Position numbers and translations under genes: made by a program
Shown: piece by piece, positions 1 through 64,000 of the stretch
Position numbering within the stretch: the first letter of the stretch is position 1
Layout of the letters: every line of letters starts with the position of its first letter
Source: an uncultured Steroidobacter sp.
GTDB taxonomy: Bacteria > Pseudomonadota > Gammaproteobacteria > Steroidobacterales > Steroidobacteraceae
Reading direction: 5' to 3'
NCBI GenBank assembly: GCA_964457865.1
Contig: CAYWHG010000001.1
Coordinates: 54,193 to 118,192, forward strand
DNA: 64,000 nt
The notes under the pieces: generated by a model
What the model was told of the DNA's origin: nothing
What the model saw: only the letters and a program-made list of their open reading frames with translations
Databases searched by the model: none

Positions 1-2097
1 TACGTCGCGGCGGCCATCACTACCTCGATTGCTCTGGGCGGGTGTAAGCATGATTCACCGAGAACCATCGAGACGCCGGATCGTCTCGTGACGGCGGACA
101 GCGATACCGCCAACTGGGTGACACACGGCCGCACGTACTCGGAGCAGCGTTTCTCGCCGCTAGACCGCATCAACGTCGACACGGTGAAGGATCTCGGACT
201 GGCGTGGTACGTCGACTTCGATATCGGGCGCGGACAGGAGACGACGCCGCTAGTCGTCGATGGCGTCATCTATGCGACGAGTTCGTGGAGCAAGGTGTAC
301 GCGCTGGATGCGGCGTCGGGTCGGATGCTTTGGAAGTTTGATCCGGAGGTTCCCGGTGAGACCGCCATCAAGGCTTGCTGCGATGTCGTCAACCGGGGCG
401 TGGCATTCTGGAACGGTCGAGTGTTCGTCGGGACGCTTGACGGACGCCTGATCGCGCTCGATGCGAAAACAGGCCAGGAGGTGTGGTCCGTCGTCACGGT
501 CGATCAATCGCAGCCGTACACGATCACCGGCGCACCGCGCGTCGTGCGAGGCAACGTCATTATCGGCAACGGCGGCGCGGAATATGGCGTGCGCGGTTAC
601 GTGTCGGCCTACGACGCGTCGATGGGGGCGCTGTCGTGGCGTTTCTACACCGTGCCAGGCGATCCATCGAAACCCGTCGAGCATCCTGATCTGCGCGCAG
701 CCGCCGCCACGTGGACAGGTGAATGGTGGAAGCTCGGTGGCGGCGGCACCGTGTGGGATTCGATGGCATACGACGCGGAGCTCGATCTTCTCTATATCGG
801 TGTCGGTAACGGTTCGCCGTGGAATCAGAAGCTGCGCAGCCCCGGCGGCGGCGACAATTTGTACCTGTCCTCGATCGTCGCGCTGCGTCCGGGCAGCGGA
901 GAGTATGTCTGGCACTACCAGACCACACCCGGCGAGATGTGGGACTACACAGCGACCCAGCACATGGTGCTCGCGGATCTTGAGATCGAAGGCGTCGCCC
1001 GAAAAGTGCTGATGCAAGCGCCCAAGAACGGCTTCTTCTACGTCCTTGATCGCGCGAACGGCAAGTTGCTTTCCGCGACTCCTTACGCTCCGATCAATTG
1101 GGCGAGCGGTGTCGACATGCAAACGGGTCGCCCGATCGTGAATCCCGATGCGTACTATCCGACGACAGGCAAACCCTGGCTTGCCATGCCGGGTCTGCTC
1201 GGCGCGCACAACTGGCATCCGATGTCGTTCAACCCGACTACAGGGCTGATGTATATCCCGAGTTTCGAGCTGGGGTTTCCGTACGTCGCCGACAACAAGT
1301 TTGAGCCGCGCCAGCTTGCGGTCAATCTGGGCATTGATCTCGAGGCCGCCAGTCTGCCGCAGGATGCGCAGGTGAAGGCCCAGGTGCTGAGCGCTGTGCG
1401 CGGTCATCTGATCGCGTGGGATCCCGTTGCCAAAAGGAAGATGTGGGACGTCGAGCACGCCGCCGCGTGGAATGGAGGCGTGCTGTCGACAGCGGGCAAT
1501 CTGGTGTTTCAAGGTACCGCGGCGGGCGAATTTGTCGCGTACGAGGCAAGCTCCGGCCGGAAACTCTGGACCTACGCGGCCCAGGAAGGGATCGTCGCGC
1601 CACCGATCACATATGCAGTCGGTTCCGATCAGTACGTGCTCGTCGCCGCCGGTTGGGGTGGTGTGTTCGCGCTCCTGACCGGTGAGATCGCCAGGCAAAA
1701 CAGCAAGGCCGGCCAGAATGGGCGGCTCCTGGCATTCAAGCTCGGAGCGCGGCAGGCGCTGCCGCCGGCTGAGATTCAGCGGCGGCCATTGTCGAAGCTT
1801 CCGGAGCGGTTCGGCGATGCGGCATTGATCGAGCAGGGCAAGTCCACGTATCAGCGCTTCTGCGCAGGATGTCATGGCGACTCCGCAGTATCAGGCGGTG
1901 TGCTGCCCGATTTGCGTCGGTCCGGGGCAGCAGGCGACAAGGCTGCCTGGCATGCGATTGTGCGCGAAGGCGTACTGCGGGCGCGTGGCATGGTTTCATT
2001 TGCCGGCGAATTGACCGTGGAAGATGCGGAAGCGATTCGTGCCTATGTTGCACAGCGTGCGAGCGAAGATCCTTCGCTCATGTCTGCTGACAAGTAG
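1..2097 (+). CDS. PQQ-dependent quinohemoprotein alcohol dehydrogenase (type II) with C-terminal cytochrome c; 5' end lies outside the window; probable lipoprotein
   Basis: Frame is open from base 1 (YVAAAITTSIALGGCKH..., lipobox-like LGGC). Contains vicinal CCDVVNRG, PQQ beta-propeller repeats, WDYTATQ and a C-terminal CAGCH heme motif. Confidence 0.93.
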   Translation, partial: YVAAAITTSIALGGCKHDSPRTIETPDRLVTADSDTANWVTHGRTYSEQRFSPLDRINVDTVKDLGLAWYVDFDIGRGQETTPLVVDGVIYATSSWSKVYALDAASGRMLWKFDPEVPGETAIKACCDVVNRGVAFWNGRVFVGTLDGRLIALDAKTGQEVWSVVTVDQSQPYTITGAPRVVRGNVIIGNGGAEYGVRGYVSAYDASMGALSWRFYTVPGDPSKPVEHPDLRAAAATWTGEWWKLGGGGTVWDSMAYDAELDLLYIGVGNGSPWNQKLRSPGGGDNLYLSSIVALRPGSGEYVWHYQTTPGEMWDYTATQHMVLADLEIEGVARKVLMQAPKNGFFYVLDRANGKLLSATPYAPINWASGVDMQTGRPIVNPDAYYPTTGKPWLAMPGLLGAHNWHPMSFNPTTGLMYIPSFELGFPYVADNKFEPRQLAVNLGIDLEAASLPQDAQVKAQVLSAVRGHLIAWDPVAKRKMWDVEHAAAWNGGVLSTAGNLVFQGTAAGEFVAYEASSGRKLWTYAAQEGIVAPPITYAVGSDQYVLVAAGWGGVFALLTGEIARQNSKAGQNGRLLAFKLGARQALPPAEIQRRPLSKLPERFGDAALIEQGKSTYQRFCAGCHGDSAVSGGVLPDLRRSGAAGDKAAWHAIVREGVLRARGMVSFAGELTVEDAEAIRAYVAQRASEDPSLMSADK

Positions 2098-2108
2098 CGC
2101 ATGCGGCT

Positions 2109-3128
2109 GTGAAGCCTTGCATGCAGTTCCAATTGGCCACACTGCGCGGTGATGACGACTCCGTGTTTGCCGCAGTGGTTGTCGGGGACAGGGTGACCCG
2201 TCTTGCGGACGTGAAATCTGCGGCTGCGCAACCCGGTCCGACATTGCGCAGCCGTGGTGACGAACTCCTCGACCTGTTCGTCCACTGGGATCACGACTTT
2301 CCGATCCTGCAGCGGATGGCTGCCCGCTTTGGCAGCGATGCGAATTTCATTGCGAGCCTGCCGCTGCGACAGTTCGAACCCTGCGCGCCGTTTGTGCCCA
2401 GGCAAACGTTCTGTGCCATCAACAACTATCGCAGTCATCTCATCAGAAGCGAGCGCAACTCGTCTGACAATCGGGGGCTTTCGCCCGAGGAACAGCACGC
2501 ACAGGACGAGAGCATGCTGGCGCAGCGTCTCGATGGAGCGCCCTATATGTGCTTCAAGTTGCCCAGTACGATCGCGGGGCCGAACGAGGTGTTGTCGATC
2601 CCGTCGGCAGCGACGCGTGTCGACTGGGAGCTGGAACTCGGTGTGGTCCTTGCGCGTGCCTGTCGCAAGGTGAGTCGGGCGCAGGCAATGGAATTCGTCG
2701 CCGGGTATGTCGTCGTCAACGACATTACGGCGCGCGACGCCGTCTTTCGCAAAGACGTGCCGAAGCTCGGCACCGACTGGTTGCAGTCGAAGAACGCGCC
2801 GGGCTTCCTGCCGTTCGGGCCATTTGTCGTACCCGCGGCGTATGTGAAAGATCCGTACGCACTGCGCATGACTTTGAAACTCAATGGCGATGTGATGCAG
2901 GACGAGTGTGTCGCGGACATGCTGTTCGATATAGCGAGCCAGATCGAGTACGTGTCGCATCACGCCGCGCTCTGGCCTGGCGATGTGATCTGCACCGGGA
3001 CGCCAGCCGGTTGCGGCATTCACGTGGGTCGATTCCTCATGCCCGGCGACTACATCGAGGCGACGATCACCGGGCTTGGAACGCAGCGCACCCGTGTCGT
3101 GCAGGATGTGGCGAGGGAATCGAAGTGA
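2109..3128 (+). CDS. Fumarylacetoacetate hydrolase (FAH) family protein
   Basis: DWELELGVV, GYVVVNDITARD, SKNAPGFLPFGP and GDVICTGTPAG motifs. Confidence 0.88.
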   Translation: MKPCMQFQLATLRGDDDSVFAAVVVGDRVTRLADVKSAAAQPGPTLRSRGDELLDLFVHWDHDFPILQRMAARFGSDANFIASLPLRQFEPCAPFVPRQTFCAINNYRSHLIRSERNSSDNRGLSPEEQHAQDESMLAQRLDGAPYMCFKLPSTIAGPNEVLSIPSAATRVDWELELGVVLARACRKVSRAQAMEFVAGYVVVNDITARDAVFRKDVPKLGTDWLQSKNAPGFLPFGPFVVPAAYVKDPYALRMTLKLNGDVMQDECVADMLFDIASQIEYVSHHAALWPGDVICTGTPAGCGIHVGRFLMPGDYIEATITGLGTQRTRVVQDVARESK

Positions 3129-4453
3129 GAGATCCCGGATCGTGCGCCGCTGTGATGGTCCAACCGGGCTCGCCGCCTGTCAGTCGTGCGGGATACGTGC
3201 TCGCCCTGCTCACTGCGACCTACGCGGTGAACTTCCTCGATCGGCAGGTCGTCAACATCCTTGCCGAATCCATCAAGCGCGATCTGCAGATCTCCGACAC
3301 CCAGCTCGGCTTGCTGACCGGTACGGCGTTCGGTCTCTTCTATTCGATCCTCGGCGTGCCGATCGCGCGTCTGGCAGATCGCTACAACCGGGTCAGGATC
3401 ATCACGTTCGCGCTCGCGATCTGGAGCGTGCTGACGGCCGCATGCGGCGCAGCACAGAGCTATGGACAGCTCTTCCTGATGCGCCTGGGCGTCGGCGTGG
3501 GCGAGGCGGGCGGAACGCCGCCGTCGCACTCGCTGATCGCGGACTACTTTTCGCAGGAGACGCGCACGCTCGCAATGGCGGTGTTCGCGTTGGGAGTTCC
3601 GCTCGGCAGTTTCTGCGGCTTCCTGCTCGGCGGCATTCTCGACGTCGGCTGGGGGTGGAGAACCGCATTCGTGGTTGCCGGCGTCCCGGGGATCATTCTG
3701 GCGTTGCTTGTTGCATTTACCATCCGCGAGCCGCTGCGAGGGATGAGCGATCTCGCGCGCGGCGCGCCTGCCGATGCGACCAGCACGTCGTTGCGAGTGT
3801 CGCTCGCGGAGATCTTTGCGCAGGGCTCGTTCGTTCGCCTCGTGCTCGGCGGCACCTGCGGCATATTCATCGTGTACGTCACGAATGCCTGGCTCCCGTC
3901 GTTCTTCATGCGCCTGCACGCACTGGACGCTGCGCAAGTCGGTGGCTGGATCGCATTCTGCGTGGGCGGCGGCGGCTTGATTGGCTCGCTCGGCGGCGGT
4001 TGGATGGCAACGAAGTTGAAACGGCGCCACCCGCGCGCCGAAGCGTGGGTGATCGCGACGTCGACATTGTTGACGGGCCCGGCGTTGCTCGCGACGCTCT
4101 TCGCCGAATCGACGTCGTGGGCGCTCGCCAGCATGTTCGCGCTGTATACGCTGAGCTATGTGTGGATCGGTCCGACGTCAGCGCTCATCCAGCGAGTCAC
4201 GCCGATTCGATCGCGCACGCTTGCTGCGGGCCTGCAGCTCTCCATTGCGACTGTGATCGCACTGCTGTTCGGTCCGCCGCTGGTCGGCTACATCAGCGAT
4301 CAGCTCGAACCCACGCTCGGCATCGCGTCATTGCGTTACGCGCTGGCAACGACAGCGTTCGTGTCGTTGCTTGGCGCCGCAGTCTACGTATCCGCCGGAA
4401 AGCACTTGCTGCGCGATCTGCATGAGGCTTCCGCCCGAGAGGCTGCGAACTGA
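3125..4453 (+). CDS. MFS transporter (spinster-like)
   Basis: NFLDRQVVNIL, ARLADRYNR and RLGVGVGEAG motifs with about 12 hydrophobic segments. GTG at 3125 overlaps the upstream stop; ATG 3155 is an alternative start. Confidence 0.9.
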   Translation: MRDPGSCAAVMVQPGSPPVSRAGYVLALLTATYAVNFLDRQVVNILAESIKRDLQISDTQLGLLTGTAFGLFYSILGVPIARLADRYNRVRIITFALAIWSVLTAACGAAQSYGQLFLMRLGVGVGEAGGTPPSHSLIADYFSQETRTLAMAVFALGVPLGSFCGFLLGGILDVGWGWRTAFVVAGVPGIILALLVAFTIREPLRGMSDLARGAPADATSTSLRVSLAEIFAQGSFVRLVLGGTCGIFIVYVTNAWLPSFFMRLHALDAAQVGGWIAFCVGGGGLIGSLGGGWMATKLKRRHPRAEAWVIATSTLLTGPALLATLFAESTSWALASMFALYTLSYVWIGPTSALIQRVTPIRSRTLAAGLQLSIATVIALLFGPPLVGYISDQLEPTLGIASLRYALATTAFVSLLGAAVYVSAGKHLLRDLHEASAREAAN

Positions 4454-4494
4454 CGATCCAGCCGCTGCACGATTGACATGACGCGGCCGGCGGA

Positions 4495-4525
4495 TGATTA
4501 TGATGTTAAGTATTTATGTTACTGT
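4495..4525 (+). promoter_or_regulatory. AT-rich promoter region of the hpa operon, possible HpaR (MarR) site
   Basis: AT-rich GATTATGATGTTAAGTATTTATGTTA in a GC-rich background just upstream of the first hpa gene. Resemblance to HpaR sites is loose. Confidence 0.35.
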
Positions 4526-4551
4526 GATCTCATAACGTTCCTCGACCGCTC

Positions 4552-4965
4552 ATGCCACACATCCTCATCGAATACTCGGCGAACCTGGAAGACCAGCTGG
4601 ACTTTCCGGCGGTGCTGAAGGCGCTGGGCGATGCGGCGGTCGCCACCGGAGTATTCCCGCTCGGAGGCATTCGCATCCGTGCGTACCCGACGACTCACTA
4701 CCGCATCGCCGATGGTCATCCGGACAACGCATTCATTCACGTGTTGCTGAAGGTGGGGCATGGACGCGAGGCGGCGACGCGCCAGCGTGCGTGCGAGGCG
4801 ATCTTCAGTGTGTTGAGCGAGCATCTCGATGGCGCCTATCAGCGATTGCCGCTCGGTATCTCGCTCGAAATGCAGGAAATCGATCCAGTGCTCACTTTCA
4901 AACGCAACAACCTGCACGACTACGTGAAGCGTCGCCAGGCCGGCGAAGGGGGCGGACATGGGTAG
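4552..4965 (+). CDS. hpaF: 5-carboxymethyl-2-hydroxymuconate delta-isomerase
   Basis: N-terminal MPHILIEYSANL (catalytic Pro), GVFPLGGIRIRA, FKRNNLH; hpa context. Confidence 0.9.
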   Translation: MPHILIEYSANLEDQLDFPAVLKALGDAAVATGVFPLGGIRIRAYPTTHYRIADGHPDNAFIHVLLKVGHGREAATRQRACEAIFSVLSEHLDGAYQRLPLGISLEMQEIDPVLTFKRNNLHDYVKRRQAGEGGGHG

Positions 4966-6487
4966 CGCAGCTGGCAATTTGCAGGAGAACCTTGCAAAGG
5001 CGCAGGTCTATCTGCAGCGATTCCAGGGCGAGACGCTCGGTCACTTCATCAATGGCGAGCGATCTGCCGCACATGCCAGCGAGACGTTCGTCAATCACTC
5101 GCCCGTCGATGGCAGCGTTCTGAATCAGGTGGCCGCAGGGGACGAGGCGGATGTCCATGCCGCTGCGACTGCGGCTGCTGCGGCGTTTCCGGTGTGGCGC
5201 GACAAGAGCGGCGAGCAGCGTCGTGCGATCCTGCACCGCGTTGCGGATCTGATCGAAGCGCGCCGGGAAGAAATCGCCTTCGTCGAATGCATGGATACAG
5301 GTCAGCCGCTGCGTTTCATGAGTGGCGCGGCAACGCGAGGCGCGGAAAACTTCCGCTTCTTCGCCGACCGCGCGCCGGGCGCGAGCGATGGCCTTGCGCT
5401 GCCTGCGAGCGAGCACATCAATTACACCGTGCGTCAGCCGCTCGGACCTGTTGCGATCATCACGCCGTGGAATACCCCGTTCATGCTGTCGACGTGGAAA
5501 ATCGCGCCGGCGCTGGCGGCAGGATGCACGATCGTGCACAAGCCTGCCGAGTGGAGCCCGCTTTCCGCGATGCTGCTCGCGGAGATCATGACGGAGGCCG
5601 GTGTGCCGCCGGGCGTCGTGAACCTTGTCAATGGCTTCGGCGAAACTGCCGGCAAGCGCCTCACCGAACATCCGGCGATCAAGGCAACGGCATTCATCGG
5701 CGAGTCGCGTACCGGCAGTCTGATCATGTCGCAAGGTGCGCCGACACTGAAGCGAGTTCACCTGGAGCTGGGCGGCAAGAATCCCGTCATCGTCTTCGAC
5801 GACGCCGATCTCGACCGTGCGCTCGATGCCGTCGTGTTCATGATCTACAGCCTCAATGGCGAACGCTGCACGTCGTCGAGCCGGCTGCTGTTGCAGCGTT
5901 CGATCCACGAGCGCTTCGTCGAGCGCCTCGCGGAACGGGTGGCGCGATTGAAGGTCGGTCATCCGCTGGATCCTGTTACCGAGATCGGACCGCTGATCCA
6001 TGAGCGACATGTCGACAAGGTGCTGAGCTATTTTCAGATCGCAAAGGAAGACGGCGCGATGATCAGGGTCGGCGGCACGCGTGCCGAGGCGGCAGCGGGT
6101 GGTTGCTACGTGAAGCCGACGCTATTCACGCAGGCAACGAATCGCATGCGTATCGCGCGCGAGGAGATTTTCGGCCCCGTGCTGACGGCGATTGCGTTCG
6201 ACGATGAGAAGGACGCGCTGGAAATTGCCAACGATACGCCTTACGGGCTCGCCGCGTATGTCTGGACGACCGATGCCGGTCAGGCGCTGCGAATGGCGCA
6301 CAAAGTCGAGGCGGGCATGGTGTGGGTCAACTCGGAGAACAATCGACACCTGCCGACGCCGTTTGGCGGCGTCAAGGCGAGCGGCATCGGTCGCGACGGT
6401 GGCGACTTCAGCTTCGACTTCTACATGGAGACGAAGAACATCTGCCTGGCGCACGGCACGCATCGCGTTCCGAAGCTTGGTGCCTGA
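4958..6487 (+). CDS. hpaE: 5-carboxymethyl-2-hydroxymuconate semialdehyde dehydrogenase
   Basis: ALDH motifs ITPWNTPFMLSTWKIAPALAAG, LELGGKNP, SLNGERCTSSSR and EEIFGPV; hpa context. Confidence 0.92.
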   Translation: MGSAAGNLQENLAKAQVYLQRFQGETLGHFINGERSAAHASETFVNHSPVDGSVLNQVAAGDEADVHAAATAAAAAFPVWRDKSGEQRRAILHRVADLIEARREEIAFVECMDTGQPLRFMSGAATRGAENFRFFADRAPGASDGLALPASEHINYTVRQPLGPVAIITPWNTPFMLSTWKIAPALAAGCTIVHKPAEWSPLSAMLLAEIMTEAGVPPGVVNLVNGFGETAGKRLTEHPAIKATAFIGESRTGSLIMSQGAPTLKRVHLELGGKNPVIVFDDADLDRALDAVVFMIYSLNGERCTSSSRLLLQRSIHERFVERLAERVARLKVGHPLDPVTEIGPLIHERHVDKVLSYFQIAKEDGAMIRVGGTRAEAAAGGCYVKPTLFTQATNRMRIAREEIFGPVLTAIAFDDEKDALEIANDTPYGLAAYVWTTDAGQALRMAHKVEAGMVWVNSENNRHLPTPFGGVKASGIGRDGGDFSFDFYMETKNICLAHGTHRVPKLGA

Positions 6488-6497
6488 GGGTACGGCA

Positions 6498-7409
6498 ATG
6501 ACAACCATCCTTGAGTCACTGAGAGGCTCGATACCGCCGATCGTGACGCCGTTTCGCAACGGCGAGGTCGACTACGACGCGTACGAGAAGCTCGTCGCTT
6601 TCCAGATCGACAACGGCTCGCATGGGATTCTCGTCAATGGTACGACCGCAGAGCCTTCGACGTTGACGACGGACGAGCGCAATCGCCTGGTAGACGTTGC
6701 AGTGAAGGTCGTAGCCAGGCGCGTTCCCGTCGTGGCTGCGACGGGTTCGCAGTCGCTCAGGGAAACCGTGCAACTCACGGAGTACGCGGCAGAGGCGGGC
6801 GCCGATGCCCTCTTGATCGTCACGCCGTACTACATCCGTCCGCCGCAGCGCGGACTGATCGCGTACTACCTCGAACTCGCGCGCATCAGCAACTTGCCCT
6901 GGATGGTCTATCACATCCCGGGCCGCGCTGCGGTGAACGTCACGATCGACACGCTGCAGGAACTCAAATCCCGTTCGGCGACGTTCGTGGGCATGAAGCA
7001 CGCGGTGAACGATCTGGCGCTCGTGTCCGAATGCATCAACGCCTTCGGCACGGATTTCCGGATCTTCGTCGGCCTGGAAGAACTGAGCTTTCCGATGATG
7101 GCCGTCGGCGCGTGTGGGCTCATGAATGCCGTCGGCAATCTGCGTCCGAGGATCCTCGCCGATCTGTGCGATGCCGTGTGGTGCAACGACATGGAGCGTG
7201 CACAGGTGCTGCACCATCAGCTCTTCGAGATAAATCAGGCGGTGTTTTACGACACGAATCCGATTCCGATGAAGTACATGATGAAGCGTCTGGGGATTCT
7301 GCCGGCCAACGAGCATCGCTTGCCGATGGTTCCGGCAACACCAGAACTCGAACGGAAGCTCGACGGCGTACTACGCAGAGCCAGATTGCTCGAGGAGTCC
7401 GCTGCTTGA
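6498..7409 (+). CDS. hpaI: 2,4-dihydroxyhept-2-ene-1,7-dioate aldolase, DapA-like HpaI
   Basis: DapA fold with GSIPPIVTPF, NGTTAEP, YYIRPPQRGL and GMKHAVND; start re-assigned to ATG 6498. Confidence 0.85.
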   Translation: MTTILESLRGSIPPIVTPFRNGEVDYDAYEKLVAFQIDNGSHGILVNGTTAEPSTLTTDERNRLVDVAVKVVARRVPVVAATGSQSLRETVQLTEYAAEAGADALLIVTPYYIRPPQRGLIAYYLELARISNLPWMVYHIPGRAAVNVTIDTLQELKSRSATFVGMKHAVNDLALVSECINAFGTDFRIFVGLEELSFPMMAVGACGLMNAVGNLRPRILADLCDAVWCNDMERAQVLHHQLFEINQAVFYDTNPIPMKYMMKRLGILPANEHRLPMVPATPELERKLDGVLRRARLLEESAA

Positions 7410-8266
7410 AACTTCTGAATTTTTCCGTCGAGGGACGCGAGAGCGTCGGCGTCATTACTCCGGATGGCGGTGTTACGGACCTGGGTCGTCTGTTTCCGCA
7501 GGTCGCCGACGCTGTCTCGCTGCTGCGGACCGGGCTCGCGGAATCCGCCGCCAAGATTGCGTCGACTGCGCGCCATGACTATGCCTTGTCCGATGTGCAG
7601 GTGCTGAAGCCGGTCGGCCGTGGACTTCGCTATTTTTGCATCGGCGTGAACTATCCGGAGCGCAACGAAGAGTATCGCGACGCGAGCGAGCGTCCGAAGT
7701 ATCCGAGTCTGTTCATGCGCACGCACTCGTCATTCGTGGCGCACGTGCAGCCAATCGTGCGGCCCAGGGAGTCCGAGCAACTCGACTACGAAGGCGAGAT
7801 CGTCATCGTCATCGGTCAGGGCGGACGGCGAATCCCGCAGGCGTGCGCATTGGACCACGTCTTTGCGTACTCGTGTGCGAACGAGGGCTCGGTACGCGAT
7901 TGGCTGCGCCACTCGAAGTTCAATGTCACGCAAGGCAAGAATTTCGACCGTTCGGGTTCGATCGGTCCGTGGCTTGTAACTGCAGATGAAGTGGGCGATG
8001 CGCCTCTGCGCGTAACGACGCGCGTGAATGGCGAACTGCGTCAGGACGACACCAGCGATCGCATGCTGTTTCCGATCCCCTACCTGATTCATTACCTGTC
8101 GACGTTCTGCACGCTTGAGCCGGGCGACGTTATCCTTACCGGAACGCCGAGCGGGGCGGGTGCGAGATTCGACCCACCCCGTTATCTGAAAGCCGGAGAC
8201 CATGTCGAGGTGGAGGTGGCGCGCGTCGGGGTGCTGCACAACAGGGTAGTGGACGATGAAACCTAA
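7406..8266 (+). CDS. FAH family protein (HpaG-like isomerase/decarboxylase candidate)
   Basis: CIGVNY, LDYEGEIVIVIG, NEGSVRDW, GKNFDRSGSIGP and GDVILTGTPSG; TTG start overlaps the hpaI stop. Confidence 0.85.
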   Translation: MKLLNFSVEGRESVGVITPDGGVTDLGRLFPQVADAVSLLRTGLAESAAKIASTARHDYALSDVQVLKPVGRGLRYFCIGVNYPERNEEYRDASERPKYPSLFMRTHSSFVAHVQPIVRPRESEQLDYEGEIVIVIGQGGRRIPQACALDHVFAYSCANEGSVRDWLRHSKFNVTQGKNFDRSGSIGPWLVTADEVGDAPLRVTTRVNGELRQDDTSDRMLFPIPYLIHYLSTFCTLEPGDVILTGTPSGAGARFDPPRYLKAGDHVEVEVARVGVLHNRVVDDET

Positions 8267-8816
8267 GGCCAGGAACACTATTCGGAAGAAATCGAAACAG
8301 GCAGATGCGTCGGTCGTTGCGCGCCGCGCGCTGCCGATGCGAGAGTTCTCGCGCTCCCTGCCGATGGCGCTGCTGCGTGCGCGTGAGGCGGTGATGCAGC
8401 GGTTTCGTCCTGCGCTGCGAGATCAGGGTGTCACCGAGCAGCAGTGGCGCATCCTCCGAGCGCTCGCGCACTCCGGTCCCATTGAAGTGACCGCGCTGGC
8501 CGACGCGACGTTCCTGCTGGCGCCGAGTCTGTCGCGCATCCTTCCCGATCTCGAAGCGCGTGGACTGATTGCCCGCAAGCAGCTGGAAAGCGATCGTCGT
8601 CGCGCGCTGGTGAGTCTTCAGCCGCAGGGTTTGAAGCTCATTGCCGCGCACGCACCGGATTCGGAGAGCGTGTACGACCAGATCGCCAGGGCGTTCGGCA
8701 AAGAGCGTCTCGATCACCTGTTTGAGCTGCTCAAGGAACTGGAGAACAGCCTTGAGGTACGCGGCGATACGCAGTCGCAGGTAACGAGGCGCTCACGGGC
8801 CGCTCGCGGGCGCTGA
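8256..8816 (+). CDS. hpaR: MarR-family homoprotocatechuate operon regulator
   Basis: RSLPMALLRAREAVMQRFRPAL, VTEQQWRILRAL and LLAPSLSRIL typical of HpaR. Confidence 0.88.
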   Translation: MKPKARNTIRKKSKQADASVVARRALPMREFSRSLPMALLRAREAVMQRFRPALRDQGVTEQQWRILRALAHSGPIEVTALADATFLLAPSLSRILPDLEARGLIARKQLESDRRRALVSLQPQGLKLIAAHAPDSESVYDQIARAFGKERLDHLFELLKELENSLEVRGDTQSQVTRRSRAARGR

Positions 8817-8834
8817 CAGCAGCAAGGTGGGCGC

Positions 8835-9143
8835 ATGAGTCTCTATCAAGTTCAGAAACTCATCTATCAGTTGAATCGCGATCCGGCTTTGCAGCAGAAG
8901 TTCCGAACCGACCTGTCGGAAGTCCTGACGGGCTATGACCTCAGCGAGGAGGAAAGGCGCGCCATTCGCGAGCCCGACATAGGGCTGCTCTACGTCATGG
9001 GCGTGAACGGTCAGATCCTGATGCACTTTGCGGCGTTCCGTGGTTTCGAATGGAGCGCGTACATCGAGGCCATGCGAGAAGGGGAGCGCAAGCATGGACC
9101 GGTCAGGGTGGGCCTCTACAGCTCCGCGGAGAGCCGGTCATGA
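8835..9143 (+). CDS. Extradiol dioxygenase small (LigA/CarBa-like) subunit
   Basis: MSLYQVQKLIYQLNRD, YDLSEEERRAI and LYVMGVNGQILMHF; overlaps the LigB-type gene. Confidence 0.8.
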   Translation: MSLYQVQKLIYQLNRDPALQQKFRTDLSEVLTGYDLSEEERRAIREPDIGLLYVMGVNGQILMHFAAFRGFEWSAYIEAMREGERKHGPVRVGLYSSAESRS

Positions 9144-9967
9144 GTCTCGTGTTCGCAGGCGTTTGCAGTCATGCGCCCGGGATTACGGGCCGCAAGGATC
9201 GGGCGGATCCCGTACTTCGGGATGGGCTCTATGCCGCCTACGACCGCATGCGGCTTGCGATCGAGGCGCAGCGCCCCGATGCCTTGATCGTGATCGCGGC
9301 CGAGCATTTCGCCAACTTCTTCATGAACAACATGCCTTCGCTCTGCGTGGGGATGGCGGATCACTACGAGGGGCCGATCGAGGACGAAGCCTGGCTCGGC
9401 ATCAGGCGCACACGCGTTCCCGGTGCTCCCGACTTGTCGCGTCAACTCATCACGGAGGTAATGAATAGTGTCGATCTGGCGTATGCGCAGGAATGGAAGT
9501 TCGACCACGGTATCAGCGTGCCGCTGCACTTCCTCACGCCTCGCTACGATCTGCCGGTGATCCCCGTGAACATCAATTGTCAGGGACCGCCCCTGATTCC
9601 GTTGCACCGAGCCTACGAATTCGGTCGCGCGCTGCGCCGTGCTTGCGATCATGTGCCGGAGCGTATTGCGCTCGTCGGCACGGGTGGGATCTCGCACTGG
9701 CCAGCAACGCCGGATTCCGGGCGGATCAACGAGGCATGGGATCGAGAGTTTCTCGACCATTGGCTCAACAATCGCAAGGACGCACTGCTTGCGTACGACG
9801 ACGACGAAACCTGGCGGATCGCCGGTCAGGGTGGCTTCGAGATCAGAACGTACATCTCCGTCTGCGGCGCCACGGAAGGTTCGACCGGTGAACTGTGGTA
9901 CTACGCTCCCATCCCGATCTTTGCGGTGGGCTGCACCGTGGCGGTCATGGACGTGCCCAGCCGCTGA
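9140..9967 (+). CDS. Class III extradiol ring-cleavage dioxygenase large (LigB/CarBb-like) subunit
   Basis: SHAPG, EHFANF, DHGISVPL, GGISHWP and GGFEIR motifs retain the His/His/Glu iron ligands; ATG at 9140. Confidence 0.88.
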   Translation: MSLVFAGVCSHAPGITGRKDRADPVLRDGLYAAYDRMRLAIEAQRPDALIVIAAEHFANFFMNNMPSLCVGMADHYEGPIEDEAWLGIRRTRVPGAPDLSRQLITEVMNSVDLAYAQEWKFDHGISVPLHFLTPRYDLPVIPVNINCQGPPLIPLHRAYEFGRALRRACDHVPERIALVGTGGISHWPATPDSGRINEAWDREFLDHWLNNRKDALLAYDDDETWRIAGQGGFEIRTYISVCGATEGSTGELWYYAPIPIFAVGCTVAVMDVPSR

Positions 9968-10212
9968 AGGCCTCGCGCTTGCCGAACTCGGTGGCGACTC
10001 CTTGGAACGCGGCAACCATTCGACGTTGGGAGCAACCGCTGCCCGCAGCTCTTGTTCGCTCGCGCGACAAAACGGAAATGAATAGTTGCTTTCATCAAGG
10101 AGTCGCCGGCGGTTGTTAGCGCAAACGGTGCGGATCGAAGCGGAGGCGATGGCTCCCTTGGAACAAAACTCAGTTTTGGCCGAATTGGCCAAGTTTTAGT
10201 TTCATACACAGA

Positions 10213-10391
10213 TTCCGCCGTTCCTGGTGGCACGACACTTCGATTTCCTGCGGCATCTCACCGGCTGCCAGTTGTGCCAGGCCGAAGGCATCCAGTTTGC
10301 CGGCGTGATCACGCGCGGCGAAGGCATTTGCGTCACGGGCAAGTTGGATTTATCAGCCGATCACCCAACGCTGGAGCTCTTCGGGACCCTT
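10213..10391 (+). pseudogene. Internal fragment of a cobalamin-independent methionine synthase-like (Meth_synt_2) gene, frameshifted
   Basis: Reads FRRSWW, then after a 5-nt insertion HFDFLRHLTG..EGIQFAGVITRGEGICVTGKLDLSADHPTLE. This matches the family signature EFRRxWWHFDF..GIQFxGVxT..VTGKL..DHP. No N- or C-terminus. Confidence 0.7.
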
Positions 10392-10506
10392 GGTAGTTGT
10401 CATCGTTATATTCATGTCTATATGACGATTGCAGCAGCCGGATTCCTGCCGGCATAGAGGGCGCAGAGCATCTTGCCTACGCGGTAACGACGTACTACTC
10501 TCAGAT

Positions 10507-10525
10507 ATCGGAACGATATACGCAT
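10507..10525. promoter_or_regulatory. Candidate operator (ATGnGAAY-N3-RTTCnCAT family) upstream of SBP-1
   Basis: ATCGGAACGATATACGCAT; reverse complement matches the 19356 site at 14/19. Confidence 0.5.
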
Positions 10526-10688
10526 TTGAGAAGATGCGGTTCTGCGCTGGCACCGGCTATATGTTGTTGGCGCCCTTTGCAGGCCCGATTCGAGTGCCGG
10601 ATCTTCCGTGTGAATTGCTACTGGTTACGTGCGGTAGTCATGTCATCGAAAGAGGTACTGAATGAACAAGTGCGATGTGGCAGGTGGA

Positions 10689-11756
10689 ATGAAAAGCGTC
10701 GTCGTTGCGCTGTGTGCGCTGACGCTCGCAGGGCCGGTAGCAGCGGCGGAGAAGAAGTTGCGTGTCGCAACGCCGACCCCGACTGGACCCGGTACAGCGA
10801 GAATGACGGCCGGCATCGAGCTGGGCTACTTCGCGGAGGAGGGGCTCGAACTCGAACTGCACTCGTATCCAACCACCGTCCCGATCATGAAGGCCGTGGG
10901 CGCGAAAGAGATGGATATTGGCGGCGGTGGCGTGTTTCCCCTGGTTATTGCCAGTCAGCCTGGCAAGGATCGCCTGCCCATCAAGTTTTTCTACAATCAC
11001 CTGCGCTCGTTCAGTTTCGAAGTCGTCGTACCGCCCGAGAGTCCGATCAATAGCATCGCAGACCTGAAGGGCAAGCGGCTCGGACTGCTCTCCCTGACGG
11101 CTCCCTATGCTCAGGTCACCCGGGTCGTGCTGAAGGAGAACGGACTGTCCCCCAGCGACGTCGAACTCATGCCAGTAGGGGAGAACAGAGCCGCTTTCGA
11201 TCTGTTGACGAGTGGCCAGTTCGATGCGTACGAAACATTTATCGGCAACAGCGCCAAGTACGAGGGCGAGGGCAAGAAGCTGAAGCGGTTGCCATACAGT
11301 GACCGGATCAGAAACCTCATGACGTACAGCTACTACGCCCACAACGATACCTTCAAGAACGAGCCGCAGGTTCTCGTCGGCTTCGGGCGGGGAATCGCAA
11401 AGGGCCTGATCACCTGCAAGATTGCTCCTGAGTGGTGCATCAAGACCCTGTGGAAATACTATCCGCATCTCAAGCCTGCGCCCGATGAGATGGAGGAGGG
11501 ATTGAGGCGTCAGGTGTTCACACTGATGTCGACCATGCCGCAGTCCTTTGCGTTTCCTCCTGGTCCGAGGTACTTCGGCCAGTATCCGGAGAATGGATTC
11601 TCGAACCTGATTGACGTCCTCTACGAAGGTGGCGAGATCACGACCCGCGATATCGACCAGACGGCCCTGTACACCAACGAGTTTGTCGATGAGATCAACA
11701 AGTTCGATGTCAGTGCGGTCGAAGCGAAGGCGTGGGAACTCCGGGCGCTCAAGTAG
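10689..11756 (+). CDS. ABC-type substrate-binding protein, NMT1/THI5/SsuA family (SBP-1)
   Basis: Signal peptide, ELGYFAEEGLELEL, SIADLKGKRLG; no permease or ATPase adjacent. Confidence 0.85.
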   Translation: MKSVVVALCALTLAGPVAAAEKKLRVATPTPTGPGTARMTAGIELGYFAEEGLELELHSYPTTVPIMKAVGAKEMDIGGGGVFPLVIASQPGKDRLPIKFFYNHLRSFSFEVVVPPESPINSIADLKGKRLGLLSLTAPYAQVTRVVLKENGLSPSDVELMPVGENRAAFDLLTSGQFDAYETFIGNSAKYEGEGKKLKRLPYSDRIRNLMTYSYYAHNDTFKNEPQVLVGFGRGIAKGLITCKIAPEWCIKTLWKYYPHLKPAPDEMEEGLRRQVFTLMSTMPQSFAFPPGPRYFGQYPENGFSNLIDVLYEGGEITTRDIDQTALYTNEFVDEINKFDVSAVEAKAWELRALK

Positions 11757-11856
11757 ATCGGCTGCCCTGCCCGTCGACAGTCTCGATCATCCGGGTCATC
11801 CCGATTATGCGCCGCTGAGCGATCTGCTCAGCGGCGCGGATTTTCGTCAGCCGTGA

Positions 11857-12393
11857 TCAGTAAGCGGGCTCGTCCTTGCTGAACCGGGTTCCCGTGACCT
11901 TGAGCATCATGGTCAACATCCGGGTAGTTGCACACAGGTCCGCGAGTTCGATGCAGATCGCGTGATCGAAGCGATCTGTCGTTGCATCGAAGGTTGCGTC
12001 CTTGACGTGCCCTGTCTCCAGCAACTCCGAACAGAACTGATGGACTAGCTCTTCGTCAGGCGTCATTCCGGCAGGGCGCTGGCCTGCCGAGAGCGCTTTG
12101 ATCTTGTCGTCAGCGAGTCCCGTGCTCGCGGCATCATCTGTCCGCAGAAACAGATCGGTGGCGCTGTATCGGGCCGATGTCATGAGCATGGCCATGAGTC
12201 GCAGCGGTTCCGGCACATGCAGATTCAATCGCAGATACTGCCAGAGCGGCTGCACGAGACTGGCAACGTCCGGCGAATAGAGCAATGCGGCATAGGCATC
12301 GCCCAGATCAGCGCCGCGGCGCGCGGCGATCTCTGCTGCGATCCGATGCTGACGCGGAGTCATCTGCACGGGTGTGAGAGGTGGATAGCGCAT
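11857..12393 (-). CDS. Carboxymuconolactone decarboxylase (CMD/AhpD)-like protein, degenerate
   Basis: AALLYSPDVA, LRLMAMLMTSARY, MTPDEELVHQFCSELL and IELADL; paralog-like to the adjacent gene. Confidence 0.7.
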   Translation of the reverse strand: MRYPPLTPVQMTPRQHRIAAEIAARRGADLGDAYAALLYSPDVASLVQPLWQYLRLNLHVPEPLRLMAMLMTSARYSATDLFLRTDDAASTGLADDKIKALSAGQRPAGMTPDEELVHQFCSELLETGHVKDATFDATTDRFDHAICIELADLCATTRMLTMMLKVTGTRFSKDEPAY

Positions 12394-12408
12394 GGATGGT
12401 TTTCCTGG

Positions 12409-13122
12409 TCAGGCTTGATCGGGGAACGGACGGCTTGAGACCGGTTCGGTACTCAGGTTGTACACCAGGCCGAGCGTTGCATAGTGTCCATAGATGGCGA
12501 TCAGATCGAGAATGACGGCCTTTCCAAAGTACTTTTCTGCTCTTTCGAACAGCGCATCGGAAACGCCGCCCGTAGCGTTCATCTCGGTGAGGAACTCATA
12601 GACGATCGCTTCATCCTCATTGAGCTTTGCGGGCTTGCGTTGCTCGGCCACCGCATCAATCGCCTCCTTGTTCACACCGCCGCTGCCTTTGCCCCATCGC
12701 TGCTCGTCCCGGCCTGCGCTGCCGGCGTGTGCCAAGCGGGCATGTGCAGTGAACACGCCGGGAGAGTTCACGTGGCGTGCGGCAATCATGATGGTCCATT
12801 CACGAAGTTTCGGCGGCAGGCCCGTATGAAAGCGGCAGTATTCAGCGAGCATCTGCTGTCGATCGAGAATGCCGGGTGCATAGCTCAGGGGCACAAAGGG
12901 TCCGACCAGGCCGCCGTCGCGTCGCGCTTCGACCGCCTCCGCAACCACGCGTTGCTCGTAGTACATCTCCTCCGGCTTCAGTTTGGGATAGCGGCGGCCT
13001 TTCATGTTCATCGGTTTCGTCTCTGTCTGCTGCTGTTGGCTCGTGGCTGCTGAAGCCGACAGGCCGAGCCCGGCGAGCGCCGTGCCTGAGGCAATGAGTG
13101 CATCGCGTCGCGAGAGGGGCAT
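12409..13122 (-). CDS. CMD/AhpD-like protein with Tat signal peptide
   Basis: MPLSRRDALIASGTALAGLGLSASAA (twin-arginine), GPFVPLSYAP, LREWTIMIAARH and LDLIAIYGHY. Confidence 0.78.
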   Translation of the reverse strand: MPLSRRDALIASGTALAGLGLSASAATSQQQQTETKPMNMKGRRYPKLKPEEMYYEQRVVAEAVEARRDGGLVGPFVPLSYAPGILDRQQMLAEYCRFHTGLPPKLREWTIMIAARHVNSPGVFTAHARLAHAGSAGRDEQRWGKGSGGVNKEAIDAVAEQRKPAKLNEDEAIVYEFLTEMNATGGVSDALFERAEKYFGKAVILDLIAIYGHYATLGLVYNLSTEPVSSRPFPDQA

Positions 13123-13186
13123 GTATGGCTCCTTGATGTTTCCTGCTAAATCAGGGTGTGGACAAAGTCTGATAGATGGCGATGGT

Positions 13187-14206
13187 CTAGAAAGTGATGA
13201 CCACCTTGCCGAAGTGCTTGCCGGTTTCCAGATAGCCGAGCGCCTTCTTCAGGTCGGCGAAAGGGAAGGTGCGGTCGATCACCGGCATCCGACGATGCAG
13301 TTCGATTGCCCGCATCAAATCCTGGTTCATCTCGCGCGAGCCGACGGCGATGGAGACAACCTCGATGCCGCGCTCGGCGTGTCTGATCTGGGTGAACTTA
13401 CCGCTGAGGTTGCCGACCGAGGCGATCCGTCCGCCGTCCCTGGTGGCGCGGATCGATTGCTGGATCGTCCCATCGCCGCCGACTTCGAGTACGTGATCGA
13501 CGCCACGGCCGCCGGTAAGGCGGAGGACCGCTTCGCCCCAGTCAGGCACCTGCTTGTAGTTGATGCCGTCCGAGGCGCCGAGCCTGAGCAGGCGCTTCAG
13601 CCTGGCGTCGTCGCTGGAAGTTGCGATGACCCGCGCGCCAGCCATCCTGGCGATCTGCAGGCCGAAGAGGGAGACGCCGCCGCTGCCCATGGTCAGTACG
13701 GAGTCGCCGGTCTTCAGGCGGCCCACCGATATCAGTGCATGCCAGGCGGTAACGCCGGCGCAAGGGGTGCAGGCTGCTTCCGCGTAAGACATGGAGTCGG
13801 GAATCGGCAGCAGGTCCGCCTCGTCATAGACCGCATATTCCAGCGCGACGCCGTCGACCTCACTCGACTTGGCCTTCCATCCCTTCCGCTCCGGGTCCAT
13901 TGGGCCGGTGTACCAACCCTCCATGTAGATTGTTAATACCCGGTCGCCGGGCTTGTAGGCAGTGACGTCGGCGCCGACCTCGACAACCTCGCCGGCTCCG
14001 TCAGAGAGCAGCACCTTCGGCAGAACGGGGTTGCGGAAGTAGACGCCCTTCAGGATTTTCAGATCACGGAAGTTGAGCGAGGCTGCTTTCATCCTGATCA
14101 ATACCTGGCGGCGTCCGGTTGGAGGAACCTCACGAGTCCGCTCCATGAGGCCGTCGTAGCCGATCTTCTCCAGTACGAAGGCCCTGGTAGTCCGGGTGCC
14201 AGTCAT
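13187..14206 (-). CDS. NAD(P)-dependent MDR-family (zinc-type ADH-like) oxidoreductase
   Basis: ASLNFRD, LSDGAGEV, GSGGVSLFGLQ and GKHFGKVVI. Confidence 0.88.
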   Translation of the reverse strand: MTGTRTTRAFVLEKIGYDGLMERTREVPPTGRRQVLIRMKAASLNFRDLKILKGVYFRNPVLPKVLLSDGAGEVVEVGADVTAYKPGDRVLTIYMEGWYTGPMDPERKGWKAKSSEVDGVALEYAVYDEADLLPIPDSMSYAEAACTPCAGVTAWHALISVGRLKTGDSVLTMGSGGVSLFGLQIARMAGARVIATSSDDARLKRLLRLGASDGINYKQVPDWGEAVLRLTGGRGVDHVLEVGGDGTIQQSIRATRDGGRIASVGNLSGKFTQIRHAERGIEVVSIAVGSREMNQDLMRAIELHRRMPVIDRTFPFADLKKALGYLETGKHFGKVVITF

Positions 14207-14235
14207 GTCTTCTTCTTCGAGGCGGGCTGACGTGA

Positions 14236-15126
14236 TCAGAAACGTGCCTGACGATCCTCCGAGACACCGAACTGCTTTTCGAGCGCCTGGACCTCTTCCA
14301 GGCCGAGCAGGGTGAAGAACTCGCGGAAGCTCATCACCTCTTTTGCCAGATTCTTCGCCGTACCTTCGGCTTTTAGCGTGTCCAGTACATTGCTCGCCGC
14401 CTTCACGGCTGCCAGCAACGTGAAGATCGGGTAGATCGCAATCCTGAAGCCCAGGCGTGCAATTTCATCCTTGTGCAGGAAGGGCGTCTTGCCGCTCGAG
14501 GCCATGTTGAAGATGGCGGGGCAGGAGAATGCCTTGGGAATGCGGGCGACCTGCTCCATCTCCGTGGGCGCCTCGACGAAGATTGCATCCGCTCCGGCAT
14601 CCGCATAAATCTTCGCGCGCTTGAGGGCGGCTTCGAATCCTTCCACCGCGAGCGCATCGGTGCGGGCGATGATCATGAAATCCGGGTCCGTGCGTGCCGA
14701 CATGGCCGCGCGGATCTTGGCGACCATTTCATCGGCAGGAACAATGGCCTTGCCGGCGAAATGACCGCAGCGTTTCGGGAGCTGCTGGTCCTCGATGTGG
14801 ATGGCCGCAACGTTTGCCTGTTCGAAGCGGCGCACCGTACGCATGACATTCATGACACCGCCGAATCCATCGTCAGCATCCGAAATCAGCGGCAGACCGG
14901 AGGCAGCGGCAATGCTGTTCGCGTTCTCGGCCATCTCCGTCAGGGTGATCACGCCCGTGTCTGGCTGGCCGAGCCGTACTGCGCATGTGCCTGCGCCCGA
15001 CATGTAGATTGCATCGAAACCCTTCTTCGCAACCAGTCGGGCGGTGACCGCATCCGAAACACCGGGGGCCATCAGAAGATCGCCAGTGGCGAGCAGTTTG
15101 CGCAGTCGGGTGGTGGGTCTTGTCAC
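14236..15126 (-). CDS. Isocitrate lyase/PEP mutase family lyase (methylisocitrate/dimethylmalate lyase-like)
   Basis: DADDGFGG, HIEDQ, PKRCGH and IIARTDA; GTG start overlaps the leuD-like stop. Confidence 0.88.
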   Translation of the reverse strand: MTRPTTRLRKLLATGDLLMAPGVSDAVTARLVAKKGFDAIYMSGAGTCAVRLGQPDTGVITLTEMAENANSIAAASGLPLISDADDGFGGVMNVMRTVRRFEQANVAAIHIEDQQLPKRCGHFAGKAIVPADEMVAKIRAAMSARTDPDFMIIARTDALAVEGFEAALKRAKIYADAGADAIFVEAPTEMEQVARIPKAFSCPAIFNMASSGKTPFLHKDEIARLGFRIAIYPIFTLLAAVKAASNVLDTLKAEGTAKNLAKEVMSFREFFTLLGLEEVQALEKQFGVSEDRQARF

Positions 15127-15635
15127 GGTTTTGCCTTTGCCTTGCTGGGTTCGATCAGTTCGAGCTTTTCCAGCAGCGTGAACACGCCGCCTTCCATCAT
15201 CAGGGAGCGCAGCTCGACGGGGATCGGGGTGATGGGAAGGGTTGCCCCTGTGTCTGTATTGGCTATGGTCCAGTTTTCCAGATCGATGCTGGCGTGCTGA
15301 CCTTCCTTGAACAGATCGTGCACGCCCGGACATTCCATCGCCACGAAACCGAAGTTCACGGCATTGCGGAAGAACAGCCCGTTGAGTGATTCGGCCAGCA
15401 TGCAGGCCAGTCCGACATTCTTGAGCGAGCGCGCCGCCGGGCGGCTCGATCCCATGCCGAAATTTCGCCCGCCGATGAGGATGTCGCCCTGCTGAACTTC
15501 TTTCACCCAGCCGGGCCGGTTCGCCTGAAATACGGCGCGCGCCTGATCTTCCTGGCTGGCGTAAGTCACTTCGCTCGGCACCATCAGATCGGTATTGATG
15601 TTGTCGCCGAACTTCCAGATCTTGCCGCGGATCAT
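15123..15635 (-). CDS. LeuD/DmdB-like hydratase small subunit
   Basis: GKIWKFGDNINTD, GGRNFGMGSSR and FFRNAVNFG; short type. Confidence 0.87.
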   Translation of the reverse strand: MIRGKIWKFGDNINTDLMVPSEVTYASQEDQARAVFQANRPGWVKEVQQGDILIGGRNFGMGSSRPAARSLKNVGLACMLAESLNGLFFRNAVNFGFVAMECPGVHDLFKEGQHASIDLENWTIANTDTGATLPITPIPVELRSLMMEGGVFTLLEKLELIEPSKAKAKP

Positions 15636-16882
15636 TGCAGCGCCCCCGGGTGGGTTATCTTGCCGGCGATCGCTGATGCGGCGACCGTGGCTGGAGATGC
15701 CATGTAGATACGTGCGGAGTTGTCTCCCATTCGTCCCTTGAAGTTGCGTGTGCTCGCCGTGATGCACGTTTCGTTGGGGCCGAGCACACCCATGTGTCCG
15801 CCGTAACAGGCGCCACAGGTGGCGGGAGTGACCACCGCACCGGCCTGAATGAGGGTTTGCAGATAACCGGCATTCGCGGCAGCCTGCATCACGGCTTGTG
15901 AGCTGGGTGTGATGAGGAAGCGCACACCCGTTGCGACATGCCTGCCCGCAACGATGCGCGCCGCCTCGGCGAGATCATCCAGCGTGCCGTTTGCGCAGGA
16001 CCCGATGAATGCCTGGTCGATGCGTACGCCTTCCACTTCCGAGATGGGGCGCGAGTTGTTGATCACCGTGTCGGGCAGTGCAACCAGCGGCTCCAGCGTA
16101 TCGAGTTCGATCGTGCGCCGGGCCCGATACTTTGCATTGGCGTCAGGGGTGACTGGGTTGAACTGCCGGTCCGTGCGCTCCTTCATGTAGTTGAGCAGCC
16201 GGTCGTCGGGCTCGAAGGTCACAAACTCGGCGCTCAGCTCGGCGCCCATCGCGGCGATCGTGCGCCGGGCATTCATGCTCAGTGACTGCATGCCTGGGCC
16301 GCCGTATTCGATGTTCTGGCCCGCGTGTTCGCCAAATTCATTGGCGATGTGCAGGAACAGGTCTTTCGCAGAGACGCCCGGCTGCAACTCGCCGACGAGG
16401 TCATAGCGGACGGTCTCGCCCACCTGGAACCAGGTCTTCCCGGTGGTCAGCGCGTAAATCATGTCGGGGTAGCCGATGCCGCGTGCGGCGGCATTGAAGG
16501 CGCCGCTCGCACAGGTGTGCGAATCGGAGCAGACAAGGACAGATCCGGGCAGGGCATAGCCCCTGTCGGCGACGACCGCATGACTGATGCCCTGATCGGG
16601 ACCAACATCGTGGAAGCGCCTGATCCCGAACTTTCTGACGAACTCGCGGCCGTAGCGATGTGCCTCCGCTGCGGCCTGGTCGGGCGCCGGAACGACGTGG
16701 TCGTAGATCACGGCGACTTTGTCGGGGTCGTGTACCTTGATGACTTCCTTGCGCAGGGTCTTGAAGAAGCTGGTGTCCAGCATCACCACGGTATCGACGT
16801 TGACCACGACGAAGTCGCCGGGACCAACACGGGTTCTGCCGCTGGCGCGCGCGAGGATCGCTTCTGCCATCGTCATGCTCAT
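15632..16882 (-). CDS. LeuC/DmdA-like [4Fe-4S] hydratase large subunit
   Basis: DHVVP, SDSHTC, IGSCANG, CGACYGG and STRNFKGRMG (three Fe-S Cys present). Confidence 0.9.
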   Translation of the reverse strand: MSMTMAEAILARASGRTRVGPGDFVVVNVDTVVMLDTSFFKTLRKEVIKVHDPDKVAVIYDHVVPAPDQAAAEAHRYGREFVRKFGIRRFHDVGPDQGISHAVVADRGYALPGSVLVCSDSHTCASGAFNAAARGIGYPDMIYALTTGKTWFQVGETVRYDLVGELQPGVSAKDLFLHIANEFGEHAGQNIEYGGPGMQSLSMNARRTIAAMGAELSAEFVTFEPDDRLLNYMKERTDRQFNPVTPDANAKYRARRTIELDTLEPLVALPDTVINNSRPISEVEGVRIDQAFIGSCANGTLDDLAEAARIVAGRHVATGVRFLITPSSQAVMQAAANAGYLQTLIQAGAVVTPATCGACYGGHMGVLGPNETCITASTRNFKGRMGDNSARIYMASPATVAASAIAGKITHPGALQ

Positions 16883-18045
16883 CAGGTGCCCTCCTTGCGT
16901 GCGCCGCTGAAGGCCAGCGATGCCAGCACCTCATCATGGTGCTCGCCCAGCCCGGGTGGTTGGCGGCGATAGGTCGGCTTCGAGCGGCTCATCTTGATCG
17001 GAGACGCCACGCCGCGGTACTCCTGAACTCCGACGATCATCTCGCGATGGACTGTGTGCGGATGTTGCACCGCCTCCCGAACGTTCTGTACTGCGCCGCA
17101 GGGGACGCCTGCCTTCATCAGTGTCTCGCTGATCTCTCGCGCATCGAACGCGGCGAGCCTGGTTTCAATGGCAACCTTCAGGGCATCTCGGTGTTCGTTG
17201 CGCAGCCCATTCGAAATGAAACGAGGATCGGCCGCCAGCTCCGGTGCGGCCAGTGTCTGACAGAGAATTTCGAACTGACCGTTGTTGCCGACCGCCAGAA
17301 AGATGGAACCGTTCTTTGCAGCGAAGCGATCGTAAGGCGTGATGTTCGGGTGCGCGCTGCCGGTGGGCCTGGGGACCTTGCCGGAGCGCAGGAAATTGGC
17401 CACAGACGGATGGAGCAGGGCCAGGCCGTTGTCGAACAGCGAGGACTCGATGACCTGTCCTTTGCCGGTGATGTCGCGGTCGCGCAAGGCCATCATGATG
17501 CCGAGGGCCGCATTGATGCCCGTCACGAGATCGATGATCGGGATGCCCAGCCGCAACGGATTGCCGTCGAGTTCACCGTTCACGCTCATCAGTCCGGTCA
17601 AGCCCTGCGCCACGGCGTCATAGCCCGGAAAGCCCCCGAGCGGGCCGTCTTCGCCGAAACCCGTGATCCAGCAATGCACGAGGCGCGGGTACAGCGCCTG
17701 CAATTTCGTCGGATGCAGTCCCCAGCGGCGCAGTGACCGCATCTTGAAGTTCTGCACCAGCACATCCGACTGCTCAAGCAGCTCGAACATGATGCGCTGA
17801 TCGGCAGAGGCATTCAGGTCCAGCACGATGCTGCGCTTGTTGCGATTCGCCCCTTCGAAGTAGGCGGCCGTGCCGTCGGTGAACGGCGGTCCCCAGGTCC
17901 GGGTTTCGTCGCCGTTCGGGGGCTCAACCTTGATGACATCCGCACCATGATCCCCGAGGATCTGTGCGCAGTACGGGCCCCCGAGCACGCGACTGAGATC
18001 GAGCACCTTGATGCCGTTCAAAGCCCCCGTGTTCTGTTCGCTCAT
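16882..18045 (-). CDS. Family III CoA transferase (CaiB/BaiF)
   Basis: KVLDLSRVLGGPYC, GADVIKVEPP, NRNKRSI and GYDAVAQG. Confidence 0.92.
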   Translation of the reverse strand: MSEQNTGALNGIKVLDLSRVLGGPYCAQILGDHGADVIKVEPPNGDETRTWGPPFTDGTAAYFEGANRNKRSIVLDLNASADQRIMFELLEQSDVLVQNFKMRSLRRWGLHPTKLQALYPRLVHCWITGFGEDGPLGGFPGYDAVAQGLTGLMSVNGELDGNPLRLGIPIIDLVTGINAALGIMMALRDRDITGKGQVIESSLFDNGLALLHPSVANFLRSGKVPRPTGSAHPNITPYDRFAAKNGSIFLAVGNNGQFEILCQTLAAPELAADPRFISNGLRNEHRDALKVAIETRLAAFDAREISETLMKAGVPCGAVQNVREAVQHPHTVHREMIVGVQEYRGVASPIKMSRSKPTYRRQPPGLGEHHDEVLASLAFSGARKEGT

Positions 18046-18070
18046 GCGAATTTATTCCTCTGTATCGATG

Positions 18071-19243
18071 TCAGTACGAGCGCGGCAGGTCGAGTGCCTT
18101 CTCTGAGATGAAGTTCATGATCATCTGCGGGCTCACGGGCGCGATGCGGGCGATGAAGCATTCGCGCAAATAGCGTTCGACGTGATACTCCTTCGAGTAC
18201 CCCATGCCGCCATGGGTCATCACGGCCGTCTGGCAGGCTTCGTAGGCCGCTTCCGCAGCAAGAAATTTTGCGCTGTTGGCCTCGACGGCGCAGGACTGGT
18301 CGGCGTCGTACTGCGAAGCGGCGTGTTCCATCATCAGTTCAGCTGCTGCGAGGTTCATCCAGCAGCGAGCCAACGGGTGCTGGATACCCTGGTTCTGACC
18401 GATCGGGCGGCCGAACACGTGGCGCTCCGTAGCGTATTGCGAGGCTTTCCGCAAAGCGGCATAGCCGAGCCCGATGGCCTCAGCCGCGATGAGAATGCGC
18501 TCGGGATTGAAGCCATGAAGTATCTGGCGAAAGCCGTTGCCTTCCTGACCGATCAGGTCATCGGCAGGCACACGCCAGTTCTCGAAGAACAGCATGTTCG
18601 AATCGACCGCGTGGCGACCGAGCTTGTCGATCTCGCGTATCTCCACGGCCTGTCGATCCAGCGGCGTGTAGAAAAGGCTCAGGCCGTCAGTGGGCTGTCT
18701 GACCTGATCGATGGGCGTGGTACGCACCAGGATCAAGGCCTTGTGCGCGACCTGCGCCGTCGAAATCCAGATCTTGGATCCTGTCAGCCGATAGCAGTCG
18801 CCGTCGCGCACGGCACGGCTTTGCAGTCGCGCAGTGTCGAGGCCCGAGTTCGCTTCCGTCACGGCAAAACAGGCTTTTTCCCGGCCTGCGATGAGCGGCG
18901 GCAGCATGCGCTGCTTCTGCGCGTCGGTGCCGAACTTCACCACAGGCTGCAGGCCGAAGATGTTCATGTGGACTGCTGAGGCGCCACTCATCCCGGCGCC
19001 GGACTGCGCAATCGTGCGCATCATCACGGCAGCTTCCCGGATGCCGAGACCGGAGCCGCCATACGCCTCCGGCATGGCGATACCCAGCCAGCCGCCGTCG
19101 GCGACGGCGCGGTAGAACTCTTCGGGAAATTCTCCGGAGATGTCGTGGGCTCTCCAGTAGTCGTCGCCAAACTGGCTGCAGAGCTGCTCTATCGGGCCGA
19201 CGATCTCCTGTCGGCGCGAGTTCGTGTGTATTGAATCCAGCAT
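18071..19243 (-). CDS. Acyl-CoA dehydrogenase
   Basis: FAVTEANSGLD, GSKIWIS, RHVFGRPIGQNQGIQ and HGGMGY; start re-assigned to ATG 19243. Confidence 0.92.
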   Translation of the reverse strand: MLDSIHTNSRRQEIVGPIEQLCSQFGDDYWRAHDISGEFPEEFYRAVADGGWLGIAMPEAYGGSGLGIREAAVMMRTIAQSGAGMSGASAVHMNIFGLQPVVKFGTDAQKQRMLPPLIAGREKACFAVTEANSGLDTARLQSRAVRDGDCYRLTGSKIWISTAQVAHKALILVRTTPIDQVRQPTDGLSLFYTPLDRQAVEIREIDKLGRHAVDSNMLFFENWRVPADDLIGQEGNGFRQILHGFNPERILIAAEAIGLGYAALRKASQYATERHVFGRPIGQNQGIQHPLARCWMNLAAAELMMEHAASQYDADQSCAVEANSAKFLAAEAAYEACQTAVMTHGGMGYSKEYHVERYLRECFIARIAPVSPQMIMNFISEKALDLPRSY

Positions 19244-19290
19244 TGGAGGCAAGCCATCGAATAGACGTGTCGTGCGCATTGTAGCACGAC

Positions 19291-19305
19291 GTTCGATAAT
19301 GAGAC
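19291..19305. promoter_or_regulatory. IclR (PcaR/PobR)-like operator next to a minus-strand extended -10
   Basis: GTTCGATAATGAGAC resembles the recalled PcaR-type GTTCGATAATCGCAC. On the minus strand it is followed by GTGCTACAAT, upstream of the acyl-CoA dehydrogenase operon. Confidence 0.5.
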
Positions 19306-19354
19306 ACAAGTGGAGGACGGGCAAAAGTAAGGCGTGGTCCGCGGCCTATACGTG

Positions 19355-19404
19355 TATGAGAATGTCATTCCCATCTTGACAATGCTACGGTTGAGACAGA
19401 TGCT
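19355..19404 (+). promoter_or_regulatory. Operator palindrome plus sigma70-like promoter of the nicD-like gene
   Basis: ATGAGAATGTCATTCCCAT (19356-19374) immediately before TTGACA (19376-19381)-N17-GATGCT. The 32-bp block is duplicated, inverted, at 55023-55054. Confidence 0.8.
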
Positions 19405-19697
19405 TGCGCGAATGTTTCCGGGCGTGCGTAAGTGCGCGATTACTGCCGAATGCCGGGCCACTGACAATCCGGGTGTGGCCTCTTGCTGCAGTTTTGAGTC
19501 GCGCGAGCGCCTTGCTCTTCGCGCAGCTGCTGAAGCAGTGACTGATGTTCGCTGAAGGACTCGGATTTCCTCCACCAAATGCGTCGGCGGTAGTCGCTGG
19601 TCTATCCAGTGGGATCACAGCGAGCGGCGATGGCAACGCACGGACAGCCGGACGATGGTGTTGTCCCAACGGGTTCGCAGCTTGCTGGAGGAAAGTC

Positions 19698-20501
19698 TTG
19701 AAACTCATCAGGTTCATTCACGGCCACACCCTTCGCGCCAACAATATCCGGCAGCACTACCTGCGCTTCGGTGGCGAAGGACATCCGTTGATTCTCATAC
19801 CGGGCATCATGACGCCTGCCCCCATCTGGGATTTCGTCGGCGATCGCCTCGGTGCTGCTTACGATACATACGTCACCGACGTTCGCGGGCGCGGTCTTTC
19901 CGAGACGGGTGATGAACTGGACTACAGCCTGGATGCCTACGCCGACGACGTCGCAGGTCTTGCCGATGCACTCGGATTCAGGAAATACAGCATCGTCGGT
20001 CATTCCATGGGCGCACGCATCGCGCTGCGCACAGCAAGCAAGTACGGCGACCCGATCGATCAGATCGTGATGATCGACCCGCCGGTCAGTGGACCGGGCA
20101 GACGGCGTTATCCTGTCCCGCTGGATCGCGTCGTCGACCGGCTCGCGAAGGCCAGGCGCGGCGAGCTGTGGGAAGCCACCAAGGACGAGCCATTCTGGAG
20201 TGATCACTCCAAACGTGTGCGCGCAGAGTGGACCCATACATGCAATGAAGTCGCGGTGCTCACCACGCATCGCAACTTCCACGAGGAAGACATCTTTCCC
20301 GACTTCAACAAAACGAAAGTCCGCACCTCCCTCATGGTGGCCACGCGAGGCGGCACGATCGAGCAGGCGGACATTGAGGACATCAAGACACGCATGCCGT
20401 CGATCACGGTCGACCACGTCGAGGCAGGACACATGATTCCGTTCGAGAATGAGGACGGTTTCTTCGCCAGCCTGGGTAGATTGCTGGGCACGAAAATCTG
20501 A
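19698..20501 (+). CDS. nicD: N-formylmaleamate deformylase-like alpha/beta hydrolase
   Basis: ANNIRQHYLRFGG, DVRGRGLS, GHSMGAR, DPPVSGPGRRRYP, RAEWTHTC and AGHMIP closely follow recalled P. putida NicD; TTG start after GGAGGA. Confidence 0.85.
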   Translation: MKLIRFIHGHTLRANNIRQHYLRFGGEGHPLILIPGIMTPAPIWDFVGDRLGAAYDTYVTDVRGRGLSETGDELDYSLDAYADDVAGLADALGFRKYSIVGHSMGARIALRTASKYGDPIDQIVMIDPPVSGPGRRRYPVPLDRVVDRLAKARRGELWEATKDEPFWSDHSKRVRAEWTHTCNEVAVLTTHRNFHEEDIFPDFNKTKVRTSLMVATRGGTIEQADIEDIKTRMPSITVDHVEAGHMIPFENEDGFFASLGRLLGTKI

Positions 20502-20521
20502 GCGTTGCGCGTTCTGGCGGA

Positions 20522-21169
20522 ATGAGCGAGACAGTGAGTTCAATGAATCTTCTTGATTTCAGTGATGCAAGCGATCTGGCATTGCTGGTCTGCGACCTGC
20601 AGAACGACTTCCTGCACCCCGACGGGATATACGCAAAATCGGGCATCGCCGCAGCACACGTCAGCGCGGTCACGCCTCGTGTCCGGCGCGTTGCCGATGC
20701 GGTACGACACGCCGGCGGAGTGGTAGTCGGGACCATGTTTACTCTGGTACCAGGTCGCGCGGGCGAGCCGCTCGTTGCGGCGCATCTCAAGCAGATGCGT
20801 CCCTTCTTGGATGAAGGTCATTTCGCGCCGGGCTCATGGGGTCAGGCAATGCTCGACGAACTGGGCCCCTTCGATGCCACGGTGGAGAAGATTGCCTACT
20901 CGGCCTTCTATCAGACTCGGCTCGAATGGCTTCTGCGCCGGCTTGCGGTCACCCGACTGGCAATTGCGGGTATCGTCACCCAGGGCGGGGTTGCATCAAC
21001 GCTTCGTGATGCGGCTGTCCGCGACTACTCAATCATTCTTCTTGAAGACGGCTGTGCCGCTTTCGACAACTCAATGCATCAGGCGGCCGTAACATCGCTG
21101 AGCGGTGCAGCGACAGTAATGTCCTGTGAGGCGCTTGCGCAGGGCCTTGCAGCCGCCGCCAGAGATTAG
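20522..21169 (+). CDS. Isochorismatase-family hydrolase lacking the nucleophilic Cys
   Basis: CDLQNDF (Asp) and EKIAYSAF (Lys) present, but GIVTQGGVAST has Gly at the usual Cys position. Confidence 0.85.
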   Translation: MSETVSSMNLLDFSDASDLALLVCDLQNDFLHPDGIYAKSGIAAAHVSAVTPRVRRVADAVRHAGGVVVGTMFTLVPGRAGEPLVAAHLKQMRPFLDEGHFAPGSWGQAMLDELGPFDATVEKIAYSAFYQTRLEWLLRRLAVTRLAIAGIVTQGGVASTLRDAAVRDYSIILLEDGCAAFDNSMHQAAVTSLSGAATVMSCEALAQGLAAAARD

Positions 21170-21255
21170 GCGGATTTCGCCGTGCAGTGTTGGCGAACGG
21201 CGAGGATCGAGTAGTTCAGCCATGGGAAGTCGGAAAAAAATGTCCACACGGTTTT

Positions 21256-22122
21256 ATGACTAAACGGAATTCATCGATGGGCAGTGCTCAACTGAGTGTG
21301 GTTCCGACGGACGAGCAGCGGCCAGTCAAACAGACGGCCGTGAGCAAGGCACGTCGCAACGGGCCCCGCTCGGTCACGCGGCTGCTCAATGTGCTGCGGG
21401 TTCTCGCGCTCTCTGAAGAAAGTGTGAGCCTTGCTCAGCTCAGTCTTGCTACGCGGACCCCGAAGACGAGCCTGCTCGCGTTGCTGCGTACGCTTGTCGA
21501 TGCCGGGTATATCGTGCAGCGAGAAGCCGGATACATGCTCGGTGCCGAGGCATTTGCGCTCGGTTCTGTGATCATTGGACAGCGCCGGCTCGCGCAACTG
21601 GCTCGACCAGTGTTGCAGAGACTGGCGGAGCAGAGCGGCGAGACCATCCTGCTCGCTGAACTCTCTGCGGACTCGACTCATGCGATCTACATCGACAAGG
21701 TCGAGAGCACTCGCGCGATTCGCTTCATCGCAAGTGTGGGCGAGCGTCGACCTCTCTATGGCTCGGCCTGTGGTCGCGCCCTTCTTGCCTTCCAGGACGA
21801 CGCATTTCGCAAGAACTATCTCTCCGGGACCAGGTTCATTCCGCTGAATCCGAACAAGAAGATGATGAGTCGCGGCGAGTTGGAGGGCATCATCAAGGAC
21901 ATCCGGAAGAACTCGCTCGCGACGACCAACGAGGATGTGAACGAAGGGGTGGTTGGCTTCGGCTCGCCAATCTTCGGGCGTGATGGCGAGACCGTGGCGG
22001 CGATCGCAATCGGGGCGCCTGTTGTTCGTGGATTGCAGCAGGCCAAGGTGATGTCACGCCTGGTGAAGGACGGCGCCCGGGAGATTTCGCGGACTCTGGG
22101 ATACATCGAGAAGGATGCCTAG
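21256..22122 (+). CDS. IclR-family transcriptional regulator
   Basis: N-terminal HTH (RSVTRLLNVLRVL..LSLATRTPKTSLLALLRTL), SACGRALLA and GFGSPIF..AAIAIGAP; start uncertain. Confidence 0.9.
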   Translation: MTKRNSSMGSAQLSVVPTDEQRPVKQTAVSKARRNGPRSVTRLLNVLRVLALSEESVSLAQLSLATRTPKTSLLALLRTLVDAGYIVQREAGYMLGAEAFALGSVIIGQRRLAQLARPVLQRLAEQSGETILLAELSADSTHAIYIDKVESTRAIRFIASVGERRPLYGSACGRALLAFQDDAFRKNYLSGTRFIPLNPNKKMMSRGELEGIIKDIRKNSLATTNEDVNEGVVGFGSPIFGRDGETVAAIAIGAPVVRGLQQAKVMSRLVKDGAREISRTLGYIEKDA

Positions 22123-22391
22123 GCCTGCCGGCGGCAAGAAGGTGGTCTGCAGTGCAGTAGAGATCGTGCCGGCCCAGCGTCGTCGTTCCCGGGTGGGGCT
22201 GGCATACATATATATGAGTGAGTCGCGGGCCCCCATCCTGCCGTCCGCCCCCCTTTCTCCTTCTCTGGCATCCGGGCGACCTTCCGTTGGGGGCGCTGTG
22301 GCGCAAGCCCGATAGTCCCTCGTCACGGCCACGCGGTATGAATCACCGGCCACCACAGACTCCGACCGTGCTGCTTGCCGGGTCAGCTGCA

Positions 22392-22417
22392 TTGACCCTA
22401 AGATCGCATATGTGAAC
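22392..22417 (+). promoter_or_regulatory. -35 (TTGACC) plus everted operator GATCGCATATGTGAAC
   Basis: Near-palindrome matching the sites at 36439, 36474, 50610 and 63366. Confidence 0.55.
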
Positions 22418-22538
22418 ATAGTGCGATTTTTGCATTTGCCTCATATCGACCCTCATACGCACTGCGCCCGGTCGTCAGGCGTAGCGTCCTTTCCGCACGG
22501 CGTTCGGTCACTCAACCGATAAGCATCGAGAACACGCA

Positions 22539-24044
22539 ATGAAGAATCGGCTTGTGACTATGCTTGTGCTTTCCGCAGTTGGTGCGGCGTCGTATCCATG
22601 TCATGCAGAGGGCGTAGCCGATTCATCCGGAGCTTCCGCGGCGGCTCCGCTGGCGCGACTCGATGAGTCGTTCGTTGTGTACCCGCTGCCCAAGGGGGCT
22701 GAAGCCTATGCGTCGATCGATGGCCGGAAGATGCACAAGTACGTCGTCGAACTGAGCGAGATCTCGCGACGTTTTCGCAACGACATCGACCCACACTATT
22801 GGGGACGCATTACCGGTACAGCCAGTGATGCGGCCACCGCAGAGTGGCTGGCTGCGAAATACCGATCGCTCGGATTGTCCGATGTACGCATCCAGTCTCT
22901 GGCGCTTCCCCCGCAATGGTTTCCAACTGACTGGGAGGCGACAATCAGCCCCGCCGGAGGCGAGACAATGAGTCTCAGTTCTGCGCAGCCGTTTCATGGA
23001 GCCAATCCGCTGCCCGCGAGTGGCGTGAAGACGGAGGCGGTGTATGGCGGGCTGGGTGCCGAGGCGGACTTCATGGGGAAGGACGTTCGCGGAAAGGCCG
23101 TGTTCGTCTACGGCATGCTTGGCGTCAAGAATGAAGGCGGCGTGCGACGCGCAGCTGAAAAAGGTGCCGCTGTAGTCTTCGACGTTTCCATGCTGCCGGG
23201 GAATATGCGTTTCCAGCAGTACCCATCGGGTACCGATGTTCCGGCGTTCTCCCTGGGCAATGACGATGGCCTCGCCGTACGAGCGATGATTGAGACCGCA
23301 GGCAATCAGCCTCCTGAGGTCAGGGTCACGCTCGGTACGCGGATGGTTCCTGATCTCAAGACCCATCTCATCTGGGGCTCCTTGCCGGGCGCTACCGACG
23401 AGACGATCTATGTCATCGCGCATACGGATGGCTGGTTCGATGCGGCGGGCGACAATGCATCCGGAGTTGCTTCGATGATCGGACTGGCCGAGCACTACGC
23501 CAGGATGCCGCGTGAAGCTCGACGTCGAACACTCGTCTTCGTCGGGCTCGATGGGCATCACAATGGTTCCGATGGGGGTGTCGGCCGGCGATGGATGGTG
23601 CAGAACAGGAGTCAGCTCTTTTCCAGGACTGCACTCATGATCAATGTCGAACATCCGTCCACCATCGCTACGCAGTCACGGCCTCGCTACCATCCTGAGG
23701 GCAAGATCGTCACCGCAAACACCTACATGCCGATGGTCTGGTATGGGGGCGGCAAGCAGCGCCCGCAGCTGGAAGAGAGCGTGCGAAGCGCATTCAGGGA
23801 ATTTGGTGTCCCGTTGGCACTCGATCCGAATATCAGGCCGCCAGCCGGTGATCTGGGTGTGTTCTACAAGTTTCTGCCCGGCGTCACCGTGAGTGAGTTC
23901 CACACTTACTTCCACACTGATCTGGAAACACCCGAGACGGTGCCATGGACCGGGCTGGAGGCATCCACGCGGGCCTTCGCGCGGATCATCGATCAAGTCA
24001 ACAAGTGGCCCTTGAGTGCACTGCAGAGACCGGAAGAGCAATAG
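22539..24044 (+). CDS. Secreted M28-family metallopeptidase-like protein with PA domain
   Basis: Sec-type signal, DVRGKAVFV (PA), AHTDGWF, AGDNASG and DGHH. Confidence 0.78.
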   Translation: MKNRLVTMLVLSAVGAASYPCHAEGVADSSGASAAAPLARLDESFVVYPLPKGAEAYASIDGRKMHKYVVELSEISRRFRNDIDPHYWGRITGTASDAATAEWLAAKYRSLGLSDVRIQSLALPPQWFPTDWEATISPAGGETMSLSSAQPFHGANPLPASGVKTEAVYGGLGAEADFMGKDVRGKAVFVYGMLGVKNEGGVRRAAEKGAAVVFDVSMLPGNMRFQQYPSGTDVPAFSLGNDDGLAVRAMIETAGNQPPEVRVTLGTRMVPDLKTHLIWGSLPGATDETIYVIAHTDGWFDAAGDNASGVASMIGLAEHYARMPREARRRTLVFVGLDGHHNGSDGGVGRRWMVQNRSQLFSRTALMINVEHPSTIATQSRPRYHPEGKIVTANTYMPMVWYGGGKQRPQLEESVRSAFREFGVPLALDPNIRPPAGDLGVFYKFLPGVTVSEFHTYFHTDLETPETVPWTGLEASTRAFARIIDQVNKWPLSALQRPEEQ

Positions 24045-24076
24045 GTGCAACGAGTCTGCGACTCTGAGGATGCCGC

Positions 24077-25069
24077 ATGTCGATCAGACGTCGGACGCTT
24101 CTGAAGAGTGTGGTTGCGGCTGGCGCGAGCGCCGCCGTCGGCGCTCCGCTGCGGGCGTCCACGGCGCCGCCCATCCTGCGCGTCCGCACTCGCGTGCTCG
24201 AGATTGCCTATACCGACAGTGGAGATCGCAACGGATTCCCGGTGATTCTTCTGCACGGGTTTCCCGATGACGCGCATGCCTATGATGATGTCGTGCCCAC
24301 GCTTGCGCGCGAGGGGCTGCGGCCGATTGCGGTCTGGCTCAGAGGATTCGCGCCGACCCGGTTTCTCGATCCGGACGCGCCTCGTACTGCGCAACAATCG
24401 GCCATCGCCCAGGACGTGATCGATCTTGCCGACGTCCTCGGTCTGCGCCGATTCATGCTTTGCGGCTATGACTGGGGCTGTCGGGCCGCCTGCATTGTCT
24501 CAGCCCTGCATCCCGAGCGCGTCCGCGCGGCTGTGTTGATCGGGGGCTATACGATCCAGAACACGATCACCATGAGTCCGCCGGGCAACCCCGCGCTGAT
24601 GAAGCAGGCCTGGTTTCAGTGGTACTTCAACACGCCGGTCGGCGCGCAGGCGCTCCAGTACAATCGGCGTGACCTGTGCAGGTTCCTCTGGCGCGAGTGG
24701 TCGCCATCCTGGTCGTTCTCCGAACGTACCTATGAAGAGACTGCGCGCTCCTTCGATAACCCGGATTTCACCGGCTGCGTCACGCACTCCTACCGGCATC
24801 GCAGCTTCAACGCGGCAGGCGAGGCGCGTTTCGAAAGCATGGAGCGGCAGCTGGCGATGCGACCCAGGATCGAAGTGCCCTCGATCCTTCTGCATGGAGG
24901 TGACTCGGGATTCGGTCCTCCTGCCTCGGAAATAACGTCGCAGCAGCGGTCGGATTTTCCGAGGCTGCTCACGCGTCGAATTGTGCGCGGCGCGGGTCAT
25001 TTCCTGCCGCGCGAAAACCCGACTGCCGTAGGCGACGCGATTCTGGAAGCGCACGCCGTATCTGCATGA
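24077..25069 (+). CDS. Tat-exported alpha/beta hydrolase (epoxide hydrolase-like)
   Basis: MSIRRRTLLKSVVAAGA, LLHGFPD, GYDWGCRAA and GAGHFLPRENP. Confidence 0.85.
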   Translation: MSIRRRTLLKSVVAAGASAAVGAPLRASTAPPILRVRTRVLEIAYTDSGDRNGFPVILLHGFPDDAHAYDDVVPTLAREGLRPIAVWLRGFAPTRFLDPDAPRTAQQSAIAQDVIDLADVLGLRRFMLCGYDWGCRAACIVSALHPERVRAAVLIGGYTIQNTITMSPPGNPALMKQAWFQWYFNTPVGAQALQYNRRDLCRFLWREWSPSWSFSERTYEETARSFDNPDFTGCVTHSYRHRSFNAAGEARFESMERQLAMRPRIEVPSILLHGGDSGFGPPASEITSQQRSDFPRLLTRRIVRGAGHFLPRENPTAVGDAILEAHAVSA

Positions 25070-26748
25070 GCCTCACGGACGGCGCCTCGAGCAAAGAATC
25101 CGGGGAGGTGCCTCAGCGCTCGTCCATATGGGCGCCGTTTCGCGTACCGATCTTCCGGTCCATGTGGATCAACAGCCTGTTCGCGAACCTGGGCGCCCTG
25201 ATTCAGACCGTTGCCGCCTCATGGATGATGCTGGCGATGACCAACTCCGCCGACATGGTCGCATTGGTGACCACTGCGGTCTCTCTGCCGCTGGTGTTGT
25301 TCTCCCTCGTCGCGGGCGCCATGGCGGACAGTCTCGATCGTCGCCAGGTGATGCTCGGGTCCCAGGTCTTCCTGTTTGTGATGTCGCTCGTGCTGTCAGC
25401 GTGCGCGTGGACCGGGGGACTTACGCCGTGGATGCTGCTGCTGCTGACATTCCTGCTCGGCAGCGGCGGTGCCTTCTACTACCCGGCGTCGCAGGCTGCT
25501 GTCGGTGACATGGTTCCGCGTGCGCAGCTGCCCAATGCCGTGGCGATCAACAGTACGGGATACAACCTTGCTCGCACCGGTGGTCCGGCGCTTGGGGGGA
25601 TCCTCGTTGCGATTGCTGGTGTGGCGGTGGCATTCATGGTGAACGCAGTGAGCAGAGTGGGGCTCGTGATTGTCCTGCTTCGCTGGCGCCCGTCGCTGGT
25701 TCCGCGCCTGTTGCCGCGCGAGCCGCTGGGGTCGGCCGTGGCCGCGGGAATAAGGTATGTGTGGATGTCTCCCGTGCTGCGTGCCGTCCTGGCGCGTGGC
25801 GCGGTGTTTGGCATCGGCGCCAGCGCCGTGACTGCGCTGATGCCGGTCGTCGCCAGGGATTCGATCGGCGGCGGTGCGCTTACGTACGGTCTGCTGTCGT
25901 GCGCTTTCGGTGTGGGCGCAGTGGGTGGTGGCATGTGCAATGAGATCATGAGGCGCATGCTGTCTACGGAAGGCGGTGTCCGCGTGGCAAGTATCGCCTG
26001 CGCGCTGGCGGCGACGGTCATCGGTCTGAGTTCAAGCCTGCTGCTTTCCATGTTCGCGATGATCATTGCCGGCATGGCATGGGTTCTTGCGTTGTCGACG
26101 TACAACGTCAGCGTGCAGCTGTCGGCGCCGCGCTGGGTCGTCGCCCGGGCGCTGTCGATCTATCAGATGGCAACGTACGGGGGCATGGCGCTCGGCAGCT
26201 GGGCGCTGGGCGTACTTGCCGATAGTCGGGGCGTCGCCGTCGGACTGATGGCTGCGGCGGGCGTGCTCGTGTTGAACGCGCTTCTGGGCCGCTGGCTGCC
26301 GCTCACGCAGACGGAGCATCTCAATCTCGATCCGCTGTGGCCCTCGCATGAGCCACAGACCACCGTGCCGGTCGACTACCGCACCGGGCCCGTCGTCGTC
26401 TCGGTCGAGTACAGGATTCGCAGGGAGGACGTTCTCGAGTTCCTCACGCTGATGGCGGAGCGCAGGAGAATCCGGCGCCGTGACGGTGCGCGCAACTGCG
26501 TCCTGTTGCGCGATGTCTCAGATCAGGAGATCTGGATCGAGCGCTACGAGACAGCGACGTGGCTTGAGTACATTCGCCACACCAGCCGCATGACCCACGA
26601 TGACGCAGGGGTATTTCAGCGCCTGCGCGCATTGCATCAAGGGGCGGGCGCTCCGGTCATCCGGCGGCTGCTGGAGCAGCAGTCCGGATCGCCCTCGTAT
26701 GCGGAAGCGTCCGTGCCGATCGCGCCGGTTGGTGAACATTCGGCGTAG
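25066..26748 (+). CDS. MFS transporter (MFS_3/DUF894 type with soluble C-terminal domain)
   Basis: AGAMADSLDRR, NLARTGGPALGG, about 12 TM segments and C-terminal RRIRRRDGAR domain. Confidence 0.88.
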   Translation: MSLTDGASSKESGEVPQRSSIWAPFRVPIFRSMWINSLFANLGALIQTVAASWMMLAMTNSADMVALVTTAVSLPLVLFSLVAGAMADSLDRRQVMLGSQVFLFVMSLVLSACAWTGGLTPWMLLLLTFLLGSGGAFYYPASQAAVGDMVPRAQLPNAVAINSTGYNLARTGGPALGGILVAIAGVAVAFMVNAVSRVGLVIVLLRWRPSLVPRLLPREPLGSAVAAGIRYVWMSPVLRAVLARGAVFGIGASAVTALMPVVARDSIGGGALTYGLLSCAFGVGAVGGGMCNEIMRRMLSTEGGVRVASIACALAATVIGLSSSLLLSMFAMIIAGMAWVLALSTYNVSVQLSAPRWVVARALSIYQMATYGGMALGSWALGVLADSRGVAVGLMAAAGVLVLNALLGRWLPLTQTEHLNLDPLWPSHEPQTTVPVDYRTGPVVVSVEYRIRREDVLEFLTLMAERRRIRRRDGARNCVLLRDVSDQEIWIERYETATWLEYIRHTSRMTHDDAGVFQRLRALHQGAGAPVIRRLLEQQSGSPSYAEASVPIAPVGEHSA

Positions 26749-26839
26749 CGGTGATGCGGACCCGGGTGGGTGATCAGTCGCAAATGGGAACGGCAGGATG
26801 CTCTGCGCAGCTCCGGCTCGCGCATCACTTGCTGCAATC

Positions 26840-26904
26840 TTGACGCGACCAGTTATCAAGAACAGAATGATGTTCTCCTATTGGCACGATTCGCATATGA
26901 GGCC
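26840..26904 (+). promoter_or_regulatory. Promoter of the DUF1592 operon with weak operator-like matches
   Basis: TTGACG-N17-CAGAAT. AACAGAATGATGTTCTCCT (26861-26879, 13/19 to the 19356 site) and ATTCGCATATGAGG (from 26889) share half-sites with the regulon motif. Confidence 0.45.
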
Positions 26905-26908
26905 AGTG

Positions 26909-28621
26909 ATGCTCAAAAGCGTCAGTCGACGTACTGCATGGATCCTGGGTGCGGCGGCAATCTGCGCCACTGCAATCATCGTGTTCTTCCTCGTTCCGTC
27001 TCCCGGTTACAAGGGCGAGATCCGCGGCACCGAGCCGAGGATGCGTCTGATCACGCAGGATCAGTACATCAATACGCTGACCTACATCTTCGGACCGAAT
27101 CTGCGTATCGACGCGCGTTTTGCGCCAATGACTCGTCGCGAAGGCCTGCTGGCCAACGGCGCTGCCGTTGCAACGCTGGATGCGGGGAAACTCGATCAGT
27201 TTCGGCGCACGGCAACGCAGATCGCGGCAGCAGTCACCGAGGAAGGAGCGCGCGACTTCCTGATTCCATGCAGACCCCAGAATGAGCGATCGGCCGACGA
27301 CGCCTGTGCGGCGCAGTTCCTGTCATCTGTGGGGCGGCTGCTCTACCGGCGACCGATGAGTGAGCAGCAGCTGGCTTCACTGGTGGAGAAGGCGGGTACC
27401 GCAGCCGATCAACTTGGAGGGTTCTATCCGGGACTCGCCATCGCACTGGAAGGCATGTTGATCAGTCCGGAGTTCCTGTTCATTGCCGACACCTATGAAG
27501 CGGACCCGGACAACAAAGGAAAATTCCGCTTCGACGCTTACTCCGTCGCGCAGCGGTTGAGTTTCCTGCTGTGGGATGCCGGCCCGGACGAGGCGCTGCT
27601 TCGTGCTGCCGAAACGGGTGAGATCCAGACGCGGCGAGGGCGCGAGCAGATTGTGGACATGATGCTCGCCAGTCCGCGCCTTGAGGTCGGTGTACGCGCA
27701 TTCTTCGATGATCTGATGGACTTCGAGGTGTTCGACACCTTGTTCAAGGATCCCCAGATCTACCCGTCGATCACTGGCGCCACGATTGTCGATGCACGTG
27801 AGCAGACGCTGCGAACCATCGTTGACCATCTGGTCACGAAGGACCGGAGCTATCTCGATCTATTCACGACGCGCGAGACGTTCATCTCTCCGGCACTTGC
27901 GGTGGTTTATGGTACGCCGGCGGTGCAGGGCTGGACTGAGTACGAGTTTCCGGAGAACTCAGGGCGGTCAGGCATTCTGACGCACGTGAGCTTTCTGACC
28001 AGCCACTCGCACCCTGGGCGCAGTTCTCCGACGCGACGCGGCAAGGCCGTGCGGGAACTCTTCCTCTGCCAGACCGTGCCGAATGCGCCGCCGGATGTGG
28101 ACTTCTCCGCTCTGAACAATCCGAATCCGGCGCATCGAACCCAGCGTGATCGGGTGCAGGCTCATCTGGAGAATCCAGTCTGCGCGGGTTGCCACAAGAT
28201 CACGGATCCGATCGGTCTGACGATGGAGCTGTTCGATGGAGGCGGTGTGTATCGCATTGCCGAGCGTGGTGCACCCATTGATGCCTCCGGCGATCTCGAC
28301 GGCAAGCCGTTCAGCGATACGGTGGGTCTCGCGCATGCGCTGCACGACAATCCGGCCTTGCCGAGTTGCCTCGTGCGGCGTGTCTACGCCTATGCAACGG
28401 GCGGGCCCACCACGCATGACGACGGCCCCTATCTCGACTATCTGGCGCAGCGCTTCGGGGAGGAGGGTTACCGGGTTCCGGAATTGCTTCGCGCCATTGC
28501 GTTGAGTCCCGCCTACTCGCAGGCCCGTGCGACGCAACTGGTGGATGGCGACGAGCAGCAGTCCAGTGAGACGGGTCATCTGACGGCAAGTACCTCGAGC
28601 ATTGGGAGTCGCAATGAGTAA
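26909..28621 (+). CDS. DUF1587/1595/1592/1588/1585-type membrane-anchored protein with one c-type heme motif
   Basis: N-terminal TM; RLITQDQYINTL, LLYRRP, LISPEFLF, AQRLSFLLWDAGPD, RSGILT..SSPTRRGKAVRELFLC, CAGCH and IDASG. Confidence 0.85.
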   Translation: MLKSVSRRTAWILGAAAICATAIIVFFLVPSPGYKGEIRGTEPRMRLITQDQYINTLTYIFGPNLRIDARFAPMTRREGLLANGAAVATLDAGKLDQFRRTATQIAAAVTEEGARDFLIPCRPQNERSADDACAAQFLSSVGRLLYRRPMSEQQLASLVEKAGTAADQLGGFYPGLAIALEGMLISPEFLFIADTYEADPDNKGKFRFDAYSVAQRLSFLLWDAGPDEALLRAAETGEIQTRRGREQIVDMMLASPRLEVGVRAFFDDLMDFEVFDTLFKDPQIYPSITGATIVDAREQTLRTIVDHLVTKDRSYLDLFTTRETFISPALAVVYGTPAVQGWTEYEFPENSGRSGILTHVSFLTSHSHPGRSSPTRRGKAVRELFLCQTVPNAPPDVDFSALNNPNPAHRTQRDRVQAHLENPVCAGCHKITDPIGLTMELFDGGGVYRIAERGAPIDASGDLDGKPFSDTVGLAHALHDNPALPSCLVRRVYAYATGGPTTHDDGPYLDYLAQRFGEEGYRVPELLRAIALSPAYSQARATQLVDGDEQQSSETGHLTASTSSIGSRNE

Positions 28622-29951
28622 GTGGAACAGGCGGCGCGTTCTGCGCGGCATGGTGAACGGCGGGTTGGTAACCGTAGGCCTGCCGCTCCTGAATTGTTTC
28701 CTGAACGACAGCGGCACTGCTCTTGCCGACGGGCGACCGTTGCCAGTGCGGTTCGGAACCTGGTTCTGGGGATGCGGCATGAGCGCCAAGGTATTCGTGC
28801 CGAAGAAGCACGGCGCAGGGTACGACCTGCCTGAGGAGATCAAGGCGTTCGCGCCTGTTCAGCAGCACATGAACCTGTTGACGAACTTCTCGGCGTTCCT
28901 CGATGGCAACGAGAACCTCTGTCACTTCTCCGGCTGGGTAGCGACGCGCGCGGGCTCAGCACCGAAGTCGCGCGAAGATCGTCCCGGCGAAACGCTGGAC
29001 ATCACGATCGCAAACCAGATCAGTCGCACGACGCGGTTCAAGACGCTGACCGCCACGGCGACGGGCGAACCGCGCACGACCGTGAGCTACGAAGGGGTCA
29101 ATTCGCCGACGATGCCGGAGTACACGCCGTTGCATCTGTACCAGCGCATCTTCGGGTCGGAATTTCAGGATCCGAACGCCGCTACATTCACGCCCAGTCC
29201 GACGATTCTGGCTCGCAGAAGCGTGCTGTCGGGCGTGATGGATGACGTCAAGAAGGTCAACCGGCGCGTTGGCGCCGAAGACAGGGCGAGACTCGATCAG
29301 TACTTCACCAGCCTGCGTCATCTGGAGCAGCAGCTCGATACACAGTTGCAGCGTCCCGAACCGATCGCCGCATGCCGTGCTCCGAAGCCAATGCAACAGG
29401 ATGTCCAGCCGGGTCGCGACGCGGACATTGTGGCCACGCGGCACAGGATGATGGCCGAGTTCATCGCGATGGCACTGGCCTGTGATCAGACGCGGGTCTT
29501 CAATCTGACCTACTCCGCGCCGTTCTCGGACACGGTGAGAGCCGGGTACGAGCGGCCGCATCATTCATCGACGCATGAAGAAGGAATCGACGACCACCTC
29601 GGATACCAGCCGGAGGTGTCGTGGTTCACCCGCCAGGCAATGGGTTCGTGGGTGGAGCTTGTGCAGACCCTGGCAAGCGTGAAGGAGGGGAGCGGTACGC
29701 TGTTGGACAACTGCTTCATCATGGCCAACTCCGACCATGGACTCGCACGCATCCATTCGCTGGATGGGATGGCAATGTTTACTGCGGGCAAGGCCGGCGG
29801 ACAGTTGAAGACAGGATTGCATATTGACGGTGCGGGCAGTCCCACGACACGGCTCAGCTATACGGCGTTGCGCGTCCTGGGTGTCAATGCGAACTCCTTT
29901 GGCGTCAAGAGCAATGCCACGTCGAAGGAGATTTCGGAGATTCTCGTTTAG
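28614..29951 (+). CDS. DUF1552 domain protein with Tat-like signal
   Basis: NRRRVLRG..VGLPLL, RLDQYFTSLRHLEQQL, ALACDQTRV, HHSSTH and EGSGTLLDN; overlaps the DUF1592 gene. Confidence 0.85.
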   Translation: MSKWNRRRVLRGMVNGGLVTVGLPLLNCFLNDSGTALADGRPLPVRFGTWFWGCGMSAKVFVPKKHGAGYDLPEEIKAFAPVQQHMNLLTNFSAFLDGNENLCHFSGWVATRAGSAPKSREDRPGETLDITIANQISRTTRFKTLTATATGEPRTTVSYEGVNSPTMPEYTPLHLYQRIFGSEFQDPNAATFTPSPTILARRSVLSGVMDDVKKVNRRVGAEDRARLDQYFTSLRHLEQQLDTQLQRPEPIAACRAPKPMQQDVQPGRDADIVATRHRMMAEFIAMALACDQTRVFNLTYSAPFSDTVRAGYERPHHSSTHEEGIDDHLGYQPEVSWFTRQAMGSWVELVQTLASVKEGSGTLLDNCFIMANSDHGLARIHSLDGMAMFTAGKAGGQLKTGLHIDGAGSPTTRLSYTALRVLGVNANSFGVKSNATSKEISEILV

Positions 29952-29972
29952 TGCCTCACGAGTGGAACTGAA

Positions 29973-31364
29973 ATGCGTCGATCTGTCCGAACCACCATTC
30001 TGCTCGCCGTCAATGTTCTCGTCTGTGCCGCAAGCGCGCACGCGGATGTCGCTGGCAGCTATCGGCCGCCAGTGAAGGAAGTGGAGGACTACAAGCGCGA
30101 ACCTCTGCCGCCTGGATTCAGCGTGCAGCTGACGGATGTGGATGGTCCGGTGTTCGCCGCGCCAGGCGGTCTGACGCTGTACACGTGGCCAACTGAAACG
30201 TTGCGCAATGGAGAGGCGGGCGAGCATCCAGACCAGCCGACGTGTGACAACACCCGTTACTCGGCGAATGCGGGATACATGACTCCCTATCCCGCCGGGC
30301 TGATACTTCCGGATCTGGAACAGCGTCCCACGTGTGCGGATCTGTGGCGACCGGTGGTTGCGAATGCGGACGCCAAAGCCGTGGGCAAATTCACGATCGT
30401 TGCGCGCGCTGACGGCAGCAGGCAATGGGCCTACGGCCGCTACGCGGTTTATACCTCTATTCTGGACAAGCAGCCGGGTCAGGTGAACGGCGCATCGAGG
30501 CGCGAGCGTCGTTACGATGCTGCGGTGGGTCGCCGCCCGATCGGGCCATCTCCGAATGTGCCGCCCGCGTTCGATGTGAAGCCGCATGCGACCGGTCGGT
30601 TGGTGGTGACCCGCGACAGCAAGTCCGTGTACACGTGGGATGGCGATGAGCCGGATAAATCGAACTGTCACGGCGCCTGCGTCGAACAATGGGCGCCTGT
30701 TGTCGCTGGTGCGCTCGCGGTTCCCCAGGGCGAGTGGAAGATCATTGAACGCTCACCAGGCGTGAAGCAGTGGTCGTTCCGCGGCAAGCCGCTCTATACC
30801 CATGTGGCCGATCGGCGGCTGCGCAGCCTGGAAGGCAGCGACACACCGGGCTGGCACAACGTCTACACGCAGAAGACTCCTGAGCCACCCGCGGGATTCA
30901 CGGCCCAGGATTCGCGTATCGGGCAGTTGCTTGCCGATCAGAACGGAAAGACGCTTTACCTCTACAACTGCGGCGAGGACACGGTCGATCAGCTGGCCTG
31001 CGATCATCCGACAACCACGCAGGCCTATCGCCTTGCCGTCTGCGGCAATGGCGATGTTGCTCTCTGCAACAAGACCTGGCGCTACGTGCCGGCTGCCGAC
31101 AACGCGGCAAGCAACAATCTGATCTGGGGTGTCGCGTGGATCGATCCCGCGACAGGCAGGTTTGCACAGGCGGGTGCCACAGGTGCGCTGCATGTCTGGA
31201 CCTTCCGCGATCGACCCATCTACACCTTCGTTGACGATGCAAAACCTGGAGACGCCAACGGCGATGCCTGGGGTGAGTTCTGGGGCAACAGGAATGGCTT
31301 CAAAGCGTTCTGGCTGCGAGATGACTTCACGAGTGCCGGCCGGGCGGGTGGCAACGCGGACTAG
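29973..31364 (+). CDS. Secreted protein with three COG4315/Lipoprotein_15-like repeat units, Cys-rich
   Basis: Signal peptide; recurring GxTLY..C..C..W.P....QW.[YF].G.P[LI]YT pattern three times. Confidence 0.72.
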   Translation: MRRSVRTTILLAVNVLVCAASAHADVAGSYRPPVKEVEDYKREPLPPGFSVQLTDVDGPVFAAPGGLTLYTWPTETLRNGEAGEHPDQPTCDNTRYSANAGYMTPYPAGLILPDLEQRPTCADLWRPVVANADAKAVGKFTIVARADGSRQWAYGRYAVYTSILDKQPGQVNGASRRERRYDAAVGRRPIGPSPNVPPAFDVKPHATGRLVVTRDSKSVYTWDGDEPDKSNCHGACVEQWAPVVAGALAVPQGEWKIIERSPGVKQWSFRGKPLYTHVADRRLRSLEGSDTPGWHNVYTQKTPEPPAGFTAQDSRIGQLLADQNGKTLYLYNCGEDTVDQLACDHPTTTQAYRLAVCGNGDVALCNKTWRYVPAADNAASNNLIWGVAWIDPATGRFAQAGATGALHVWTFRDRPIYTFVDDAKPGDANGDAWGEFWGNRNGFKAFWLRDDFTSAGRAGGNAD

Positions 31365-31379
31365 TGTGCGACCTCTTCA

Positions 31380-32540
31380 ATGAGGGACGGGGTGTTTGCA
31401 ATGAGAATGAGCAAGACGGCGCTTCTGTGTGCCGCTACCAGTTGTGTGCTTGCATATGGCGTCGCCGATAGTGCGCGGGCGGCCGACGCATCGAGCGCGG
31501 ATCCGCTGAATCCCTTGCAACTCACCAGCGATGGTCGACTCGCCTATGTGATCACCTCACGGCATTGGGCCGTCTATGCCGATGGTGATGTAAGGAAGAA
31601 TTGCCCCAATGGACTGAATGGTGGTCCGCGAGAGCAGTTCGAGCAGCGCTTCCCCAGCAACGGAACCAGGCGGACGCTGCTTGAAACGCAGCTGATGCGC
31701 GAAGGCGACCAATGGTTTCCTTCCGCGGAGCCGGACCGGTTCACTTTCAGGGAAGTGTCGAGCAGGATTTCATACGGAATGAATCTGGATGGGCAGGTGA
31801 CGCCCGACGATTTCGTCGGTCCGGAAGGCGAGACGGGCGTCGACAACCAGCTCTATCGCGCCATCGGGTGTATTGCCGGATATCGACCCCCCAACGGGCC
31901 GCACAGGGAAAGCGAGTCTCAGAATGTTCCTCGCTACAACTACAACCGTTTCGTGATCGAGCTCACCGGTGTGGATAGCCTTGCGAATGACGACGCAGTC
32001 GTCGTCAAGAGCTATCGCGGTCTGGATCCGCTGATGACCGATGCCAGCGGCACTTCATACATTCCCGGAACGACGCAGCAGATCGATGAGCGCTGGGGCG
32101 CGTTCGCCGAGTCGACATGGAATGGGCGCATTGTCGATGGCGTGTTGATCACCGAACCGGCCGACCTGACGATGCCCGCGGCGTTGAGCTTCGGTACGAC
32201 GGCCAACCATACGCTGAAGGATTATCGTTTCCGTCTGACGCTGACGCCGGAGCATGCGAAGGGGATCATGGCGGGCTATGTCGATGTCGACGCATTCATC
32301 CGTCATCTGAATGTTTCGACTGCCACCGCTATCGCAAGCTACGGACAACTGTCATCGCCATCGCTTTATCGGGCGATGCGCCGGCTGGCCGACGGACATC
32401 CCGATCCAGAAAGCGGCCAGAACACGTCGATCTCTTCCGCGCTGGAAGTCGAGTTCGTACGCGTGTTCCTGGCGCCGCGATCGACTGACCAGGTTGCCCA
32501 TGCTCAGTCGAAGTCGAAACAGGCGGCCAACAATCGTTGA
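31380..32540 (+). CDS. Secreted hypothetical protein
   Basis: 386-aa ORF in operon spacing with a signal peptide (KTALLCAATSCVLAYGVADSARA). No family recognised. Confidence 0.7.
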   Translation: MRDGVFAMRMSKTALLCAATSCVLAYGVADSARAADASSADPLNPLQLTSDGRLAYVITSRHWAVYADGDVRKNCPNGLNGGPREQFEQRFPSNGTRRTLLETQLMREGDQWFPSAEPDRFTFREVSSRISYGMNLDGQVTPDDFVGPEGETGVDNQLYRAIGCIAGYRPPNGPHRESESQNVPRYNYNRFVIELTGVDSLANDDAVVVKSYRGLDPLMTDASGTSYIPGTTQQIDERWGAFAESTWNGRIVDGVLITEPADLTMPAALSFGTTANHTLKDYRFRLTLTPEHAKGIMAGYVDVDAFIRHLNVSTATAIASYGQLSSPSLYRAMRRLADGHPDPESGQNTSISSALEVEFVRVFLAPRSTDQVAHAQSKSKQAANNR

Positions 32541-32567
32541 ACCGGATCGCAGCGCGGACATCGTGCG

Positions 32568-32593
32568 TCCCTCCCCCGCAGGTGGAGGAGGGA
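32568..32593. terminator. GC-rich hairpin (REP-like or bidirectional terminator) between convergent operons
   Basis: TCCCTCCCCC-GCAGGT-GGAGGAGGGA, 10-bp stem with one mismatch. Confidence 0.4.
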
Positions 32594-32637
32594 GCGGAAA
32601 GGAAAGTACACGCTTATCTGGTTGCGGCCGTGTACTG

Positions 32638-33948
32638 CTAGCGTTGTTGCTTGACCTGGGCTGGTTCGACTGCACCCGCATTGTTGCCCCAGCTGTTTCG
32701 TATGAAGCTCAACAGCGCCGCAACCTCTTCGTCCGAGAGCTTGTCGCGGTATGGTTCCATTGCCTTCCATCGCCGCTGCAGCCACAGATCCGAGGGTGCG
32801 TCGTGCGGCAGATCAGGGCCGTCAAGTGTCACATTGATCAGTGATGCAGGATCAGGTGCGAGTGCGATGGGGCTGCCGACAAGGGGCGGCGCGGTGGTTG
32901 GCGATCCCATGCCCGTGGGCAGGTGGCACGTGCCGCAGTGGATCGAATAGAGCAAGTCGCCCTTCGACAAGGTCTGCGCGTCCGGCTTCTTCGTGCCGGT
33001 CTGCTCAACCGGGGGTAGTGACTTCAGATACACGGCCATTGCGCGTACATCGCTCTGTGTCATGTGCCGCGTGCTGTTCATCACGACTTCGTTCATCGGG
33101 CCCAGAACACCAGCGTGGTCGCTGACGCCCAATTTCAGATAGGAGGTCACATCGTCGACAGACCATGCTGCAAGCCCGCTGGGCGCAGAGGTCAGGTTCG
33201 TGGAAGACCAGGTTCGCAATTTTCCATCCGTGAGATGGCTCTGGACTCCTCCCGTCAGTGCCTGCTCCGAACTCTCCGCGCCGAGAAAGTTGCGGGGCGA
33301 ATGGCAGGCGCTGCAATGCGCAAGTCCCTGGACGAGATAGGCACCGCGATTCCACTCCTGCGACTCACCCGCGTCTGGTGTGAACCGCTCCGCATCAAGG
33401 AAGAGGGCCTTCCAGGCGCCAAGCAGCCAGCGCTGGTTGTAGGGAAAGCGTAGTGTGTTGTCCGGTGGCGTGTAGCGAACCGCAGCGACGCTGCGGAAGA
33501 AACTCCAGAGCGCCTTCGCATCCGTATCCGTGATGTTCGTGAATGCGGTGTAAGGGAAGGCCGGATACAGATGGACGCCATCGGGTCGAATGCCTTTACG
33601 CAAGGCGCGTATGAACTGCTCTTCGCTCCAGCTGCCGATGCCGGTGTCCTTGTCCGCGGTGATATTGGTCGAATAGATCGTGCCGAATTGCGTTGGGAAT
33701 GCCACGCCGCCGGCGAACGGTTCACCATCGCTGCGGGTGTGACAGCTCGTGCAATTGGCTGCCACGGCGAGATAGCGCCCGCGTTCTACGGCCTCATGAT
33801 CGATGTCCTCTGCGTTTGCGGGCGTCTGCAGAGAACACAATGCGCATGCGAAGACGGCGAGCAGCCCGAGCGCATGCCTGATGGATCGATTGGGGTGGGC
33901 GTGTGACCTCGCGTGGACGCAAGGGCTTCGCTTCGTGATCCGTCTCAT
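32638..33948 (-). CDS. Triheme cytochrome c (dehydrogenase cytochrome-subunit family)
   Basis: CTSCH, CSACH and CGTCH; RGRYL..FAGG..FGTIYSTNIT..GIGSW and LYPAFPY. Confidence 0.9.
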   Translation of the reverse strand: MRRITKRSPCVHARSHAHPNRSIRHALGLLAVFACALCSLQTPANAEDIDHEAVERGRYLAVAANCTSCHTRSDGEPFAGGVAFPTQFGTIYSTNITADKDTGIGSWSEEQFIRALRKGIRPDGVHLYPAFPYTAFTNITDTDAKALWSFFRSVAAVRYTPPDNTLRFPYNQRWLLGAWKALFLDAERFTPDAGESQEWNRGAYLVQGLAHCSACHSPRNFLGAESSEQALTGGVQSHLTDGKLRTWSSTNLTSAPSGLAAWSVDDVTSYLKLGVSDHAGVLGPMNEVVMNSTRHMTQSDVRAMAVYLKSLPPVEQTGTKKPDAQTLSKGDLLYSIHCGTCHLPTGMGSPTTAPPLVGSPIALAPDPASLINVTLDGPDLPHDAPSDLWLQRRWKAMEPYRDKLSDEEVAALLSFIRNSWGNNAGAVEPAQVKQQR

Positions 33949-34322
33949 GCTGCGTTGTCCGCGCCGGCAGGTCGGGCAGTCCAGGATCTGCAGTGGCCAC
34001 CTGGGTTCACCGGACCGCCGTTGAACATGTCACATCGGCCGCACGATTCACCGGCTGCCGGCGCGTGGAAGAATGCGCATCCTGCACAGACGCTTTGCGG
34101 GTCTGGCGATGCTTCGACATACCCCACTGCATTGCGCGTGTTGCTCTCGGTCGTGCTCAGGTTGCTCGGATCGGCGCAAACAGGCGCGGCTTTTGCGGTT
34201 TCCTGTTTACCGCCACAGGCGGTCAGCACCGATCCGGCGGCTACGCCAGCCGACAGCTGCAGGCCTCGCAGCAGCAACTGACGGCGGCTGATGTGTGCGC
34301 CCGCAAAGTCACGATCTCTCAT
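33945..34322 (-). CDS. High-potential iron-sulfur protein (HiPIP) with Tat signal
   Basis: SRRQLL signal; CAGCAFF...CGRCDMF.GGPVNPGGHCRSW four-Cys pattern. Confidence 0.85.
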   Translation of the reverse strand: MRDRDFAGAHISRRQLLLRGLQLSAGVAAGSVLTACGGKQETAKAAPVCADPSNLSTTESNTRNAVGYVEASPDPQSVCAGCAFFHAPAAGESCGRCDMFNGGPVNPGGHCRSWTARPAGADNAA

Positions 34323-34662
34323 CGTCAGTACCTCAGGTAGTTGTATCGTCGAGACGCCGCGCCTGTCCCGGAGCGTCCGGCTGTTTTCCGGTTCGGGATG
34401 GACGCGGACGCATGTCTTGAAGTTCTCGGCTGCGGGTGATGAAGGCGGGCACGTCGGGCGTATCCCTTGCGGGCAGTTGTTCGCTCACGCGCTCACGCCA
34501 CATCACGGTCGTCTTGCCGGGAACGGGCGCTGAGGCGTCTGCTGCCGCAGACTCCAGGGAATTGATCATGTATGCCGATGGGGTCCACATGTCGTTTCAG
34601 GGAGACTGTGCCCATTGGGCACTCGTGCGGGCGAAGGATCGTATCTCTGGCCCGCAGCGAAC

Positions 34663-34689
34663 ATGAGAATATCATTCCGAAAAGAGAAC
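34663..34689. promoter_or_regulatory. Operator between HiPIP/cytochrome (-) and SBP-2 (+)
   Basis: ATGAGAATATCATTCCGAA matches the 19356 site at 16/19 and is followed by a third half-site AAGAGAAC. Confidence 0.6.
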
Positions 34690-34814
34690 GCAATACAGTT
34701 TGCATCAGGACCGTCGGCGCCGGTGCACCACTGGGAGTGCGCCGGCGATGCTTGACCCTTTGCGCGTACTTCCGACAATGTTCGATAGACAGTCGGCAGC
34801 AATCGAGGCAGGCG

Positions 34815-35909
34815 ATGCAGATCTTCACGGGAATAATGATGATGATCGGGGGTGTGGCGAGCCTCGTGGTTTCGCTCCCGTGCCGTGCGAGCGACAAGGC
34901 GCTGACAGAGATTGTGATCGGCTTGCCGAGCGCTTCGAGTCTCAACTACTGCATGTTCACTGCGGCCATGGATCTAGGCTACTTCGCGCAGGAAGGCATC
35001 AAGCTTCGCCTGCAGGAGTTGCAGGGAGGTGCCGTCGTCATGTCGCAGGTCGCGACGCAGGCAATACCTATCGGTGCTGGTACCCCGGATCCTCTGGTCA
35101 TCGCGAACCAACCCGGCAGGAAGCGGTTGCCGCTCAAGTTCTTCTACAACCAGACGCGCGAGTACAACTGGGAATTCGTTGTGCCGGTGGGTAGCGGCAT
35201 CAAGTCGATCTCGGGGTTGCGAGGCAAGAAGATCGGCGTGGGAGCATTGACGAACTCTCACATGCCGGTATCGCGAATGATCCTGAAGGGCAGCGGTCTT
35301 CAGCAGAACAGGGACTACCAGTTGATTGGCATCGGTGCCGAAGGGCCTGCGTTCAAGGCACTGCTCGATGGCCGGGTCGATGCCTACATTACGTATTCGA
35401 CGAACAGGGCGCGTTTTGAAACGCTGGCGGGTGCTGCGCAACTACGAGCACTTCCGATTGCCGACAAATTCCAGACGCTGTTTCAGAACGGCTTCTTTGC
35501 ACATGAAGATGCTGTACGAGACCGTCCGCAGATGCTGATCGGGTTCGGGCGTGCCACCGCCAAGGCCACGATCTTCTGCCGGCGCGCACTGGACTTCTGC
35601 ATCCGCAGCTACTGGCGGCATTTCCCCAACCTGAAGCCTCGGACCGGCACGGAGGAAGAGAATGCCCGCAAGCTTGCGCAGGCACTTCAGGAGCCATGGA
35701 ATGCGTACTTCGCATTTCCTGCAGGCCAGGCACCCCGTTTCGGCGAGTATCCGGCGGAGGCATGGAAAACCCTGGTGGGGATTCTCCAGGAAGGTGGAGA
35801 AGTAGCGACCATGTACGATCCCGGGCTGCTGTACACCAATGACCTGATCACCCGAATCAACGATTTCGATCACGCCGCAATCGAGAAGCAGGCCGTGAGG
35901 CCTCGATAG
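34815..35909 (+). CDS. ABC-type substrate-binding protein, NMT1/THI5/SsuA family (SBP-2)
   Basis: DLGYFAQEGIKL, LPLKFFYNQ and LRGKKIGV; start re-assigned to ATG 34815. Confidence 0.85.
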   Translation: MQIFTGIMMMIGGVASLVVSLPCRASDKALTEIVIGLPSASSLNYCMFTAAMDLGYFAQEGIKLRLQELQGGAVVMSQVATQAIPIGAGTPDPLVIANQPGRKRLPLKFFYNQTREYNWEFVVPVGSGIKSISGLRGKKIGVGALTNSHMPVSRMILKGSGLQQNRDYQLIGIGAEGPAFKALLDGRVDAYITYSTNRARFETLAGAAQLRALPIADKFQTLFQNGFFAHEDAVRDRPQMLIGFGRATAKATIFCRRALDFCIRSYWRHFPNLKPRTGTEEENARKLAQALQEPWNAYFAFPAGQAPRFGEYPAEAWKTLVGILQEGGEVATMYDPGLLYTNDLITRINDFDHAAIEKQAVRPR

Positions 35910-36438
35910 GCGCGGCAGACGCGTGACCAGCGCGATCCATTGCAGATCGTGGCTGTCCTGCTCAGGGGCGTGTCGCATGCCTCACCGTGCGATTTGAGCA
36001 GCATGCCCAGTACCTGCAGCCGTCACAGGCGCAAACGAAAATCAGGCGACGCCCGGTCGCCGGCGTGACACTCCGCAATCATAGTCATCACCGGTGCGCA
36101 CCAATCTGCTGCGTTGCGGGAGCTTGTCGGGTTGTTCAGTGGCGGCGCGTCGAAGAGACGATCAGTGCGTTGACAAGGCATCAGACGGAGATTCGTTGCG
36201 CTGCAAGCATCGTCGGCCGGCGCGTGAATCCCTGGCGGGAGATGGATCGGCGGATTCGCGCCGAAATCGACGCGACACAGCATCATGTTGCGGGACACCT
36301 GGAACTCTGAAATCTGCGCCTTCATGCAGCAGGCAAGCTTCACGACGCACATTCTGGGGGCGCCTCATCTTCCCGGCGATAGCACATCTTTGTGACGGGC
36401 GAAGACCGGTCTTGCCTGTGAATACATTTCCGGTCTAG

Positions 36439-36489
36439 GATCGAATATGTGAACGAGGTACGCAATTGTGATTGTTCGCATATCGGAAC
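36439..36489 (+). promoter_or_regulatory. Tandem operators upstream of the TonB-dependent receptor
   Basis: GATCGAATATGTGAAC (36439-36454) and GTTCGCATATCGGAAC (36474-36489), the latter followed by GTGCTACAAAAT (-10-like). Confidence 0.6.
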
Positions 36490-36519
36490 GGCAGTGCTAC
36501 AAAATTTTGGGGAGGCGTT

Positions 36520-39417
36520 ATGCGTAGGCAGAAGCAAGTTGTGAAGGCCGCCAGAAAGGGACAGCGCAATGCCGCGCTGGCCACAACGGCGATTTCGGGC
36601 GGTGTGTTTCTGTGCGCCGCAACAGGCATGGCAGGTGCGGCGGACTCGCCCGAAACTTTAGACATCTCGAAAGTCGACACGGTGGTGGTAACGGGCACCC
36701 GCATCGTGCGTGACGGGTTCGAGGCTCCGACCCCGGTCACCGTTCTGGGCCTTGAGGAAATTCAGCGCGACGCGCCGCAAAACATTGCGGACTTCCTGAA
36801 CAAGCAGCCGGTATTTGCCAACAGCGTTTCGAATACGTTGAGCAACCGCGGCGGCGTCAGCGGCGCGGGTTCGGGTGGCAGCAATGTGAATCTTCGCGGT
36901 ATCGGTGCGAACCGGACGCTGGTGCTGCTTGATGGCGTGCGCATTGTCGCGGGCTCGATCGGCGGCTTCTACAGCAATGGCGGGTCGGTGAACACGAACG
37001 TCATCCCTGACTCCCTGGTCGAGCGCGTTGACGTAGTGACCGGGGGCGCATCGGCGCCCTACGGGTCGGATGCCGTTGCCGGCATCGTCAACTTCATCCT
37101 CGACAAGGATTTCACGGGTTTCAAGGGAACGATGCAGGGCGGTGCTACCTCGGAGGGCGACGACGATCAGTACTCCGTCTCGTTCGCGGGGGGCACGCCG
37201 TTTGCGGATGGGCGTGGTCACATTCTGCTGAGCGCATCGCTCAATGAGATCGATGGCATTCCCGACGGAACAGCGCGTGACTGGTCCGCTGCGGGTTGGG
37301 GGCGAATGGTCAATCCATCCTACACAGCGACCAACGGACAGCCGTACTACCTGCTCCGGCCGGAGATGGGCAGTTCCAGAGTCGCGGCTGGTGGATTGAT
37401 CTCGGGCGGTCCGCTCAGGGGGATCACGTTCGGCGAAGGCGGTGTGCCGCGTGCCTTCAACTACGGTCCTCTCGATGATGGCTCGCTGATGTCGGGCGGC
37501 GATTGGGATGTCGGAACCCAGGGATTCTCCAATGCGAGCCTGGATACGAAGATCAAGCGCACGAATCTGTTCGCGCGCCTGAGTTACAACGTGACCGACA
37601 ACGCCGAAATCTACCTGCAGGTCATGGATTCGGACGCCGATTCGTGGGGCAAGTGCTGCACGATGTCGCGAACAGGCCATACCATTTCCGCAGACAATCC
37701 CTTCATACCGGCCAGCGTTCGTACCCAGATGCAAACGGCGGGTGTGACCTCCTTCCCTCTGGGCATATACATGAGTGAACAGGGGCCGACCGGCGTCAAC
37801 ATCGGTCGTGCGTTCAGTCAGTACATCCTTGGCACGCGCGGCAGCTTCGACATGCTGGGGTCGCCCTGGAAGTGGGATGTATATGCGACAGAAAGCAAGA
37901 ACAGAACGACCGCGATACCCGAGAACGATATCGTCGTTCCCAATCTGTTACTGGCCCTGGATGCCGTGAGCGATCCGGTCAGTGGCCAGCCTGTCTGTCG
38001 TTCGACACTAACCAATCCGGGCAATGGGTGTGTGGCCTGGAACCCGATGGGCGTTGGTATGAACTCGCAGGCAGCCATCGACTACGTCTACCAGGACACG
38101 AGCTGGATGCGCCAGGATCTGACTGAGCGTGTTGCGTCGGCCTCGATCAACGGTGAGCCATTCTCATCATGGGCAGGGCCGGTGTCTCTCGCGCTAGGTG
38201 TCGAGTACCGCCGGGAAGAAGTCGAAACGTGGAGTACAGAACTCGATCAAGCGTCGGCCTTCTACGTCGGCAACTACAAGGAGACCAACGGACACTACGA
38301 CATCAAGGAGGTATTCCTGGAAACCGTCATTCCATTGGCGAAAGACAAGTCCTGGGCGCAGTCGCTGGATTTCAACGCCGCCGTTCGGGCCACGGACTAC
38401 AGCACGTCTGGTTCGGTTGCGACCTGGAAGGTAGGCGCGACCTGGGCGCCCATCGAGGACATCCGCTTCCGTATTACCCGCTCGCTGGACATTCGTTCGC
38501 CGAACATGGGCGAACTGTTCAATGCTGGGTTGACTGCGGTGACCACTGGCCAGCGCGATCCATTCCAGGGAAACCAGACCGTCACCGTCCGCTCGACGCA
38601 GATCGGAAATCCGAATCTCGAACCGGAAGAAGGGGACACGTTCGGTGTAGGCGTCGTGCTCCGGCCGAGGTTCCTGCCGAATCTGTCTGCCTCCATCGAC
38701 TACTACTCCATCGATCTGGACAAGGCGATTACTGCGGTTACGTCGCAGGATCTGCTGGATCTGTGCTACGCCGGGAACCAGGCGCTGTGCGGATTCATCT
38801 CGCGTGACCCGGACGGTACTGTCAGAACGACCCTCATGCCGATCAATGCCGCTGCCCTGGAGACGGAGGGAGTCGACACTGAAGTCACCTACGTTCAGCC
38901 ACTCGGTGACATTGTTGACAGCTGGAGCGGTTCTCTCAGTGCCCGCCTGCTGGTGACGCGCATCATGGATCTGACCACCATCCAGCCAAACGGTACTGAA
39001 TTGCAGGGTGCCGGCGTCACTGGTGGTGCGATGTATCCGATCATGATCGCGCCGGATTGGCGCTATGCGTTGACGCTCACATACAACACCGATGCGCTGA
39101 CTCTGTCGGCAACGGGTCGCGGTTTCAGCGATGGCCTGAAGAACAGTCAGTGGATCGGATGTACCTCCGGCTGCCCGACGTCGACGATACCCAACTACAC
39201 GATTGACAACAACGATATCCCCGGCGCGATCTTTCTGGACATGTCGGCGAGCTATCGTCCGCAGTCTTTCGCTACGGCATTCTCTCCTGAGATCTTCGTT
39301 GCGGTTGACAACGTGACCGACAAGAACCCGATCGGATATGAGGTACTGGACTATGCCCAGACTCCCTGGGACGTGCTGGGCCGGGTATGGCGCGCGGGTA
39401 TCCGGTTCAAGATGTAG
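36520..39417 (+). CDS. TonB-dependent outer membrane receptor
   Basis: TonB box DTVVVTGTRI, VNLRGIGANRTLVLLDG, VERVDVVTGGASAPYGSDAVAGIVNFIL and C-terminal GRVWRAGIRFKM. Confidence 0.93.
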   Translation: MRRQKQVVKAARKGQRNAALATTAISGGVFLCAATGMAGAADSPETLDISKVDTVVVTGTRIVRDGFEAPTPVTVLGLEEIQRDAPQNIADFLNKQPVFANSVSNTLSNRGGVSGAGSGGSNVNLRGIGANRTLVLLDGVRIVAGSIGGFYSNGGSVNTNVIPDSLVERVDVVTGGASAPYGSDAVAGIVNFILDKDFTGFKGTMQGGATSEGDDDQYSVSFAGGTPFADGRGHILLSASLNEIDGIPDGTARDWSAAGWGRMVNPSYTATNGQPYYLLRPEMGSSRVAAGGLISGGPLRGITFGEGGVPRAFNYGPLDDGSLMSGGDWDVGTQGFSNASLDTKIKRTNLFARLSYNVTDNAEIYLQVMDSDADSWGKCCTMSRTGHTISADNPFIPASVRTQMQTAGVTSFPLGIYMSEQGPTGVNIGRAFSQYILGTRGSFDMLGSPWKWDVYATESKNRTTAIPENDIVVPNLLLALDAVSDPVSGQPVCRSTLTNPGNGCVAWNPMGVGMNSQAAIDYVYQDTSWMRQDLTERVASASINGEPFSSWAGPVSLALGVEYRREEVETWSTELDQASAFYVGNYKETNGHYDIKEVFLETVIPLAKDKSWAQSLDFNAAVRATDYSTSGSVATWKVGATWAPIEDIRFRITRSLDIRSPNMGELFNAGLTAVTTGQRDPFQGNQTVTVRSTQIGNPNLEPEEGDTFGVGVVLRPRFLPNLSASIDYYSIDLDKAITAVTSQDLLDLCYAGNQALCGFISRDPDGTVRTTLMPINAAALETEGVDTEVTYVQPLGDIVDSWSGSLSARLLVTRIMDLTTIQPNGTELQGAGVTGGAMYPIMIAPDWRYALTLTYNTDALTLSATGRGFSDGLKNSQWIGCTSGCPTSTIPNYTIDNNDIPGAIFLDMSASYRPQSFATAFSPEIFVAVDNVTDKNPIGYEVLDYAQTPWDVLGRVWRAGIRFKM

Positions 39418-39446
39418 TTTGAGCGATGCTGTCATAGCATGAACCG

Positions 39447-39486
39447 AGGGCGCGACATGGAAGTCCATGTCGCGCCCTTCTTGTTT
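39447..39486 (+). terminator. Rho-independent terminator after the TonB receptor
   Basis: AGGGCGCGACATGGA / TCCATGTCGCGCCCT perfect inverted repeat followed by TCTTGTTT. Confidence 0.75.
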
Positions 39487-39531
39487 CTCGGGCACGTGCG
39501 TGTCCTGTGTGCACCAGAGGGAAGAGGCCAG

Positions 39532-41058
39532 ATGACCCCGACGAAGAAAGAGCTCTCCAGCACGAAAACGAAAGTGCTCTATGGCCTTGGCTCGGTTGCT
39601 TTCGGGATCAAGGACAACGGCTTCAATATCCTGCTGCTGTTGTTCTACAACCAGGTGATCGGTCTGCCTGCGCATCTCGTCAGCGGCGCGATCGCCATCG
39701 TGCTGGTCGTCGAAGGGTTGCTTGATCCGATCATCGGGCAGATATCGGACAACTTCCGCTCCAGGTGGGGGCGGCGCCATCCATTCATGTATGCAGCCGC
39801 CATTCCGGTTGCGGCTTCCTATCTGCTCCTCTGGAATCCGCCGGAGATGTCGCAGTACGCGACGCTGGTCTACCTGGTGTCTGTCGCACTGGTTGTGCGC
39901 CTCTTCATCAGCCTCTACGAAATTCCGAGTGCCGCGCTCGTGCCGGAGCTGAGCAAGGACTATGACAATCGAACTTCCTTCCTGGCCTTTCGCAGCTGCT
40001 TTACCTGGTATGGCGGTCTGTCGATGTCGTTTCTGGTCTTCCGTGTATTCCTCGCACCGGATGCCGAGCATCCGGTCGGGCAGCTCAATAGAGACGGATA
40101 CGCGCTCTATGGAATCGTTGCGGCGATAATCATGTTCTCGGTCATCATGATCTCGGCGCTCAGCACCCATCGGTTCATTCCGCTGTTCCTGAAACCTGAA
40201 GCGCGTCAGTTGAACCTCCGGCAGTTCTTTCATGAACTTTTCACCACCGTGAAGAACCGGAGCTTTCTGATCGTGATGTCGAGCTCGATGCTTGCCTACA
40301 TTTCCACGGGGCTGCAGCAGGGATTGTGGATCTATTTTCTCAGCTATTTCTGGGAACTCGACAACGTCGACATGTCGAAGCTGACGCTTTCCTGGATCGT
40401 CGCGGTGTTTCTGGCATTCTTCCTGGCGCCGCGGGTTTCTGCGGCCTTCGGCAAGCGCAACGGCGTGATGCTGCTTTATTCGGTGGGATTCGTGATCAGC
40501 GTGGCGCCCCTGGCGCTGCGGCTGCTGGGATGGTTCCCTGAGAACGGTACGCAGACCATGCTGTGGTGGCTGCTGGTGTGTACGGCCCTCGGTGGGGCGC
40601 TTACGAGTGCAAGCTGGATCCTGACACCATCGATGCTTTCCGACGTCGTGGAAGACAGCGAGCTGAAAACCGGCCGTCGTTCCGAAGGCGTCTTCTTCGC
40701 CGGCGCCGCCTTTCTGCAGAAGACGATGACGGGTCTGGGGACGTTCTGTTCAGGACTGCTGCTCACGATGGTTGCGTTTCCGCAAGCGGCCCAGCCTGGA
40801 CAGGTCAATCCCGGGACCCTGAACAGCCTGGTGCTCTGGTTTGTGGTAGCGGCGACATTGCTGCACCTCGGTGCGCTCCTCATCATCCGTTCTTACAAGA
40901 TCACTCGAGAGAGCCACGCCGAGAATCTGCGCCAACTGGAGGCAAGGGCTGCGGCGCTCGAAGCAGGCGTAGCCGTCGCTGTCGAGCACCCTCATTCGTC
41001 CGAGTCCGGACACGCGCGTCCCAGTGCGACGCAGAAGCCGGGCTACTCGACCGAATAG
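39532..41058 (+). CDS. GPH-family (MelB-like) MFS transporter
   Basis: LYGLGSVAFG, DPIIGQISDNFRSRWGRRHPF and SDVVEDSELKTGRRSEG. Confidence 0.9.
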   Translation: MTPTKKELSSTKTKVLYGLGSVAFGIKDNGFNILLLLFYNQVIGLPAHLVSGAIAIVLVVEGLLDPIIGQISDNFRSRWGRRHPFMYAAAIPVAASYLLLWNPPEMSQYATLVYLVSVALVVRLFISLYEIPSAALVPELSKDYDNRTSFLAFRSCFTWYGGLSMSFLVFRVFLAPDAEHPVGQLNRDGYALYGIVAAIIMFSVIMISALSTHRFIPLFLKPEARQLNLRQFFHELFTTVKNRSFLIVMSSSMLAYISTGLQQGLWIYFLSYFWELDNVDMSKLTLSWIVAVFLAFFLAPRVSAAFGKRNGVMLLYSVGFVISVAPLALRLLGWFPENGTQTMLWWLLVCTALGGALTSASWILTPSMLSDVVEDSELKTGRRSEGVFFAGAAFLQKTMTGLGTFCSGLLLTMVAFPQAAQPGQVNPGTLNSLVLWFVVAATLLHLGALLIIRSYKITRESHAENLRQLEARAAALEAGVAVAVEHPHSSESGHARPSATQKPGYSTE

Positions 41059-41351
41059 ACCTTCCGAAATCTCGTCGACTGCCCGGCCGTCGGTCGGGCT
41101 GTCGGCATATTTCCGATCGCCGACTCCGTCGTGAAGCTCTTCAACGAAGGGAAGTCGCTCCGCTGTCTTGCATTCGCTGTTCCGCGGTCGTCGCGTGCAA
41201 TCGTCTGCTTCTTTGTGCGATGCGACGGTATATGGGCGGTGCCGGAAGCGTCAGTTACGATCTTCCACTATGGGAACGACGGTGCTAAATTCCGACCACG
41301 CACTCATCCGAGTGGTTCACTTCAACCAGCTGAAATCCGCAGGAGCGTCTT

Positions 41352-42371
41352 ATGGCAGTCACTCAAACTCGTGATCCGCGCGGCCAGATTCTCGACGACG
41401 CAGCGAGCATCGCTCTCATCGACAATCCGGATTCGACGGAGGAAATTCCGACACTCGACTTCGCACCCTATCTGTCGGGCGCGCCGGGCGGGCGCGAAGC
41501 GGTCGCGGCGCATCTGCGCGAAATCACCATGACGGTAGGTTTCTTCTATCTGAAGAACCATGGCATCCCGCAGGACGTCATCGACAATGTCTTTGATGCA
41601 TCGCGGCGTTTCCACGCCATGCCCGTGGAAGAAAAGCAGAAGCTCGCATTCAACGATAGCGAGGGTTGGAAGCTGGGCTATATCGGATTTCCCACCGAGG
41701 CGCGAAAGGTGAACAACGTCGGCATCGTCAGCGACGTCAAGCCGAACGTCATGGAGCAGTTCACGGTCTATCCGGAGGGACCTGGCAGCGAGAACCGCTG
41801 GCCGGAGAATCTGCCAGGCTTCAAGGAAGCCGTGGATACGTATCACCGGGCAATCGACAAGCTGTCGCGCAGTTTCCTGCCGTTGTGGGCGACTGGACTG
41901 AAGTTGCCGCTCGACTACTTCGACGAGGCATTCAGGAAGCCGCATCTGCAGCTCTCGCTGCTGCACTATCCGCCGCAGAAGCAGACGGGCAATCGGCAGT
42001 ATGGGATTCAGCCGCACACCGACAATTCGACGATGACCTTCCTGGCGCAGGACAGCGTCTCTGGTCTCGCGGTGCGTATGCCTTCCGGGCGCTGGCGCGC
42101 CGTGAGCGCCGTGCCGGGCGCGCTCCTGGTGAACACGGGCAATTCACTCGTGCGGTGGACGAACGAGGAATATCTCTCGACCAAGCACCGTGTGATCAAC
42201 ACCAACACGGTGGATCGCTATTCGATCCCGGTGTTCTACGGACCCAGCGACGACACCGTGATCGATGTTCTGCCGTCCTGCAAAGGCCCGGATCGGCCGG
42301 CGCTGTATGAGCCCGTTACATACGGGGAGATGCGTCGCTGGTACTACAACAAGCCGAAGACGGGCGCGTAG
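41352..42371 (+). CDS. 2-oxoglutarate/Fe(II) oxygenase, isopenicillin N synthase family
   Basis: IPTLDF..GFFYLKNHGI, HTD...H triad and RYSIPVF. Confidence 0.9.
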   Translation: MAVTQTRDPRGQILDDAASIALIDNPDSTEEIPTLDFAPYLSGAPGGREAVAAHLREITMTVGFFYLKNHGIPQDVIDNVFDASRRFHAMPVEEKQKLAFNDSEGWKLGYIGFPTEARKVNNVGIVSDVKPNVMEQFTVYPEGPGSENRWPENLPGFKEAVDTYHRAIDKLSRSFLPLWATGLKLPLDYFDEAFRKPHLQLSLLHYPPQKQTGNRQYGIQPHTDNSTMTFLAQDSVSGLAVRMPSGRWRAVSAVPGALLVNTGNSLVRWTNEEYLSTKHRVINTNTVDRYSIPVFYGPSDDTVIDVLPSCKGPDRPALYEPVTYGEMRRWYYNKPKTGA

Positions 42372-42418
42372 TTCGATCCTGCAGTTGCAGACCGATAGAC
42401 ACGCAGACGTCCGCATGG

Positions 42419-42449
42419 CCGGTCCGCAGCTGCCGAGGCTGCGGACCGG
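42419..42449. terminator. Intergenic 12-bp hairpin
   Basis: CCGGTCCGCAGC-N7-GCTGCGGACCGG; no U-tract. Confidence 0.45.
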
Positions 42450-42512
42450 GCAGGCGGAATCTGCCGATGCCGCATGGCAATCATTTCTCAAAAAGGAAAA
42501 AGGGGAGAGTAC

Positions 42513-44207
42513 ATGTCCGGTTCATGCACGTTGTTGTCTGCGTCCGCGAAAGATCGAGGGCGCCAGCGTTCGTTCTCGCGCCGCCGCGTTACGCTGAGCG
42601 CCTGGCTTGCGATTGCCTGTTCGCCGTTCGCCATGAGTGCGATGGCCGGACACAACGCTCCTGACCATGCACGTGGGCATTCACGAGGGCATGATTACCA
42701 CCCGGATTCCAGGCATCAGCCGATCGTCGGAACGCAGTCCGGATTGATCCGGGGCGTTGCCGAGCGCGACTCCCTGAAATTTCTCGGCGTTCCCTATGCC
42801 AAGCCTCCCGTCGGCGAACTGCGCTGGGCCAATCCAGTGGCGCCGGATCGATGGCGTGGAGTGCGGAGTGCAACCGAGTACGCAAGCGCATGTCCACAAG
42901 TGAAGGAGCTGGGCGATTTCGCGTCCCCCAGTACGACCGAGGACTGTCTCTATCTCAACGTATTCGCTCCCAGGGAGGGACGAAGGCGCCCCGTGATGGT
43001 GTGGCTGCATGGCGGTGGCTCCACGGGACATGCCGGCGGCCACGATGGCAGTGCGCTCGCGAGAGAGCAGGGTGTCGTTGTCGTCACTGTCAATTTCCGG
43101 ATCGGCGCGCTTGGCGATCTGGTTCATCCCGCGCTGGACAATGGTGGTGCCACGACTCTTTATGAGTTGCGCGATCAGCAATTCGCGCTCAAGTGGGTCC
43201 GGGAGAACATTGCGAATTTCGGCGGCGATCCCGGCAACGTGACGCTCTTCGGGGAATCGCTCGGAGGTGCGGCGATCCAGCTGCACATGGTCTCGCCCAC
43301 CGCAAGGAATCTGTTTCACAAGGCTATCTTCCAGAGCGGTCCGTCTCGCTATTACAACCGGCTGGTCCCACTGGCCGAAGCCGAAGCGCGCGGCCAGGCG
43401 TTTGCAACGGCGGTCGGATGCCCCGATCAGACAGCGCAGTGTCTGCGCAACGTGCCTGTGAGCACGATTCTGGAGGCCCAGGGATATTTCGCCGGCACGT
43501 GCTGCTCGGCGTTTCCTGTAAACGATGGCCATGTCCTGACGTCGTCGGTCTATGACGCGATCAGATCGGGTCAGTTCAATCGCGTGCCGTTCCTCGACGT
43601 AACGAATCGCGACGAGTACCGATGGTTCGTAGCCTTTACCGAAGTGGGTACCGGCCACGCCATTACGGCCGCGGAGTATCCGGCGCGACTGCAGGCATCA
43701 TTCGGCGCCAATGCAGCAGCCGTCGAGGCTGCGTATCCGCTGAGCGAGTTCGATTCGCCCAGTGGCGCACTCGGCGCCGCGCAGGGTGATCGCGCCTATC
43801 CGTGTCAGGTACGAAATTTCGATGTGGACGCCTCGAAGTATGTTCGGGTCTATGCGGCCGAGTTCAATGACCCGACCTCGCCCGAAGACGTGCTGCCACC
43901 CGTTTCCTTTCCGTATCTTTCATCGCACACCCACGAGATTCCGTACATCTTTCCCGGATGGAATGGCGATTCCCCGAATCGACCCACGCGCCTGAATCGC
44001 GACCAGGAGAAGCTGGCGAAGAACATGCGCGAGCTGTGGGCAACATTTGCGAAGAAGGGCGCATTGCCCGGTTACCCGACGCTGACCAGGCATCGGGAGG
44101 CGGTGATCTCACTGGAGATTCCAAAGCTTCGCGTCATCTCGGACTTCAGCGAAGTTCACCGGTGTGATCTGTGGAATTCGATCCGGAACTGGACGCCGGT
44201 TCAGTAG
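42513..44207 (+). CDS. Secreted type-B carboxylesterase
   Basis: FLGVPYAKPPVGELRW, EDCLYLNV, WLHGGG and FGGDPGNVTLFGESLGG. Confidence 0.92.
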   Translation: MSGSCTLLSASAKDRGRQRSFSRRRVTLSAWLAIACSPFAMSAMAGHNAPDHARGHSRGHDYHPDSRHQPIVGTQSGLIRGVAERDSLKFLGVPYAKPPVGELRWANPVAPDRWRGVRSATEYASACPQVKELGDFASPSTTEDCLYLNVFAPREGRRRPVMVWLHGGGSTGHAGGHDGSALAREQGVVVVTVNFRIGALGDLVHPALDNGGATTLYELRDQQFALKWVRENIANFGGDPGNVTLFGESLGGAAIQLHMVSPTARNLFHKAIFQSGPSRYYNRLVPLAEAEARGQAFATAVGCPDQTAQCLRNVPVSTILEAQGYFAGTCCSAFPVNDGHVLTSSVYDAIRSGQFNRVPFLDVTNRDEYRWFVAFTEVGTGHAITAAEYPARLQASFGANAAAVEAAYPLSEFDSPSGALGAAQGDRAYPCQVRNFDVDASKYVRVYAAEFNDPTSPEDVLPPVSFPYLSSHTHEIPYIFPGWNGDSPNRPTRLNRDQEKLAKNMRELWATFAKKGALPGYPTLTRHREAVISLEIPKLRVISDFSEVHRCDLWNSIRNWTPVQ

Positions 44208-44220
44208 AGCTCTCTCCATC

Positions 44221-44257
44221 CCGGGTGCTCGTCCGCAACGACAGGACGAGCACCCGG
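44221..44257. terminator. Intergenic 14-bp perfect hairpin
   Basis: CCGGGTGCTCGTCC-N9-GGACGAGCACCCGG just after the esterase stop. Confidence 0.55.
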
Positions 44258-44346
44258 ACGCGCTCGTCGTTCGCGTTCACGCGACTGCGCCGCGGCCACC
44301 TCGTGCCTGCGGTGTAGCGTCTTCTCTGTCGCTTGTTGAGTGAGTC

Positions 44347-45825
44347 ATGGTTGCACTTCCGAAAACGCAGCTGCCCAGCCTGCGTGACATGTCACTGTTC
44401 CGTCAGCAGGCGTTCATCGGAGGGTGCTGGGAGGATGCGTCCGACGGACGGATCAGGCACGTATTCAATCCCGCCAATGGCAACCTGGTCGGGACCGTTC
44501 CCAATCTGGGCGCCGATGCCGCACGGCGTGCCATCGATGCAGCCAGCCACGCCCTTCCGGAATGGCGCTCGCGCACCGCGAAGGCCCGCGCGATGCTGCT
44601 GCGCAAGTGGTGCGACCTGGTGCTGGAGAACCTGGAGGATCTCGCCGTCCTGATGACGGTCGAACAGGGCAAGCCGCTCGTCGAGAGTCGCGGCGAAATT
44701 GCTTCTTCCGCCTCGTTCATCGAATGGTTTGCCGAGGAGAGCAAGCGGGTCTACGGAGATGTCATTCCGTCGCATGGGGCGGATAAACGAATTGTCGTTC
44801 TGAAGCAGCCGATCGGTGTGACGGCGGCCATCACGCCCTGGAACTTTCCCAGCGCGATGATTGCGCGCAAGGCGGCGCCGGCGCTGGCCGCGGGCTGCAC
44901 CATGGTGATCAAGCCCGCCGAACTCACGCCCTATTCTGCGCTCGCGCTGGCCGTACTTGCAGAGCGAGCTGGCATTCCCGCGGGTGTCATCTCCGTCGTC
45001 ACAGGCGACCCGCAACCGATCGGTGCGGAGTTCACGCGCAATCGGCTCGTGCGCAAGCTGAGTTTTACCGGCTCCACCGCGGTCGGCAAGTTGCTGATGC
45101 AGCAGTGCGCGACGAACGTCACCAAGGTGTCGCTGGAACTCGGCGGCAACGCGCCCTTCATCGTGTTCGATGACGCGGATCTCGATGCTGCAGTCGCTGG
45201 CGCGCTCGCCTCGAAGTATCGCAATGCCGGTCAGACATGCGTCTGTGCCAATCGAATGTTCGTGCAGAGCAGCATCTACGATCGCTTCGCCGGGAAACTC
45301 GCGGAGGCAGTGCGGGCGATGAACGTGGGCGACGGACTGCACAAGGACACCCGCATCGGCCCGCTGATCAGCGACAGCGCCGTCGCCAAAGTGGAGAGCC
45401 ATGTGCAGGATGCGGTGGCCAAGGGGGCGGCAGTGATGTGCGGCGGCGAGCGCATCAGCGGCCCCGGCCATTTCTATGCGCCGACGGTGCTCACGGGTGT
45501 GACGGCGGACATGCGTGCCATGAGAGAGGAGACATTCGGTCCGCTCGCACCGCTCATGAAGTTCGACACCGAGCAGGAAGTCATTGCACTGGCGAACGCC
45601 TCGGAGTTGGGCCTGGCGAGTTACTTCTTCAGTCGCGACATCGGGCGCATCTGGCGGGTCGCAGAGGCGATCGAGAGCGGGATGGTCGGAATCAACGAAG
45701 GGATCATTTCGACCGAGGCCGCGCCTTTCGGTGGCATCAAGCAAAGCGGGCTCGGCCGCGAAGGATCGAAGTACGGCATCGAGGACTATCTGGAGATCAA
45801 GTATCTCTGCTTCGGCGGCCTCTAG
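44347..45825 (+). CDS. gabD: NAD(P)-dependent succinate-semialdehyde dehydrogenase
   Basis: EQGKPL, ITPWNFPSAMIARK, LELGGNAP, KYRNAGQTCVCANR and EGSKYGIEDYLEIKY. Confidence 0.9.
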   Translation: MVALPKTQLPSLRDMSLFRQQAFIGGCWEDASDGRIRHVFNPANGNLVGTVPNLGADAARRAIDAASHALPEWRSRTAKARAMLLRKWCDLVLENLEDLAVLMTVEQGKPLVESRGEIASSASFIEWFAEESKRVYGDVIPSHGADKRIVVLKQPIGVTAAITPWNFPSAMIARKAAPALAAGCTMVIKPAELTPYSALALAVLAERAGIPAGVISVVTGDPQPIGAEFTRNRLVRKLSFTGSTAVGKLLMQQCATNVTKVSLELGGNAPFIVFDDADLDAAVAGALASKYRNAGQTCVCANRMFVQSSIYDRFAGKLAEAVRAMNVGDGLHKDTRIGPLISDSAVAKVESHVQDAVAKGAAVMCGGERISGPGHFYAPTVLTGVTADMRAMREETFGPLAPLMKFDTEQEVIALANASELGLASYFFSRDIGRIWRVAEAIESGMVGINEGIISTEAAPFGGIKQSGLGREGSKYGIEDYLEIKYLCFGGL

Positions 45826-45864
45826 CGGGTTGGTACGACGCGCGGAACTTGTTGGGCAATCGCA

Positions 45865-48800
45865 ATGACACTTCTGCCGGTTTCGCTCGAAGACAAGTAT
45901 CGTCCGGATGCGCAACGCATCTACCTGTCGGGGACCCAGGCCCTGGTACGCCTGCCGCTCCTGCAGCGGGACCGCGATCGTCGATCGGGACTGAACACGG
46001 CGGGATTCATCTCCGGCTATCGCGGTTCGCCGCTCGGCATGTACGACCACGCGCTGTGGCGGGCACAAAGTCATCTGAAGGCGCACGACATCACCTTCGT
46101 GCCGGGACTCAATGAAGACCTCGCCGCAACTGCTGTGTGGGGTACTCAACAGGTAGGGCAGTCCGCAAGTTCAAAGGTGCGCGGCGTCTTCGGGATCTGG
46201 TACGGCAAGGGTCCGGGTGTGGACCGCTCGCTGGATGCGCTCAAGCATGCCAATGCCGCGGGCACTTCGCCCTACGGCGGTGTGCTTGCCATCGCGGGCG
46301 ATGATCATGGGGCGCAGTCGTCCACGCTGCCGCATCAGAGCGAACAGGCTTTCGCTGCGGCCATGATGCCGGTGCTCAATCCGTCGAGCATGCAGGAGTA
46401 TCTGGATCTCGGTCTCTACGGCTTCGCACTGTCGAGGTACTCAGGCTGCTGGGTGGGGTTCAAGGCCACGTCCGAGATCGTGGAGTGTTCCGCCTCCATT
46501 GTCAGTGATCCGGAACGAGCGAGCGTTGTCGTACCGACCGACTTCGAGATGCCGTCGGGAGGACTCGGTGTGCGATGGCCGGATTCGCCGCTCGAGAAGG
46601 AGCGGCGGCTGTTCGGGCCGAAGATGGATGCGGTTGCCGCCTTCGCCCGGGCCAATGCGCTCGATCGCATCGTGCTCGATGCGCCAACCGCGCGGCTTGG
46701 CATCATGACCACCGGCAAGGCCTATCTGGAGGTGCGCCAGGCGCTGACCGACCTTGGGATCGATGACTCGATGGCTGTGCGGATCGGTCTGCGCCTTTAC
46801 AAGGTCGCCATGGTCTGGCCGCTGGAGCAGAGCGGTGTGCATCGGTTTGCCGATGGTCTCGATGAGATCCTGGTGGTGGAAGAGAAGCGCGGTTTCCTCG
46901 AGGAGCAACTCACGCGCATTCTCTACAACATGGAGGCCCGGCGCCGGCCGTCGATCGTCGGCAAGCGTGACGAGAATGGTCGAATGCTGCTGTCGAGCGA
47001 AGGTGAGTTGACGCGAACCATGGTTGCCCGTGCGCTGCTGACGCGGCTGCGCCGATTGGGTTGTCACGACGCTCATCTTGAGCAAAGGCTGGCACGTCTG
47101 GAGGCGTTCGACAGGAACGCCGCTTCGCCATCAGCTGGCGTGCAGCGCACGCCGTTCTTCTGCCCGGGATGTCCGCACAATTCATCGACGAAAGTGCCCG
47201 AAGGCAGTCGTGCGCTGGCGGGGATCGGCTGTCACGGCATGGCGATCTATGTGCCGAGCCGGCGCACCACCACCATGTCTCACATGGGCGGGGAAGGTGC
47301 GAGTTGGATCGGTGAGTCGCCCTTCACGAACGAAGCGCATGTGTTCCAGAACCTGGGGGACGGGACTTATGCACACTCCGGCGTGCTGGCGCTGAGAGCG
47401 GCGGCCGCCGCTGGTGTGAACATCACCTACAAGATCCTCTACAACGATGCGGTTGCGATGACGGGTGGTCAGCCTGTCGAGGGTCAGCTGAGTCTGGCGC
47501 AGATCGCTCAGCAGGTTGCTGCCGAAGGAGCGAAGCGCATCGTGGTGGTGACGGATGCGCCTGCAAAGTATCCGGCGAACATCTTTCCGCGCGGTGTGAC
47601 CATCCACCATCGGCGCGAACTCGATCTCGTGCAGCGCGAGTTGCGCGAGATCAAGGGATTGACGGTCCTTCTCTATGACCAGACGTGCGCCGCGGAATTG
47701 CGCCGTCGCCGCAAGCGCGGACGCGAGGCCGACCCGACCCGTCGCGTGTTCATCAATGCGTCGGTGTGCGAGGGATGCGGAGACTGTTCAACTGCATCGA
47801 ACTGTATTGCCGTCCAGCCGCTGGAAACCGAACTCGGTCGCAAGCGGCAGATCGACCAGTCACAATGCAACAAGGATTTCTCGTGCGTGGAGGGATTCTG
47901 CCCGAGTTTCGTGAGCATCCAGGGCGGAAAGCTCAGGAGTGCTGCCGAACCGGTGCCGCTGCCAGCCGGTCTCGCCGAATCACTGCCGTCGCCTGCTGTA
48001 CTCAACGCTGATAGCTACAACATTCTCGTCACCGGCATTGGGGGCACCGGCGTAGTCACCGTGGGCGCGTTGGTTGCGATGGCGGCCCATCTGGAAGGCA
48101 AGGGGTGCAGCGTTCTCGATGTCACCGGGCTCGCCCAGAAGAACGGTGCCGTGACGAGTCACATCCGCATCACGCAGACGCCCGGGGACGTGATGGCGGG
48201 ACGAATTCCCAGCGGCGCCGCTGACCTCATTCTCGGCTGCGACATGGTGGTCGCTGCCAGCGCGGCATCGCTGTCGCGTGTCGATGGCGGGCGAACCCGG
48301 GCCATCGTCAATTCGGACGTCCAGCCGACCGCCAGCTTCGTCATGAATCCGGACATCGATCTCGGTGCGGACGGAAAGAGGGATGCATTGCGTGCTGCGC
48401 TGGGGGAGGAGAGGATCGATTTCATCGATGCCACCCGTATCGCAACGGCACTGCTGGGTGATGCGATCGCCGCGAACACGTTCCTGCTCGGCTTTGCGTA
48501 TCAGAAAGGTGCCATTCCACTGACGCTGGCGTCCATCCAGCGTGCAATGGAGCTGAACAATGTCAGTGTCGAACTCAACAAGCGGGCGTTTCTGTGGGGT
48601 CGGCTTGCGGCCCACGATGACGCGGCCGTCATGGATGCGGCCAGTCCGCGTCTGCGCAGCAAGGCACGCACGGCACAGACACTCGATGAACTGATCGCGC
48701 GTCGCGCCGCGTTTCTCGCGGCGTATCAGAATGTCGCCTGGGCCGAGCGCTATCGCAGGGTGGTTATCGCGGTCAGGCAGCATGAACAGCGAATTGTGCC

Positions 48801-49320
48801 GGGTCAGGAAAAAATCGCAGAGGCGGTGGCGAACAATCTGTTCAAGCTGATGGCGTACAAGGATGAGTACGAAGTGGGCAGGCTCTACGCGCAAACTGAT
48901 TTCCGCGAGACACTTGCGCGACAGTTCGATGGGGCGCCCCGGCTCACCTTCCATCTCGCGCCGCCGATATTCGCATCGGTCGACCCTGCAACGGGTCATC
49001 CGCGCAAGCGCGAATTCGGCGGGTGGATGATGCCGGTATTCAGTGGCCTTGCGAGACTGCGATTTCTGCGCGGCACGCTGTTCGATCCGTTTGGCTGGAC
49101 GGCTGAGCGACGTGCCGAGCGGCGCCTGATCGATGACTACGAGCGCAGCATGCTGGAGATCACATCCAGAATGACAGCCGAACAGTGTCCGCTGGTGCTG
49201 AAGTTCGCGAGCGTTCCGGATGCCATCCGGGGCTTCGGGCATGTCAAGGCAAGATCAATGGCGCTGGCCGAGAAGGAAGCGGCAAGGCTGCACGCTGAAA
49301 TGGCCGCACTGATCCCGTAG
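45865..49320 (+). CDS. Indolepyruvate:ferredoxin oxidoreductase family protein (fused alpha/beta)
   Basis: SGYRGSPLG, NEDLAATAVWG, FCPGCPHN, CEGCGDC..C..C Fe-S motif, GLAQKNGAV and YKDEYEV. Confidence 0.92.
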   Translation: MTLLPVSLEDKYRPDAQRIYLSGTQALVRLPLLQRDRDRRSGLNTAGFISGYRGSPLGMYDHALWRAQSHLKAHDITFVPGLNEDLAATAVWGTQQVGQSASSKVRGVFGIWYGKGPGVDRSLDALKHANAAGTSPYGGVLAIAGDDHGAQSSTLPHQSEQAFAAAMMPVLNPSSMQEYLDLGLYGFALSRYSGCWVGFKATSEIVECSASIVSDPERASVVVPTDFEMPSGGLGVRWPDSPLEKERRLFGPKMDAVAAFARANALDRIVLDAPTARLGIMTTGKAYLEVRQALTDLGIDDSMAVRIGLRLYKVAMVWPLEQSGVHRFADGLDEILVVEEKRGFLEEQLTRILYNMEARRRPSIVGKRDENGRMLLSSEGELTRTMVARALLTRLRRLGCHDAHLEQRLARLEAFDRNAASPSAGVQRTPFFCPGCPHNSSTKVPEGSRALAGIGCHGMAIYVPSRRTTTMSHMGGEGASWIGESPFTNEAHVFQNLGDGTYAHSGVLALRAAAAAGVNITYKILYNDAVAMTGGQPVEGQLSLAQIAQQVAAEGAKRIVVVTDAPAKYPANIFPRGVTIHHRRELDLVQRELREIKGLTVLLYDQTCAAELRRRRKRGREADPTRRVFINASVCEGCGDCSTASNCIAVQPLETELGRKRQIDQSQCNKDFSCVEGFCPSFVSIQGGKLRSAAEPVPLPAGLAESLPSPAVLNADSYNILVTGIGGTGVVTVGALVAMAAHLEGKGCSVLDVTGLAQKNGAVTSHIRITQTPGDVMAGRIPSGAADLILGCDMVVAASAASLSRVDGGRTRAIVNSDVQPTASFVMNPDIDLGADGKRDALRAALGEERIDFIDATRIATALLGDAIAANTFLLGFAYQKGAIPLTLASIQRAMELNNVSVELNKRAFLWGRLAAHDDAAVMDAASPRLRSKARTAQTLDELIARRAAFLAAYQNVAWAERYRRVVIAVRQHEQRIVPGQEKIAEAVANNLFKLMAYKDEYEVGRLYAQTDFRETLARQFDGAPRLTFHLAPPIFASVDPATGHPRKREFGGWMMPVFSGLARLRFLRGTLFDPFGWTAERRAERRLIDDYERSMLEITSRMTAEQCPLVLKFASVPDAIRGFGHVKARSMALAEKEAARLHAEMAALIP

Positions 49321-49333
49321 TGCTGATGCGCAG

Positions 49334-50449
49334 TCAGGTGAGCAGGCGGTCCAGTTCCGTGAGCACAGCCTGACCCATCTCCTGCGTTGATCGATGCGGG
49401 CCACCCAGCGCGATATCGGCAGTGCGGATGCCGGCGGTGAGCGCGTTCGAGATGGCAAGTTCCAGCAGGTCAGCTTCCGTGGGAAGTCCGAGCGAAAAAC
49501 GAAGCATCAGGGCGACGCTATAGATCGAGCCCAGCGGATTGGCGATGCCCTGGCCTGCGATGTCGGGCGCGCTGCCGTGCACCGGCTCGTACAGCCCCGG
49601 GTACAGGCCGTCGTCTTTCTGTGCGCCGAGTGACGCAGAAGGGAGTATCCCCAGTGAACCCGTCACCATGGCCGCACAATCGGAAAGAATGTCGCCGAAG
49701 AGGTTGTCCGTCAGAATGACGTCGAATTGCGCTGGTGCACGCACCAGCTGCATGGCGCAGTTATCGACCAGCATGTGGCGCAGTTCGATATCGCTGTACT
49801 CCACATCGTGAAGTCGCTGTACCTCCTCACGCCAGAGTTTCCCGGCCTCCATGACGTTCTCCTTCGCAACGGAGCACACCTGTCGATTCCGGGTGCGGGC
49901 GATCTCGAAAGCGGCACGCGCCACGCGACGAATCTGCGAGCTGGTGTATTCATGGGTATTCACGCCGCGTCGCTCCCCATTGGGCAGTGTTTCGATGCCC
50001 CGGGGTTCTCCGTAGTAAATCCCGCCGACGAGTTCCCGCACGATCGTCATGTCCACACCCTGCAGAACCCGCGGCTTCAGCGACGAAGCTTCGTAGAGTG
50101 CCGCGATCGCCTTGACCGGACGCAGATTCGCGTACAGATCGAGCGTGCGACGTACCGCAAGCAGGTTGCCGGCTTTTCGGACGTGCGCCGGGATGGTCTC
50201 GAAATCGGGTCCACCCGTGGCGCCGAACAGCACGGCGTCCGCATGCTGCATCGTGGCGAGCGTGACCTCAGGCAGGACGGTGCCGTTGCGCAGATAGCTC
50301 GATGCGCCGTATTCGACGTCCACGAGCTGAATGGGCAGCGACCGCTTCTCGATGATTCGCGCAAGTACGCGCCGACCTTCCGCGGTGACTTCGGGCCCGA
50401 TGCCATCGCCGCCGGCGATTGCGACTGTGCGGACACGCCGGGTCGTCAT
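49334..50449 (-). CDS. leuB: 3-isopropylmalate dehydrogenase-like beta-decarboxylating dehydrogenase (divergent, stand-alone)
   Basis: GDGIGPEV, LYANLRP, DNLFGDILSD and EPVHGSAPDIAG; substrate loop reads VRKAGNLL rather than RPExGLL. Confidence 0.75.
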   Translation of the reverse strand: MTTRRVRTVAIAGGDGIGPEVTAEGRRVLARIIEKRSLPIQLVDVEYGASSYLRNGTVLPEVTLATMQHADAVLFGATGGPDFETIPAHVRKAGNLLAVRRTLDLYANLRPVKAIAALYEASSLKPRVLQGVDMTIVRELVGGIYYGEPRGIETLPNGERRGVNTHEYTSSQIRRVARAAFEIARTRNRQVCSVAKENVMEAGKLWREEVQRLHDVEYSDIELRHMLVDNCAMQLVRAPAQFDVILTDNLFGDILSDCAAMVTGSLGILPSASLGAQKDDGLYPGLYEPVHGSAPDIAGQGIANPLGSIYSVALMLRFSLGLPTEADLLELAISNALTAGIRTADIALGGPHRSTQEMGQAVLTELDRLLT

Positions 50450-50609
50450 GGGGACACCGCATGTACAGGGCTGTGCCCATCGACGCGAGGCCAGTTGGTC
50501 CGGCGGTTGTCGAATATGCGCATGGGCGAATCCATGGGGTTTCTCGCGGGGCTTCTTGCGGGAGTTGCCGAAGGCGGGCGTGCTTGCTGCTGCCTCAGGT
50601 TCAGACTAT

Positions 50610-50636
50610 GATCGCATAGGTGAATGATATTCGCAT
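50610..50636. promoter_or_regulatory. Three-half-site operator between leuB-like (-) and SBP-3 (+)
   Basis: GATCGCAT-AGGTGAAT-GAT-ATTCGCAT; 50618-50636 matches the 19356 site at 15/19 (reverse complement). Confidence 0.6.
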
Positions 50637-50708
50637 TTGTAATTCGAGTGCCCGGCCGTTACGACACATGTCGCAAGTCGCTGCGACATCCTTTTGGGAG
50701 GAAGACGA

Positions 50709-51776
50709 ATGAGCCGAATCGGGTCCTTGTCAGCCGCGTTGTTGATGGTGGTAACGAGTAGCGCCATGGCGGATGCCAACGTGCTTCGGGTCGGAACGCC
50801 AACGCCGGCCAGCGTCTATTCGGCCACCCTCACTGCTGCTCTTGAACTGGGCTATTTCGCCGACGAAGGCATCGACCTGCAGTTGCAGCAATTTCCCACC
50901 ACCGTGCCGGTGATGCAGGCGGTCGCCAATGGTTCGATCGATGTCGGCGGCGGCGGCGTCTTTCCCCTGGTAGTCGCCAATCAACCTGGCAAGAATCACT
51001 TGCCGTTGAAGTTCTTCTACAACGCGATACGCAAGTTCGCGTTCGAGATTGTCGTACCTGCCGATAGCCATGCCCAACGTATCGGGGATCTCAAAGGCAG
51101 GAAGCTGGGCGTCCTGTCGTTGACCGCGCCGTATGCTCCGATCACCCGTGTCGTGTTGCGGGAGAATGGGTTGTCGCCCGACGACGTGCAGATCGTCGCT
51201 GTGGGCGAGAATCAGGGCGGTTTCGATCAGCTGATGCAGGGCAAGATCGACGCGTATGAGACGTTCATCGGCAACAGCGCACTGTTCGAAGCGGATGGCG
51301 GTCAACTGAAGCGACTGCCGTACAGCAAGCGGATCAACAACCTGCTGACCTACAGCTACTATGCCAGTGAGGAAACTCTGGCGAAGCGGCCGGCGCTGCT
51401 CGCAGGCTTCGGCCGTGGAGTAGCGAAGGGGGCGCTGACCTGCAATATTGCGCCTGAGTGGTGCGTGAGATCCGTGTGGAAGCTGTATCCCCATCTGCAG
51501 CCCGGCAAAGATGCTGAAGCTGGCGAGATGGCTCGCCAGGTGCGATTGCTGAAGACCAACCTGGCTGCGTATCTGGCGTTCCCCGAGGGCCAGCCCCGAC
51601 GGTTCGGCGAGTATCCGCAAGACGCGTTCAGGCAGTTGATCGACATCCTTCACGAAGGCGGCGAACTGCCCACGGCCGATATCGACGCCGATATGTTTTT
51701 CACCAATGCGCTCGTCAATCAGGTGAACGATTTCGACGTGGCTGAGGTCGAGGCAAGAGCTCGCCAGCTGCGATGA
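50709..51776 (+). CDS. ABC-type substrate-binding protein, NMT1/THI5/SsuA family (SBP-3, close paralog of SBP-1)
   Basis: Shares GGGGVFPLV, LSLTAPYA, DAYETFIGNSA, LKRLPYS and IAPEWC with SBP-1. Confidence 0.87.
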   Translation: MSRIGSLSAALLMVVTSSAMADANVLRVGTPTPASVYSATLTAALELGYFADEGIDLQLQQFPTTVPVMQAVANGSIDVGGGGVFPLVVANQPGKNHLPLKFFYNAIRKFAFEIVVPADSHAQRIGDLKGRKLGVLSLTAPYAPITRVVLRENGLSPDDVQIVAVGENQGGFDQLMQGKIDAYETFIGNSALFEADGGQLKRLPYSKRINNLLTYSYYASEETLAKRPALLAGFGRGVAKGALTCNIAPEWCVRSVWKLYPHLQPGKDAEAGEMARQVRLLKTNLAAYLAFPEGQPRRFGEYPQDAFRQLIDILHEGGELPTADIDADMFFTNALVNQVNDFDVAEVEARARQLR

Positions 51777-51907
51777 TGTGTTGCGTTGCGCTGATCCGAT
51801 GTCCGCATCCGGAGCATCGGCAGTCGCCTGAGTGACGAGATATCAGACGGCATCGCGGCCGCCGAACTGTTGTTCCAAACACGTAGCGATACAGCTGAGA
51901 CAAGACC

Positions 51908-52387
51908 ATGGCAATGCAAATGAACGGTGAGGTGGATCTTCCGGCCACGCGCGAGATCGTGTGGGCCAGGCTCAACGATCCGGCTGTCCTGAAGGCCTGC
52001 ATTCCTGGATGCGAAGAGTTCGATGTCGTGTCGGAGACAGAGTTCGTTGCCGTGGCGACCAACAAGATCGGACCGATCAAGGCTCGCTTCAAAGGGCGTG
52101 TCCACCTGAGCGAGATGGATCCACCCGCCGGCTATCGTCTGGCTGGCGAAGGCGAGGGCGGTATTGCGGGCTTTGCAAAGATGAGCGCAGGCGTCACCCT
52201 GCGCGAAGGTGAGGCCGGCACGCTGCTGTGCTACGACGTGGATGCGCAGTTTGGCGGACGAATGGCACAGCTAGGCTCACGACTGGTGCAGAGTGCTGCG
52301 AAGAAGCTCGCCGATGACTTCTTCAATCGCTTCGCCACTGTCATCAGGGAGGGAAGTGTTGAGGCGCTTGTCAACGAGCAGGCCTGA
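51908..52387 (+). CDS. coxG: CoxG/SRPBCC family protein
   Basis: VWARLNDPAVLKACIPGCE, IGPIKARFKG and GGRMAQLGSRLV. Confidence 0.85.
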   Translation: MAMQMNGEVDLPATREIVWARLNDPAVLKACIPGCEEFDVVSETEFVAVATNKIGPIKARFKGRVHLSEMDPPAGYRLAGEGEGGIAGFAKMSAGVTLREGEAGTLLCYDVDAQFGGRMAQLGSRLVQSAAKKLADDFFNRFATVIREGSVEALVNEQA

Positions 52388-52426
52388 ACGATTCCGGGCT
52401 GAAGTCGTTCTTCAGCTCGAGGCCAC

Positions 52427-53359
52427 ATGAACCCCATCGCGCTTTCTCGCGGCGACTTCCTGCGTGCGCTGGCGGTCGTGATCATCTGGGGTCTGAACTT
52501 CGTGGTGATGAAGGTCGGCCTGCAGGGCATTGGCCCCATGCTGCTGGGTGCATTGCGCTTTGCGGCGGCCGCGCTGCCTTTCCTGCTTTTTGTCCGGCGT
52601 CCGAACCTGCCCTGGCGCTACGTGGTGGCCTACGGTTTGACGCAGGGCCTCGGGCAGTTCGGATTTCTGTTTCTTGGTCTGCAGATGGGCATGACCGCCG
52701 GCATGGCCTCGGTAGTGATGCAGACTCAAGCCTTCTTCACGTTGCTGCTGGCAGCGCCGGTGCTGGGCGAGCGCGCACGCCTGTCGCAGGGCCTCGGCGT
52801 ACTCGTGGCGCTGGGCGGACTGTTGCTGATTGCCATTGCCCATGGCGATGGGCCAGGACAGATGACGCTGATCGGGTTCATCCTGACGCTCTCAGCCGCG
52901 TTCATGTGGGCGATGTCCAATCTCGTGGCGCGACTGGCGAGTCGTGTTGGTGACTACGAGCCATTTTCCTTCATCGTCTGGAGCGGCGTTGTCCCCATTC
53001 TGCCGTTCACGCTGCTGGCGCTGTGGATGGATGGACCACAGGCGGTGATGCATCAGGTGCGCGGCATGCAGCTTGCGACGGTGCTGTCGATCCTGTTCCT
53101 GGCGTGGTGTTCCACGCTGCTGGCCTATACGCTGTGGACGCAACTGCTGCAGCGTCATCCCACAGGACGGGTTACGCCGTTCTCGTTGCTGGTGCCTGTG
53201 GTGGGGTTATGGTCGGCCTGGATGTTCTTCGGCGAATGGCCGTTGCCGCAGCAATGGTGGGGCGCCGCAGCGGTCTTGCTGGGGCTGGTTGTGAACCAGC
53301 TGGGAGATCGTCTCTTCTCGCTTCTCGGTTTTTCAAAGAAGGAGCCGGTTGGCGGTTAG
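52427..53359 (+). CDS. EamA/DMT family transporter
   Basis: IWGLNFVVMKVGL, VMQTQAFFT and FSLLVPVVG; about 10 TM segments. Confidence 0.9.
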   Translation: MNPIALSRGDFLRALAVVIIWGLNFVVMKVGLQGIGPMLLGALRFAAAALPFLLFVRRPNLPWRYVVAYGLTQGLGQFGFLFLGLQMGMTAGMASVVMQTQAFFTLLLAAPVLGERARLSQGLGVLVALGGLLLIAIAHGDGPGQMTLIGFILTLSAAFMWAMSNLVARLASRVGDYEPFSFIVWSGVVPILPFTLLALWMDGPQAVMHQVRGMQLATVLSILFLAWCSTLLAYTLWTQLLQRHPTGRVTPFSLLVPVVGLWSAWMFFGEWPLPQQWWGAAAVLLGLVVNQLGDRLFSLLGFSKKEPVGG

Positions 53360-53670
53360 CGTCGGGCCGCCAGCCGCCAACTTTCACCAGGAAGTCCTTG
53401 ATCTATTTTCCGTTCGCCCTGAGCCAGTCGAAGGGTGAATTCCACGACGTTAACCCTGGATGGCTCGCGCCTTCTGAGAGAAATTCCGTGCATACCCGCC
53501 TTGTTCCTGATGGCAGACGGTGTCCTGCGAAAATTGGCAGCGATGATTTCTACAGGCATGCCGGCTTTCGCAAGGTCGCGCAGCTGACACAGTGCTTCGG
53601 AAGTCCACGCTTTCGCCGGCGAAGAGTCCAGGCTGCGAGCCATGTGTGCGAAGGAATCAAATGACCTCAT
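53356..53670 (-). CDS. Small hypothetical protein with a GcrA/Myb-like HTH pattern
   Basis: WTSEALCQLRDLAKAGMPVEIIAANFRRTPSAIRNKAGMHGISL; AGGA RBS upstream of ATG 53670. Confidence 0.55.
   Translation of the reverse strand: MRSFDSFAHMARSLDSSPAKAWTSEALCQLRDLAKAGMPVEIIAANFRRTPSAIRNKAGMHGISLRRREPSRVNVVEFTLRLAQGERKIDQGLPGESWRLAARR
53411..53439. repeat. REP-like palindromic element (single copy here)
   Basis: CGTTCGCCCTGAGCCAGTCGAAGGGTGAA forms a hairpin resembling the recalled CCGTTCGCCCTGAGCyTGTCGAAGGG repeat type. Confidence 0.4.
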
Positions 53671-53774
53671 CGATGTTCTTTCCTGGAATGTCCAATGCAA
53701 TTCTCAATCTGACTCGTTAAGGCTATTGCTCGCGACACCATGTTTCCCGCCGCAGGTTTGCCGCCAGATTGGAT

Positions 53775-54971
53775 CTAGAGGTCGACCGACGTGGCGTCGT
53801 AGTTGTAGAGCCAGTCGCGCAGGTCCAGCTGTTTTTCCGATTCCCGGTCGATGTACTGGCTGGCCTTCTGCGGATCTGCGAGATCCGGATGATGCAGCCG
53901 GTGTTGATTCGCCCCGGAGGCCTCCACGATGGAGGTCGTGCGCGGGATTCGCAGTTGCTCGTAACGCTGCAATGCGTGGGGCAGGTCGCTCGCGTACTTC
54001 TGCATGCAGCGAGCCAGCACATAGCCATCTTCGATGGCCATGTTGGCGCCGAAACCGAGATAGGGCAGGGTGGGATGGCATGCATCGCCCAGCAGGGTGA
54101 CCCGTCCACTTGACCAGTGCGGCATCGGCGGCCGCAGAAACAGTGCCCACTTGTAGGGGACATCGATGTTCCGGATCAGGGTCTGGATCTGCTCGTGCCA
54201 GCCGGAGAAATCAGCGCTGATCTCTTCGAGCGTTCCCTTCTCGATCCATGACTCCACCTGCCAGTCGCTGCGTTCGATGTGTCCGACGATATTCACCAGT
54301 TCGCCGCGCCGGATCGGATAGCAGACGAAGTGGCCGTTCGGCGCCATCCAGTTCTGTGTTCCGACCAGACGGTTCTTCTCGGGCAGGCTATCCATCGACA
54401 CGATGCCGCGCCAGGAGATGCAGCCGGTAAATGTCGCCGGTGTCTCGCCGAACAACTGACGGCGGATCCGCGAATGCAGGCCATCGGCGCCGATCAGTGC
54501 GTCGCCAGAGAACGTTCTGCCATCCTCGAGGACGACGGTCGCCGAGCTTTCCGACTGTTCGAAGCCCTTGACCCGCGCACTCAGATGAATCGCGTCGGGC
54601 TTCCTGCTGCGGACGGCCTTCACGAGGATGTCGTGCAGGTCCGCGCGATGAATATAGATGTTCGCGAATCCGTAATGCTCGATGAGGTAGGAGGTCAGGG
54701 TCGGCGTGGAGGCGCGATACCCCGTATTCCACACCAGCATTTCTCTGCCCTGCGGCAGTACCCACACGGACTCGATCTGTTCCTTCAGACCCAGCGCGAA
54801 CAGGACCCGCAGTCCGGTCGGGCTGATCTGAACGCCCGCGCCGACCTCGCGCAGGTTCGCGGTCTGTTCGAACACATCGACATCCATTCCCTTGTCGAGG
54901 CAGGCCAGCGCCGCGGTCAGGCCGCCGATGCCCGCGCCTGCGATCAAGACGTGCTTTTTCCTGGTGCTCAT
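53775..54971 (-). CDS. Group A FAD-dependent monooxygenase (NicC/salicylate hydroxylase family)
   Basis: IAGAGIGGL, GAGVQISP, IGADGLHSRIR and LLGDACHP; start re-assigned to ATG 54971. Confidence 0.9.
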   Translation of the reverse strand: MSTRKKHVLIAGAGIGGLTAALACLDKGMDVDVFEQTANLREVGAGVQISPTGLRVLFALGLKEQIESVWVLPQGREMLVWNTGYRASTPTLTSYLIEHYGFANIYIHRADLHDILVKAVRSRKPDAIHLSARVKGFEQSESSATVVLEDGRTFSGDALIGADGLHSRIRRQLFGETPATFTGCISWRGIVSMDSLPEKNRLVGTQNWMAPNGHFVCYPIRRGELVNIVGHIERSDWQVESWIEKGTLEEISADFSGWHEQIQTLIRNIDVPYKWALFLRPPMPHWSSGRVTLLGDACHPTLPYLGFGANMAIEDGYVLARCMQKYASDLPHALQRYEQLRIPRTTSIVEASGANQHRLHHPDLADPQKASQYIDRESEKQLDLRDWLYNYDATSVDL

Positions 54972-55003
54972 GCCACTTGTCGGATGCCAATGTGAGGGAG
55001 GCA

Positions 55004-55054
55004 AGCATCCGGTGCCCGTGCGAGCATTGTCAAGATGGGAATGTCATTCTCATA
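55004..55054 (-). promoter_or_regulatory. Operator plus promoter of the monooxygenase; near-identical to the nicD promoter
   Basis: ATGGGAATGTCATTCTCAT (55035-55053). On the minus strand TTGACA-N18-GATGCT. 31/32 identity with the reverse complement of 19355-19386. Confidence 0.8.
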
Positions 55055-55121
55055 ACCGTACGCGCTATACTACGGGTCAGTTGGATCTGTCCTCGCAGCC
55101 TGAGCGCGACAGGAGCATTTC

Positions 55122-57521
55122 GTGGCCCACCTCGCATCCTTCGATTCCACAGCGCCGGTCCTCGGCCAGCCCGTTCCGCGCCGCGAGGATGAGCGCCTGC
55201 TGACCGGGCGCGGTCGCTTCGTCGATGACCTGAAGCTGCCGGGGATGGTGCACATGGCGGTGGTGCGCAGTCCCGTGGCGCACGCGCGGATACGCGCAAT
55301 CAATGTTGATGCAGCGCGATCGCTGCCTGGTGTGCTCGCGGTGATCAGTGCGCAGGACCTGGAGGGTCATGCACACCACATGCCCGTCTCGGATACGTGG
55401 GTGATGCCGGGGTACAACCGCTATCTGCAATGGCCGATCGCGCGGGATGTCGTGCGTTTTGTCGGTGAGCCCATCGTGGCGGTGGCGGCGGAAAACCGCA
55501 GCATTGCAGAGGATGCATGCGGCCTGGTCGATATCGACTTCGAAATCCTGGATCCCGTGACCAACATCGATGAGGCATTGACCGACAGGGTGGTGCTGCA
55601 TGAGTCGGCGGGAACGAACCTGGCCTGCCACTATGTCGTCGGACGCGGCGATGCGGACAAGGCATTCGAGAATCCGCACTACACGCGCAAGGAAATATTC
55701 CGCGTTCATCGGCATACCGGGATGGCGCTCGAGACTCGCGGCTACGTCGCGCAGTGGGATCCGCTGGCCAGGAAGATGACCTGCTGGGGGGCGAACAAAC
55801 GGCCGTGGAACACGCGCGATACGCTGGCGTCCATGCTGAAGCTTGAGCGTGAGGACATCACCCTCATCGAGAACGACACGGGGGGCAACTTCGGCACCCG
55901 CGGACATTTCTATCCAGAGAACCTCATGGTGGCGTTCCTCGCGATGCGTCTGGAACGGCCCGTGAAGTATGTTGAAGATCGTCGCGAGAACATGATGGCG
56001 ACGAATCATTCGCGCGAGGTGAGTTGCGAACTGGAGATCGCTGTCGCGAAGAACGGAAGAATCGAAGGTCTGCGCGCGCGCGTCTTCTGCGATCTCGGCG
56101 CCTATTGCACCGGTGGCGGTTCCGCCGTCGTACCGGCAAAGACGGTGCAGTTCATACCTGGCCCGTATCACATCGACAACTACAAGTGCGAACTGAGCGT
56201 GCTCATCACGAACAAGACGCCTGTCGGCGCGTATCGTGGACCGGGGCGCTATGAGGCGGGATTCTGCATCGAGCGGTTGCTCGACATGGTGGCGAAGGAT
56301 CTGGACCTGGATCCGGTCGAGTTGCGCAGGAACAATCTCATTCGCACCGAGCAGATGCCTTACAACGGCGGCGTGCTCGTGCCGTATCTCGGCGAGAGTC
56401 CTTACGACACGGGCGACTATCTGCAGACGTTCAATCGCGCGCTCGAACTGATCGATTACGAAGCCATCAAGGCGAAGTCCGGAAAGCTGATCGACGGCAA
56501 GTTCCACGGGGTCGCCGCGAGTTGCTACGTCGACTCGACCGGCATGGGGCCTTCCGAGGAAGCGCGCATCGTCGTCAATGCGCCCGACGACATCGAGCTG
56601 TATGTCGGAACCTCCGCAAACGGCCAGGGTGTGGAGACCACGATGGCGCAGGTGGCGGCCGACCTGCTCGGCGTTCCCTATGAACTGATCAAGGTGTTTG
56701 CAGGCAGCACCCACTACGTCGAGAACGGCAACGGTCACGGTCATAGCCGTGCGGCGGTGCAGGGCGGCAGTGCGGTGTTCATCGCGACGAACAATCTGAT
56801 TAAGCAGATGCTGGAGGCGGCAGCGCTGCGCTACAACGAACCGGTCGAGCATCTGGAGTACCGTCGCGGCGCCATACATCGCACGACGGATGATGTGCCG
56901 TTGGCCGCATTCGACGATTGCGTGAACGCCATCGTCGGGGAACTGGAGCGTCCTGAGCTGCTGCGCGCGGCAGGCCGCTACGTCAACAGCAAGCTGACCT
57001 ACAGCTACGGAGCGCAGGCAGCCCATGTCACGGTGGATCCGGAGACCTCGATCGTCGAGGTAGTGCGCTTCCTGACGGTCGAAGATGTCGGTCGCGCACT
57101 CAATCCCCTCATCGTTCACGGTCAGTCGATCGGTGCTTCCGTGCAGGGACTGAGCGGCACCTTCCTGGACGAATTTGTCTACGACAGTGCAGGGCAACTG
57201 CTTACAGGCAGCTTTGCCGACTATCTGGTGGCGACGGCCACGGATTTTCCACGGGTCGAAGCCGAGACCTTGCAGAACGCCCCGTCGAAATCGAACCCGC
57301 TGGGCGCCAAGGGTGCAGGCGAAGGCGCCATGTCGACGACCGGGGCCGTGCTCGCAAATGCGGTATCCAATGCATTGGCGTCCCTGAACGTGCAGATCCA
57401 CGATCTGCCGATGTCGCCGAGCAATCTGTCGCGGCTGATCCGCGCGGCCAGGGCAGGGCGTCCGGCGCGGCCGGCGACCGGCGACGATGCGCGATTTGGC
57501 ATACGCCACGAGTCCGTCTGA
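55122..57521 (+). CDS. Xanthine dehydrogenase-family molybdopterin hydroxylase large subunit
   Basis: RREDERLLTGRGRFVDD, GGNFGTRG, AYRGPGR, GQGVET and GAKGAGEG; GTG start after AGGAG. Confidence 0.92.
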   Translation: MAHLASFDSTAPVLGQPVPRREDERLLTGRGRFVDDLKLPGMVHMAVVRSPVAHARIRAINVDAARSLPGVLAVISAQDLEGHAHHMPVSDTWVMPGYNRYLQWPIARDVVRFVGEPIVAVAAENRSIAEDACGLVDIDFEILDPVTNIDEALTDRVVLHESAGTNLACHYVVGRGDADKAFENPHYTRKEIFRVHRHTGMALETRGYVAQWDPLARKMTCWGANKRPWNTRDTLASMLKLEREDITLIENDTGGNFGTRGHFYPENLMVAFLAMRLERPVKYVEDRRENMMATNHSREVSCELEIAVAKNGRIEGLRARVFCDLGAYCTGGGSAVVPAKTVQFIPGPYHIDNYKCELSVLITNKTPVGAYRGPGRYEAGFCIERLLDMVAKDLDLDPVELRRNNLIRTEQMPYNGGVLVPYLGESPYDTGDYLQTFNRALELIDYEAIKAKSGKLIDGKFHGVAASCYVDSTGMGPSEEARIVVNAPDDIELYVGTSANGQGVETTMAQVAADLLGVPYELIKVFAGSTHYVENGNGHGHSRAAVQGGSAVFIATNNLIKQMLEAAALRYNEPVEHLEYRRGAIHRTTDDVPLAAFDDCVNAIVGELERPELLRAAGRYVNSKLTYSYGAQAAHVTVDPETSIVEVVRFLTVEDVGRALNPLIVHGQSIGASVQGLSGTFLDEFVYDSAGQLLTGSFADYLVATATDFPRVEAETLQNAPSKSNPLGAKGAGEGAMSTTGAVLANAVSNALASLNVQIHDLPMSPSNLSRLIRAARAGRPARPATGDDARFGIRHESV

Positions 57522-57571
57522 GGTTCGTGATGCGGCGCACTGCGGATTTCGGCACGTCAGTCCGTATTTGC

Positions 57572-57603
57572 TTGACTCACCAATAACAGAATGTCATTTT
57601 CAT
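57572..57603 (+). promoter_or_regulatory. -35 (TTGACT) and operator upstream of the nicX-like gene
   Basis: AACAGAATGTCATTTTCAT (57585-57603), 15/19 to the 19356 site. Confidence 0.6.
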
Positions 57604-57702
57604 ACGCGCACGCACTGGAACTGTGTCGTCTGCCCTGAATTGCAGGTGCGCCGCACCGGAAGGGTGCCGCCTCGCCCAGGCGACGGGCTAATCGATGGGG
57701 TA

Positions 57703-58761
57703 ATGATCTTGGCCAACATGATCGATGTGGAAATGCTTCGCGTATTCACCGCAGAGCTTGAACTCTGCAAGGTGAAGCCGGACGAAACGGTTGCCGTGCT
57801 GAGTGCGAGCGGGACGCCGAACGGCTATGCGCAGGCCTTCATGGTTGCGGCGGGCAGTCTTGGTGCCACGACCTTTCACATCGAGGTCCCGGATCATGCG
57901 ACAGCGAATCGGGCGGGTGTGTACGGCAAGACGCCGCTCGCGGGAAATCGCGCAGCCATCGATTCATTGAAGTCGGCAGATCTGGTGATCGATCTGATGG
58001 GGCTGTTGTTCTCGCCGGAGCAGGCGGAAATTCAGAGTGCCGGTACGCGCATTCTGCGAGTCGGCGAACCGATGCATGTCCTCAAGCAGATGTTTCCGAC
58101 TGCGGAGCAGCGGCGTCGCGTCGAGGCGGGCGCCGAGATGATGCGCGCCGCACGGGAACTGCGCGTGACTTCCGAGGCCGGCACCGACGTGCGATACAGG
58201 CTGGGGCAGTATCCGGTCGTTACGCAGTACGGGTACACCGATACGCCGGGCCGCTGGGATCACTTCCCTTCCGCGTTTCTGTTTACGCAGGGCAACGATG
58301 ACGGGGTCGAGGGGACCGTAGTGGTTCAGCCGGGCGACATCCTCTGCGCCTTCAAAAAGTACGTACAGGACCCGGTCCGCCTGACCATCAAGGCGGGACG
58401 CGTCGCCGAGATCGATGGTCCCGGAATGGATGCTGCGTTGCTTCGCGACTACATCACGAGCTTCAACGATCCACGCGCATATGCGATCTCGCATATCGGC
58501 TGGGGGATGCATGAGCGCGCAACGTGGTACCACATGCTCGCGACGACCAGACTGCGTGAGGAGAGAATCATGAATGCGCTCTCCTTCTATGGAAACGTGC
58601 TGTTCTCCACCGGTCCCAACACAGAGGTGGGCGGAACCAACGATACGGCGTGTCACATCGATATTCCGATGCGCAAGTGCAGCCTGTTTCTCGATGGGCG
58701 GCAGATCGTGGCGGCGGGCAAGGTTGTCGTGCCGGAGCTGAAGGCGGCACTCGATTCGTAG
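57703..58761 (+). CDS. nicX: 2,5-dihydroxypyridine 5,6-dioxygenase-like non-heme Fe dioxygenase
   Basis: LGQYP..YGY.D.PGRWDH, SHIGWG, FYGNVLFSTGPNTEVGG and CHIDIP match recalled P. putida NicX; start 57703 or 57718. Confidence 0.87.
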   Translation: MILANMIDVEMLRVFTAELELCKVKPDETVAVLSASGTPNGYAQAFMVAAGSLGATTFHIEVPDHATANRAGVYGKTPLAGNRAAIDSLKSADLVIDLMGLLFSPEQAEIQSAGTRILRVGEPMHVLKQMFPTAEQRRRVEAGAEMMRAARELRVTSEAGTDVRYRLGQYPVVTQYGYTDTPGRWDHFPSAFLFTQGNDDGVEGTVVVQPGDILCAFKKYVQDPVRLTIKAGRVAEIDGPGMDAALLRDYITSFNDPRAYAISHIGWGMHERATWYHMLATTRLREERIMNALSFYGNVLFSTGPNTEVGGTNDTACHIDIPMRKCSLFLDGRQIVAAGKVVVPELKAALDS

Positions 58762-58770
58762 GATTCACCA

Positions 58771-59670
58771 GTGCGCATGACGGGTCTTGAAGAGCTCGTG
58801 TCGATACTGGACATCGAGGTCGTCGGTCAGAACCAGTTTCGTGGCGCCCAGCCAGGTGAAGAACGCCGTCGCGTTTTTGGCGGGCAGGTAGTTGCGCAGG
58901 CACTGATGGCGGCCTATCGAACGGTCGAGTCGCGTTCGGTTCATTCCCTGCAGTGCTATTTCGTGCGCGGAGGCAATCCGTCGATACCCATCGACTATGA
59001 GGTCGAGATCCTGCGCGACGGTCGGAGTTTCTCGATTCGTCGGGTGCTCGCGAAGCAAGAGGCTAAGGCGATCTTTTGCATGAGTTGCTCGTTCCACGCC
59101 AGCGAAGCTGGCATGGCGCATCAGCCATGTATGCCGGACGTGCCGGGGCCAGAGCAATTGCCCGACTTGCGGGAGCTGCCGGGTTCGATACACGGTGAGA
59201 TACCGCCGGTGCTGGCCCGTCTGCTGCGGGAGGATCGGCCGATTGAATTCAAGCCGGTTGACCTTGATGGGATGATGACCCGGACCATGAAAGACGAAGT
59301 GCGACACTTCTGGATCCGTGCGAAGGGGAAGCTGCCGGATGTACCGTCGGTGCATCATGCCGTGCTGGCGTACGCCTCCGACATGTCTCTGCTCGATGTT
59401 GCCTTGCACAAGCACGGTCACGGGTTGTTCGATGGATCGCACGAGACCGCCAGCCTCGATCATGTGATGTGGTTTCACCGCGCTTTCCGCGCGGATGAAT
59501 GGGTTCTGTATTCGCAGGAGAGCCCCAGCCGGGCCTTCTCGCGCGGCTTCACGCGCGGTGCGATTTTCTCGCGCAGCGGCGACTTGCTGGTGTCGGTGAG
59601 CCAGGAAGGATTGTTGCGGGAGAACGCCGCAGCCTTGCGCATGCAAACGCCCCCGATGGGAGTGAACTGA
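58771..59670 (+). CDS. tesB: Acyl-CoA thioesterase II
   Basis: RVFGGQVVAQAL, LRDGRSFS, LAYASDMSLL and ASLDHVMWFHR. Confidence 0.92.
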   Translation: MRMTGLEELVSILDIEVVGQNQFRGAQPGEERRRVFGGQVVAQALMAAYRTVESRSVHSLQCYFVRGGNPSIPIDYEVEILRDGRSFSIRRVLAKQEAKAIFCMSCSFHASEAGMAHQPCMPDVPGPEQLPDLRELPGSIHGEIPPVLARLLREDRPIEFKPVDLDGMMTRTMKDEVRHFWIRAKGKLPDVPSVHHAVLAYASDMSLLDVALHKHGHGLFDGSHETASLDHVMWFHRAFRADEWVLYSQESPSRAFSRGFTRGAIFSRSGDLLVSVSQEGLLRENAAALRMQTPPMGVN

Positions 59671-61364
59671 TGCGTAATGCGGCCCCCCGACCCTGGGTAG
59701 ACGCCTTTCCCCGTGCTGCTCGCTGGGATGCGCCCATCGAAGCGCTGTCACTGCCTGAACTGCTCGATCGTGCCGTCAGCCGCTCCAGCGACCGGCCGGC
59801 ATTGACCTATGGCTCGACGACGCTGACGTACCGGCAGCTTGCCGGGCTCGTCGATGCCCTGGCTACGGGCTTTCGACAGATCGGCATTCGGCAAGGCGAG
59901 CACGTCGCTCTGCTGCTTCCAAACACGCTTTACCATCCCATCAGTTTCTTCGCGCTGATGAAGCTGGGTGCGCGCGTCGTGCATTTGAGCCCGATGGATG
60001 CGCCACGGGAGCTTGCCTACAAGGTCAAGGACTCGGAAGTAAGGACGCTGATCGCCACCAACACGCCCAGTGTGCTGGCGGCGGCAGACGCACTTCTGGC
60101 CCAGGGTGCCATCGAGCGCATGGTGGTCGGTGACGAGGAGCATTGGGGCGCCGGTCAATCCACCGCGCCGATTCGCATTGCCACGGGCGTCGTACCACTG
60201 CTCGATCTGCTGGTGGATACCGCAGACAGGCAGTGGCCGGTGTTGTCGCCGGACGATCTCGCAGTGATCCAGTACACCGGCGGTACGACAGGTCTGCCGA
60301 AGGGCGCGATGCTCACGCATGCCAATCTCAGCGCTGCGGTGTCGATGTATCACGCCGTAACGGCCGATGCGGATTTCCGACCCGGTGAAGAGCGTGTCAT
60401 CTGCGTGGCGCCGCTGTTTCACATCTTCGGATTGTCCGGAATCATGCTGGCGCACCTCGTGCACGGCAATGAGATCGTGCTGTTTCCTCGCTTCGATGCA
60501 GAGACCATCGTGCACGAGATTGAAGTGAACAGGGCGAGCATCATGCCGGGCGTCCCGACCATGTGGATTGCCATCGCCAATCTTCCTGACATCCACAAGC
60601 GCGACCTGAGTTCGCTGAAGGATGCCCGTTCGGGCGGCGCGCCGATGCCGAGCGATGTTCAGAAGCGACTCGAGCAGAAGATCGGTCGGCGGATTCTCGG
60701 CGGTTGGGGCATGACGGAGCTGTCACCCGCCGGCACGCGGCTGGTGCCTGATCAGCCGACCCCGCCCGGACTGATCGGTATTCCCTACGCGGGAATCGAC
60801 ATGCGAATCGTCTCGCTCGAGGATCCGCTGCGTATATTGCCCGCCGGAGAAGTTGGCGAGATTGCCGTCAGTGGGCCGAACGTGTTCAAGGGATACTGGA
60901 ACAAGCCCGAGGCGACAGCCGAAGCGTTCGCGGGAGGCTACTTCCTGACGGGCGACATTGGCTGCATGGACGAGACGGGTCAGTTCACGATCGTTGATCG
61001 AAAGAAGAACATGATCATTTCGTCCGGGTTCAATGTGTATCCCGCGTCCATCGAAAACGCGCTCTACGAGCATCCCGATGTGCGCGAGGTGATCGTCATC
61101 GGCGTGCCGGATCCGTATCGGGGTCAGGCAGCGAAGGCGTTCATTACGCTCAAGGCCGGTGCGCGTGAGATGTCGCTCGATGAGCTGCGGGAGTTTCTGA
61201 AGGAACGGATCGGGCGTCATGAGATGCCTGCGGCCGTCGAGTATCGGGACAGCCTGCCGCGCAGTCCGGCGGGCAAGCTGCTGGCGAAGGTGCTGCTCGA
61301 TGAGGAGAAGGCGAACGTGCAGGCGAAAGCGCTGTTGAACCCCGCCGCAACCAGGAGCGCCTAG
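59670..61364 (+). CDS. pimA: Dicarboxylate/long-chain acyl-CoA ligase (PimA-like)
   Basis: RWDAPI, HPISFF..GARVVHLSPMD, QYTGGTTGLPKGAMLTH, GWGMTE and DRKKNMIISSGFNVYP. Confidence 0.78.
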   Translation: MRNAAPRPWVDAFPRAARWDAPIEALSLPELLDRAVSRSSDRPALTYGSTTLTYRQLAGLVDALATGFRQIGIRQGEHVALLLPNTLYHPISFFALMKLGARVVHLSPMDAPRELAYKVKDSEVRTLIATNTPSVLAAADALLAQGAIERMVVGDEEHWGAGQSTAPIRIATGVVPLLDLLVDTADRQWPVLSPDDLAVIQYTGGTTGLPKGAMLTHANLSAAVSMYHAVTADADFRPGEERVICVAPLFHIFGLSGIMLAHLVHGNEIVLFPRFDAETIVHEIEVNRASIMPGVPTMWIAIANLPDIHKRDLSSLKDARSGGAPMPSDVQKRLEQKIGRRILGGWGMTELSPAGTRLVPDQPTPPGLIGIPYAGIDMRIVSLEDPLRILPAGEVGEIAVSGPNVFKGYWNKPEATAEAFAGGYFLTGDIGCMDETGQFTIVDRKKNMIISSGFNVYPASIENALYEHPDVREVIVIGVPDPYRGQAAKAFITLKAGAREMSLDELREFLKERIGRHEMPAAVEYRDSLPRSPAGKLLAKVLLDEEKANVQAKALLNPAATRSA

Positions 61365-61380
61365 GCGCACTGTCGTAACG

Positions 61381-61409
61381 GTGCGTCGCGCGGACCCTGC
61401 GCGATGCAC
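61381..61409. terminator. Intergenic hairpin after pimA
   Basis: GTGCGTCGCGC-N7-GCGCGATGCAC, 11-bp stem with one G-U pair. Confidence 0.35.
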
Positions 61410-61440
61410 GATTCATCATTCAATCAGGTAGAGACAGCGT

Positions 61441-62337
61441 ATGAGACTTTGCGAAGGGCGTGTAGCAATCGTCACTGGCGCCGGCCGTGGTGTGGGGCGC
61501 GAGCATGCGCTTCTTCTTGCACGGCATGGCGCCAGGGTCGTGGTCAACGATCTCGGTGCGGACGTGAATGGCATCGGCGCCGACTCGTCACCCGCCAACG
61601 AAGTCGTCGCCCGGATCAGGAGCGAGGGCGGAGAGGCGATAGCCAATGGCGATGACGTTTCAAGCTGGGCGGGCGCGAAGAGTCTTATCGATCAGGCCGT
61701 CGACACATTCGGCACGCTGGATGTGCTGGTCAACAACGCCGGCATTCTGCGCGATCGCATGTTCGTGAACATGACGGAGCAGGAGTGGGACGCCGTGATC
61801 AGCGTACATCTGAAGGGTACATTCGCGCCGACCAAGCACGCCGTCGACTATTGGCGCGCCAGGAGCAAAAAGACGGGAGAGCCTGTCAACGCCCGCATCA
61901 TCAACACCAGTTCGACCTCGGGCGTGTTCGGTAACGTCGGTCAATCCAACTACGGGGCCGCCAAAGCGGGCGTTGCGGCGCTCACCGTCATTCTGGCGCG
62001 GGAACTGTTGCGGCTCGGAATTACGGTCAATGCCATTGCGCCCAGCGCCGTGACACGCATGACCGAAGCGCTGCGCGAGCGAACCGAGGAACAGAAGGAG
62101 GCCGGAGATCCCAAGTGGATAGCGCCGCTGGTCACGTACCTCGCGAGCGCGGATTCGCGCGACATCACCGGACGCGTGATTCAGATCGGCATGGGGATTT
62201 TCTCGGTCATGGAGGGTTGGCATCGCGGACCAGAGCATGCGCCAATCCTCGATCCGGTGGAGCTCGGTCCGGTCCTCAGGGACATGGCGGGCCGCGCCCG
62301 CCGCAATGCGGGGATGGATGGACTAGACCTGGATTGA
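61441..62337 (+). CDS. SDR oxidoreductase (hydroxyacyl-CoA dehydrogenase-like)
   Basis: TGAGRGVG, VVVNDLG, NNAGILRD and YGAAKAG. Confidence 0.9.
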   Translation: MRLCEGRVAIVTGAGRGVGREHALLLARHGARVVVNDLGADVNGIGADSSPANEVVARIRSEGGEAIANGDDVSSWAGAKSLIDQAVDTFGTLDVLVNNAGILRDRMFVNMTEQEWDAVISVHLKGTFAPTKHAVDYWRARSKKTGEPVNARIINTSSTSGVFGNVGQSNYGAAKAGVAALTVILARELLRLGITVNAIAPSAVTRMTEALRERTEEQKEAGDPKWIAPLVTYLASADSRDITGRVIQIGMGIFSVMEGWHRGPEHAPILDPVELGPVLRDMAGRARRNAGMDGLDLD

Positions 62338-62357
62338 GGACCGGGAGCGCAGCACTG

Positions 62358-62846
62358 ATGAGCACCATCCGATTCCCGGTCGAGGCGACGCACGTACTGA
62401 TGTTTGCGCGGGCGATCGGCGATCCCAATCCCGTCTACTCGAACGAGGAAGCCGCGAAGGAAACCGAGGCCGCCGGACTCATTGCGCCACCGACCTTCGT
62501 GGAAGCGGTGGCGCAGTTTGATCCCGACTACCGGCTCAGGCCGAAACCGGGCGAAGCGTGGTTCGGGTCGGGCAGGACGCCGAGCGGCATTGAAGGAAAG
62601 CCGTCCACTGGCAGAGCCCTGCATGCCGAGCAGGAGTACACCTACTTTCGTCCGATTCGACCGGGCGAGGCGCTCAACTGCGAACGCAAGGAAGGCGCCG
62701 TGTGGGAGAAGCACAGCAAGCGCGGCGGCAAGCTGAGTTTTCGCGAGCGGATTGCCGAGTTCCGCGATGAGGCGGGCGAACTGGTCGTGCTGGCGCGCGC
62801 GGTGCTCGTCACTCCCGAACGTGTCCCCGACGCCGATTCAAAATAG
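62358..62846 (+). CDS. MaoC-like hot-dog protein (MaoC_dehydrat_N type)
   Basis: FARAIGDPNPVY, APPTF and LHAEQEYTYFRP; ATG at 62358. Confidence 0.8.
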   Translation: MSTIRFPVEATHVLMFARAIGDPNPVYSNEEAAKETEAAGLIAPPTFVEAVAQFDPDYRLRPKPGEAWFGSGRTPSGIEGKPSTGRALHAEQEYTYFRPIRPGEALNCERKEGAVWEKHSKRGGKLSFRERIAEFRDEAGELVVLARAVLVTPERVPDADSK

Positions 62847-62866
62847 GGATTGGTGCGAGAACACCC

Positions 62867-63286
62867 ATGTCACTGAAAGCTTCGCAGCTGCGGATTGCCG
62901 ACACTCATGCCGAATGTGTTGTCGAGAACCTGAGCCGGACCCAGATCGTCCAGTACGCCGGCGCCGCCGGCGACTACAATCCGATTCACACGGATGAGAT
63001 CTACGCGCTCCATGCGGGCCACAAAGGCGTGTTTGCCCACGGCATGCTGACCATGGGGCTGACGGGAAAGATGCTGACGAACTACGTCGGCGATGCACGA
63101 CTGGTGAAGTTCGGCGTGCGCTTCACTCATCAGGTGTGGCCAGGCGACACACTCACCGCCACCGCAACGGTCACCGCGCTCAGGAACGTGGACAGCCAGG
63201 ATCTCGTCGACCTCGCCATCGAAACGGTCAATCAGGATGGCAAGCAAGTGCTGACCGGGTACGCGACCGCGCGAATCGATCCGTGA
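62867..63286 (+). CDS. MaoC-family (R)-enoyl-CoA hydratase
   Basis: YAGAAGDYNPIH and FAHGMLTMG. Confidence 0.88.
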   Translation: MSLKASQLRIADTHAECVVENLSRTQIVQYAGAAGDYNPIHTDEIYALHAGHKGVFAHGMLTMGLTGKMLTNYVGDARLVKFGVRFTHQVWPGDTLTATATVTALRNVDSQDLVDLAIETVNQDGKQVLTGYATARIDP

Positions 63287-63365
63287 GTTCCCGCGGGAGT
63301 CGTCGGCTTTCCGGGAAGCAATCCACGGCAGTGGCGTCAGCGCCCTTTGTAACACTGATCGATGA

Positions 63366-63381
63366 GGTCGCATATGGGAAC
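63366..63381. promoter_or_regulatory. Everted operator GGTCGCATATGGGAAC upstream of the second ICL-family gene
   Basis: Matches the 22402, 36439 and 36474 sites and is followed by GTGCTAC as at 36494. Confidence 0.55.
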
Positions 63382-63472
63382 ATTGTGCTACTAACGGACT
63401 ATGAGGTAGGATGTTTGCACTCCTGTGACAGGCCCGACGCGCACGCCTGACAGCCGAGATGAGAGAGCAGCC

Positions 63473-64000
63473 ATGACCAATGCCGCGAAGTTCCGTTCTC
63501 TACTATCCGCCGGACGGATGATTGTTGCACCCGGCGCCTTCGACGCGATATCTGCCCGCGCCATCACGCAGGCCGGTTTTCCAGCCGTGTACATGACGGG
63601 TGCCGGCACGTCGCTGACACTGGGCTATCCCGACTATGGCCTGATCACGATGACCGAAATGGTGGCCAATGCCACTCGCATCGTGAACTCGATCGATGTC
63701 CCCCTGATCAGCGACAGCGACACGGGCTACGGCAACGAATTGAATGTCTTTCGCACGGTGCAGGAATTCGAGCGCGCCGGTGTCGCGGCGATTCACATCG
63801 AGGATCAGGTGTTCCCGAAGAAGTGCGGTCATCTCGACAACAAGGAGATGGTCAGCCGCGAGGACTACGTCGCGAAGATTCGCGCTGCTGCGGCGGCGCG
63901 CAAATCGAAGGATTTCTGCATCATCGCGCGCACCGACTCTCGCGCCTCGCTGGGGCTGGACGAGGCGGTGACGCGTATGAATCTCGCGCTTGCGAATGGC
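63473..64000 (+). CDS. Isocitrate lyase/PEP mutase family lyase, 3'-truncated by the window end (absent from the ORF track)
   Basis: MTNAAKFRSLL..APGAFDAISAR..DSDTGYGN..HIEDQVFPKKCGH..IIARTD, open to the window end. Confidence 0.88.
   Translation, partial: MTNAAKFRSLLSAGRMIVAPGAFDAISARAITQAGFPAVYMTGAGTSLTLGYPDYGLITMTEMVANATRIVNSIDVPLISDSDTGYGNELNVFRTVQEFERAGVAAIHIEDQVFPKKCGHLDNKEMVSREDYVAKIRAAAAARKSKDFCIIARTDSRASLGLDEAVTRMNLALANG

What the first reader, a model, noticed from the sequence alone, without database searches (positions are those of the whole stretch)
10499..63381. Window-wide regulon built from one half-site (ATGnGAAY) in two geometries
Seen: inverted sites ATGnGAAY-N3-RTTCnCAT at 19356, 55035, 34663, 57585, 50618, 10507 and weakly 26861. 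Everted sites RTTCnCAT-ATGnGAAY occur at 22402, 36439, 36474, 50610 and 63366. Several loci carry three half-sites (50610, 34663, 36439, 10499). All are intergenic, and many abut -35 or -10 elements. Known: IclR-family regulators such as PcaU bind multi-half-site operators. Inference: the IclR gene at 21256 (or a paralog) represses genes over more than 50 kb, including all three SBPs, the TonB receptor, leuB-like, the ICL paralog, the nic-like genes and possibly the DUF1592 operon.
Basis: partly seen in the sequence, partly recalled or inferred. Interest (0 to 1): 0.75.

Follow-up and report, generated by a model that had tools for sequence, protein, structure and literature searches.

The report
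Three-box IclR operators across catabolic island
The repeated ATGnGAAY words are real binding sites of a textbook "three-box" type for a neighbouring IclR-family regulator and its paralog. They sit on about 16 promoters of an ~83-kb island of pyridine-type (nicotinate-like) breakdown genes, so this is a well-supported but known kind of gene switch.

Summary
In the window, pairs of the half-site ATGNGAAY are enriched at only two geometries: inverted with a 3-nt spacer and everted with no spacer. The same two peaks appear independently in the syntenic region of Peristeroidobacter soli.

The two geometries are two views of one 27-bp operator, [RTTCGCAT][ATGnGAAY]-N3-[RTTCnCAT]. It has three boxes of alternating direction, with the central box strongest.

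All 16 sites in the genome lie in non-coding DNA, and all lie in one ~83-kb island (13 in the window, 3 beyond its right end). Almost nothing else in the 5.3-Mb genome scores.

Sites recur at orthologous promoters in P. soli. One lies beside a 67%-identical IclR in a compact metagenomic nic-like cluster. Similar sites lie beside a 45%-identical IclR in Burkholderia multivorans.

The island has a second IclR paralog (73% identical, same recognition helix) outside the window.

Three-box IclR operators are already described (Suvorova & Gelfand 2021; PcaU, PobR, HmgR). This is therefore a new member of a known kind. It is notable only for the size of the regulon and the paired regulators. Repression is likely at sites that overlap the -10/+1 but is unproven. 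The effector is unknown.

The parts
10499..10525 (+). Operator TCTCAGAT ATCGGAAC gat ATACGCAT, upstream of NMT1-type SBP1 (10662-11756). It marks the left edge of the island.
   Evidence: The promoter-like CTTGCCT-N17-TACTCT abuts it.
19272..19298 (+). Weaker extra site (about 20 bits) in the 5' leader of the acyl-CoA dehydrogenase operon (minus strand).
   Evidence: The P. soli ortholog is 27 codons shorter, so this stretch is probably non-coding.
19348..19382 (+). Operator ATACGTGT ATGAGAAT gtc ATTCCCAT followed by CTTGACAA (-35). It lies in the divergent region between the ACAD / CoA-transferase / aconitase-like / ICL-like operon (minus strand) and the nicD-like / isochorismatase-like / iclR-1 operon (plus strand).
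   Evidence: The P. soli orthologous site is at 161375.
21277..22122 (+). iclR-1, an IclR-family regulator (HTH_IclR + IclR_C). It is the last gene of the operon under the 19348 operator. The likely start is M at 21277.
22402..22428 (+). Operator GATCGCAT ATGTGAAC ata GTGCGATT on the -10 (TAAGAT) of the M28 peptidase / alpha-beta hydrolase / MFS_3 operon.
26861..26887 (-). Operator GTGCCAAT AGGAGAAC atc ATTCTGTT (minus-strand reading). It overlaps TTGACG-N17-CAGAAT of the DUF1592/DUF1552 operon. Weak extra boxes lie at 26776 and 26889.
   Evidence: The P. soli orthologous site is at 168042.
34663..34689 (-). Operator GTTCTCTT TTCGGAAT gat ATTCTCAT (minus-strand reading), upstream of SBP2. TACAGT lies 4 nt beyond the outer box on the plus strand.
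   Evidence: The P. soli site 181207 lies between iclR-1 and SBP2.
36439..36465 (+). Operator GATCGAAT ATGTGAAC gag GTACGCAA on the -10 (TAGGAT) of the TonB-receptor / MFS_2 operon. It is the first of a tandem pair.
   Evidence: The P. soli site at 234956 matches 25/27.
36474..36500 (+). Second tandem site; essentially a two-box everted palindrome, GTTCGCAT ATCGGAAC, just before the ribosome-binding site of the TonB receptor.
   Evidence: The P. soli counterpart is at 234991.
41262..41288 (+). Weaker site CTTCCACT ATGGGAAC gac GGTGCTAA upstream of the 2OG-Fe(II) oxygenase (41352). It matches the P. soli site at 141077 at 27/27.
50610..50636 (+). Best-scoring operator, GATCGCAT AGGTGAAT gat ATTCGCAT, with three strong boxes. 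It lies in the divergent region between the leuB-like dehydrogenase (minus strand) and SBP3 / CoxG / EamA (plus strand). The -10 TATGAT overlaps box 1.
55035..55061 (-). Operator GTACGGTT ATGAGAAT gac ATTCCCAT (minus-strand reading), followed by CTTGACAA. It lies in the divergent region between the FAD monooxygenase (minus strand) and Mo-hydroxylase large subunit 1 (plus strand). It is a near-duplicate of the 19348 promoter/operator.
   Evidence: The P. soli site at 195684 matches 23/27.
57585..57611 (-). Operator GTGCGCGT ATGAAAAT gac ATTCTGTT (minus-strand reading). It lies between TTGACT (-35) and the start of the nicX-like gene (57703-58761).
   Evidence: The P. soli site at 199779 matches 24/27. 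The NicX assignment comes from L027.
63366..63392 (+). Operator GGTCGCAT ATGGGAAC att GTGCTACT, upstream of the second PEP-mutase/ICL-family gene (63425 onward) and the aconitase-like gene beyond the window.
   Evidence: The P. soli site is at 205464.

Best explanation
The sites are operators of one uncharacterised clade of IclR-family regulators.

The operator. Each is about 27 bp: three 8-bp boxes of one kind (ATGnGAAY) in alternating direction, spaced 0 and 3 nt, sometimes with a weak fourth box. The everted pair matches the IclR 'group 1' type and the inverted pair the 'group 2' type.

The regulators (inferred). They are most likely bound by oligomers, probably tetramers, of IclR-1 (window 21277-22122) and of its recent paralog IclR-2 (C1:147132-147980, outside the window). 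IclR-2 has the same recognition helix.

The regulon. Together the sites put about 16 promoters and roughly 60 genes of an ~83-kb island under one control. The island encodes N-heterocycle, nicotinate-like breakdown: Mo hydroxylases, flavin monooxygenases, NicX-like and NicD-like enzymes, amidases, NMT1-type binding proteins, a TonB receptor, and CoA-dependent lower-pathway genes.

Direction of control (inferred). Where the first box overlaps the -10 hexamer, the bound protein should block RNA polymerase, and release by a pathway substrate or intermediate would induce the genes. Sites at or upstream of a -35 probably also repress but might activate.

Shown: the motif, its geometry, its confinement to the island, its non-coding position, its conservation, and its co-occurrence with the regulator.

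Inferred: binding, oligomeric state, sign of regulation, and effector.
For: Enrichment and geometry:
- Enrichment and spacing specificity in this window and independently in P. soli.
- The three boxes share one profile: ATgCGAAC, ATGnGAAC and ATgaGaAt, with r = 0.85-0.91. The fourth box is weak at 3.1 bits.

Location:
- A genome-wide PWM scan places every strong non-coding hit in C1:64.7-143.1 kb.
- With a PWM built only from P. soli sites, the top 12 hits in the 5.3-Mb genome all fall in the island.

Conservation:
- Sites are kept at orthologous promoters for 10 of 11 loci, although the island is rearranged.
- Core identity is 78% against 65% for the flanks.

Link to the regulator:
- iclR-1 lies under a site in this genome (19348), in P. 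soli (181207) and in the compact metagenomic cluster L027. In L027 IclR is the only regulator and a single 28.5-bit site lies in the divergent region.
- A 45%-identical B. multivorans IclR with the same helix, TPKTSLLALLRAL, has 3- and 4-box sites with the same spacing.
- The motif fits GTNCG-N6-CGNAC and the three-box type described for IclR regulators (PMC8222616).

Promoter position:
- cTTGaCc-N17/18-TAnnnT promoters have a -10 that ends in the first 3 nt of box 1, at about 14 sites in two genomes.
Against: - No binding or expression data exist.
- The strict sigma-70 scan calls none of the proposed promoters, so positions relative to the transcription start are inferred from weak hexamers.
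- IclR-2 has no site upstream of its own gene in either genome, so its part in the regulon is inferred only from its identical DNA-binding region.
- Several inverted-dominant sites lie upstream of a perfect TTGACA. That position is also used by IclR-type activators.
- The P. soli sites were found with a PWM derived from this window, so that scan is not fully independent. The IUPAC geometry test is independent.
Confidence: 0.82

Rival explanations
1. Two specificities. IclR-1 binds the inverted-dominant sites (GAAT-gwc-ATTC core with an outer GTRCG box) on the core nic-like promoters. IclR-2 binds the everted-dominant sites (TCGMAT|ATGTGAAC) on the transporter and lower-pathway promoters. That would make two overlapping but separate regulons.
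For: The ancestral-looking compact cluster L027 has one regulator and one inverted-dominant site. Inverted-dominant sites cluster at nicD-like, FAD-MO / Mo-LSU1, nicX-like and SBP2 next to iclR-1. Everted-dominant sites sit at other operons.
Against: The DNA-binding regions of the paralogs are almost identical, and no substitution separates the two paralog lines consistently. The difference in score between box 1 and box 3 is a continuum, not two classes. Site 50610 has all three boxes strong.
Confidence: 0.2
2. Dual-function regulator of the PcaU/PobR type. At sites centred upstream of or on a -35 the IclR activates transcription when its effector is bound, while it represses at sites on the -10/+1 and at its own promoter.
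For: The IclR family contains activators and dual regulators (PMC8222616). At four promoters a good -10 (TATACT, TACAAT or TACAGT) lies 4 nt from the outer box and has no recognisable -35, because the boxes occupy that place. At four others the operator sits just upstream of TTGACA paired with a poor -10, GATGCT.
Against: The same boxes lie on the -10/+1 at most other promoters, and one protein with one effector response most simply gives repression everywhere. No transcription starts are known.
Confidence: 0.25
3. The motif belongs to a regulator of another family encoded elsewhere, and the IclR genes are bystanders.
For: No direct binding evidence exists. Several island ORFs have no Pfam hit.
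Against: The motif matches the IclR consensus. It travels with IclR homologs in four separate contexts, including an 8-gene cluster whose only regulator is IclR. The MarR gene at 8256 belongs to the neighbouring hpa genes, which carry no sites.
Confidence: 0.05
4. Chance similarity, or copies of a repeat or duplicated promoter without regulatory function.
For: The 19348 and 55035 regions are near-identical over about 32 bp, so at least one site arose by duplication.
Against: The other sites share only the boxes, not their flanks. The spacing-specific enrichment is replicated in a second genome. All sites are non-coding, although about 79% of the contig is coding even after 150 nt is trimmed from each ORF's 5' end. 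Sites are conserved at orthologous promoters.
Confidence: 0.01

Closest known systems
Three-box IclR-family binding motifs (Suvorova & Gelfand 2021, PMC8222616: 32 orthologous groups, 199 regulators)
   Same: Boxes of one kind in alternating direction. One pair gives a group-1 palindrome (here GTTCGCAT|ATGCGAAC, close to subgroup iv NGTYCRAW4TYGRACN and to GTNCG-N6-CGNAC). The other pair gives a group-2-like palindrome (GAAY-N3-RTTC). Sites lie next to the regulator gene and sometimes occur in tandem.
   Different: This regulator clade is not among named or curated ones: its best NCBIfam scores are far below the cut-offs. The regulon is much larger than the 'own gene plus one or two adjacent operons' that the paper calls typical. 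Two paralogs share the recognition helix.
PcaU / PobR (Acinetobacter baylyi) and HmgR (Pseudomonas putida) operators
   Same: Experimentally studied IclR regulators whose palindrome of the GTNCG...CGNAC type needs or carries an extra third half-site, as summarised in PMC8222616. They control catabolic gene clusters and their own genes from divergent regions.
   Different: Their substrates are aromatic acids, and they control one or two promoters each. IclR-1 scores 110 bits against the PcaR/PcaU/PobR subfamily model, whose cut-off is 284.75. PcaU and PobR act mainly as activators; here most sites sit on the -10/+1.
TtgV and other tetrameric IclR repressors binding tandem dyads about two helical turns apart
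   Same: The dyads of boxes 1|2 and boxes 3|4 are 19 bp apart. That falls within the 18-22 nt tandem spacing taken as the signature of tetramer binding (PMC8222616). The B. multivorans homolog has a full four-box site.
   Different: Here the fourth box is weak (3.1 bits) and often coincides with a -35 hexamer. Oligomeric state was not tested. TtgV is a distant homolog (E = 6.5e-11).
Nicotinate (nic) and related pyridine-ring clusters of Pseudomonas, Bordetella and Alcaligenes
   Same: The core gene set is the same: a Mo hydroxylase, a flavin monooxygenase, a NicX-type ring-cleavage dioxygenase, a NicD-like hydrolase and an isochorismatase-family amidase-like protein.
   Different: From my own knowledge, those clusters are controlled by MarR- or TetR-type regulators. 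None of the 14 papers retrieved with NicX / maleamate / dihydroxypyridine mentions IclR. The substrate here is unknown, and the island is far larger.

Membership tests
IclR-family three-box operator (PMC8222616) | Box sequence of the IclR type (GTNCG-N5-6-CGNAC, or group 1 GKTYCRYW3-4RYGRAMC) | tested here: met
   The everted consensus GTTCG-CATATG-CGAAC fits GTNCG-N6-CGNAC. It matches 10 of the 12 defined positions of subgroup iv, GTYCRA-W4-TYGRAC.
IclR-family three-box operator (PMC8222616) | Three boxes of alternating direction, with one pair group-1-like and the other group-2-like | tested here: met
   The box profiles correlate at r = 0.85-0.91. All three boxes score positive at most of the 36 sites. 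Spacing is fixed at 0 and 3 nt.
IclR-family three-box operator (PMC8222616) | Sites lie upstream of the regulator's own gene or operon and of adjacent catabolic operons, and are conserved across genomes | tested here: met
   Own genome 19348, P. soli 181207, L027 5210 and B. multivorans L028 6994/7147. Orthologous promoters keep their sites.
IclR-family three-box operator (PMC8222616) | Physical binding of the IclR protein to the boxes | not testable with these tools
   Needs EMSA, footprinting or DAP-seq.
IclR protein family | An N-terminal HTH_IclR domain and a C-terminal IclR_C domain, both above the Pfam thresholds | tested here: met
   PF09339 scores 32.5 bits (cut-off 22) and PF01614 scores 116 bits (cut-off 24). 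PDB relatives include 1mkm, 8eju and 2xrn.
PcaR/PcaU/PobR subfamily (TIGR02431) | Score at or above the curated cut-off of the subfamily model | tested here: not met
   110.3 bits against a cut-off of 284.75. The best model, BhcR, scores 127 against 350.
Tetramer-type tandem IclR operator | Two full palindromes 18-22 nt apart, centre to centre | tested here: inconclusive
   The spacing would be 19 nt, but the fourth box carries only 3.1 bits. A full four-box site is seen in the B. multivorans homolog.
nic-type 2,5-dihydroxypyridine pathway cluster | A NicX-type dioxygenase together with a Mo hydroxylase, a flavin monooxygenase, a deformylase-like hydrolase and an amidase-like protein | tested here: inconclusive
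   Domain-level matches only. The nicX-like gene has no hit in the Pfam copy used here, but it is 73% identical to the L027 protein that carries PF26233 NicX. No maleate isomerase was looked for, and the substrate is unknown.

The most novel reading that the evidence does not exclude
Two recently duplicated IclR sensors with the same DNA-reading helix but diverged effector domains share one set of about 16 operators, as competing or mixed tetramers. Two different pathway signals would then be integrated at every promoter. The balance of the boxes would set the output through the two alternative dimer modes proposed for this family: everted-dominant sites on the -10/+1, and inverted-dominant sites at or upstream of the -35. 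If so, this island and its cultured relative P. soli JW-3 would be a natural test bed for that unproven idea.
Probability: 0.15. Interest if true: 0.65.

Novelty: new member of a known kind. Interest (0 to 1): 0.38.

Why it matters
- It gives a confident map of regulator, operators and regulon for a large, uncharacterised island of N-heterocycle breakdown genes in Steroidobacter-like soil bacteria. It ties together about 60 genes whose link would otherwise be unclear, including the DUF1592/DUF1552 operon, the orphan NMT1-type binding proteins and a TonB receptor.
- It would add an IclR-type regulator to the known MarR/TetR control of nic-like pathways.
- It offers a graded natural series of sites: two-box everted, three-box, and inverted-dominant. 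With these, the 'alternative dimerisation' hypothesis for IclR proteins could be tested.
- It does not reveal a new kind of mechanism.

Tried and rejected
- The strict sigma-70 scan of 50400-63500 found none of the promoters next to the operators. The promoter positions therefore rest on my own reading of fixed, conserved weak hexamers.
- A clean split into two site classes was looked for and not found. The difference in score between box 1 and box 3 is continuous.
- An autoregulatory site upstream of IclR-2 was sought in both genomes and is absent.
- Orthologs of the regulator were sought in 60 relatives and in 400 genomes sampled across the class. Only P. soli (G013) and one incomplete genome (G022) have them. 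The 8.7-kb G022 contig has no strong site.
- A loose pattern, GRGAATNNNATTCYN with 1 mismatch, was too unspecific to be useful.
- The three hits above 20 bits outside contig C1 (on C286, C87 and C95) lie inside ORFs and were set aside as chance.
- NCBIfam gave no equivalog-level names for the key enzymes except the leuB-like gene, so the substrate could not be named.
- No structure prediction or read mapping was run, because neither would bear on the motif question.

Full report
OBSERVATION

- With up to 2 mismatches, the inverted pattern ATGNGAAY-N3-RTTCNCAT occurs 6 times against 0.69 expected.
- The everted pattern RTTCNCAT|ATGNGAAY occurs 8 times against 0.31 expected. No shuffle reached either count.
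- The single half-site is only mildly enriched, 27 against 17, so the signal lies in the geometry.
- A spacing control confirms this. Among all spacings from 0 to 12, inverted pairs peak only at N3 (6; others 0-2) and everted pairs only at N0 (8; others 0-3).
- The same test, which uses no PWM, on 160 kb of the syntenic region of Peristeroidobacter soli gives 15 at N3 (others 0-4) and 10 at N0 (others 0-4).

ONE OPERATOR, NOT TWO SITE TYPES

When aligned, nearly every site has the form [RTTCGCAT][ATGnGAAY]-N3-[RTTCnCAT].

- Over 36 non-coding sites from the two genomes, the three boxes have the same profile: ATgCGAAC, ATGnGAAC and ATgaGaAt, with pairwise r = 0.85-0.91.
- The central box is the strongest. 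A possible fourth box carries only 3.1 bits.
- The relative strength of the outer boxes varies continuously. At one end are sites where the inverted pair dominates (19348, 55035). In the middle are sites with three good boxes (50610). At the other end are pure two-box everted sites (36474).
- I found no clean division into two classes.

CONFINEMENT TO ONE ISLAND

The window is C1:54193-118192 of a 5.34-Mb assembly in 376 contigs.

- A 27-bp PWM finds the window's sites plus three more non-coding sites farther along the same contig: C1:129648 and 129950 (divergent acyl-CoA dehydrogenase and second Mo-hydroxylase large subunit) and C1:143070.
- Only three other hits above 20 bits exist in the genome, all inside ORFs.
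- With a PWM built only from P. soli sites, the top 12 hits in the whole genome are all in the island.
- On the 157.8-kb contig, every hit of 11 bits or more between 64.7 and 143.1 kb is non-coding. About 79% of the contig is coding even after 150 nt is trimmed from each ORF start.
- Two further sites emerged: 41262, which matches its P. soli counterpart at 27/27, and a weaker one at 19272.

WHAT IS REGULATED

Pfam annotation shows a homoprotocatechuate cluster with a MarR gene at 1-10 kb, without sites. From 10.5 kb onward there is an island that runs to about C1:148 kb. It encodes:

- four NMT1-type binding proteins with one ABC system, a TonB receptor and MFS transporters;
- two Mo-hydroxylase large subunits with shared small subunits and maturation genes;
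- two flavin monooxygenases, a nicX-like gene, nicD-like hydrolases, an isochorismatase-family protein and an amidase;
- two aconitase-like and two PEP-mutase/ICL-family enzymes, a leuB-like dehydrogenase, and acyl-CoA dehydrogenases, CoA transferases and a CoA ligase;
- a DUF1592/DUF1552 operon.

The core resembles nicotinate-type pathways that run through a dihydroxypyridine. The actual substrate is unknown, and NCBIfam gave no equivalog-level names except for the leuB-like gene.

THE REGULATOR

- The ORF at 21187-22122 carries HTH_IclR and IclR_C domains. Alignment suggests the start is at 21277.
- It is the last gene of the nicD-like / isochorismatase-like operon under the 19348 operator.
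- A paralog that is 73% identical (IclR-2) lies at C1:147132-147980, at the far end of the island.
- The DNA-binding regions of the two paralogs are almost identical (recognition helix TPKTSLLALLRTL), and no substitution separates the two paralog lines consistently.
- A tree places IclR-2 as a recent duplicate. IclR-2 has no site upstream of its own gene in either genome.

COMPARATIVE EVIDENCE

- The closest named genome is Peristeroidobacter soli JW-3. It has both paralogs and a rearranged but orthologous island, with reciprocal best hits of 65-90%.
- Scanning that region finds 23 sites of 17 bits or more, 22 of them non-coding. Orthologous promoters keep sites for 10 of 11 loci; the eleventh gene has no ortholog there.
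- Operator cores are 78% identical against 65% for the flanks.
- Exact matches to the everted core are concentrated in the island in both genomes: 4 of 4 here and 5 of 7 in P. soli.
- The regulator clade is rare. Only seven proteins of 50% identity or more were found among 5.8 billion, and none in 400 genomes sampled across the class.
- One of the seven lies on a 9.9-kb metagenomic contig of 53% GC (L027). There an eight-gene cluster reads SBP, NicX and Mo large subunit, divergent from flavin monooxygenase, hydrolase, isochorismatase-like protein and IclR. It has exactly one strong site (28.5 bits: GTGCGACT TTGAGAAC atc ATTCTCAT), and that site lies in the divergent region.
- A 45%-identical IclR in Burkholderia multivorans has the same recognition helix. 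It has three- and four-box sites with the same 0/3/0 spacing in its own divergent region.

This co-occurrence in four contexts, together with the fit to the family consensus, is the basis for assigning the motif to this IclR clade.

POSITION RELATIVE TO PROMOTERS (INFERRED)

- At about 14 everted-dominant sites in the two genomes, a cTTGaCc-N17/18-TAnnnT arrangement places the last 3 nt of the -10 on the first 3 nt of box 1. The operator would then cover roughly -9 to +18, which is a repressor position.
- At the nicD-like and flavin-monooxygenase promoters, the boxes end at a perfect TTGACA followed after 17-18 nt by GATGCT. This is conserved in both genomes.
- On the other side of several of these sites, a good -10 (TATACT, TACAAT or TACAGT) lies 4 nt beyond the outer box.
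- At the nicX-like and DUF1592 promoters, the boxes lie between the -35 and the start.
- The strict promoter scan called none of these, and no transcription starts are known. Repression is likely at the -10/+1 sites. Activation at the -35-proximal sites cannot be excluded.

COMPARISON WITH WHAT IS KNOWN

Suvorova & Gelfand (2021, PMC8222616) describe the following:

- two IclR motif types that share a half-site but differ in its arrangement;
- three-box sites with alternating boxes in 32 orthologous groups, with PcaU, PobR and HmgR as experimental precedents;
- tandem sites 18-22 nt apart, attributed to tetramers.

The present everted pair fits GTNCG-N6-CGNAC and their subgroup iv. The inverted pair fits the group-2 arrangement.

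What is less usual:

- The regulon has about 16 operators over 83 kb, whereas the family typically controls its own gene plus one or two operons.
- Two paralogs share one recognition helix.
- The pathway is a nic-like one, for which none of the retrieved NicX / maleamate papers mentions IclR.

Earlier notes of this scan report similar three-box IclR regulons in other genomes. One also reports different box arrangements at different promoter positions. These are unchecked leads, not support.

VERDICT

This is a new member of a known kind, of moderate interest.

Noticed in passing
outside the window: C1:147132-147980 (locus L012): A second IclR paralog lies at the far end of the island. It is 73% identical to the one in the window and has the same recognition helix. 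No operator lies upstream of it in this genome or in P. soli.
   Followed up: yes
window 19348-19386 and 55023-55061: The promoter/operator of the nicD-like operon and that of the flavin monooxygenase are near-identical over about 32 bp, in opposite orientation. Both include TTGACA and, 17-18 nt on, GATGCT. The same pair exists in P. soli, so the duplication is old.
   Followed up: partly
locus L027 (Logan SRR27751816 contig, 9921 bp): A compact eight-gene version of the core cluster (SBP, NicX, Mo large subunit, flavin monooxygenase, hydrolase, isochorismatase-like protein, IclR) with a single operator, in an organism of 53% GC. It looks like the ancestral form of the island.
   Followed up: partly
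locus L028 6994-7180 (Burkholderia multivorans CP046344.1): A 45%-identical IclR homolog sits in an MFS / CoA-transferase / IclR operon, divergent from enoyl-CoA hydratase and acyl-CoA dehydrogenase genes. Two three-/four-box sites with the same 0/3/0 spacing lie between them.
   Followed up: partly
window 1-10000: A homoprotocatechuate-type cluster (FAA hydrolases, CHMI, aldehyde dehydrogenase, DHDPS-like aldolase, LigB-type dioxygenase) with its own MarR gene at 8256-8816. It has no operator sites and no orthologs in the P. soli island. The island boundary lies at about 10.4 kb.
   Followed up: partly
window 55122-57521, and outside the window at C1:130008-137856: Mo-hydroxylase large subunit 1 has no small or medium subunit next to it. 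The only FAD-binding and 2Fe-2S subunit genes found lie about 25 kb away, beside large subunit 2, together with XdhC and CobS/CobT-like maturation genes. The two large subunits may share them.
   Followed up: no
window 26776-26904: The DUF1592 promoter region carries, besides the 26861 operator, two weak everted pairs (26776 and 26889). The pair at 26889 is offset by 1 nt from the outer box, giving a possible five-box array. This is not conserved in P. soli.
   Followed up: partly
whole island (C1:64.7-148 kb): The island and its regulators occur in only 3 of 37 sampled genomes of the genus (this one, G013 and G022) and in none of 400 genomes sampled across the class. In P. soli it is rearranged in operon-sized modules, each of which keeps its operator.
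   Followed up: partly

What the first reader, a model, noticed from the sequence alone, without database searches (positions are those of the whole stretch)
14236..21169. Lower pathway: NicD-like deformylase linked to a LeuCD-like hydratase and ICL-family lyase instead of maleate isomerase
Seen: nicD-like and isochorismatase-like genes share a divergent control region with acyl-CoA DH, CoA transferase, leuC-like, leuD-like and lyase genes. No maleate cis-trans isomerase (NicE/MaiA) is in the window. Known: the canonical maleamate pathway ends with isomerisation to fumarate. LeuCD homologs act as maleate, citraconate and dimethylmaleate hydratases, and Eubacterium barkeri pairs DmdAB with an ICL-family 2,3-dimethylmalate lyase. 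Inference: an aerobic route for substituted pyridines giving alkyl-maleate, hydrated to alkyl-malate and then cleaved or oxidised. I do not recognise this combination as described.
Basis: inference. Interest (0 to 1): 0.8.

Follow-up and report, generated by a model that had tools for sequence, protein, structure and literature searches.

The report
Pyridine breakdown without maleate isomerase
A soil bacterium's gene island for breaking down pyridine compounds lacks the usual last enzyme, maleate isomerase; in its place it probably uses an unusual cysteine-less hydrolase, an iron-sulfur hydratase and a carbon-carbon lyase, three genes that also sit together in many unrelated bacteria.

Summary
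On the minus strand lie an acyl-CoA dehydrogenase, a family III CoA-transferase, LeuC/LeuD-like subunits, an ICL-family lyase with KRCGH, and an MDR reductase. Divergent from them are a true NicD homologue, an isochorismatase-family protein and IclR.

No maleate isomerase (NicE) exists in this genome, or, as a close homologue, in its 100%-complete relative. All 8 other NicX-bearing genomes sampled have NicE beside NicX.

The shared intergenic region is weak evidence. Its only conserved element is a ~57-nt promoter/operator copied from the monooxygenase promoter and pointing at nicD. In related clusters elsewhere, nicD-isochorismatase-iclR is the tail of a monooxygenase operon with no LeuCD nearby.

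The real link is the isochorismatase-family protein. It has Gly for the catalytic Cys, as do 120 of its 120 closest homologues. In unrelated bacteria it sits in operons with an ICL-family lyase (6/6 sampled genomes) and a LeuCD-type hydratase (5/6).

I conclude, at about 0.5 confidence, that this is a NicE-independent lower pathway: half-amide, then (alkyl)maleate, then (alkyl)malate, then cleavage. The CoA enzymes would handle the released acid. Whether the substrate carries a substituent is not shown.

Verdict: partly supported; a new variant of a known pathway; interest 0.6.

The parts
13187..14206 (-). MDR / Zn-ADH-family reductase, the last gene of the minus-strand operon. In P. soli an enoyl-CoA hydratase occupies this position.
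   Evidence: Pfam ADH_N and ADH_zinc_N. Weak NCBIfam hits to quinone and acryloyl-CoA reductases, all below cut-off. Lies 30 nt after the lyase stop. P. soli context.
14236..15126 (-). ICL/PEP-mutase-superfamily C-C lyase, 296 aa, a distinct subfamily
   Evidence: PF13714 at 2e-49. Motif PKRCGH. TIGR02317 prpB scores 313 bits, below its 354 cut-off. About equally distant from solved MICL, petal death protein and 2,3-dimethylmalate lyase, at 204-223 bits. GTG start overlaps the LeuD stop.
15123..15635 (-). LeuD-like small subunit, 170 aa
   Evidence: TIGR02087 (LeuD/DmdB family) scores 123 bits against a cut-off of 109. GSSR motif present. The specificity loop reads PSE-VTY where M. jannaschii IPMI has ARYLVY and HacB has GPYLRT, so it has no Arg.
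15632..16882 (-). LeuC-like large subunit, 416 aa, archaeal type
   Evidence: NF001614 scores 462 bits and TIGR02086 scores 440, both above cut-off. PDB 4KP1 IPM/citramalate isomerase at 3e-97. Cys contexts GSCANG and CGACYG.
16882..18045 (-). Family III (CaiB/BaiF) CoA-transferase of the dicarboxylate type
   Evidence: PF02515 at 1e-119. Best NCBIfam hit is succinate-glutarate CoA-transferase at 347 bits, below its 750 cut-off. PDB relatives are 4ED9, SUGCT and YfdE.
18071..19243 (-). Acyl-CoA dehydrogenase, 390 aa, short-chain type
   Evidence: Three ACAD Pfam domains. Best NCBIfam hit is acryloyl-CoA reductase AcrC at 231 bits, below cut-off. 74% identical to the ACAD beside LeuCD in Bosea sp. 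Root381.
19349..19408 (+). Promoter plus palindromic operator (ATGAGAATGTCATTCCCAT, then TTGACA, 17 nt, GATGCT), oriented towards nicD. It is a copy of the monooxygenase promoter at 55001-55060.
   Evidence: 38 nt at 92% identity as an inverted repeat. About 57 nt align. It is the only block of this intergenic region that is conserved in P. soli.
19698..20501 (+). nicD, N-formylmaleamate deformylase homologue, 267 aa; the only copy in the genome
   Evidence: PDB 4L0C at 2e-63. 49% identical to M. loti NicD, and a single hit in the genome. GHSMG nucleophile elbow. TTG start after a GGAGGA ribosome-binding site.
20543..21169 (+). Cys-less isochorismatase-family protein, here called Isoch(G): D25 and K123 kept, G156 in place of the nucleophile Cys
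   Evidence: PF00857 at 1e-35. NicF (PDB 3UAO) matches only at 3e-4. Alignment with Cys-bearing NicF proteins. All 120 closest homologues carry D-K-G.
21187..22122 (+). IclR-family regulator, the probable binder of the palindromic operator. The true start may be at 21277.
   Evidence: Pfam HTH_IclR and IclR_C. It follows nicD-Isoch(G) in L120 as well. In G013 the orthologue is flanked by operator sites.
34663..34681 (.). Operator copy upstream of an NMT1-type binding-protein gene
   Evidence: In G013 the orthologous site precedes NMT1b followed by the IOR-like gene.
45865..49320 (+). Fused 2-oxoacid:ferredoxin oxidoreductase-like protein (POR + DUF6537)
   Evidence: Pfam. Kept next to the LeuB-type gene in G013. 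A 50% homologue lies beside Isoch(G)-LeuCD-lyase in L205.
49334..50449 (-). Stand-alone LeuB-type 3-alkylmalate dehydrogenase paralogue
   Evidence: TIGR00169 leuB scores 400 bits against a cut-off of 353; tartrate/D-malate DH TIGR02089 scores 245, below its 470 cut-off. The housekeeping leuB and leuC lie on contig C100.
50618..50636 (.). Operator copy between the LeuB-type gene and an NMT1-type binding-protein gene
53775..55004 (-). Class A flavin monooxygenase. In related clusters it is the first gene of the nicD operon.
   Evidence: Pfam FAD_binding_3. 31% identical to M. loti NicC. FMO-NicD order in L117-L122.
55001..55060 (-). Original promoter/operator block of the monooxygenase gene
55122..57521 (+). 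Molybdenum hydroxylase large subunit
   Evidence: Pfam MoCoBD_1, MoCoBD_2 and Ald_Xan_dh_C.
57585..57603 (.). Operator copy upstream of nicX
   Evidence: conserved in G013.
57703..58761 (+). nicX1, 2,5-dihydroxypyridine 5,6-dioxygenase homologue of the E177Q clade
   Evidence: PDB 7CN3 at 1e-94 with the iron ligands intact. E177Q is found throughout this clade.
59499..64000 (+). Start of a second, paralogous module ('module B'): PimA-like dicarboxylate-CoA ligase, SDR and second ICL-family lyase. Beyond the window it continues with LeuC2, LeuD2, thiolase, ACAD2 and an MFS transporter.
   Evidence: Same order in G013.

Best explanation
The 7-kb stretch is the junction of two units inside an ~80-kb accessory pyridine-catabolic island. 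This genome shares the island with a Peristeroidobacter soli-like relative (G013).

Unit 1 is nicD, a Cys-less isochorismatase-family gene (Isoch(G)) and iclR. It is the detached tail of a monooxygenase-nicD-Isoch(G)-iclR operon and took a copy of that operon's promoter and operator with it.

Unit 2 is ACAD, CoA-transferase, LeuC, LeuD, ICL-family lyase and an MDR reductase.

Proposed route (every step after deformylation is inferred):
1. A NicX-type dioxygenase opens a 2,5-dihydroxypyridine-type ring.
2. NicD removes formate.
3. Isoch(G), and/or the Cys-bearing NicF encoded 63 kb away, turns the maleamate-type half-amide into a cis-unsaturated diacid, maleate or an alkyl-maleate.
4. No maleate isomerase exists, so the Fe-S LeuCD enzyme hydrates the diacid to a D-malate-type hydroxy acid.
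5. The lyase cleaves that acid by retro-aldol into glyoxylate or pyruvate plus a short carboxylic acid.
6. The CoA-transferase activates the acid and the ACAD oxidises its CoA ester. P. soli carries an enoyl-CoA hydratase at the end of the operon; this genome carries an MDR reductase there.

A LeuB-type dehydrogenase and a 2-oxoacid oxidoreductase-like protein belong to the same regulon and offer a parallel exit.
For: 1. NicD and NicX are genuine homologues.
2. NicE is absent from this genome. G013 has only a 27%-identical hit on another contig. By contrast 8 of 8 other NicX+ genomes have a 74-85%-identical NicE within 10 kb of NicX, and none of the 8 has this LeuC. Among metagenome loci of at least 6 kb, 39 of 49 canonical ones have NicE, against 0 of 5 from the E177Q clade.
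3. Isoch(G) follows nicD here, in P. soli and in the unrelated contig L120.
4. The same D-K-G subfamily sits in lyase-HyuB-HyuA-Isoch(G)-LeuC-LeuD operons. In L205 the matches are Isoch 74%, LeuC 78%, LeuD 67%, lyase 43% and IOR-like 50%. L206 and L207 pair it with the LeuC2 type. In a 400-genome sample, 6 of 6 carriers have the lyase beside it and 5 of 6 have a LeuCD.
5. Among 41 relatives, NicD and this LeuC occur in exactly the same 2 genomes. The nicD/ACAD junction persists although the island is otherwise rearranged.
6. A second lyase-LeuCD-ACAD module lies next to nicX1 in both genomes.
7. The lyase has KRCGH, LeuD has GSSR and LeuC has its Cys ligand contexts.
8. Regulon operators lie at nicD, the monooxygenase/Mo-hydroxylase pair, nicX and the LeuB-type gene, and most are conserved in G013.
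Against: - The promoter/operator block points at nicD. Nothing shows that the ACAD operon is co-induced.
- The nicD/LeuCD adjacency occurs in one lineage only, two related genomes, so it may reflect a single rearrangement.
- Sets like module A occur without any nic gene, each with its own importer or regulator: Bosea sp. Root381 (LysR, NMT1-ABC importer, lyase, ACAD, CoA-transferase, LeuCD) and a Rhodospirillaceae MAG.
- A protein that lacks the nucleophile Cys cannot hydrolyse an amide by the known NicF mechanism, so its step is unknown.
- Plain maleate would need neither the ACAD nor the CoA-transferase.
- No expression or biochemical data exist.
Confidence: 0.5

Rival explanations
1. Unrelated neighbours. 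The ACAD, CoA-transferase, LeuCD, lyase operon is a self-contained pathway for an imported C4-C7 organic acid, for example citraconate, methylsuccinate or a related alkyl-dicarboxylate. A rearrangement merely placed it next to the relocated nicD unit, and the fate of maleate in these genomes lies elsewhere.
For: Homologous modules occur without nic genes and with their own NMT1-ABC importer and LysR. An NMT1-type binding-protein gene lies next to module A here and in P. soli. No LeuC or lyase lies near NicX in 80 metagenome loci. No nic gene lies near 80 LeuC-family loci. The operator/promoter block serves nicD.
Against: It leaves both genomes with no route for maleate, although NicE is otherwise near-universal beside NicX. 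It does not explain why Isoch(G), which elsewhere is tied to LeuCD and the lyase, is the gene sitting between nicD and this module. Nor does it explain why a second lyase-LeuCD module abuts nicX1.
Confidence: 0.25
2. Same pathway, different chemistry. Isoch(G), LeuCD and the lyase do act after NicD, but not on maleate-type acids. Isoch(G) would use Asp/Lys acid-base chemistry, as isochorismatases do, on an enamide, enol or imide-type ring-cleavage product. LeuCD would then work as an isomerase on a tertiary hydroxy acid and the PrpB-like lyase would cleave the product. This is the PrpD-aconitase-PrpB logic of the methylcitrate cycle.
For: The nucleophile Cys is replaced by Gly in 120 of 120 homologues while Asp and Lys are invariant. 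A PrpD/MmgE-family gene accompanies the trio in L205-L207 and L210. The lyase scores highest on the prpB model, though below cut-off. NicX of this clade carries E177Q at a residue that contacts N1/O1 of the substrate (PMC7910607).
Against: NicD and NicX are otherwise conventional. No PrpD-like gene is in this island; the best genome hits are 26% identical and on other contigs. The LeuD loop has no Arg of the kind that binds a third carboxylate in homoaconitase.
Confidence: 0.17
3. Desaturation route for a saturated substrate, in the manner of benzylsuccinate or carnitine pathways. An alkylsuccinate is CoA-activated by the transferase and oxidised by the ACAD to an alkyl-maleyl or alkyl-fumaryl-CoA. 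The same transferase releases the free enoate, which LeuCD hydrates and the lyase cleaves.
For: Pairing a family III CoA-transferase with an ACAD is the BbsEF/BbsG and CaiB/CaiA pattern (established knowledge). The benzylsuccinate CoA-transferase subunit is among the solved relatives, 9FN0 at 2e-45. The gene order ACAD, CoA-transferase, LeuC, LeuD, lyase would then follow the reaction order.
Against: The Rhodospirillaceae module has the CoA-transferase but no ACAD. This reading gives NicD and Isoch(G) no connection to the module.
Confidence: 0.08

Closest known systems
Maleamate pathway of aerobic nicotinate degradation (Pseudomonas putida KT2440 nicC-X-D-F-E; Bordetella; Mesorhizobium loti pML2037 cluster, L086)
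   Same: It has a NicX-type Fe(II) ring-cleavage dioxygenase, a NicD alpha/beta-hydrolase deformylase, an isochorismatase-family gene after nicD, and a Mo hydroxylase plus a flavin monooxygenase upstream.
   Different: There is no NicE in the genome. The gene next to nicD lacks the NicF nucleophile Cys. The cluster is split and interleaved with LeuCD, lyase and CoA-dependent modules. The regulator is IclR-type with its own palindromic operator, not MarR-type NicR. Uptake is by NMT1-type ABC systems.
DmdAB (2,3-dimethylmaleate hydratase) plus Dml (2,3-dimethylmalate lyase) of Eubacterium barkeri nicotinate fermentation
   Same: A two-subunit archaeal-type LeuCD-family Fe-S hydratase is paired with an ICL/PEP-mutase-family lyase, in a pyridine-degrading context. 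LeuD falls in the NCBIfam 'LeuD/DmdB family'.
   Different: The context here is aerobic and oxidative (NicX), not the reductive fermentation route. None of the other fermentation genes was seen in the island. I could not fetch the DmdAB or Dml sequences for a direct comparison. The solved fungal dimethylmalate lyase (3FA3) is no closer to this lyase than MICL or petal death protein.
Maleate hydratase to D-malate route of the hydrolytic gentisate pathway (Pseudomonas alcaligenes NCIMB 9867 HbzIJ; P. pseudoalcaligenes maleate hydratase). Cited from my own knowledge, not checked here.
   Same: A LeuCD-like hydratase replaces cis-trans isomerisation for maleate or citraconate arising from ring cleavage.
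   Different: That route belongs to an aromatic pathway, not a pyridine pathway, and has no ICL-family lyase, CoA-transferase or ACAD in the operon. Sequence relatedness could not be tested.
Methylcitrate cycle core PrpD - aconitase - PrpB
   Same: It uses dehydration and rehydration by an aconitase-family enzyme, followed by cleavage by a PrpB-like lyase. PrpD-like genes accompany the Isoch(G)-LeuCD-lyase trio in other genomes.
   Different: The lyase scores below the prpB equivalog cut-off. No PrpC or PrpD is in this island. The hydratase is LeuCD-type, not AcnB or AcnD.
N-methylhydantoinase (HyuAB) plus N-carbamoylsarcosine amidase of creatinine degradation. Cited from my own knowledge.
   Same: The related operons pair an ATP-dependent HyuA/HyuB ring hydrolase with an isochorismatase-family protein.
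   Different: N-carbamoylsarcosine amidase uses a Cys nucleophile, while this subfamily has Gly. The related operons also add LeuCD and a lyase.

Membership tests
NicD, N-formylmaleamate deformylase | Alpha/beta-hydrolase with a Ser nucleophile elbow and close sequence similarity to characterised NicD | tested here: met
   PDB 4L0C at 2e-63 over 252 residues. 49% identical to the NicD of a canonical nic cluster. GHSMG motif.
NicD, N-formylmaleamate deformylase | Genomic association with a NicX dioxygenase | tested here: met
   Subfamily members at 61-72% identity lie within about 7 kb of NicX. Here NicX1 is 37 kb away under the same operator.
NicD, N-formylmaleamate deformylase | Deformylase activity on N-formylmaleamate | not testable with these tools
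   Needs an enzyme assay.
NicF, maleamate amidohydrolase (isochorismatase-like Cys hydrolase) | Asp-Lys-Cys catalytic triad | tested here: not met
   D25 and K123 are present, but G156 replaces the Cys (GIVTQGGVAST against TTSGCIRAT). NicF 3UAO matches only at E=3e-4. The protein is therefore not filed as NicF.
Isochorismatase proper (EntB/PhzD vinyl-ether hydrolases) | Closest sequence relatives are isochorismatases; Asp general acid with no Cys | tested here: inconclusive
   It has no Cys and keeps the Asp. However its nearest solved relatives are Cys amidases (6XJ4 at 2e-16, RutB, biuret hydrolase), while EntB, VibB and PhzD score only 1e-4 to 1e-7.
Archaeal-type LeuCD / HacAB / DmdAB hydro-lyases | Two subunits; family models above cut-off; three Cys ligand contexts in the large subunit; GSSR in the small subunit | tested here: met
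   TIGR02086 scores 440 against a cut-off of 410, NF001614 scores 462 against 385, TIGR02087 scores 123 against 109. Motifs seen.
Biosynthetic isopropylmalate isomerase (LeuCD equivalog) | Scores above the LEU2 and leud equivalog cut-offs; sits in a leu operon | tested here: not met
   TIGR02083 scores 384, below its 611 cut-off; TIGR02084 scores 114, below 246. The housekeeping leuC and leuB are on contig C100. The specificity loop differs from IPMI and HacB.
ICL/PEP-mutase superfamily, lyase branch (MICL, Dml, petal death protein) | K-[KR]-C-G-H gating-loop motif with the catalytic Cys | tested here: met
   EDQQLPKRCGH. Solved lyases score 186-223 bits.
PrpB, 2-methylisocitrate lyase equivalog | Score above the curated equivalog cut-off | tested here: not met
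   TIGR02317 scores 312.7, below 354.4; NF008455 scores 263, below 353.
NicE / MaiA, maleate cis-trans isomerase | A homologue present in the genome | tested here: not met
   No hit at E <= 0.01 in G000. The best hit in G013 is 27% identical at 3e-10. The control record scored 4e-167, and the 8 other NicX+ genomes scored 1e-119 or better.
Maleate hydratase (HbzIJ type) | Sequence orthology to HbzIJ; activity on maleate | not tested
   No reference sequence was reachable with the tools. Activity needs an assay.

The most novel reading that the evidence does not exclude
The Cys-less isochorismatase-family protein, a LeuCD-type Fe-S hydratase and an ICL-family lyase form a widespread, undescribed common lower pathway for ring-opened N-heterocycles. 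Different front ends would feed it: NicX/NicD here, ATP-dependent HyuAB-type ring hydrolases in many Alphaproteobacteria, and possibly CE4-type hydrolases elsewhere. The D-K-G enzyme would carry out an amide or enamide conversion by a mechanism not known for this fold. In the E177Q NicX clade this trio would replace the NicF/NicE end of the maleamate pathway.
Probability: 0.35. Interest if true: 0.8.

Novelty: new variant of a known kind. Interest (0 to 1): 0.6.

Why it matters
The maleamate pathway is the textbook end of aerobic nicotinate, nicotine, picolinate and hydroxypyridine degradation. In my samples its last enzyme, maleate isomerase, sits beside NicX almost without exception. A clade of NicX clusters that consistently lacks it implies a different, uncharacterised way of returning the ring carbon to central metabolism.

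If the proposed route is right, three things follow:
- It assigns a function to a large Cys-less branch of the isochorismatase fold, currently annotated as 'cysteine hydrolase' or 'ureidoacrylate peracid hydrolase'.
- It assigns a function to many orphan 'isopropylmalate dehydratase' and 'methylisocitrate lyase' annotations in soil bacteria.
- It would help predict which organisms can mineralise substituted pyridines.

Tried and rejected
- **Pfam PF17645 as a NicE probe.** It rang in no control genome, so it was uninformative. I replaced it with the NicE protein from the M. loti plasmid cluster, which gave a working positive control.
- **NicX His105Phe as a sign of changed specificity.** Rejected. 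The canonical M. loti NicX and the Variovorax NicX proteins also have Phe, and the H105F variant of P. putida NicX keeps its activity (PMC7910607). Only E177Q is specific to this clade, and both NicX paralogues carry it.
- **The LeuB-type gene as a DmlA-type D-malate dehydrogenase.** Not supported. It passes the leuB cut-off and fails the tartrate/D-malate dehydrogenase model.
- **A tricarboxylate (aconitate or homoaconitate) substrate for LeuCD, including an isonicotinate/citrazinate-type route recalled from memory.** Weakened, because the LeuD loop lacks the Arg that binds a third carboxylate. Not excluded.
- **Looking for nic genes around 80 LeuC-family genome loci, and for LeuCD or lyase genes around 80 NicX metagenome loci.** Neither search found any.
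- **Sigma-70 consensus scan of the region.** No hits.
- **Literature searches.** Searches for maleate hydratase, dimethylmalate lyase and NicX together with isopropylmalate dehydratase found no paper describing this combination.

Full report
**What is there**

The window is G000:C1:54193-118192 of a 5.3-Mb draft genome (96% complete, 376 contigs). Its closest named relative is Peristeroidobacter soli, with 88% identity in LeuC.

Between 13.2 and 19.2 kb the minus strand carries a tightly packed operon:
- an acyl-CoA dehydrogenase (ACAD), 18071-19243;
- a family III CoA-transferase, 16882-18045;
- a LeuC-like subunit, 15632-16882, and a LeuD-like subunit, 15123-15635;
- an ICL/PEP-mutase-family lyase, 14236-15126;
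- an MDR-type reductase, 13187-14206.

The stop and start codons overlap between lyase and LeuD, LeuD and LeuC, and LeuC and the CoA-transferase.

Divergently transcribed are nicD (19698-20501), an isochorismatase-family gene (20543-21169) and an IclR-family regulator gene (21187-22122).

**What the parts are**

The alpha/beta hydrolase is a real NicD homologue. It matches the solved P. putida deformylase 4L0C at 2e-63. It is 49% identical to the NicD of a canonical nicC-D-E-F-X cluster on Mesorhizobium loti pML2037. It is the only copy in the genome.

LeuC and LeuD pass the curated cut-offs for the archaeal IPMI/HacAB/DmdAB subfamilies but fail the biosynthetic equivalogs. The housekeeping leuC and leuB lie on another contig. 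The LeuD specificity loop resembles neither isopropylmalate isomerase nor homoaconitase, and it has no Arg.

The lyase carries the lyase-branch motif PKRCGH. It scores below the prpB cut-off. It is about equally distant from solved methylisocitrate lyases, petal death protein and 2,3-dimethylmalate lyase.

The CoA-transferase resembles dicarboxylate-type family III enzymes such as SUGCT and YfdE. The ACAD is of a generic short-chain type.

The isochorismatase-family protein keeps Asp25 and Lys123 but has Gly156 where NicF and other amidases have the nucleophile Cys. This confirms an earlier first-stage note.

**The wider island**

The window also holds the following genes:
- a flavin monooxygenase, 53775-55004;
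- a Mo-hydroxylase large subunit, 55122-57521;
- a NicX homologue, 57703-58761, matching 7CN3 at 1e-94 with its iron ligands intact;
- a LeuB-type dehydrogenase, 49334-50449, which passes the leuB cut-off and not the tartrate/D-malate model;
- a fused 2-oxoacid oxidoreductase-like gene, 45865-49320.

Downstream of nicX1, after one short minus-strand ORF, a second module begins. In order it is: PimA-like CoA ligase, SDR, second ICL-family lyase, LeuC2, LeuD2, thiolase, ACAD2, MFS transporter. It runs past the end of the window.

Further along the contig lies a second nic-like cluster: Mo hydroxylase L/M/S subunits, an ABC importer, NicX2, a Cys-bearing NicF, a NicC-like monooxygenase and an amidase. 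It has no NicD.

A same-genus genome, G013, is 100% complete, and its contig has the same length as the P. soli contig. It shares the whole ~80-kb island at 65-90% protein identity. Several parts are rearranged, but the ACAD/nicD junction and the adjacency of nicX1 to the second module are kept. Among 41 relatives, NicD and this LeuC occur in exactly these two genomes. The island is therefore accessory.

**Regulation**

A 38-nt inverted repeat links 19349-19386 with 55023-55060. The alignment extends to about 57 nt: a palindromic operator (ATGAGAATGnCATTCCCAT), a TTGACA -35 box, and a GATGCT box 17-18 nt further on. One copy is oriented to drive nicD and the other to drive the monooxygenase.

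Further operator copies precede an NMT1-type binding-protein gene (34.67 kb), lie between the LeuB-type gene and another binding-protein gene (50.63 kb), and precede nicX1 (57.59 kb). The sites at nicD, the binding-protein gene, the monooxygenase/Mo-hydroxylase pair and nicX recur in G013.

Within the nicD/ACAD intergenic region, this block is the only segment conserved between the two genomes. A regulon therefore exists. Whether it includes the ACAD operon is not shown.

**How nicD came to lie there**

The nicD subfamily (60-93% identity) is found elsewhere in compact clusters of this form: binding protein, NicX and Mo hydroxylase on one strand; monooxygenase, NicD, Isoch(G) or an amidase, and IclR on the other. 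None has LeuCD, a lyase or an ACAD nearby (L117-L122).

In L120 the order monooxygenase-NicD-Isoch(G)-IclR is intact, and its isochorismatase carries the same Gly. In the Peristeroidobacter lineage, then, nicD-Isoch(G)-iclR is a detached operon tail that took a copy of its promoter with it.

**Absence of maleate isomerase**

Using the M. loti NicE as probe, this genome gives no hit at E <= 0.01. G013 gives only a 27%-identical hit on another contig, and the control record scores 4e-167.

In an even sample of 300 genomes of the phylum, 8 others carry NicX. All 8 have a NicE that is 74-85% identical to the probe and lies within 10 kb of NicX. None of the 8 has this LeuC.

Among 80 NicX-containing metagenome loci, 39 of 49 canonical loci of at least 6 kb include NicE. 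None of 5 loci from the clade with Gln at position 177 does. The absence is therefore real, unusual, and a property of this NicX clade.

Of the two NicX substitutions the first stage noted, His105Phe carries no weight. The canonical M. loti NicX has it too, and the H105F variant of the P. putida enzyme is active (PMC7910607). Glu177Gln is found throughout the clade.

**The link that holds**

All 120 closest homologues of the isochorismatase-family protein have Asp, Lys and Gly at the three positions. This is a conserved Cys-less subfamily, not a decayed gene.

Its members elsewhere lie in operons of the form (ABC importer, PrpD-like), ICL-family lyase, HyuB, HyuA, Isoch(G), LeuC, LeuD:
- In L205 the neighbours are the closest non-Peristeroidobacter relatives of this window's proteins: LeuC 78%, LeuD 67%, Isoch 74%, lyase 43% and the 2-oxoacid oxidoreductase-like protein 50%.
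- In L206 and L207 the partner is the LeuC2/LeuD2 type.
- In a 400-genome sample, six genomes from three families carry the subfamily. All six have the lyase and HyuAB beside it. Five have a LeuCD in the cluster, and one of those is cut off by a contig end.

So the protein that follows nicD in pyridine clusters is, in unrelated lineages and in different gene orders, a fixed partner of exactly the hydratase-lyase pair that lies head-to-head with it here. This is independent comparative support for a pathway connection between NicD and LeuCD-lyase.

Earlier notes of this scan describe lyase-LeuCD operons with other ring-opening front ends. They point the same way, but I did not check them.

**Most likely mechanism**

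Shown: the gene content, the homologies, the motifs, the absence of NicE, the operator regulon and the neighbourhood associations.

Inferred:
1. NicX opens a 2,5-dihydroxypyridine-type ring, and NicD removes formate.
2. Isoch(G), and/or the Cys-bearing NicF of the second cluster, converts the half-amide to a cis-enedioic acid.
3. LeuCD hydrates that acid to a D-malate-type hydroxy acid.
4. The lyase cleaves it to glyoxylate or pyruvate plus a short acid.
5. The CoA-transferase and the ACAD activate and oxidise that acid. P. soli adds an enoyl-CoA hydratase at the end of the operon; this genome has an MDR reductase there.
6. The LeuB-type dehydrogenase and the 2-oxoacid oxidoreductase-like protein provide a parallel exit to an acyl-CoA.

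Plain maleate would need neither CoA-dependent enzyme nor a LeuB-type rather than a DmlA-type dehydrogenase.

The chemistry of the Cys-less enzyme is unknown. It cannot use the NicF mechanism.

**Rivals**

- The minus-strand module may be an independent organic-acid pathway that merely lies next to nicD. Similar sets occur without nic genes, each with its own importer or regulator, in Bosea sp. Root381 and a Rhodospirillaceae MAG.
- The trio may act on a ring-cleavage product that is not of the maleate type, using methylcitrate-like logic. PrpD-like partners accompany it elsewhere.
- The CoA-transferase and ACAD may act first, on a saturated alkylsuccinate.

I put the coupled lower-pathway reading at about 0.5 and the rivals at 0.25, 0.17 and 0.08.

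**Novelty and verdict**

I found no paper that combines NicX/NicD with a LeuCD-type hydratase and an ICL-family lyase. The library does not cover subscription journals.

The individual enzyme families and the idea of hydrating maleate instead of isomerising it are known. The combination, the NicE-less NicX clade and the Cys-less isochorismatase partner are not. I class this as a new variant of a known kind, with interest 0.6.

Its interpretation is partly supported, for a better reason than the one it gave.

Noticed in passing
window 59499-64000, continuing to G000:C1:118467-124467 (L090 275-6275): A second, paralogous module lies downstream of nicX1, after one short minus-strand ORF. In order: PimA-like dicarboxylate-CoA ligase, SDR, second ICL-family lyase (46-51% identical to the first), bacterial-type LeuC2/LeuD2, thiolase, ACAD2, MFS transporter. 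The same order is kept in the related genome G013.
   Followed up: partly
G000:C1:130000-141500 (L090 11816-20000, L091 1-3251), outside the window: A second nic-like cluster: Mo hydroxylase L, M and S subunits, ABC importer, NicX2 (72% identical to NicX1), NMT1-type binding protein, a Cys-bearing NicF (GNTTSGCIRAS), a NicC-like monooxygenase and an amidase-signature amidase. It has neither nicD nor nicE. XdhC and CobS/CobT-like maturation genes precede it.
   Followed up: partly
window 19356-19374, 34663-34681, 50618-50636, 55035-55053, 57585-57603: A palindromic operator, consensus ATG(A/C)GAAT(G/A)nCATTC, lies at five promoter-proximal sites in the window. Sites at the corresponding nicD, binding-protein, monooxygenase/Mo-hydroxylase and nicX positions, and beside the iclR orthologue, recur in G013. 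It probably marks an IclR-controlled regulon.
   Followed up: partly
L205-L213 (other genomes): A widespread operon of unknown function in Alphaproteobacteria and others: ABC importer, MmgE/PrpD-like gene, ICL-family lyase, hydantoinase B and A, Cys-less isochorismatase-family gene, LeuC, LeuD. The isochorismatase-family members are annotated 'cysteine hydrolase' or 'ureidoacrylate peracid hydrolase' although they have no Cys.
   Followed up: partly
window 57703-58761 and L117, L118, L120, L125-L130: A NicX clade with Gln in place of Glu177. Its clusters use NMT1-type ABC importers and IclR regulators and have no NicE. Some carry a D-2-hydroxyacid dehydrogenase gene next to nicX (L117, L118).
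   Followed up: partly
window 1-10000: A separate aromatic-type catabolic block: PQQ/cytochrome c dehydrogenase, two FAH-family hydrolases, an aldehyde dehydrogenase, an HpaI-like (DHDPS-family) aldolase, MarR and a LigB-type extradiol dioxygenase.
   Followed up: no
L083 (Variovorax boronicumulans plasmid NZ_CP138497.1, 79768-81642 and flanks): A nicD-nicX pair (61% identical to NicX1) lies between a TcuA-like tricarballylate dehydrogenase gene and a thiolase / MaoC / SDR / two ACAD / acyl-CoA ligase block. No nicE or nicF is listed. This is another case of NicX beside CoA-dependent beta-oxidation-type genes.
   Followed up: no
window 11857-13122: Two small conserved ORFs with no Pfam family. 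One has a twin-arginine signal and a weak YciW/AhpD-like hit. They lie between the MDR reductase and an NMT1-type binding-protein gene, and in G013 they are conserved but sit elsewhere in the island.
   Followed up: no
window 41352-45825: A 2OG-Fe(II) oxygenase, a type-B carboxylesterase and an aldehyde dehydrogenase, with an MFS transporter and a TonB-dependent receptor upstream, lie inside the island. All except the receptor have matches in G013, where the oxygenase and esterase are duplicated. They may be upper-pathway trimming steps for an esterified or N/O-alkylated substrate.
   Followed up: no

What the first reader, a model, noticed from the sequence alone, without database searches (positions are those of the whole stretch)
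19355..19404. 32-bp promoter/operator duplicated in inverted form 35 kb away
Seen: 19355-19386 (TATGAGAATGTCATTCCCATCTTGACAATGCT) equals the reverse complement of 55023-55054 at 31/32, differing only at the palindrome centre. Both continue to a GATGCTTGC -10-like element 17 or 18 nt after TTGACA. Both lie in divergent intergenic regions, driving nicD-like and the flavin monooxygenase. Inference: direct evidence that two distant modules form one pathway under one regulator.
Basis: seen in the sequence. Interest (0 to 1): 0.72.

Follow-up and report, generated by a model that had tools for sequence, protein, structure and literature searches.

The report
Shared IclR-type operator-promoter, two copies
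Two nearly identical promoter-plus-operator elements 35 kb apart are real, belong to a five-site local regulon for a nicotinate-like pyridine breakdown pathway, and are most likely bound by the IclR-family regulator in the cluster; this is a sound but fairly ordinary regulon.

Summary
19355-19386(+) and 55023-55054(-) match 31/32 and differ only at the palindrome centre. The match extends to 38 nt at 92%. These are the only two copies in the 5.3-Mb genome, and none was found in 200 genomes of the same family.

The core is a 19-bp palindrome, ATGAGAATGnCATTCCCAT. One base later comes a perfect TTGACA, and a conserved GATGCT follows 17 or 18 nt further on.

Three weaker copies of the palindrome lie in other intergenic regions of the window (34663, 50618, 57585). 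A matrix trained only on the sites of Peristeroidobacter soli ranks these five as the top five of the whole genome.

P. soli has the same gene set with orthologous operators and the same -35 and GATGCT. One metagenome contig (L023) has all the scattered genes as one compact divergent cluster with a single operator: SBP<-NicX<-Mo-hydroxylase | monooxygenase->deformylase->isochorismatase->IclR. This supports the "one pathway, one regulator" reading.

The regulator is most likely the IclR-family protein at 21187-22122, probably acting as a repressor. This rests on association only: no binding data or transcription start sites were available. It is a new member of a known kind, of modest interest.

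The parts
19349..19386 (+). Copy A of the repeated control block (38 nt, 92% to copy B; the 32-mer 19355-19386 matches 31/32)
19356..19374 (.). Operator A: 19-bp palindrome ATGAGAATGTCATTCCCAT (9-1-9, 8 of 9 pairs), centre at 19365
   Evidence: 32-33 bits, joint top hit of the genome
19376..19381 (+). -35 hexamer TTGACA, one base after operator A, pointing at the hydrolase operon
   Evidence: this junction is kept in P. soli and in metagenome contigs L021-L023
19399..19407 (+). GATGCTTGC. GATGCT is the candidate -10, 17 nt after the -35. It is weak by consensus (3/6) but conserved in P. soli A' and B'.
19698..20501 (+). N-formylmaleamate deformylase-like alpha/beta hydrolase (NicD/Nfo-like). 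The likely true start is TTG 19698 behind GGAGGA, not ATG 19545, which leaves a leader of about 290 nt.
   Evidence: 4L0C, E=1e-63
20522..21169 (+). Isochorismatase-family hydrolase, second gene of the operon (in the NicF position, but identity with NicF is not shown)
21187..22122 (+). IclR-family regulator and candidate operator-binding protein. It is third in the operon behind promoter A. The likely start is ATG 21256 or 21277.
18071..19324 (-). Acyl-CoA dehydrogenase, first gene of the divergent operon (followed by CoA-transferase, LeuC/LeuD-like hydratase and an ICL-family lyase, down to 14236)
55023..55060 (-). Copy B of the repeated control block
55035..55053 (.). Operator B: ATGAGAATGACATTCCCAT read on the minus strand, centre at 55044
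55028..55033 (-). -35 hexamer TTGACA pointing at the flavin monooxygenase
55001..55009 (-). GATGCTTGC, 18 nt after the -35; candidate -10 is GATGCT (55004-55009). It is identical in P. soli B'.
53775..54971 (-). Class A flavin monooxygenase of the group that includes NicC
55066..55071 (+). TATACT, candidate -10 of the divergent Mo-hydroxylase promoter. It lies inside the 16-nt block CCGTACGCGCTATACT that is identical in P. soli. This places operator B at about -43 to -25 of that promoter.
   Evidence: inference
55122..57521 (+). Molybdenum hydroxylase large subunit
57585..57603 (.). Third operator, AACAGAATGTCATTTTCAT, 7 nt after a TTGACT, so it overlaps the spacer and -10 of the promoter of the NicX-like gene
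   Evidence: ortholog in P. soli
57703..58761 (+). 2,5-dihydroxypyridine 5,6-dioxygenase (NicX) homolog
   Evidence: 7CN3, E=1e-94; PF26233 on the ortholog
34663..34681 (.). Fourth operator, ATGAGAATATCATTCCGAA, between the HiPIP/triheme cytochrome c operon (-) and the NMT1-type binding protein SBP2 (+)
50618..50636 (.). Fifth and weakest operator, AGGTGAATGATATTCGCAT, between a LeuB-like dehydrogenase (-) and the NMT1-type binding protein SBP3 (+)

Best explanation
Copies A and B are two homologous, functional control elements of one local regulon. Each has a 19-bp palindromic operator (consensus ATGrGAATrnyATTCyCAT) placed one base upstream of a perfect -35 TTGACA, followed by a weak but conserved -10-like GATGCT. 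The operator is most likely bound by the IclR-family regulator encoded at 21187-22122. That gene is third in the operon behind promoter A, so it would regulate itself. Without inducer the regulator probably represses. At A and B it sits against the -35 of the promoters for the deformylase-like hydrolase (NicD/Nfo-like) operon and the monooxygenase. It also sits over the core of the divergent promoters. At the other three sites it overlaps the spacer and -10. Together the five sites switch on a 2,5-dihydroxypyridine (maleamate-type) pathway for an unidentified pyridine compound. That pathway comprises a Mo-hydroxylase, a flavin monooxygenase, NicX, the deformylase, a hydrolase, transport proteins, electron carriers and downstream acid metabolism. 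Copy A is best seen as a copy of the monooxygenase control region that now serves the hydrolase-isochorismatase-IclR genes, because these lie directly behind the monooxygenase in other organisms. Shown here: the repeat, its uniqueness, the five-site motif, cross-species conservation, and gene linkage. Inferred: which protein binds, the sign of regulation, the transcription starts and the inducer.
For: - Repeat and uniqueness.
- Regulon: five intergenic sites in 38 kb. A matrix trained only on five P. soli sites ranks them 1-5 of the whole genome (22.8-32.1 bits; the next hit scores 20.3).
- Footprint: P. soli A' and B' keep the palindrome, CTTGACA and GATGCT while the spacers diverge.
- Junction: the operator-to-(-35) junction is also kept upstream of monooxygenase orthologs in contigs L021, L022 and L023, whose monooxygenases are 67-76% identical.
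- Linkage: L023 has SBP<-NicX<-MoL | FMO->abH->isochorismatase->IclR. All seven are orthologs of window genes (55-73% identity), and there is one operator in the single divergent region.
- Regulator: an IclR-family gene is the only regulator gene called beside the cluster in P. soli and in L023, L025, L026, L027 and L028; the window itself also carries a MarR gene about 11 kb from site A, with no operator near it. In P. soli the IclR ortholog (74%) lies behind its own operator-plus-CTTGAT promoter. In L025 and L026 an operator lies upstream of the IclR gene.
- Pathway identity: NicX at 1e-94, deformylase at 1e-63, a monooxygenase related to NicC.
- Repressor geometry: at 57585 and at P. soli 179714 and 199780 the operator starts 7 nt after TTGACT. 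In L021-L028 a GTCAAG (the -35 of the opposite strand) lies 16-17 nt from the operator, which puts a (C/G)AGAAT -10 inside the operator.
Against:
- GATGCT matches the -10 consensus at only 3 of 6 positions, and the strict scan calls no promoter.
- At A and B the operator centre lies near -46. That position is also typical of IclR-type activators, so the sign of regulation is open.
- Promoter A is about 290 nt from the likely hydrolase start, so a nearer promoter cannot be excluded.
- A paralogous IclR outside the window (G000 C1:147132-147971, 73% identical) has an almost identical DNA-reading helix and could bind the same sites.
- The IclR genes of L025-L028 are only about 27% identical to the window's, although their operators look alike. 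Co-occurrence therefore holds at family level, not ortholog level.
Confidence: 0.7

Rival explanations
1. The element is the same, but the IclR protein acts as an inducer-dependent activator at the A/B-type promoters (operator centred near -46, touching the -35). It may still repress at the sites where the operator overlaps the -10, giving dual function as in PcaU- or PobR-type IclR regulators.
For: The operator-to-(-35) distance is strictly fixed at one base in the window, in P. soli and in L021-L023, which fits a stereospecific contact with RNA polymerase. The -10 is weak, so help in promoter opening could be needed. It is established that the IclR family includes both activators and dual regulators.
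Against: The -35 is a perfect TTGACA, whereas activator-dependent promoters usually have a poor -35. At three of the five window sites, and at the divergent promoters of L021-L028, the operator overlaps the -10 or spacer, which is a repressor layout. The fixed spacing can also be explained by common descent.
Confidence: 0.2
2. The operator is read by another protein: either the paralogous IclR 29 kb beyond the window end, the MarR regulator at 8256-8816, or a global factor.
For: The paralog at G000 C1:147132-147971 has almost the same helix-turn-helix as the window IclR. P. putida nic genes are controlled by a MarR-type NicR (established knowledge), and a MarR gene lies in the window.
Against: No operator lies near the MarR gene. 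No MarR homolog appears in the 111-kb syntenic stretch of P. soli or in contigs L023-L028. The paralog's own neighbourhood has no such operator. A global regulator would have many sites genome-wide, but the five best sites all lie in this cluster.
Confidence: 0.08
3. The 31/32 identity is only a trace of a recent duplication or a short gene-conversion patch and has no regulatory meaning, or it is a chance match.
For: A and B differ at 1 of 32 positions. A versus its ortholog A' differs at 9, and B versus B' at 5. The five spacer bases ATGCT after TTGACA are shared by A and B but are not conserved in any other genome. This points to homogenisation within this genome, on top of any selection.
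Against: Zero matches are expected by chance. The palindrome, the -35 and GATGCT are conserved in orthologous positions in another species, and the palindrome and the hexamer next to it also in distant metagenome contigs, while the flanking DNA diverges. Similarity is confined to the control element, with no trace of duplicated coding DNA in the leader. Conversion may add to the identity but does not replace function.
Confidence: 0.02

Closest known systems
IclR-family regulators with palindromic operators at catabolic promoters (E. coli IclR/AllR/KdgR, PcaU/PobR/PcaR, TtgV, GenR)
   Same: The protein has an N-terminal HTH_IclR and a C-terminal IclR_C domain and matches solved IclR proteins. 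The palindromic operator has GGAAT/ATTCC-type half-sites at or next to the -35/-10. The regulator gene is linked to its targets and is probably autoregulated. From memory, and not tested here, the E. coli IclR box TGGAAATnATTTCCA has a similar outer GGAA...TTCC.
   Different: No curated NCBIfam equivalog is reached; the best, BhcR, scores 127 bits against a cut-off of 350. The operator sequence ATGrGAATrnyATTCyCAT and its target pathway are not those of any characterised member I could find. A full-text search for IclR together with dihydroxypyridine, maleamate, NicX, nicotinate or picolinic terms returned no listed paper that mentions IclR.
nic cluster of Pseudomonas putida KT2440 (NicR, a MarR type, and NicS, a TetR type, controlling the nicAB, nicC and nicXDFE promoters) and the pic/hpa clusters of Alcaligenes faecalis
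   Same: The pathway logic is the same: Mo-hydroxylase, flavin monooxygenase, NicX ring cleavage (1e-94 to 7CN3) and deformylase (1e-63 to 4L0C). One local regulator acts at several promoters through a repeated operator.
   Different: The regulator family is IclR, not MarR or TetR. The genes are scattered over 38 kb in five transcription units. No maleate isomerase (NicE) is present. The isochorismatase-family protein is not clearly NicF. The monooxygenase is not an equivalog of NicC. The substrate is unknown.
Compact orthologous cluster in metagenome contig L023 (Logan SRR27751816)
   Same: It has orthologs of seven window genes (55-73% identity). It has the same operator type, TTGAGAACATCATTCTCAT, followed by CTTGAT.
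   Different: It has one divergent control region for everything. In the window the monooxygenase operon is split, and the hydrolase-isochorismatase-IclR part has its own copy of the control element.

Membership tests
IclR-family regulator with cognate operator | Regulator protein with an N-terminal winged HTH (HTH_IclR) and a C-terminal effector domain (IclR_C) | tested here: met
   PF09339 at 7e-08 and PF01614 at 2e-33; matches to 1MKM, 8EJU and TtgV.
IclR-family regulator with cognate operator | Palindromic operator at or next to the core promoter of the regulated genes | tested here: met
   A 19-bp palindrome lies 1 nt from TTGACA at A and B, and 7 nt after TTGACT at 57585.
IclR-family regulator with cognate operator | Regulator gene genetically linked to the operator-bearing operons across genomes | tested here: met
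   Window, P. soli and L023 carry orthologous IclR genes; L025-L028 carry other IclR subfamilies.
IclR-family regulator with cognate operator | Demonstrated binding of the protein to the operator and release or activation by an effector | not testable with these tools
   This needs EMSA or footprinting and effector screening.
Sigma-70 promoter | -35 hexamer close to TTGACA | tested here: met
   6/6 at A, B, A' and B'.
Sigma-70 promoter | -10 hexamer close to TATAAT, 16-18 nt downstream | tested here: inconclusive
   GATGCT lies at 17 or 18 nt and has A2, T3 and T6 only (3/6). The strict scan finds no promoter. GATGCT is nevertheless conserved in all four Steroidobacter-type copies.
Sigma-70 promoter | Mapped transcription start about 7 nt after the -10 | not testable with these tools
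NicR (MarR)-controlled nic regulon as in P. putida | MarR-type regulator linked to the cluster | tested here: not met
   The only MarR gene (8256-8816) lies in a different gene group (LigB, FAH, DHDPS), has no operator nearby and has no counterpart in P. soli or in the contigs.
NicR (MarR)-controlled nic regulon as in P. putida | NicC, NicX, NicD, NicF and NicE enzymes | tested here: inconclusive
   NicX and NicD homologs are clear. The monooxygenase is in the same group as NicC but is not an equivalog. The isochorismatase is not clearly NicF. No NicE was found in the window.
Dispersed repeat or mobile-element end (REP, MITE, IS inverted repeat) | Many copies per genome, or copies that flank a mobile unit | tested here: not met
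   There are exactly two full copies in 5.3 Mb, and similarity is limited to 38-60 nt.

The most novel reading that the evidence does not exclude
Promoter A arose when an ancestral monooxygenase-deformylase-isochorismatase-IclR operon, as still seen in L023, was split. A copy of its operator-promoter went with the downstream genes. The two copies, 35 kb apart and inverted, are still being homogenised by short-patch gene conversion (1 difference between the copies versus 5-9 to their orthologs). The regulon itself serves an undescribed pyridine substrate. It ends in a LeuCD-like maleate hydratase plus a LeuB-like D-malate dehydrogenase instead of maleate isomerase.
Probability: 0.3. Interest if true: 0.5.

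Novelty: new member of a known kind. Interest (0 to 1): 0.35.

Why it matters
The finding defines an uncharacterised local regulon precisely enough to test it. It gives five operator sites, a candidate IclR regulator and a set of about 20 genes for the breakdown of an unknown pyridine compound, in Steroidobacter-type soil bacteria, one of which (P. soli JW-3) is cultured. It adds an IclR-controlled version to the known MarR- and TetR-controlled 2,5-dihydroxypyridine pathways. It also gives a clean example of an operon that was split and kept co-regulated through a copy of its control element. It does not reveal a new principle of regulation.

Tried and rejected
- Sigma-54 promoter: by hand, GGCAC...TTGC in copy B is 2 nt too far apart, and copy A lacks GGCAC. 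Rejected.
- Fur, CRP or FNR-type global sites: the half-sites do not align, and the best genome-wide hits are confined to this cluster. Rejected.
- Remnant of a duplicated monooxygenase gene in the 290-nt leader of the hydrolase: blastn, tblastx and blastx find only the control element itself. Rejected.
- Riboswitch or known RNA in the leader: no Rfam match at E<=1.
- Palindrome near-matches at 14841 and 63742: these lie inside paralogous ICL-family coding genes at a conserved protein motif and are not operators.
- A second palindrome type, CGAACGnCGTTCG, seen upstream of a TonB receptor in P. soli: not enriched in the window.
- Operator near the paralogous IclR and the second Mo-hydroxylase/NicX cluster outside the window: none found.
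- Strict pattern search in 200 genomes of the same family: no hit. The IclR ortholog occurs in only 3 of 58 genomes of the genus, so the cluster is accessory.

Full report
**1. Observation**

Reading both sites directly confirms the finding. TATGAGAATGTCATTCCCATCTTGACAATGCT lies at 19355-19386(+). The same 32-mer, with A instead of T at position 11, lies at 55023-55054(-). The differing base is the centre of GAATGnCATTC.

- The repeat finder extends the pair to 38 nt (19349-19386 / 55023-55060, 92%). It is the strongest inverted pair of the window.
- A 32-mer search with up to 3 mismatches gives only these two hits, against zero in 100 shuffles.
- In the whole assembly (5.34 Mb, 376 contigs, 63% G+C) the 24-nt core occurs only here.
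- It is absent from 200 other genomes of the same family at up to 2 mismatches.
- GATGCTTGC follows TTGACA after 17 nt in A and after 18 nt in B.

**2. Anatomy**

The palindrome is longer than the 11 bp first noted. ATGAGAATG-n-CATTCCCAT is a 9-1-9 inverted repeat with 8 of 9 pairs (19356-19374; 55035-55053).

- One base separates it from a perfect -35 hexamer: TTGACA at 19376-19381(+) and 55028-55033(-).
- GATGCT at 19399-19404 and 55004-55009 is the only candidate -10 at the correct distance.
- GATGCT has A2, T3 and T6 but matches TATAAT at only 3 of 6 positions. The strict consensus scan therefore reports no promoter in either region. Its support is conservation, not consensus strength.

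**3. Genes** (Pfam, NCBIfam and PDB searches)

- Site A separates two units. On the minus strand is an operon of acyl-CoA dehydrogenase, family III CoA-transferase, LeuC/LeuD-like hydratase and an ICL/PEP-mutase-family lyase (19324 down to 14236). On the plus strand are an alpha/beta hydrolase, an isochorismatase-family hydrolase (20522-21169) and an IclR-family regulator (21187-22122).
- The hydrolase matches the solved N-formylmaleamate-type deformylase 4L0C at E=1e-63, so 'nicD-like' is correct.
- Orthologs are 267 aa long, and a TTG at 19698 is preceded by GGAGGA. The real start is therefore probably 19698, not 19545. This leaves a leader of about 290 nt, which has no Rfam match and no remnant of the monooxygenase gene.
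- Site B separates a class A flavin monooxygenase (53775-54971, minus) from a molybdenum hydroxylase large subunit (55122-57521, plus). The monooxygenase's nearest solved relatives are decarboxylating hydroxylases, including 6-hydroxynicotinate 3-monooxygenase.
- After the Mo-hydroxylase comes a clear NicX homolog (57703-58761; 7CN3 at E=1e-94).

**4. More than two sites**

A one-mismatch search for the 11-mer and a position weight matrix reveal three more intergenic copies:

| Position | Sequence | Location |
|---|---|---|
| 34663-34681 | ATGAGAATATCATTCCGAA | between a HiPIP/triheme cytochrome c operon and an NMT1-type binding protein |
| 50618-50636 | AGGTGAATGATATTCGCAT | between a LeuB-like dehydrogenase and another NMT1-type binding protein |
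| 57585-57603 | AACAGAATGTCATTTTCAT | 7 nt after a TTGACT, just upstream of the NicX-like gene |

Two further near-matches (14841, 63742) lie inside paralogous ICL-family coding genes and are not operators.

To avoid circularity I trained a matrix on the five sites of another species only (section 5). It ranks the five window sites as numbers 1-5 of the whole genome, at 22.8-32.1 bits; the next hit scores 20.3.

**5. Conservation**

A search with the IclR protein found Peristeroidobacter soli JW-3 (NZ_RYEV01000011.1) and one Steroidobacter MAG. Only 3 of 58 genomes of the genus carry the regulator, so the cluster is accessory.

P. soli has orthologs of almost all the cluster genes over about 90 kb and orthologous operators:

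- A': ATGGGAATGATATTCGGAT-CTTGACA-N18-GATGCT, between the acyl-CoA dehydrogenase and the hydrolase.
- B': ATGGGAATGTCATTCTCAT-CTTGACA-N18-GATGCTTGC, between the monooxygenase (88% identical) and the Mo-hydroxylase.
- One site before the NicX-like gene.
- One site before the HiPIP operon.
- One A/B-type element (19-mer followed by CTTGAT) pointing at the IclR ortholog (74% identical), which there is divergent from SBP2.

Alignments show that the palindrome, CTTGACAA, GATGCT and a short upstream TACGG are invariant, while the spacers and flanks diverge. B and B' also share CCGTACGCGCTATACT on the other side of the operator. TATACT (55066-55071) is a good -10 for the Mo-hydroxylase promoter and would place the operator at about -43 to -25 of that promoter.

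**6. Linkage in other organisms**

Homologs of the monooxygenase were traced to metagenome contigs.

- L023 carries SBP<-NicX<-Mo-hydroxylase | monooxygenase->hydrolase->isochorismatase->IclR. All seven genes are orthologs of window genes (55-73% identity).
- L023 has one operator, TTGAGAACATCATTCTCAT followed by CTTGAT, in its single divergent region.
- So the genes that lie at 19-22 kb, 34-36 kb and 54-59 kb of the window form one unit elsewhere. This is the strongest support for the 'one pathway, one regulator' inference.
- L021 and L022 keep the junction of the 19-mer with CTTGAC.
- L025-L028 carry AAyAGAAynnnATTCTGTT-type palindromes before the monooxygenase; in L025 and L026 one also lies before the local IclR gene, and in L027 one lies between the IclR and Mo-hydroxylase genes.
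- In L021-L023, L025, L026 and L028 a GTCAAG (GTCAAA in L028) lies 16-17 nt beyond the operator. Read on the other strand it is a -35, whose -10, (C/G)AGAAT, lies inside the operator. This is a classical repressor layout.

**7. Which regulator**

In P. soli and in contigs L023 and L025-L028, an IclR-family gene is the only regulator gene called next to the cluster.

- The MarR gene at 8256-8816 belongs to a separate LigB/FAH gene group. It has no operator nearby and no counterpart in P. soli or in the contigs.
- Caveat 1: the IclR genes of L025/L026/L028 and of L027 belong to other subfamilies, about 27% identical to the window's. Co-occurrence is therefore at family level.
- Caveat 2: a paralog just outside the window (G000 C1:147132-147971, 73% identical) has a nearly identical helix-turn-helix. 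Its own neighbourhood, which holds a second Mo-hydroxylase/NicX cluster, lacks the operator.

**8. Mechanism**

Most likely this is an inducer-released IclR repressor acting at five promoters and regulating its own gene.

- At 57585, 34663 and 50618 the operator overlaps the spacer and -10 of plausible promoters.
- At A and B it abuts the -35 of the hydrolase and monooxygenase promoters, spanning about -55 to -37, and covers the core of the divergent promoters.
- An activator or dual role at A and B cannot be excluded. The operator-to-(-35) spacing is strictly fixed and the -10 is weak.

**9. Origin of the 31/32 identity**

- A and B differ at 1 of 32 positions. A versus A' differs at 9, B versus B' at 5, and A' versus B' at 6.
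- The shared ATGCT after TTGACA is not conserved in any other genome.
- So, beyond selection on the operator and -35, the two copies in this genome have probably been homogenised by short-patch gene conversion, or P. soli has diverged at both of its copies.
- In other organisms the hydrolase genes follow the monooxygenase directly. Copy A is therefore best read as a copy of the monooxygenase control region that accompanied an operon split. This split predates the divergence from P. soli.

**10. Comparison and verdict**

- The pathway logic matches the nic, pic and hpa clusters: Mo-hydroxylase, flavin monooxygenase, NicX and a deformylase.
- The regulator differs: it is IclR-type rather than MarR or TetR. 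No maleate isomerase is present, and the substrate is unknown.
- A library search for IclR together with dihydroxypyridine, maleamate, NicX, nicotinate or picolinic terms returned no listed paper that mentions IclR.
- A repeated operator that marks a local regulon is a well-known kind of feature. The finding is confirmed and its interpretation supported. It is a new member of a known kind and of modest interest.

Noticed in passing
window 34663-34681, 50618-50636, 57585-57603: Three further copies of the palindrome lie in other intergenic regions, before the HiPIP/cytochrome c operon, SBP3/LeuB-like and the NicX-like gene. With A and B they are the five best matrix hits of the whole genome.
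   Followed up: yes
window 19387-19697: The deformylase-like hydrolase probably starts at TTG 19698 (GGAGGA 5 nt upstream), not at ATG 19545. This leaves an unexplained leader of about 290 nt (about 340 nt in P. soli) that is poorly conserved, has no Rfam hit, and carries only a weak terminator-like hairpin at 19474-19490.
   Followed up: partly
G000 C1:130110-138561 and C1:147132-147971 (12-30 kb beyond the window end): A second, paralogous cluster lies here: Mo-hydroxylase large subunit, NicX, FAD_binding_5 medium subunit, Fer2 small subunit and an isochorismatase. An IclR paralog (73% identical, almost identical HTH) lies nearby. None of them has the operator. The window itself has no medium or small Mo-hydroxylase subunit genes.
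   Followed up: partly
L013/L014 (P. soli G201:C10:217954-227658): P. soli also has a second paralogous set of Mo-hydroxylase, NicX, SBP and monooxygenase genes (60-74% identical to the window proteins) without the operator motif.
   Followed up: partly
window 15123-16882 and 49334-50605: A LeuC/LeuD-like hydratase sits in the operon divergent from site A, and a stand-alone LeuB-like dehydrogenase lies next to operator 50618. No maleate isomerase is present. This would fit maleate hydratase plus D-malate dehydrogenase as the end of the pathway, but that is my inference from knowledge of these enzyme families and was not tested.
   Followed up: no
L021, L022, L023, L025, L026, L028 (about 16-17 nt after each 19-mer): A conserved GTCAAG/GTCAAA lies at a fixed distance from the operator. 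Read on the other strand it is a -35 whose -10, (C/G)AGAAT, lies inside the operator. The two divergent promoters therefore overlap face to face. The Steroidobacter-type copies A and B lack this element.
   Followed up: partly
window 19349-19354 and 55055-55060, and the equivalent positions in L010, L011, L012, L022 and L023: A short motif, CGTrCGn(n)yT (for example GTACGG or GTGCGC), is conserved 2-9 nt upstream of the 19-mer in most A/B-type promoters. Its role is unknown; it could be an extended regulator contact or part of the divergent promoter.
   Followed up: no
window 2109-9967: A separate aromatic ring-cleavage gene group lies here: two FAH-family hydrolases, an MFS transporter, an aldehyde dehydrogenase, a DHDPS-family protein, a MarR regulator at 8256-8816 and a LigB-type dioxygenase. 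None carries the operator.
   Followed up: no
window 14841-14851 and 63742-63752: One-mismatch copies of GAATGnCATTC fall at the same conserved protein motif of two paralogous ICL/PEP-mutase-family genes. They are coding coincidences, not operators.
   Followed up: yes
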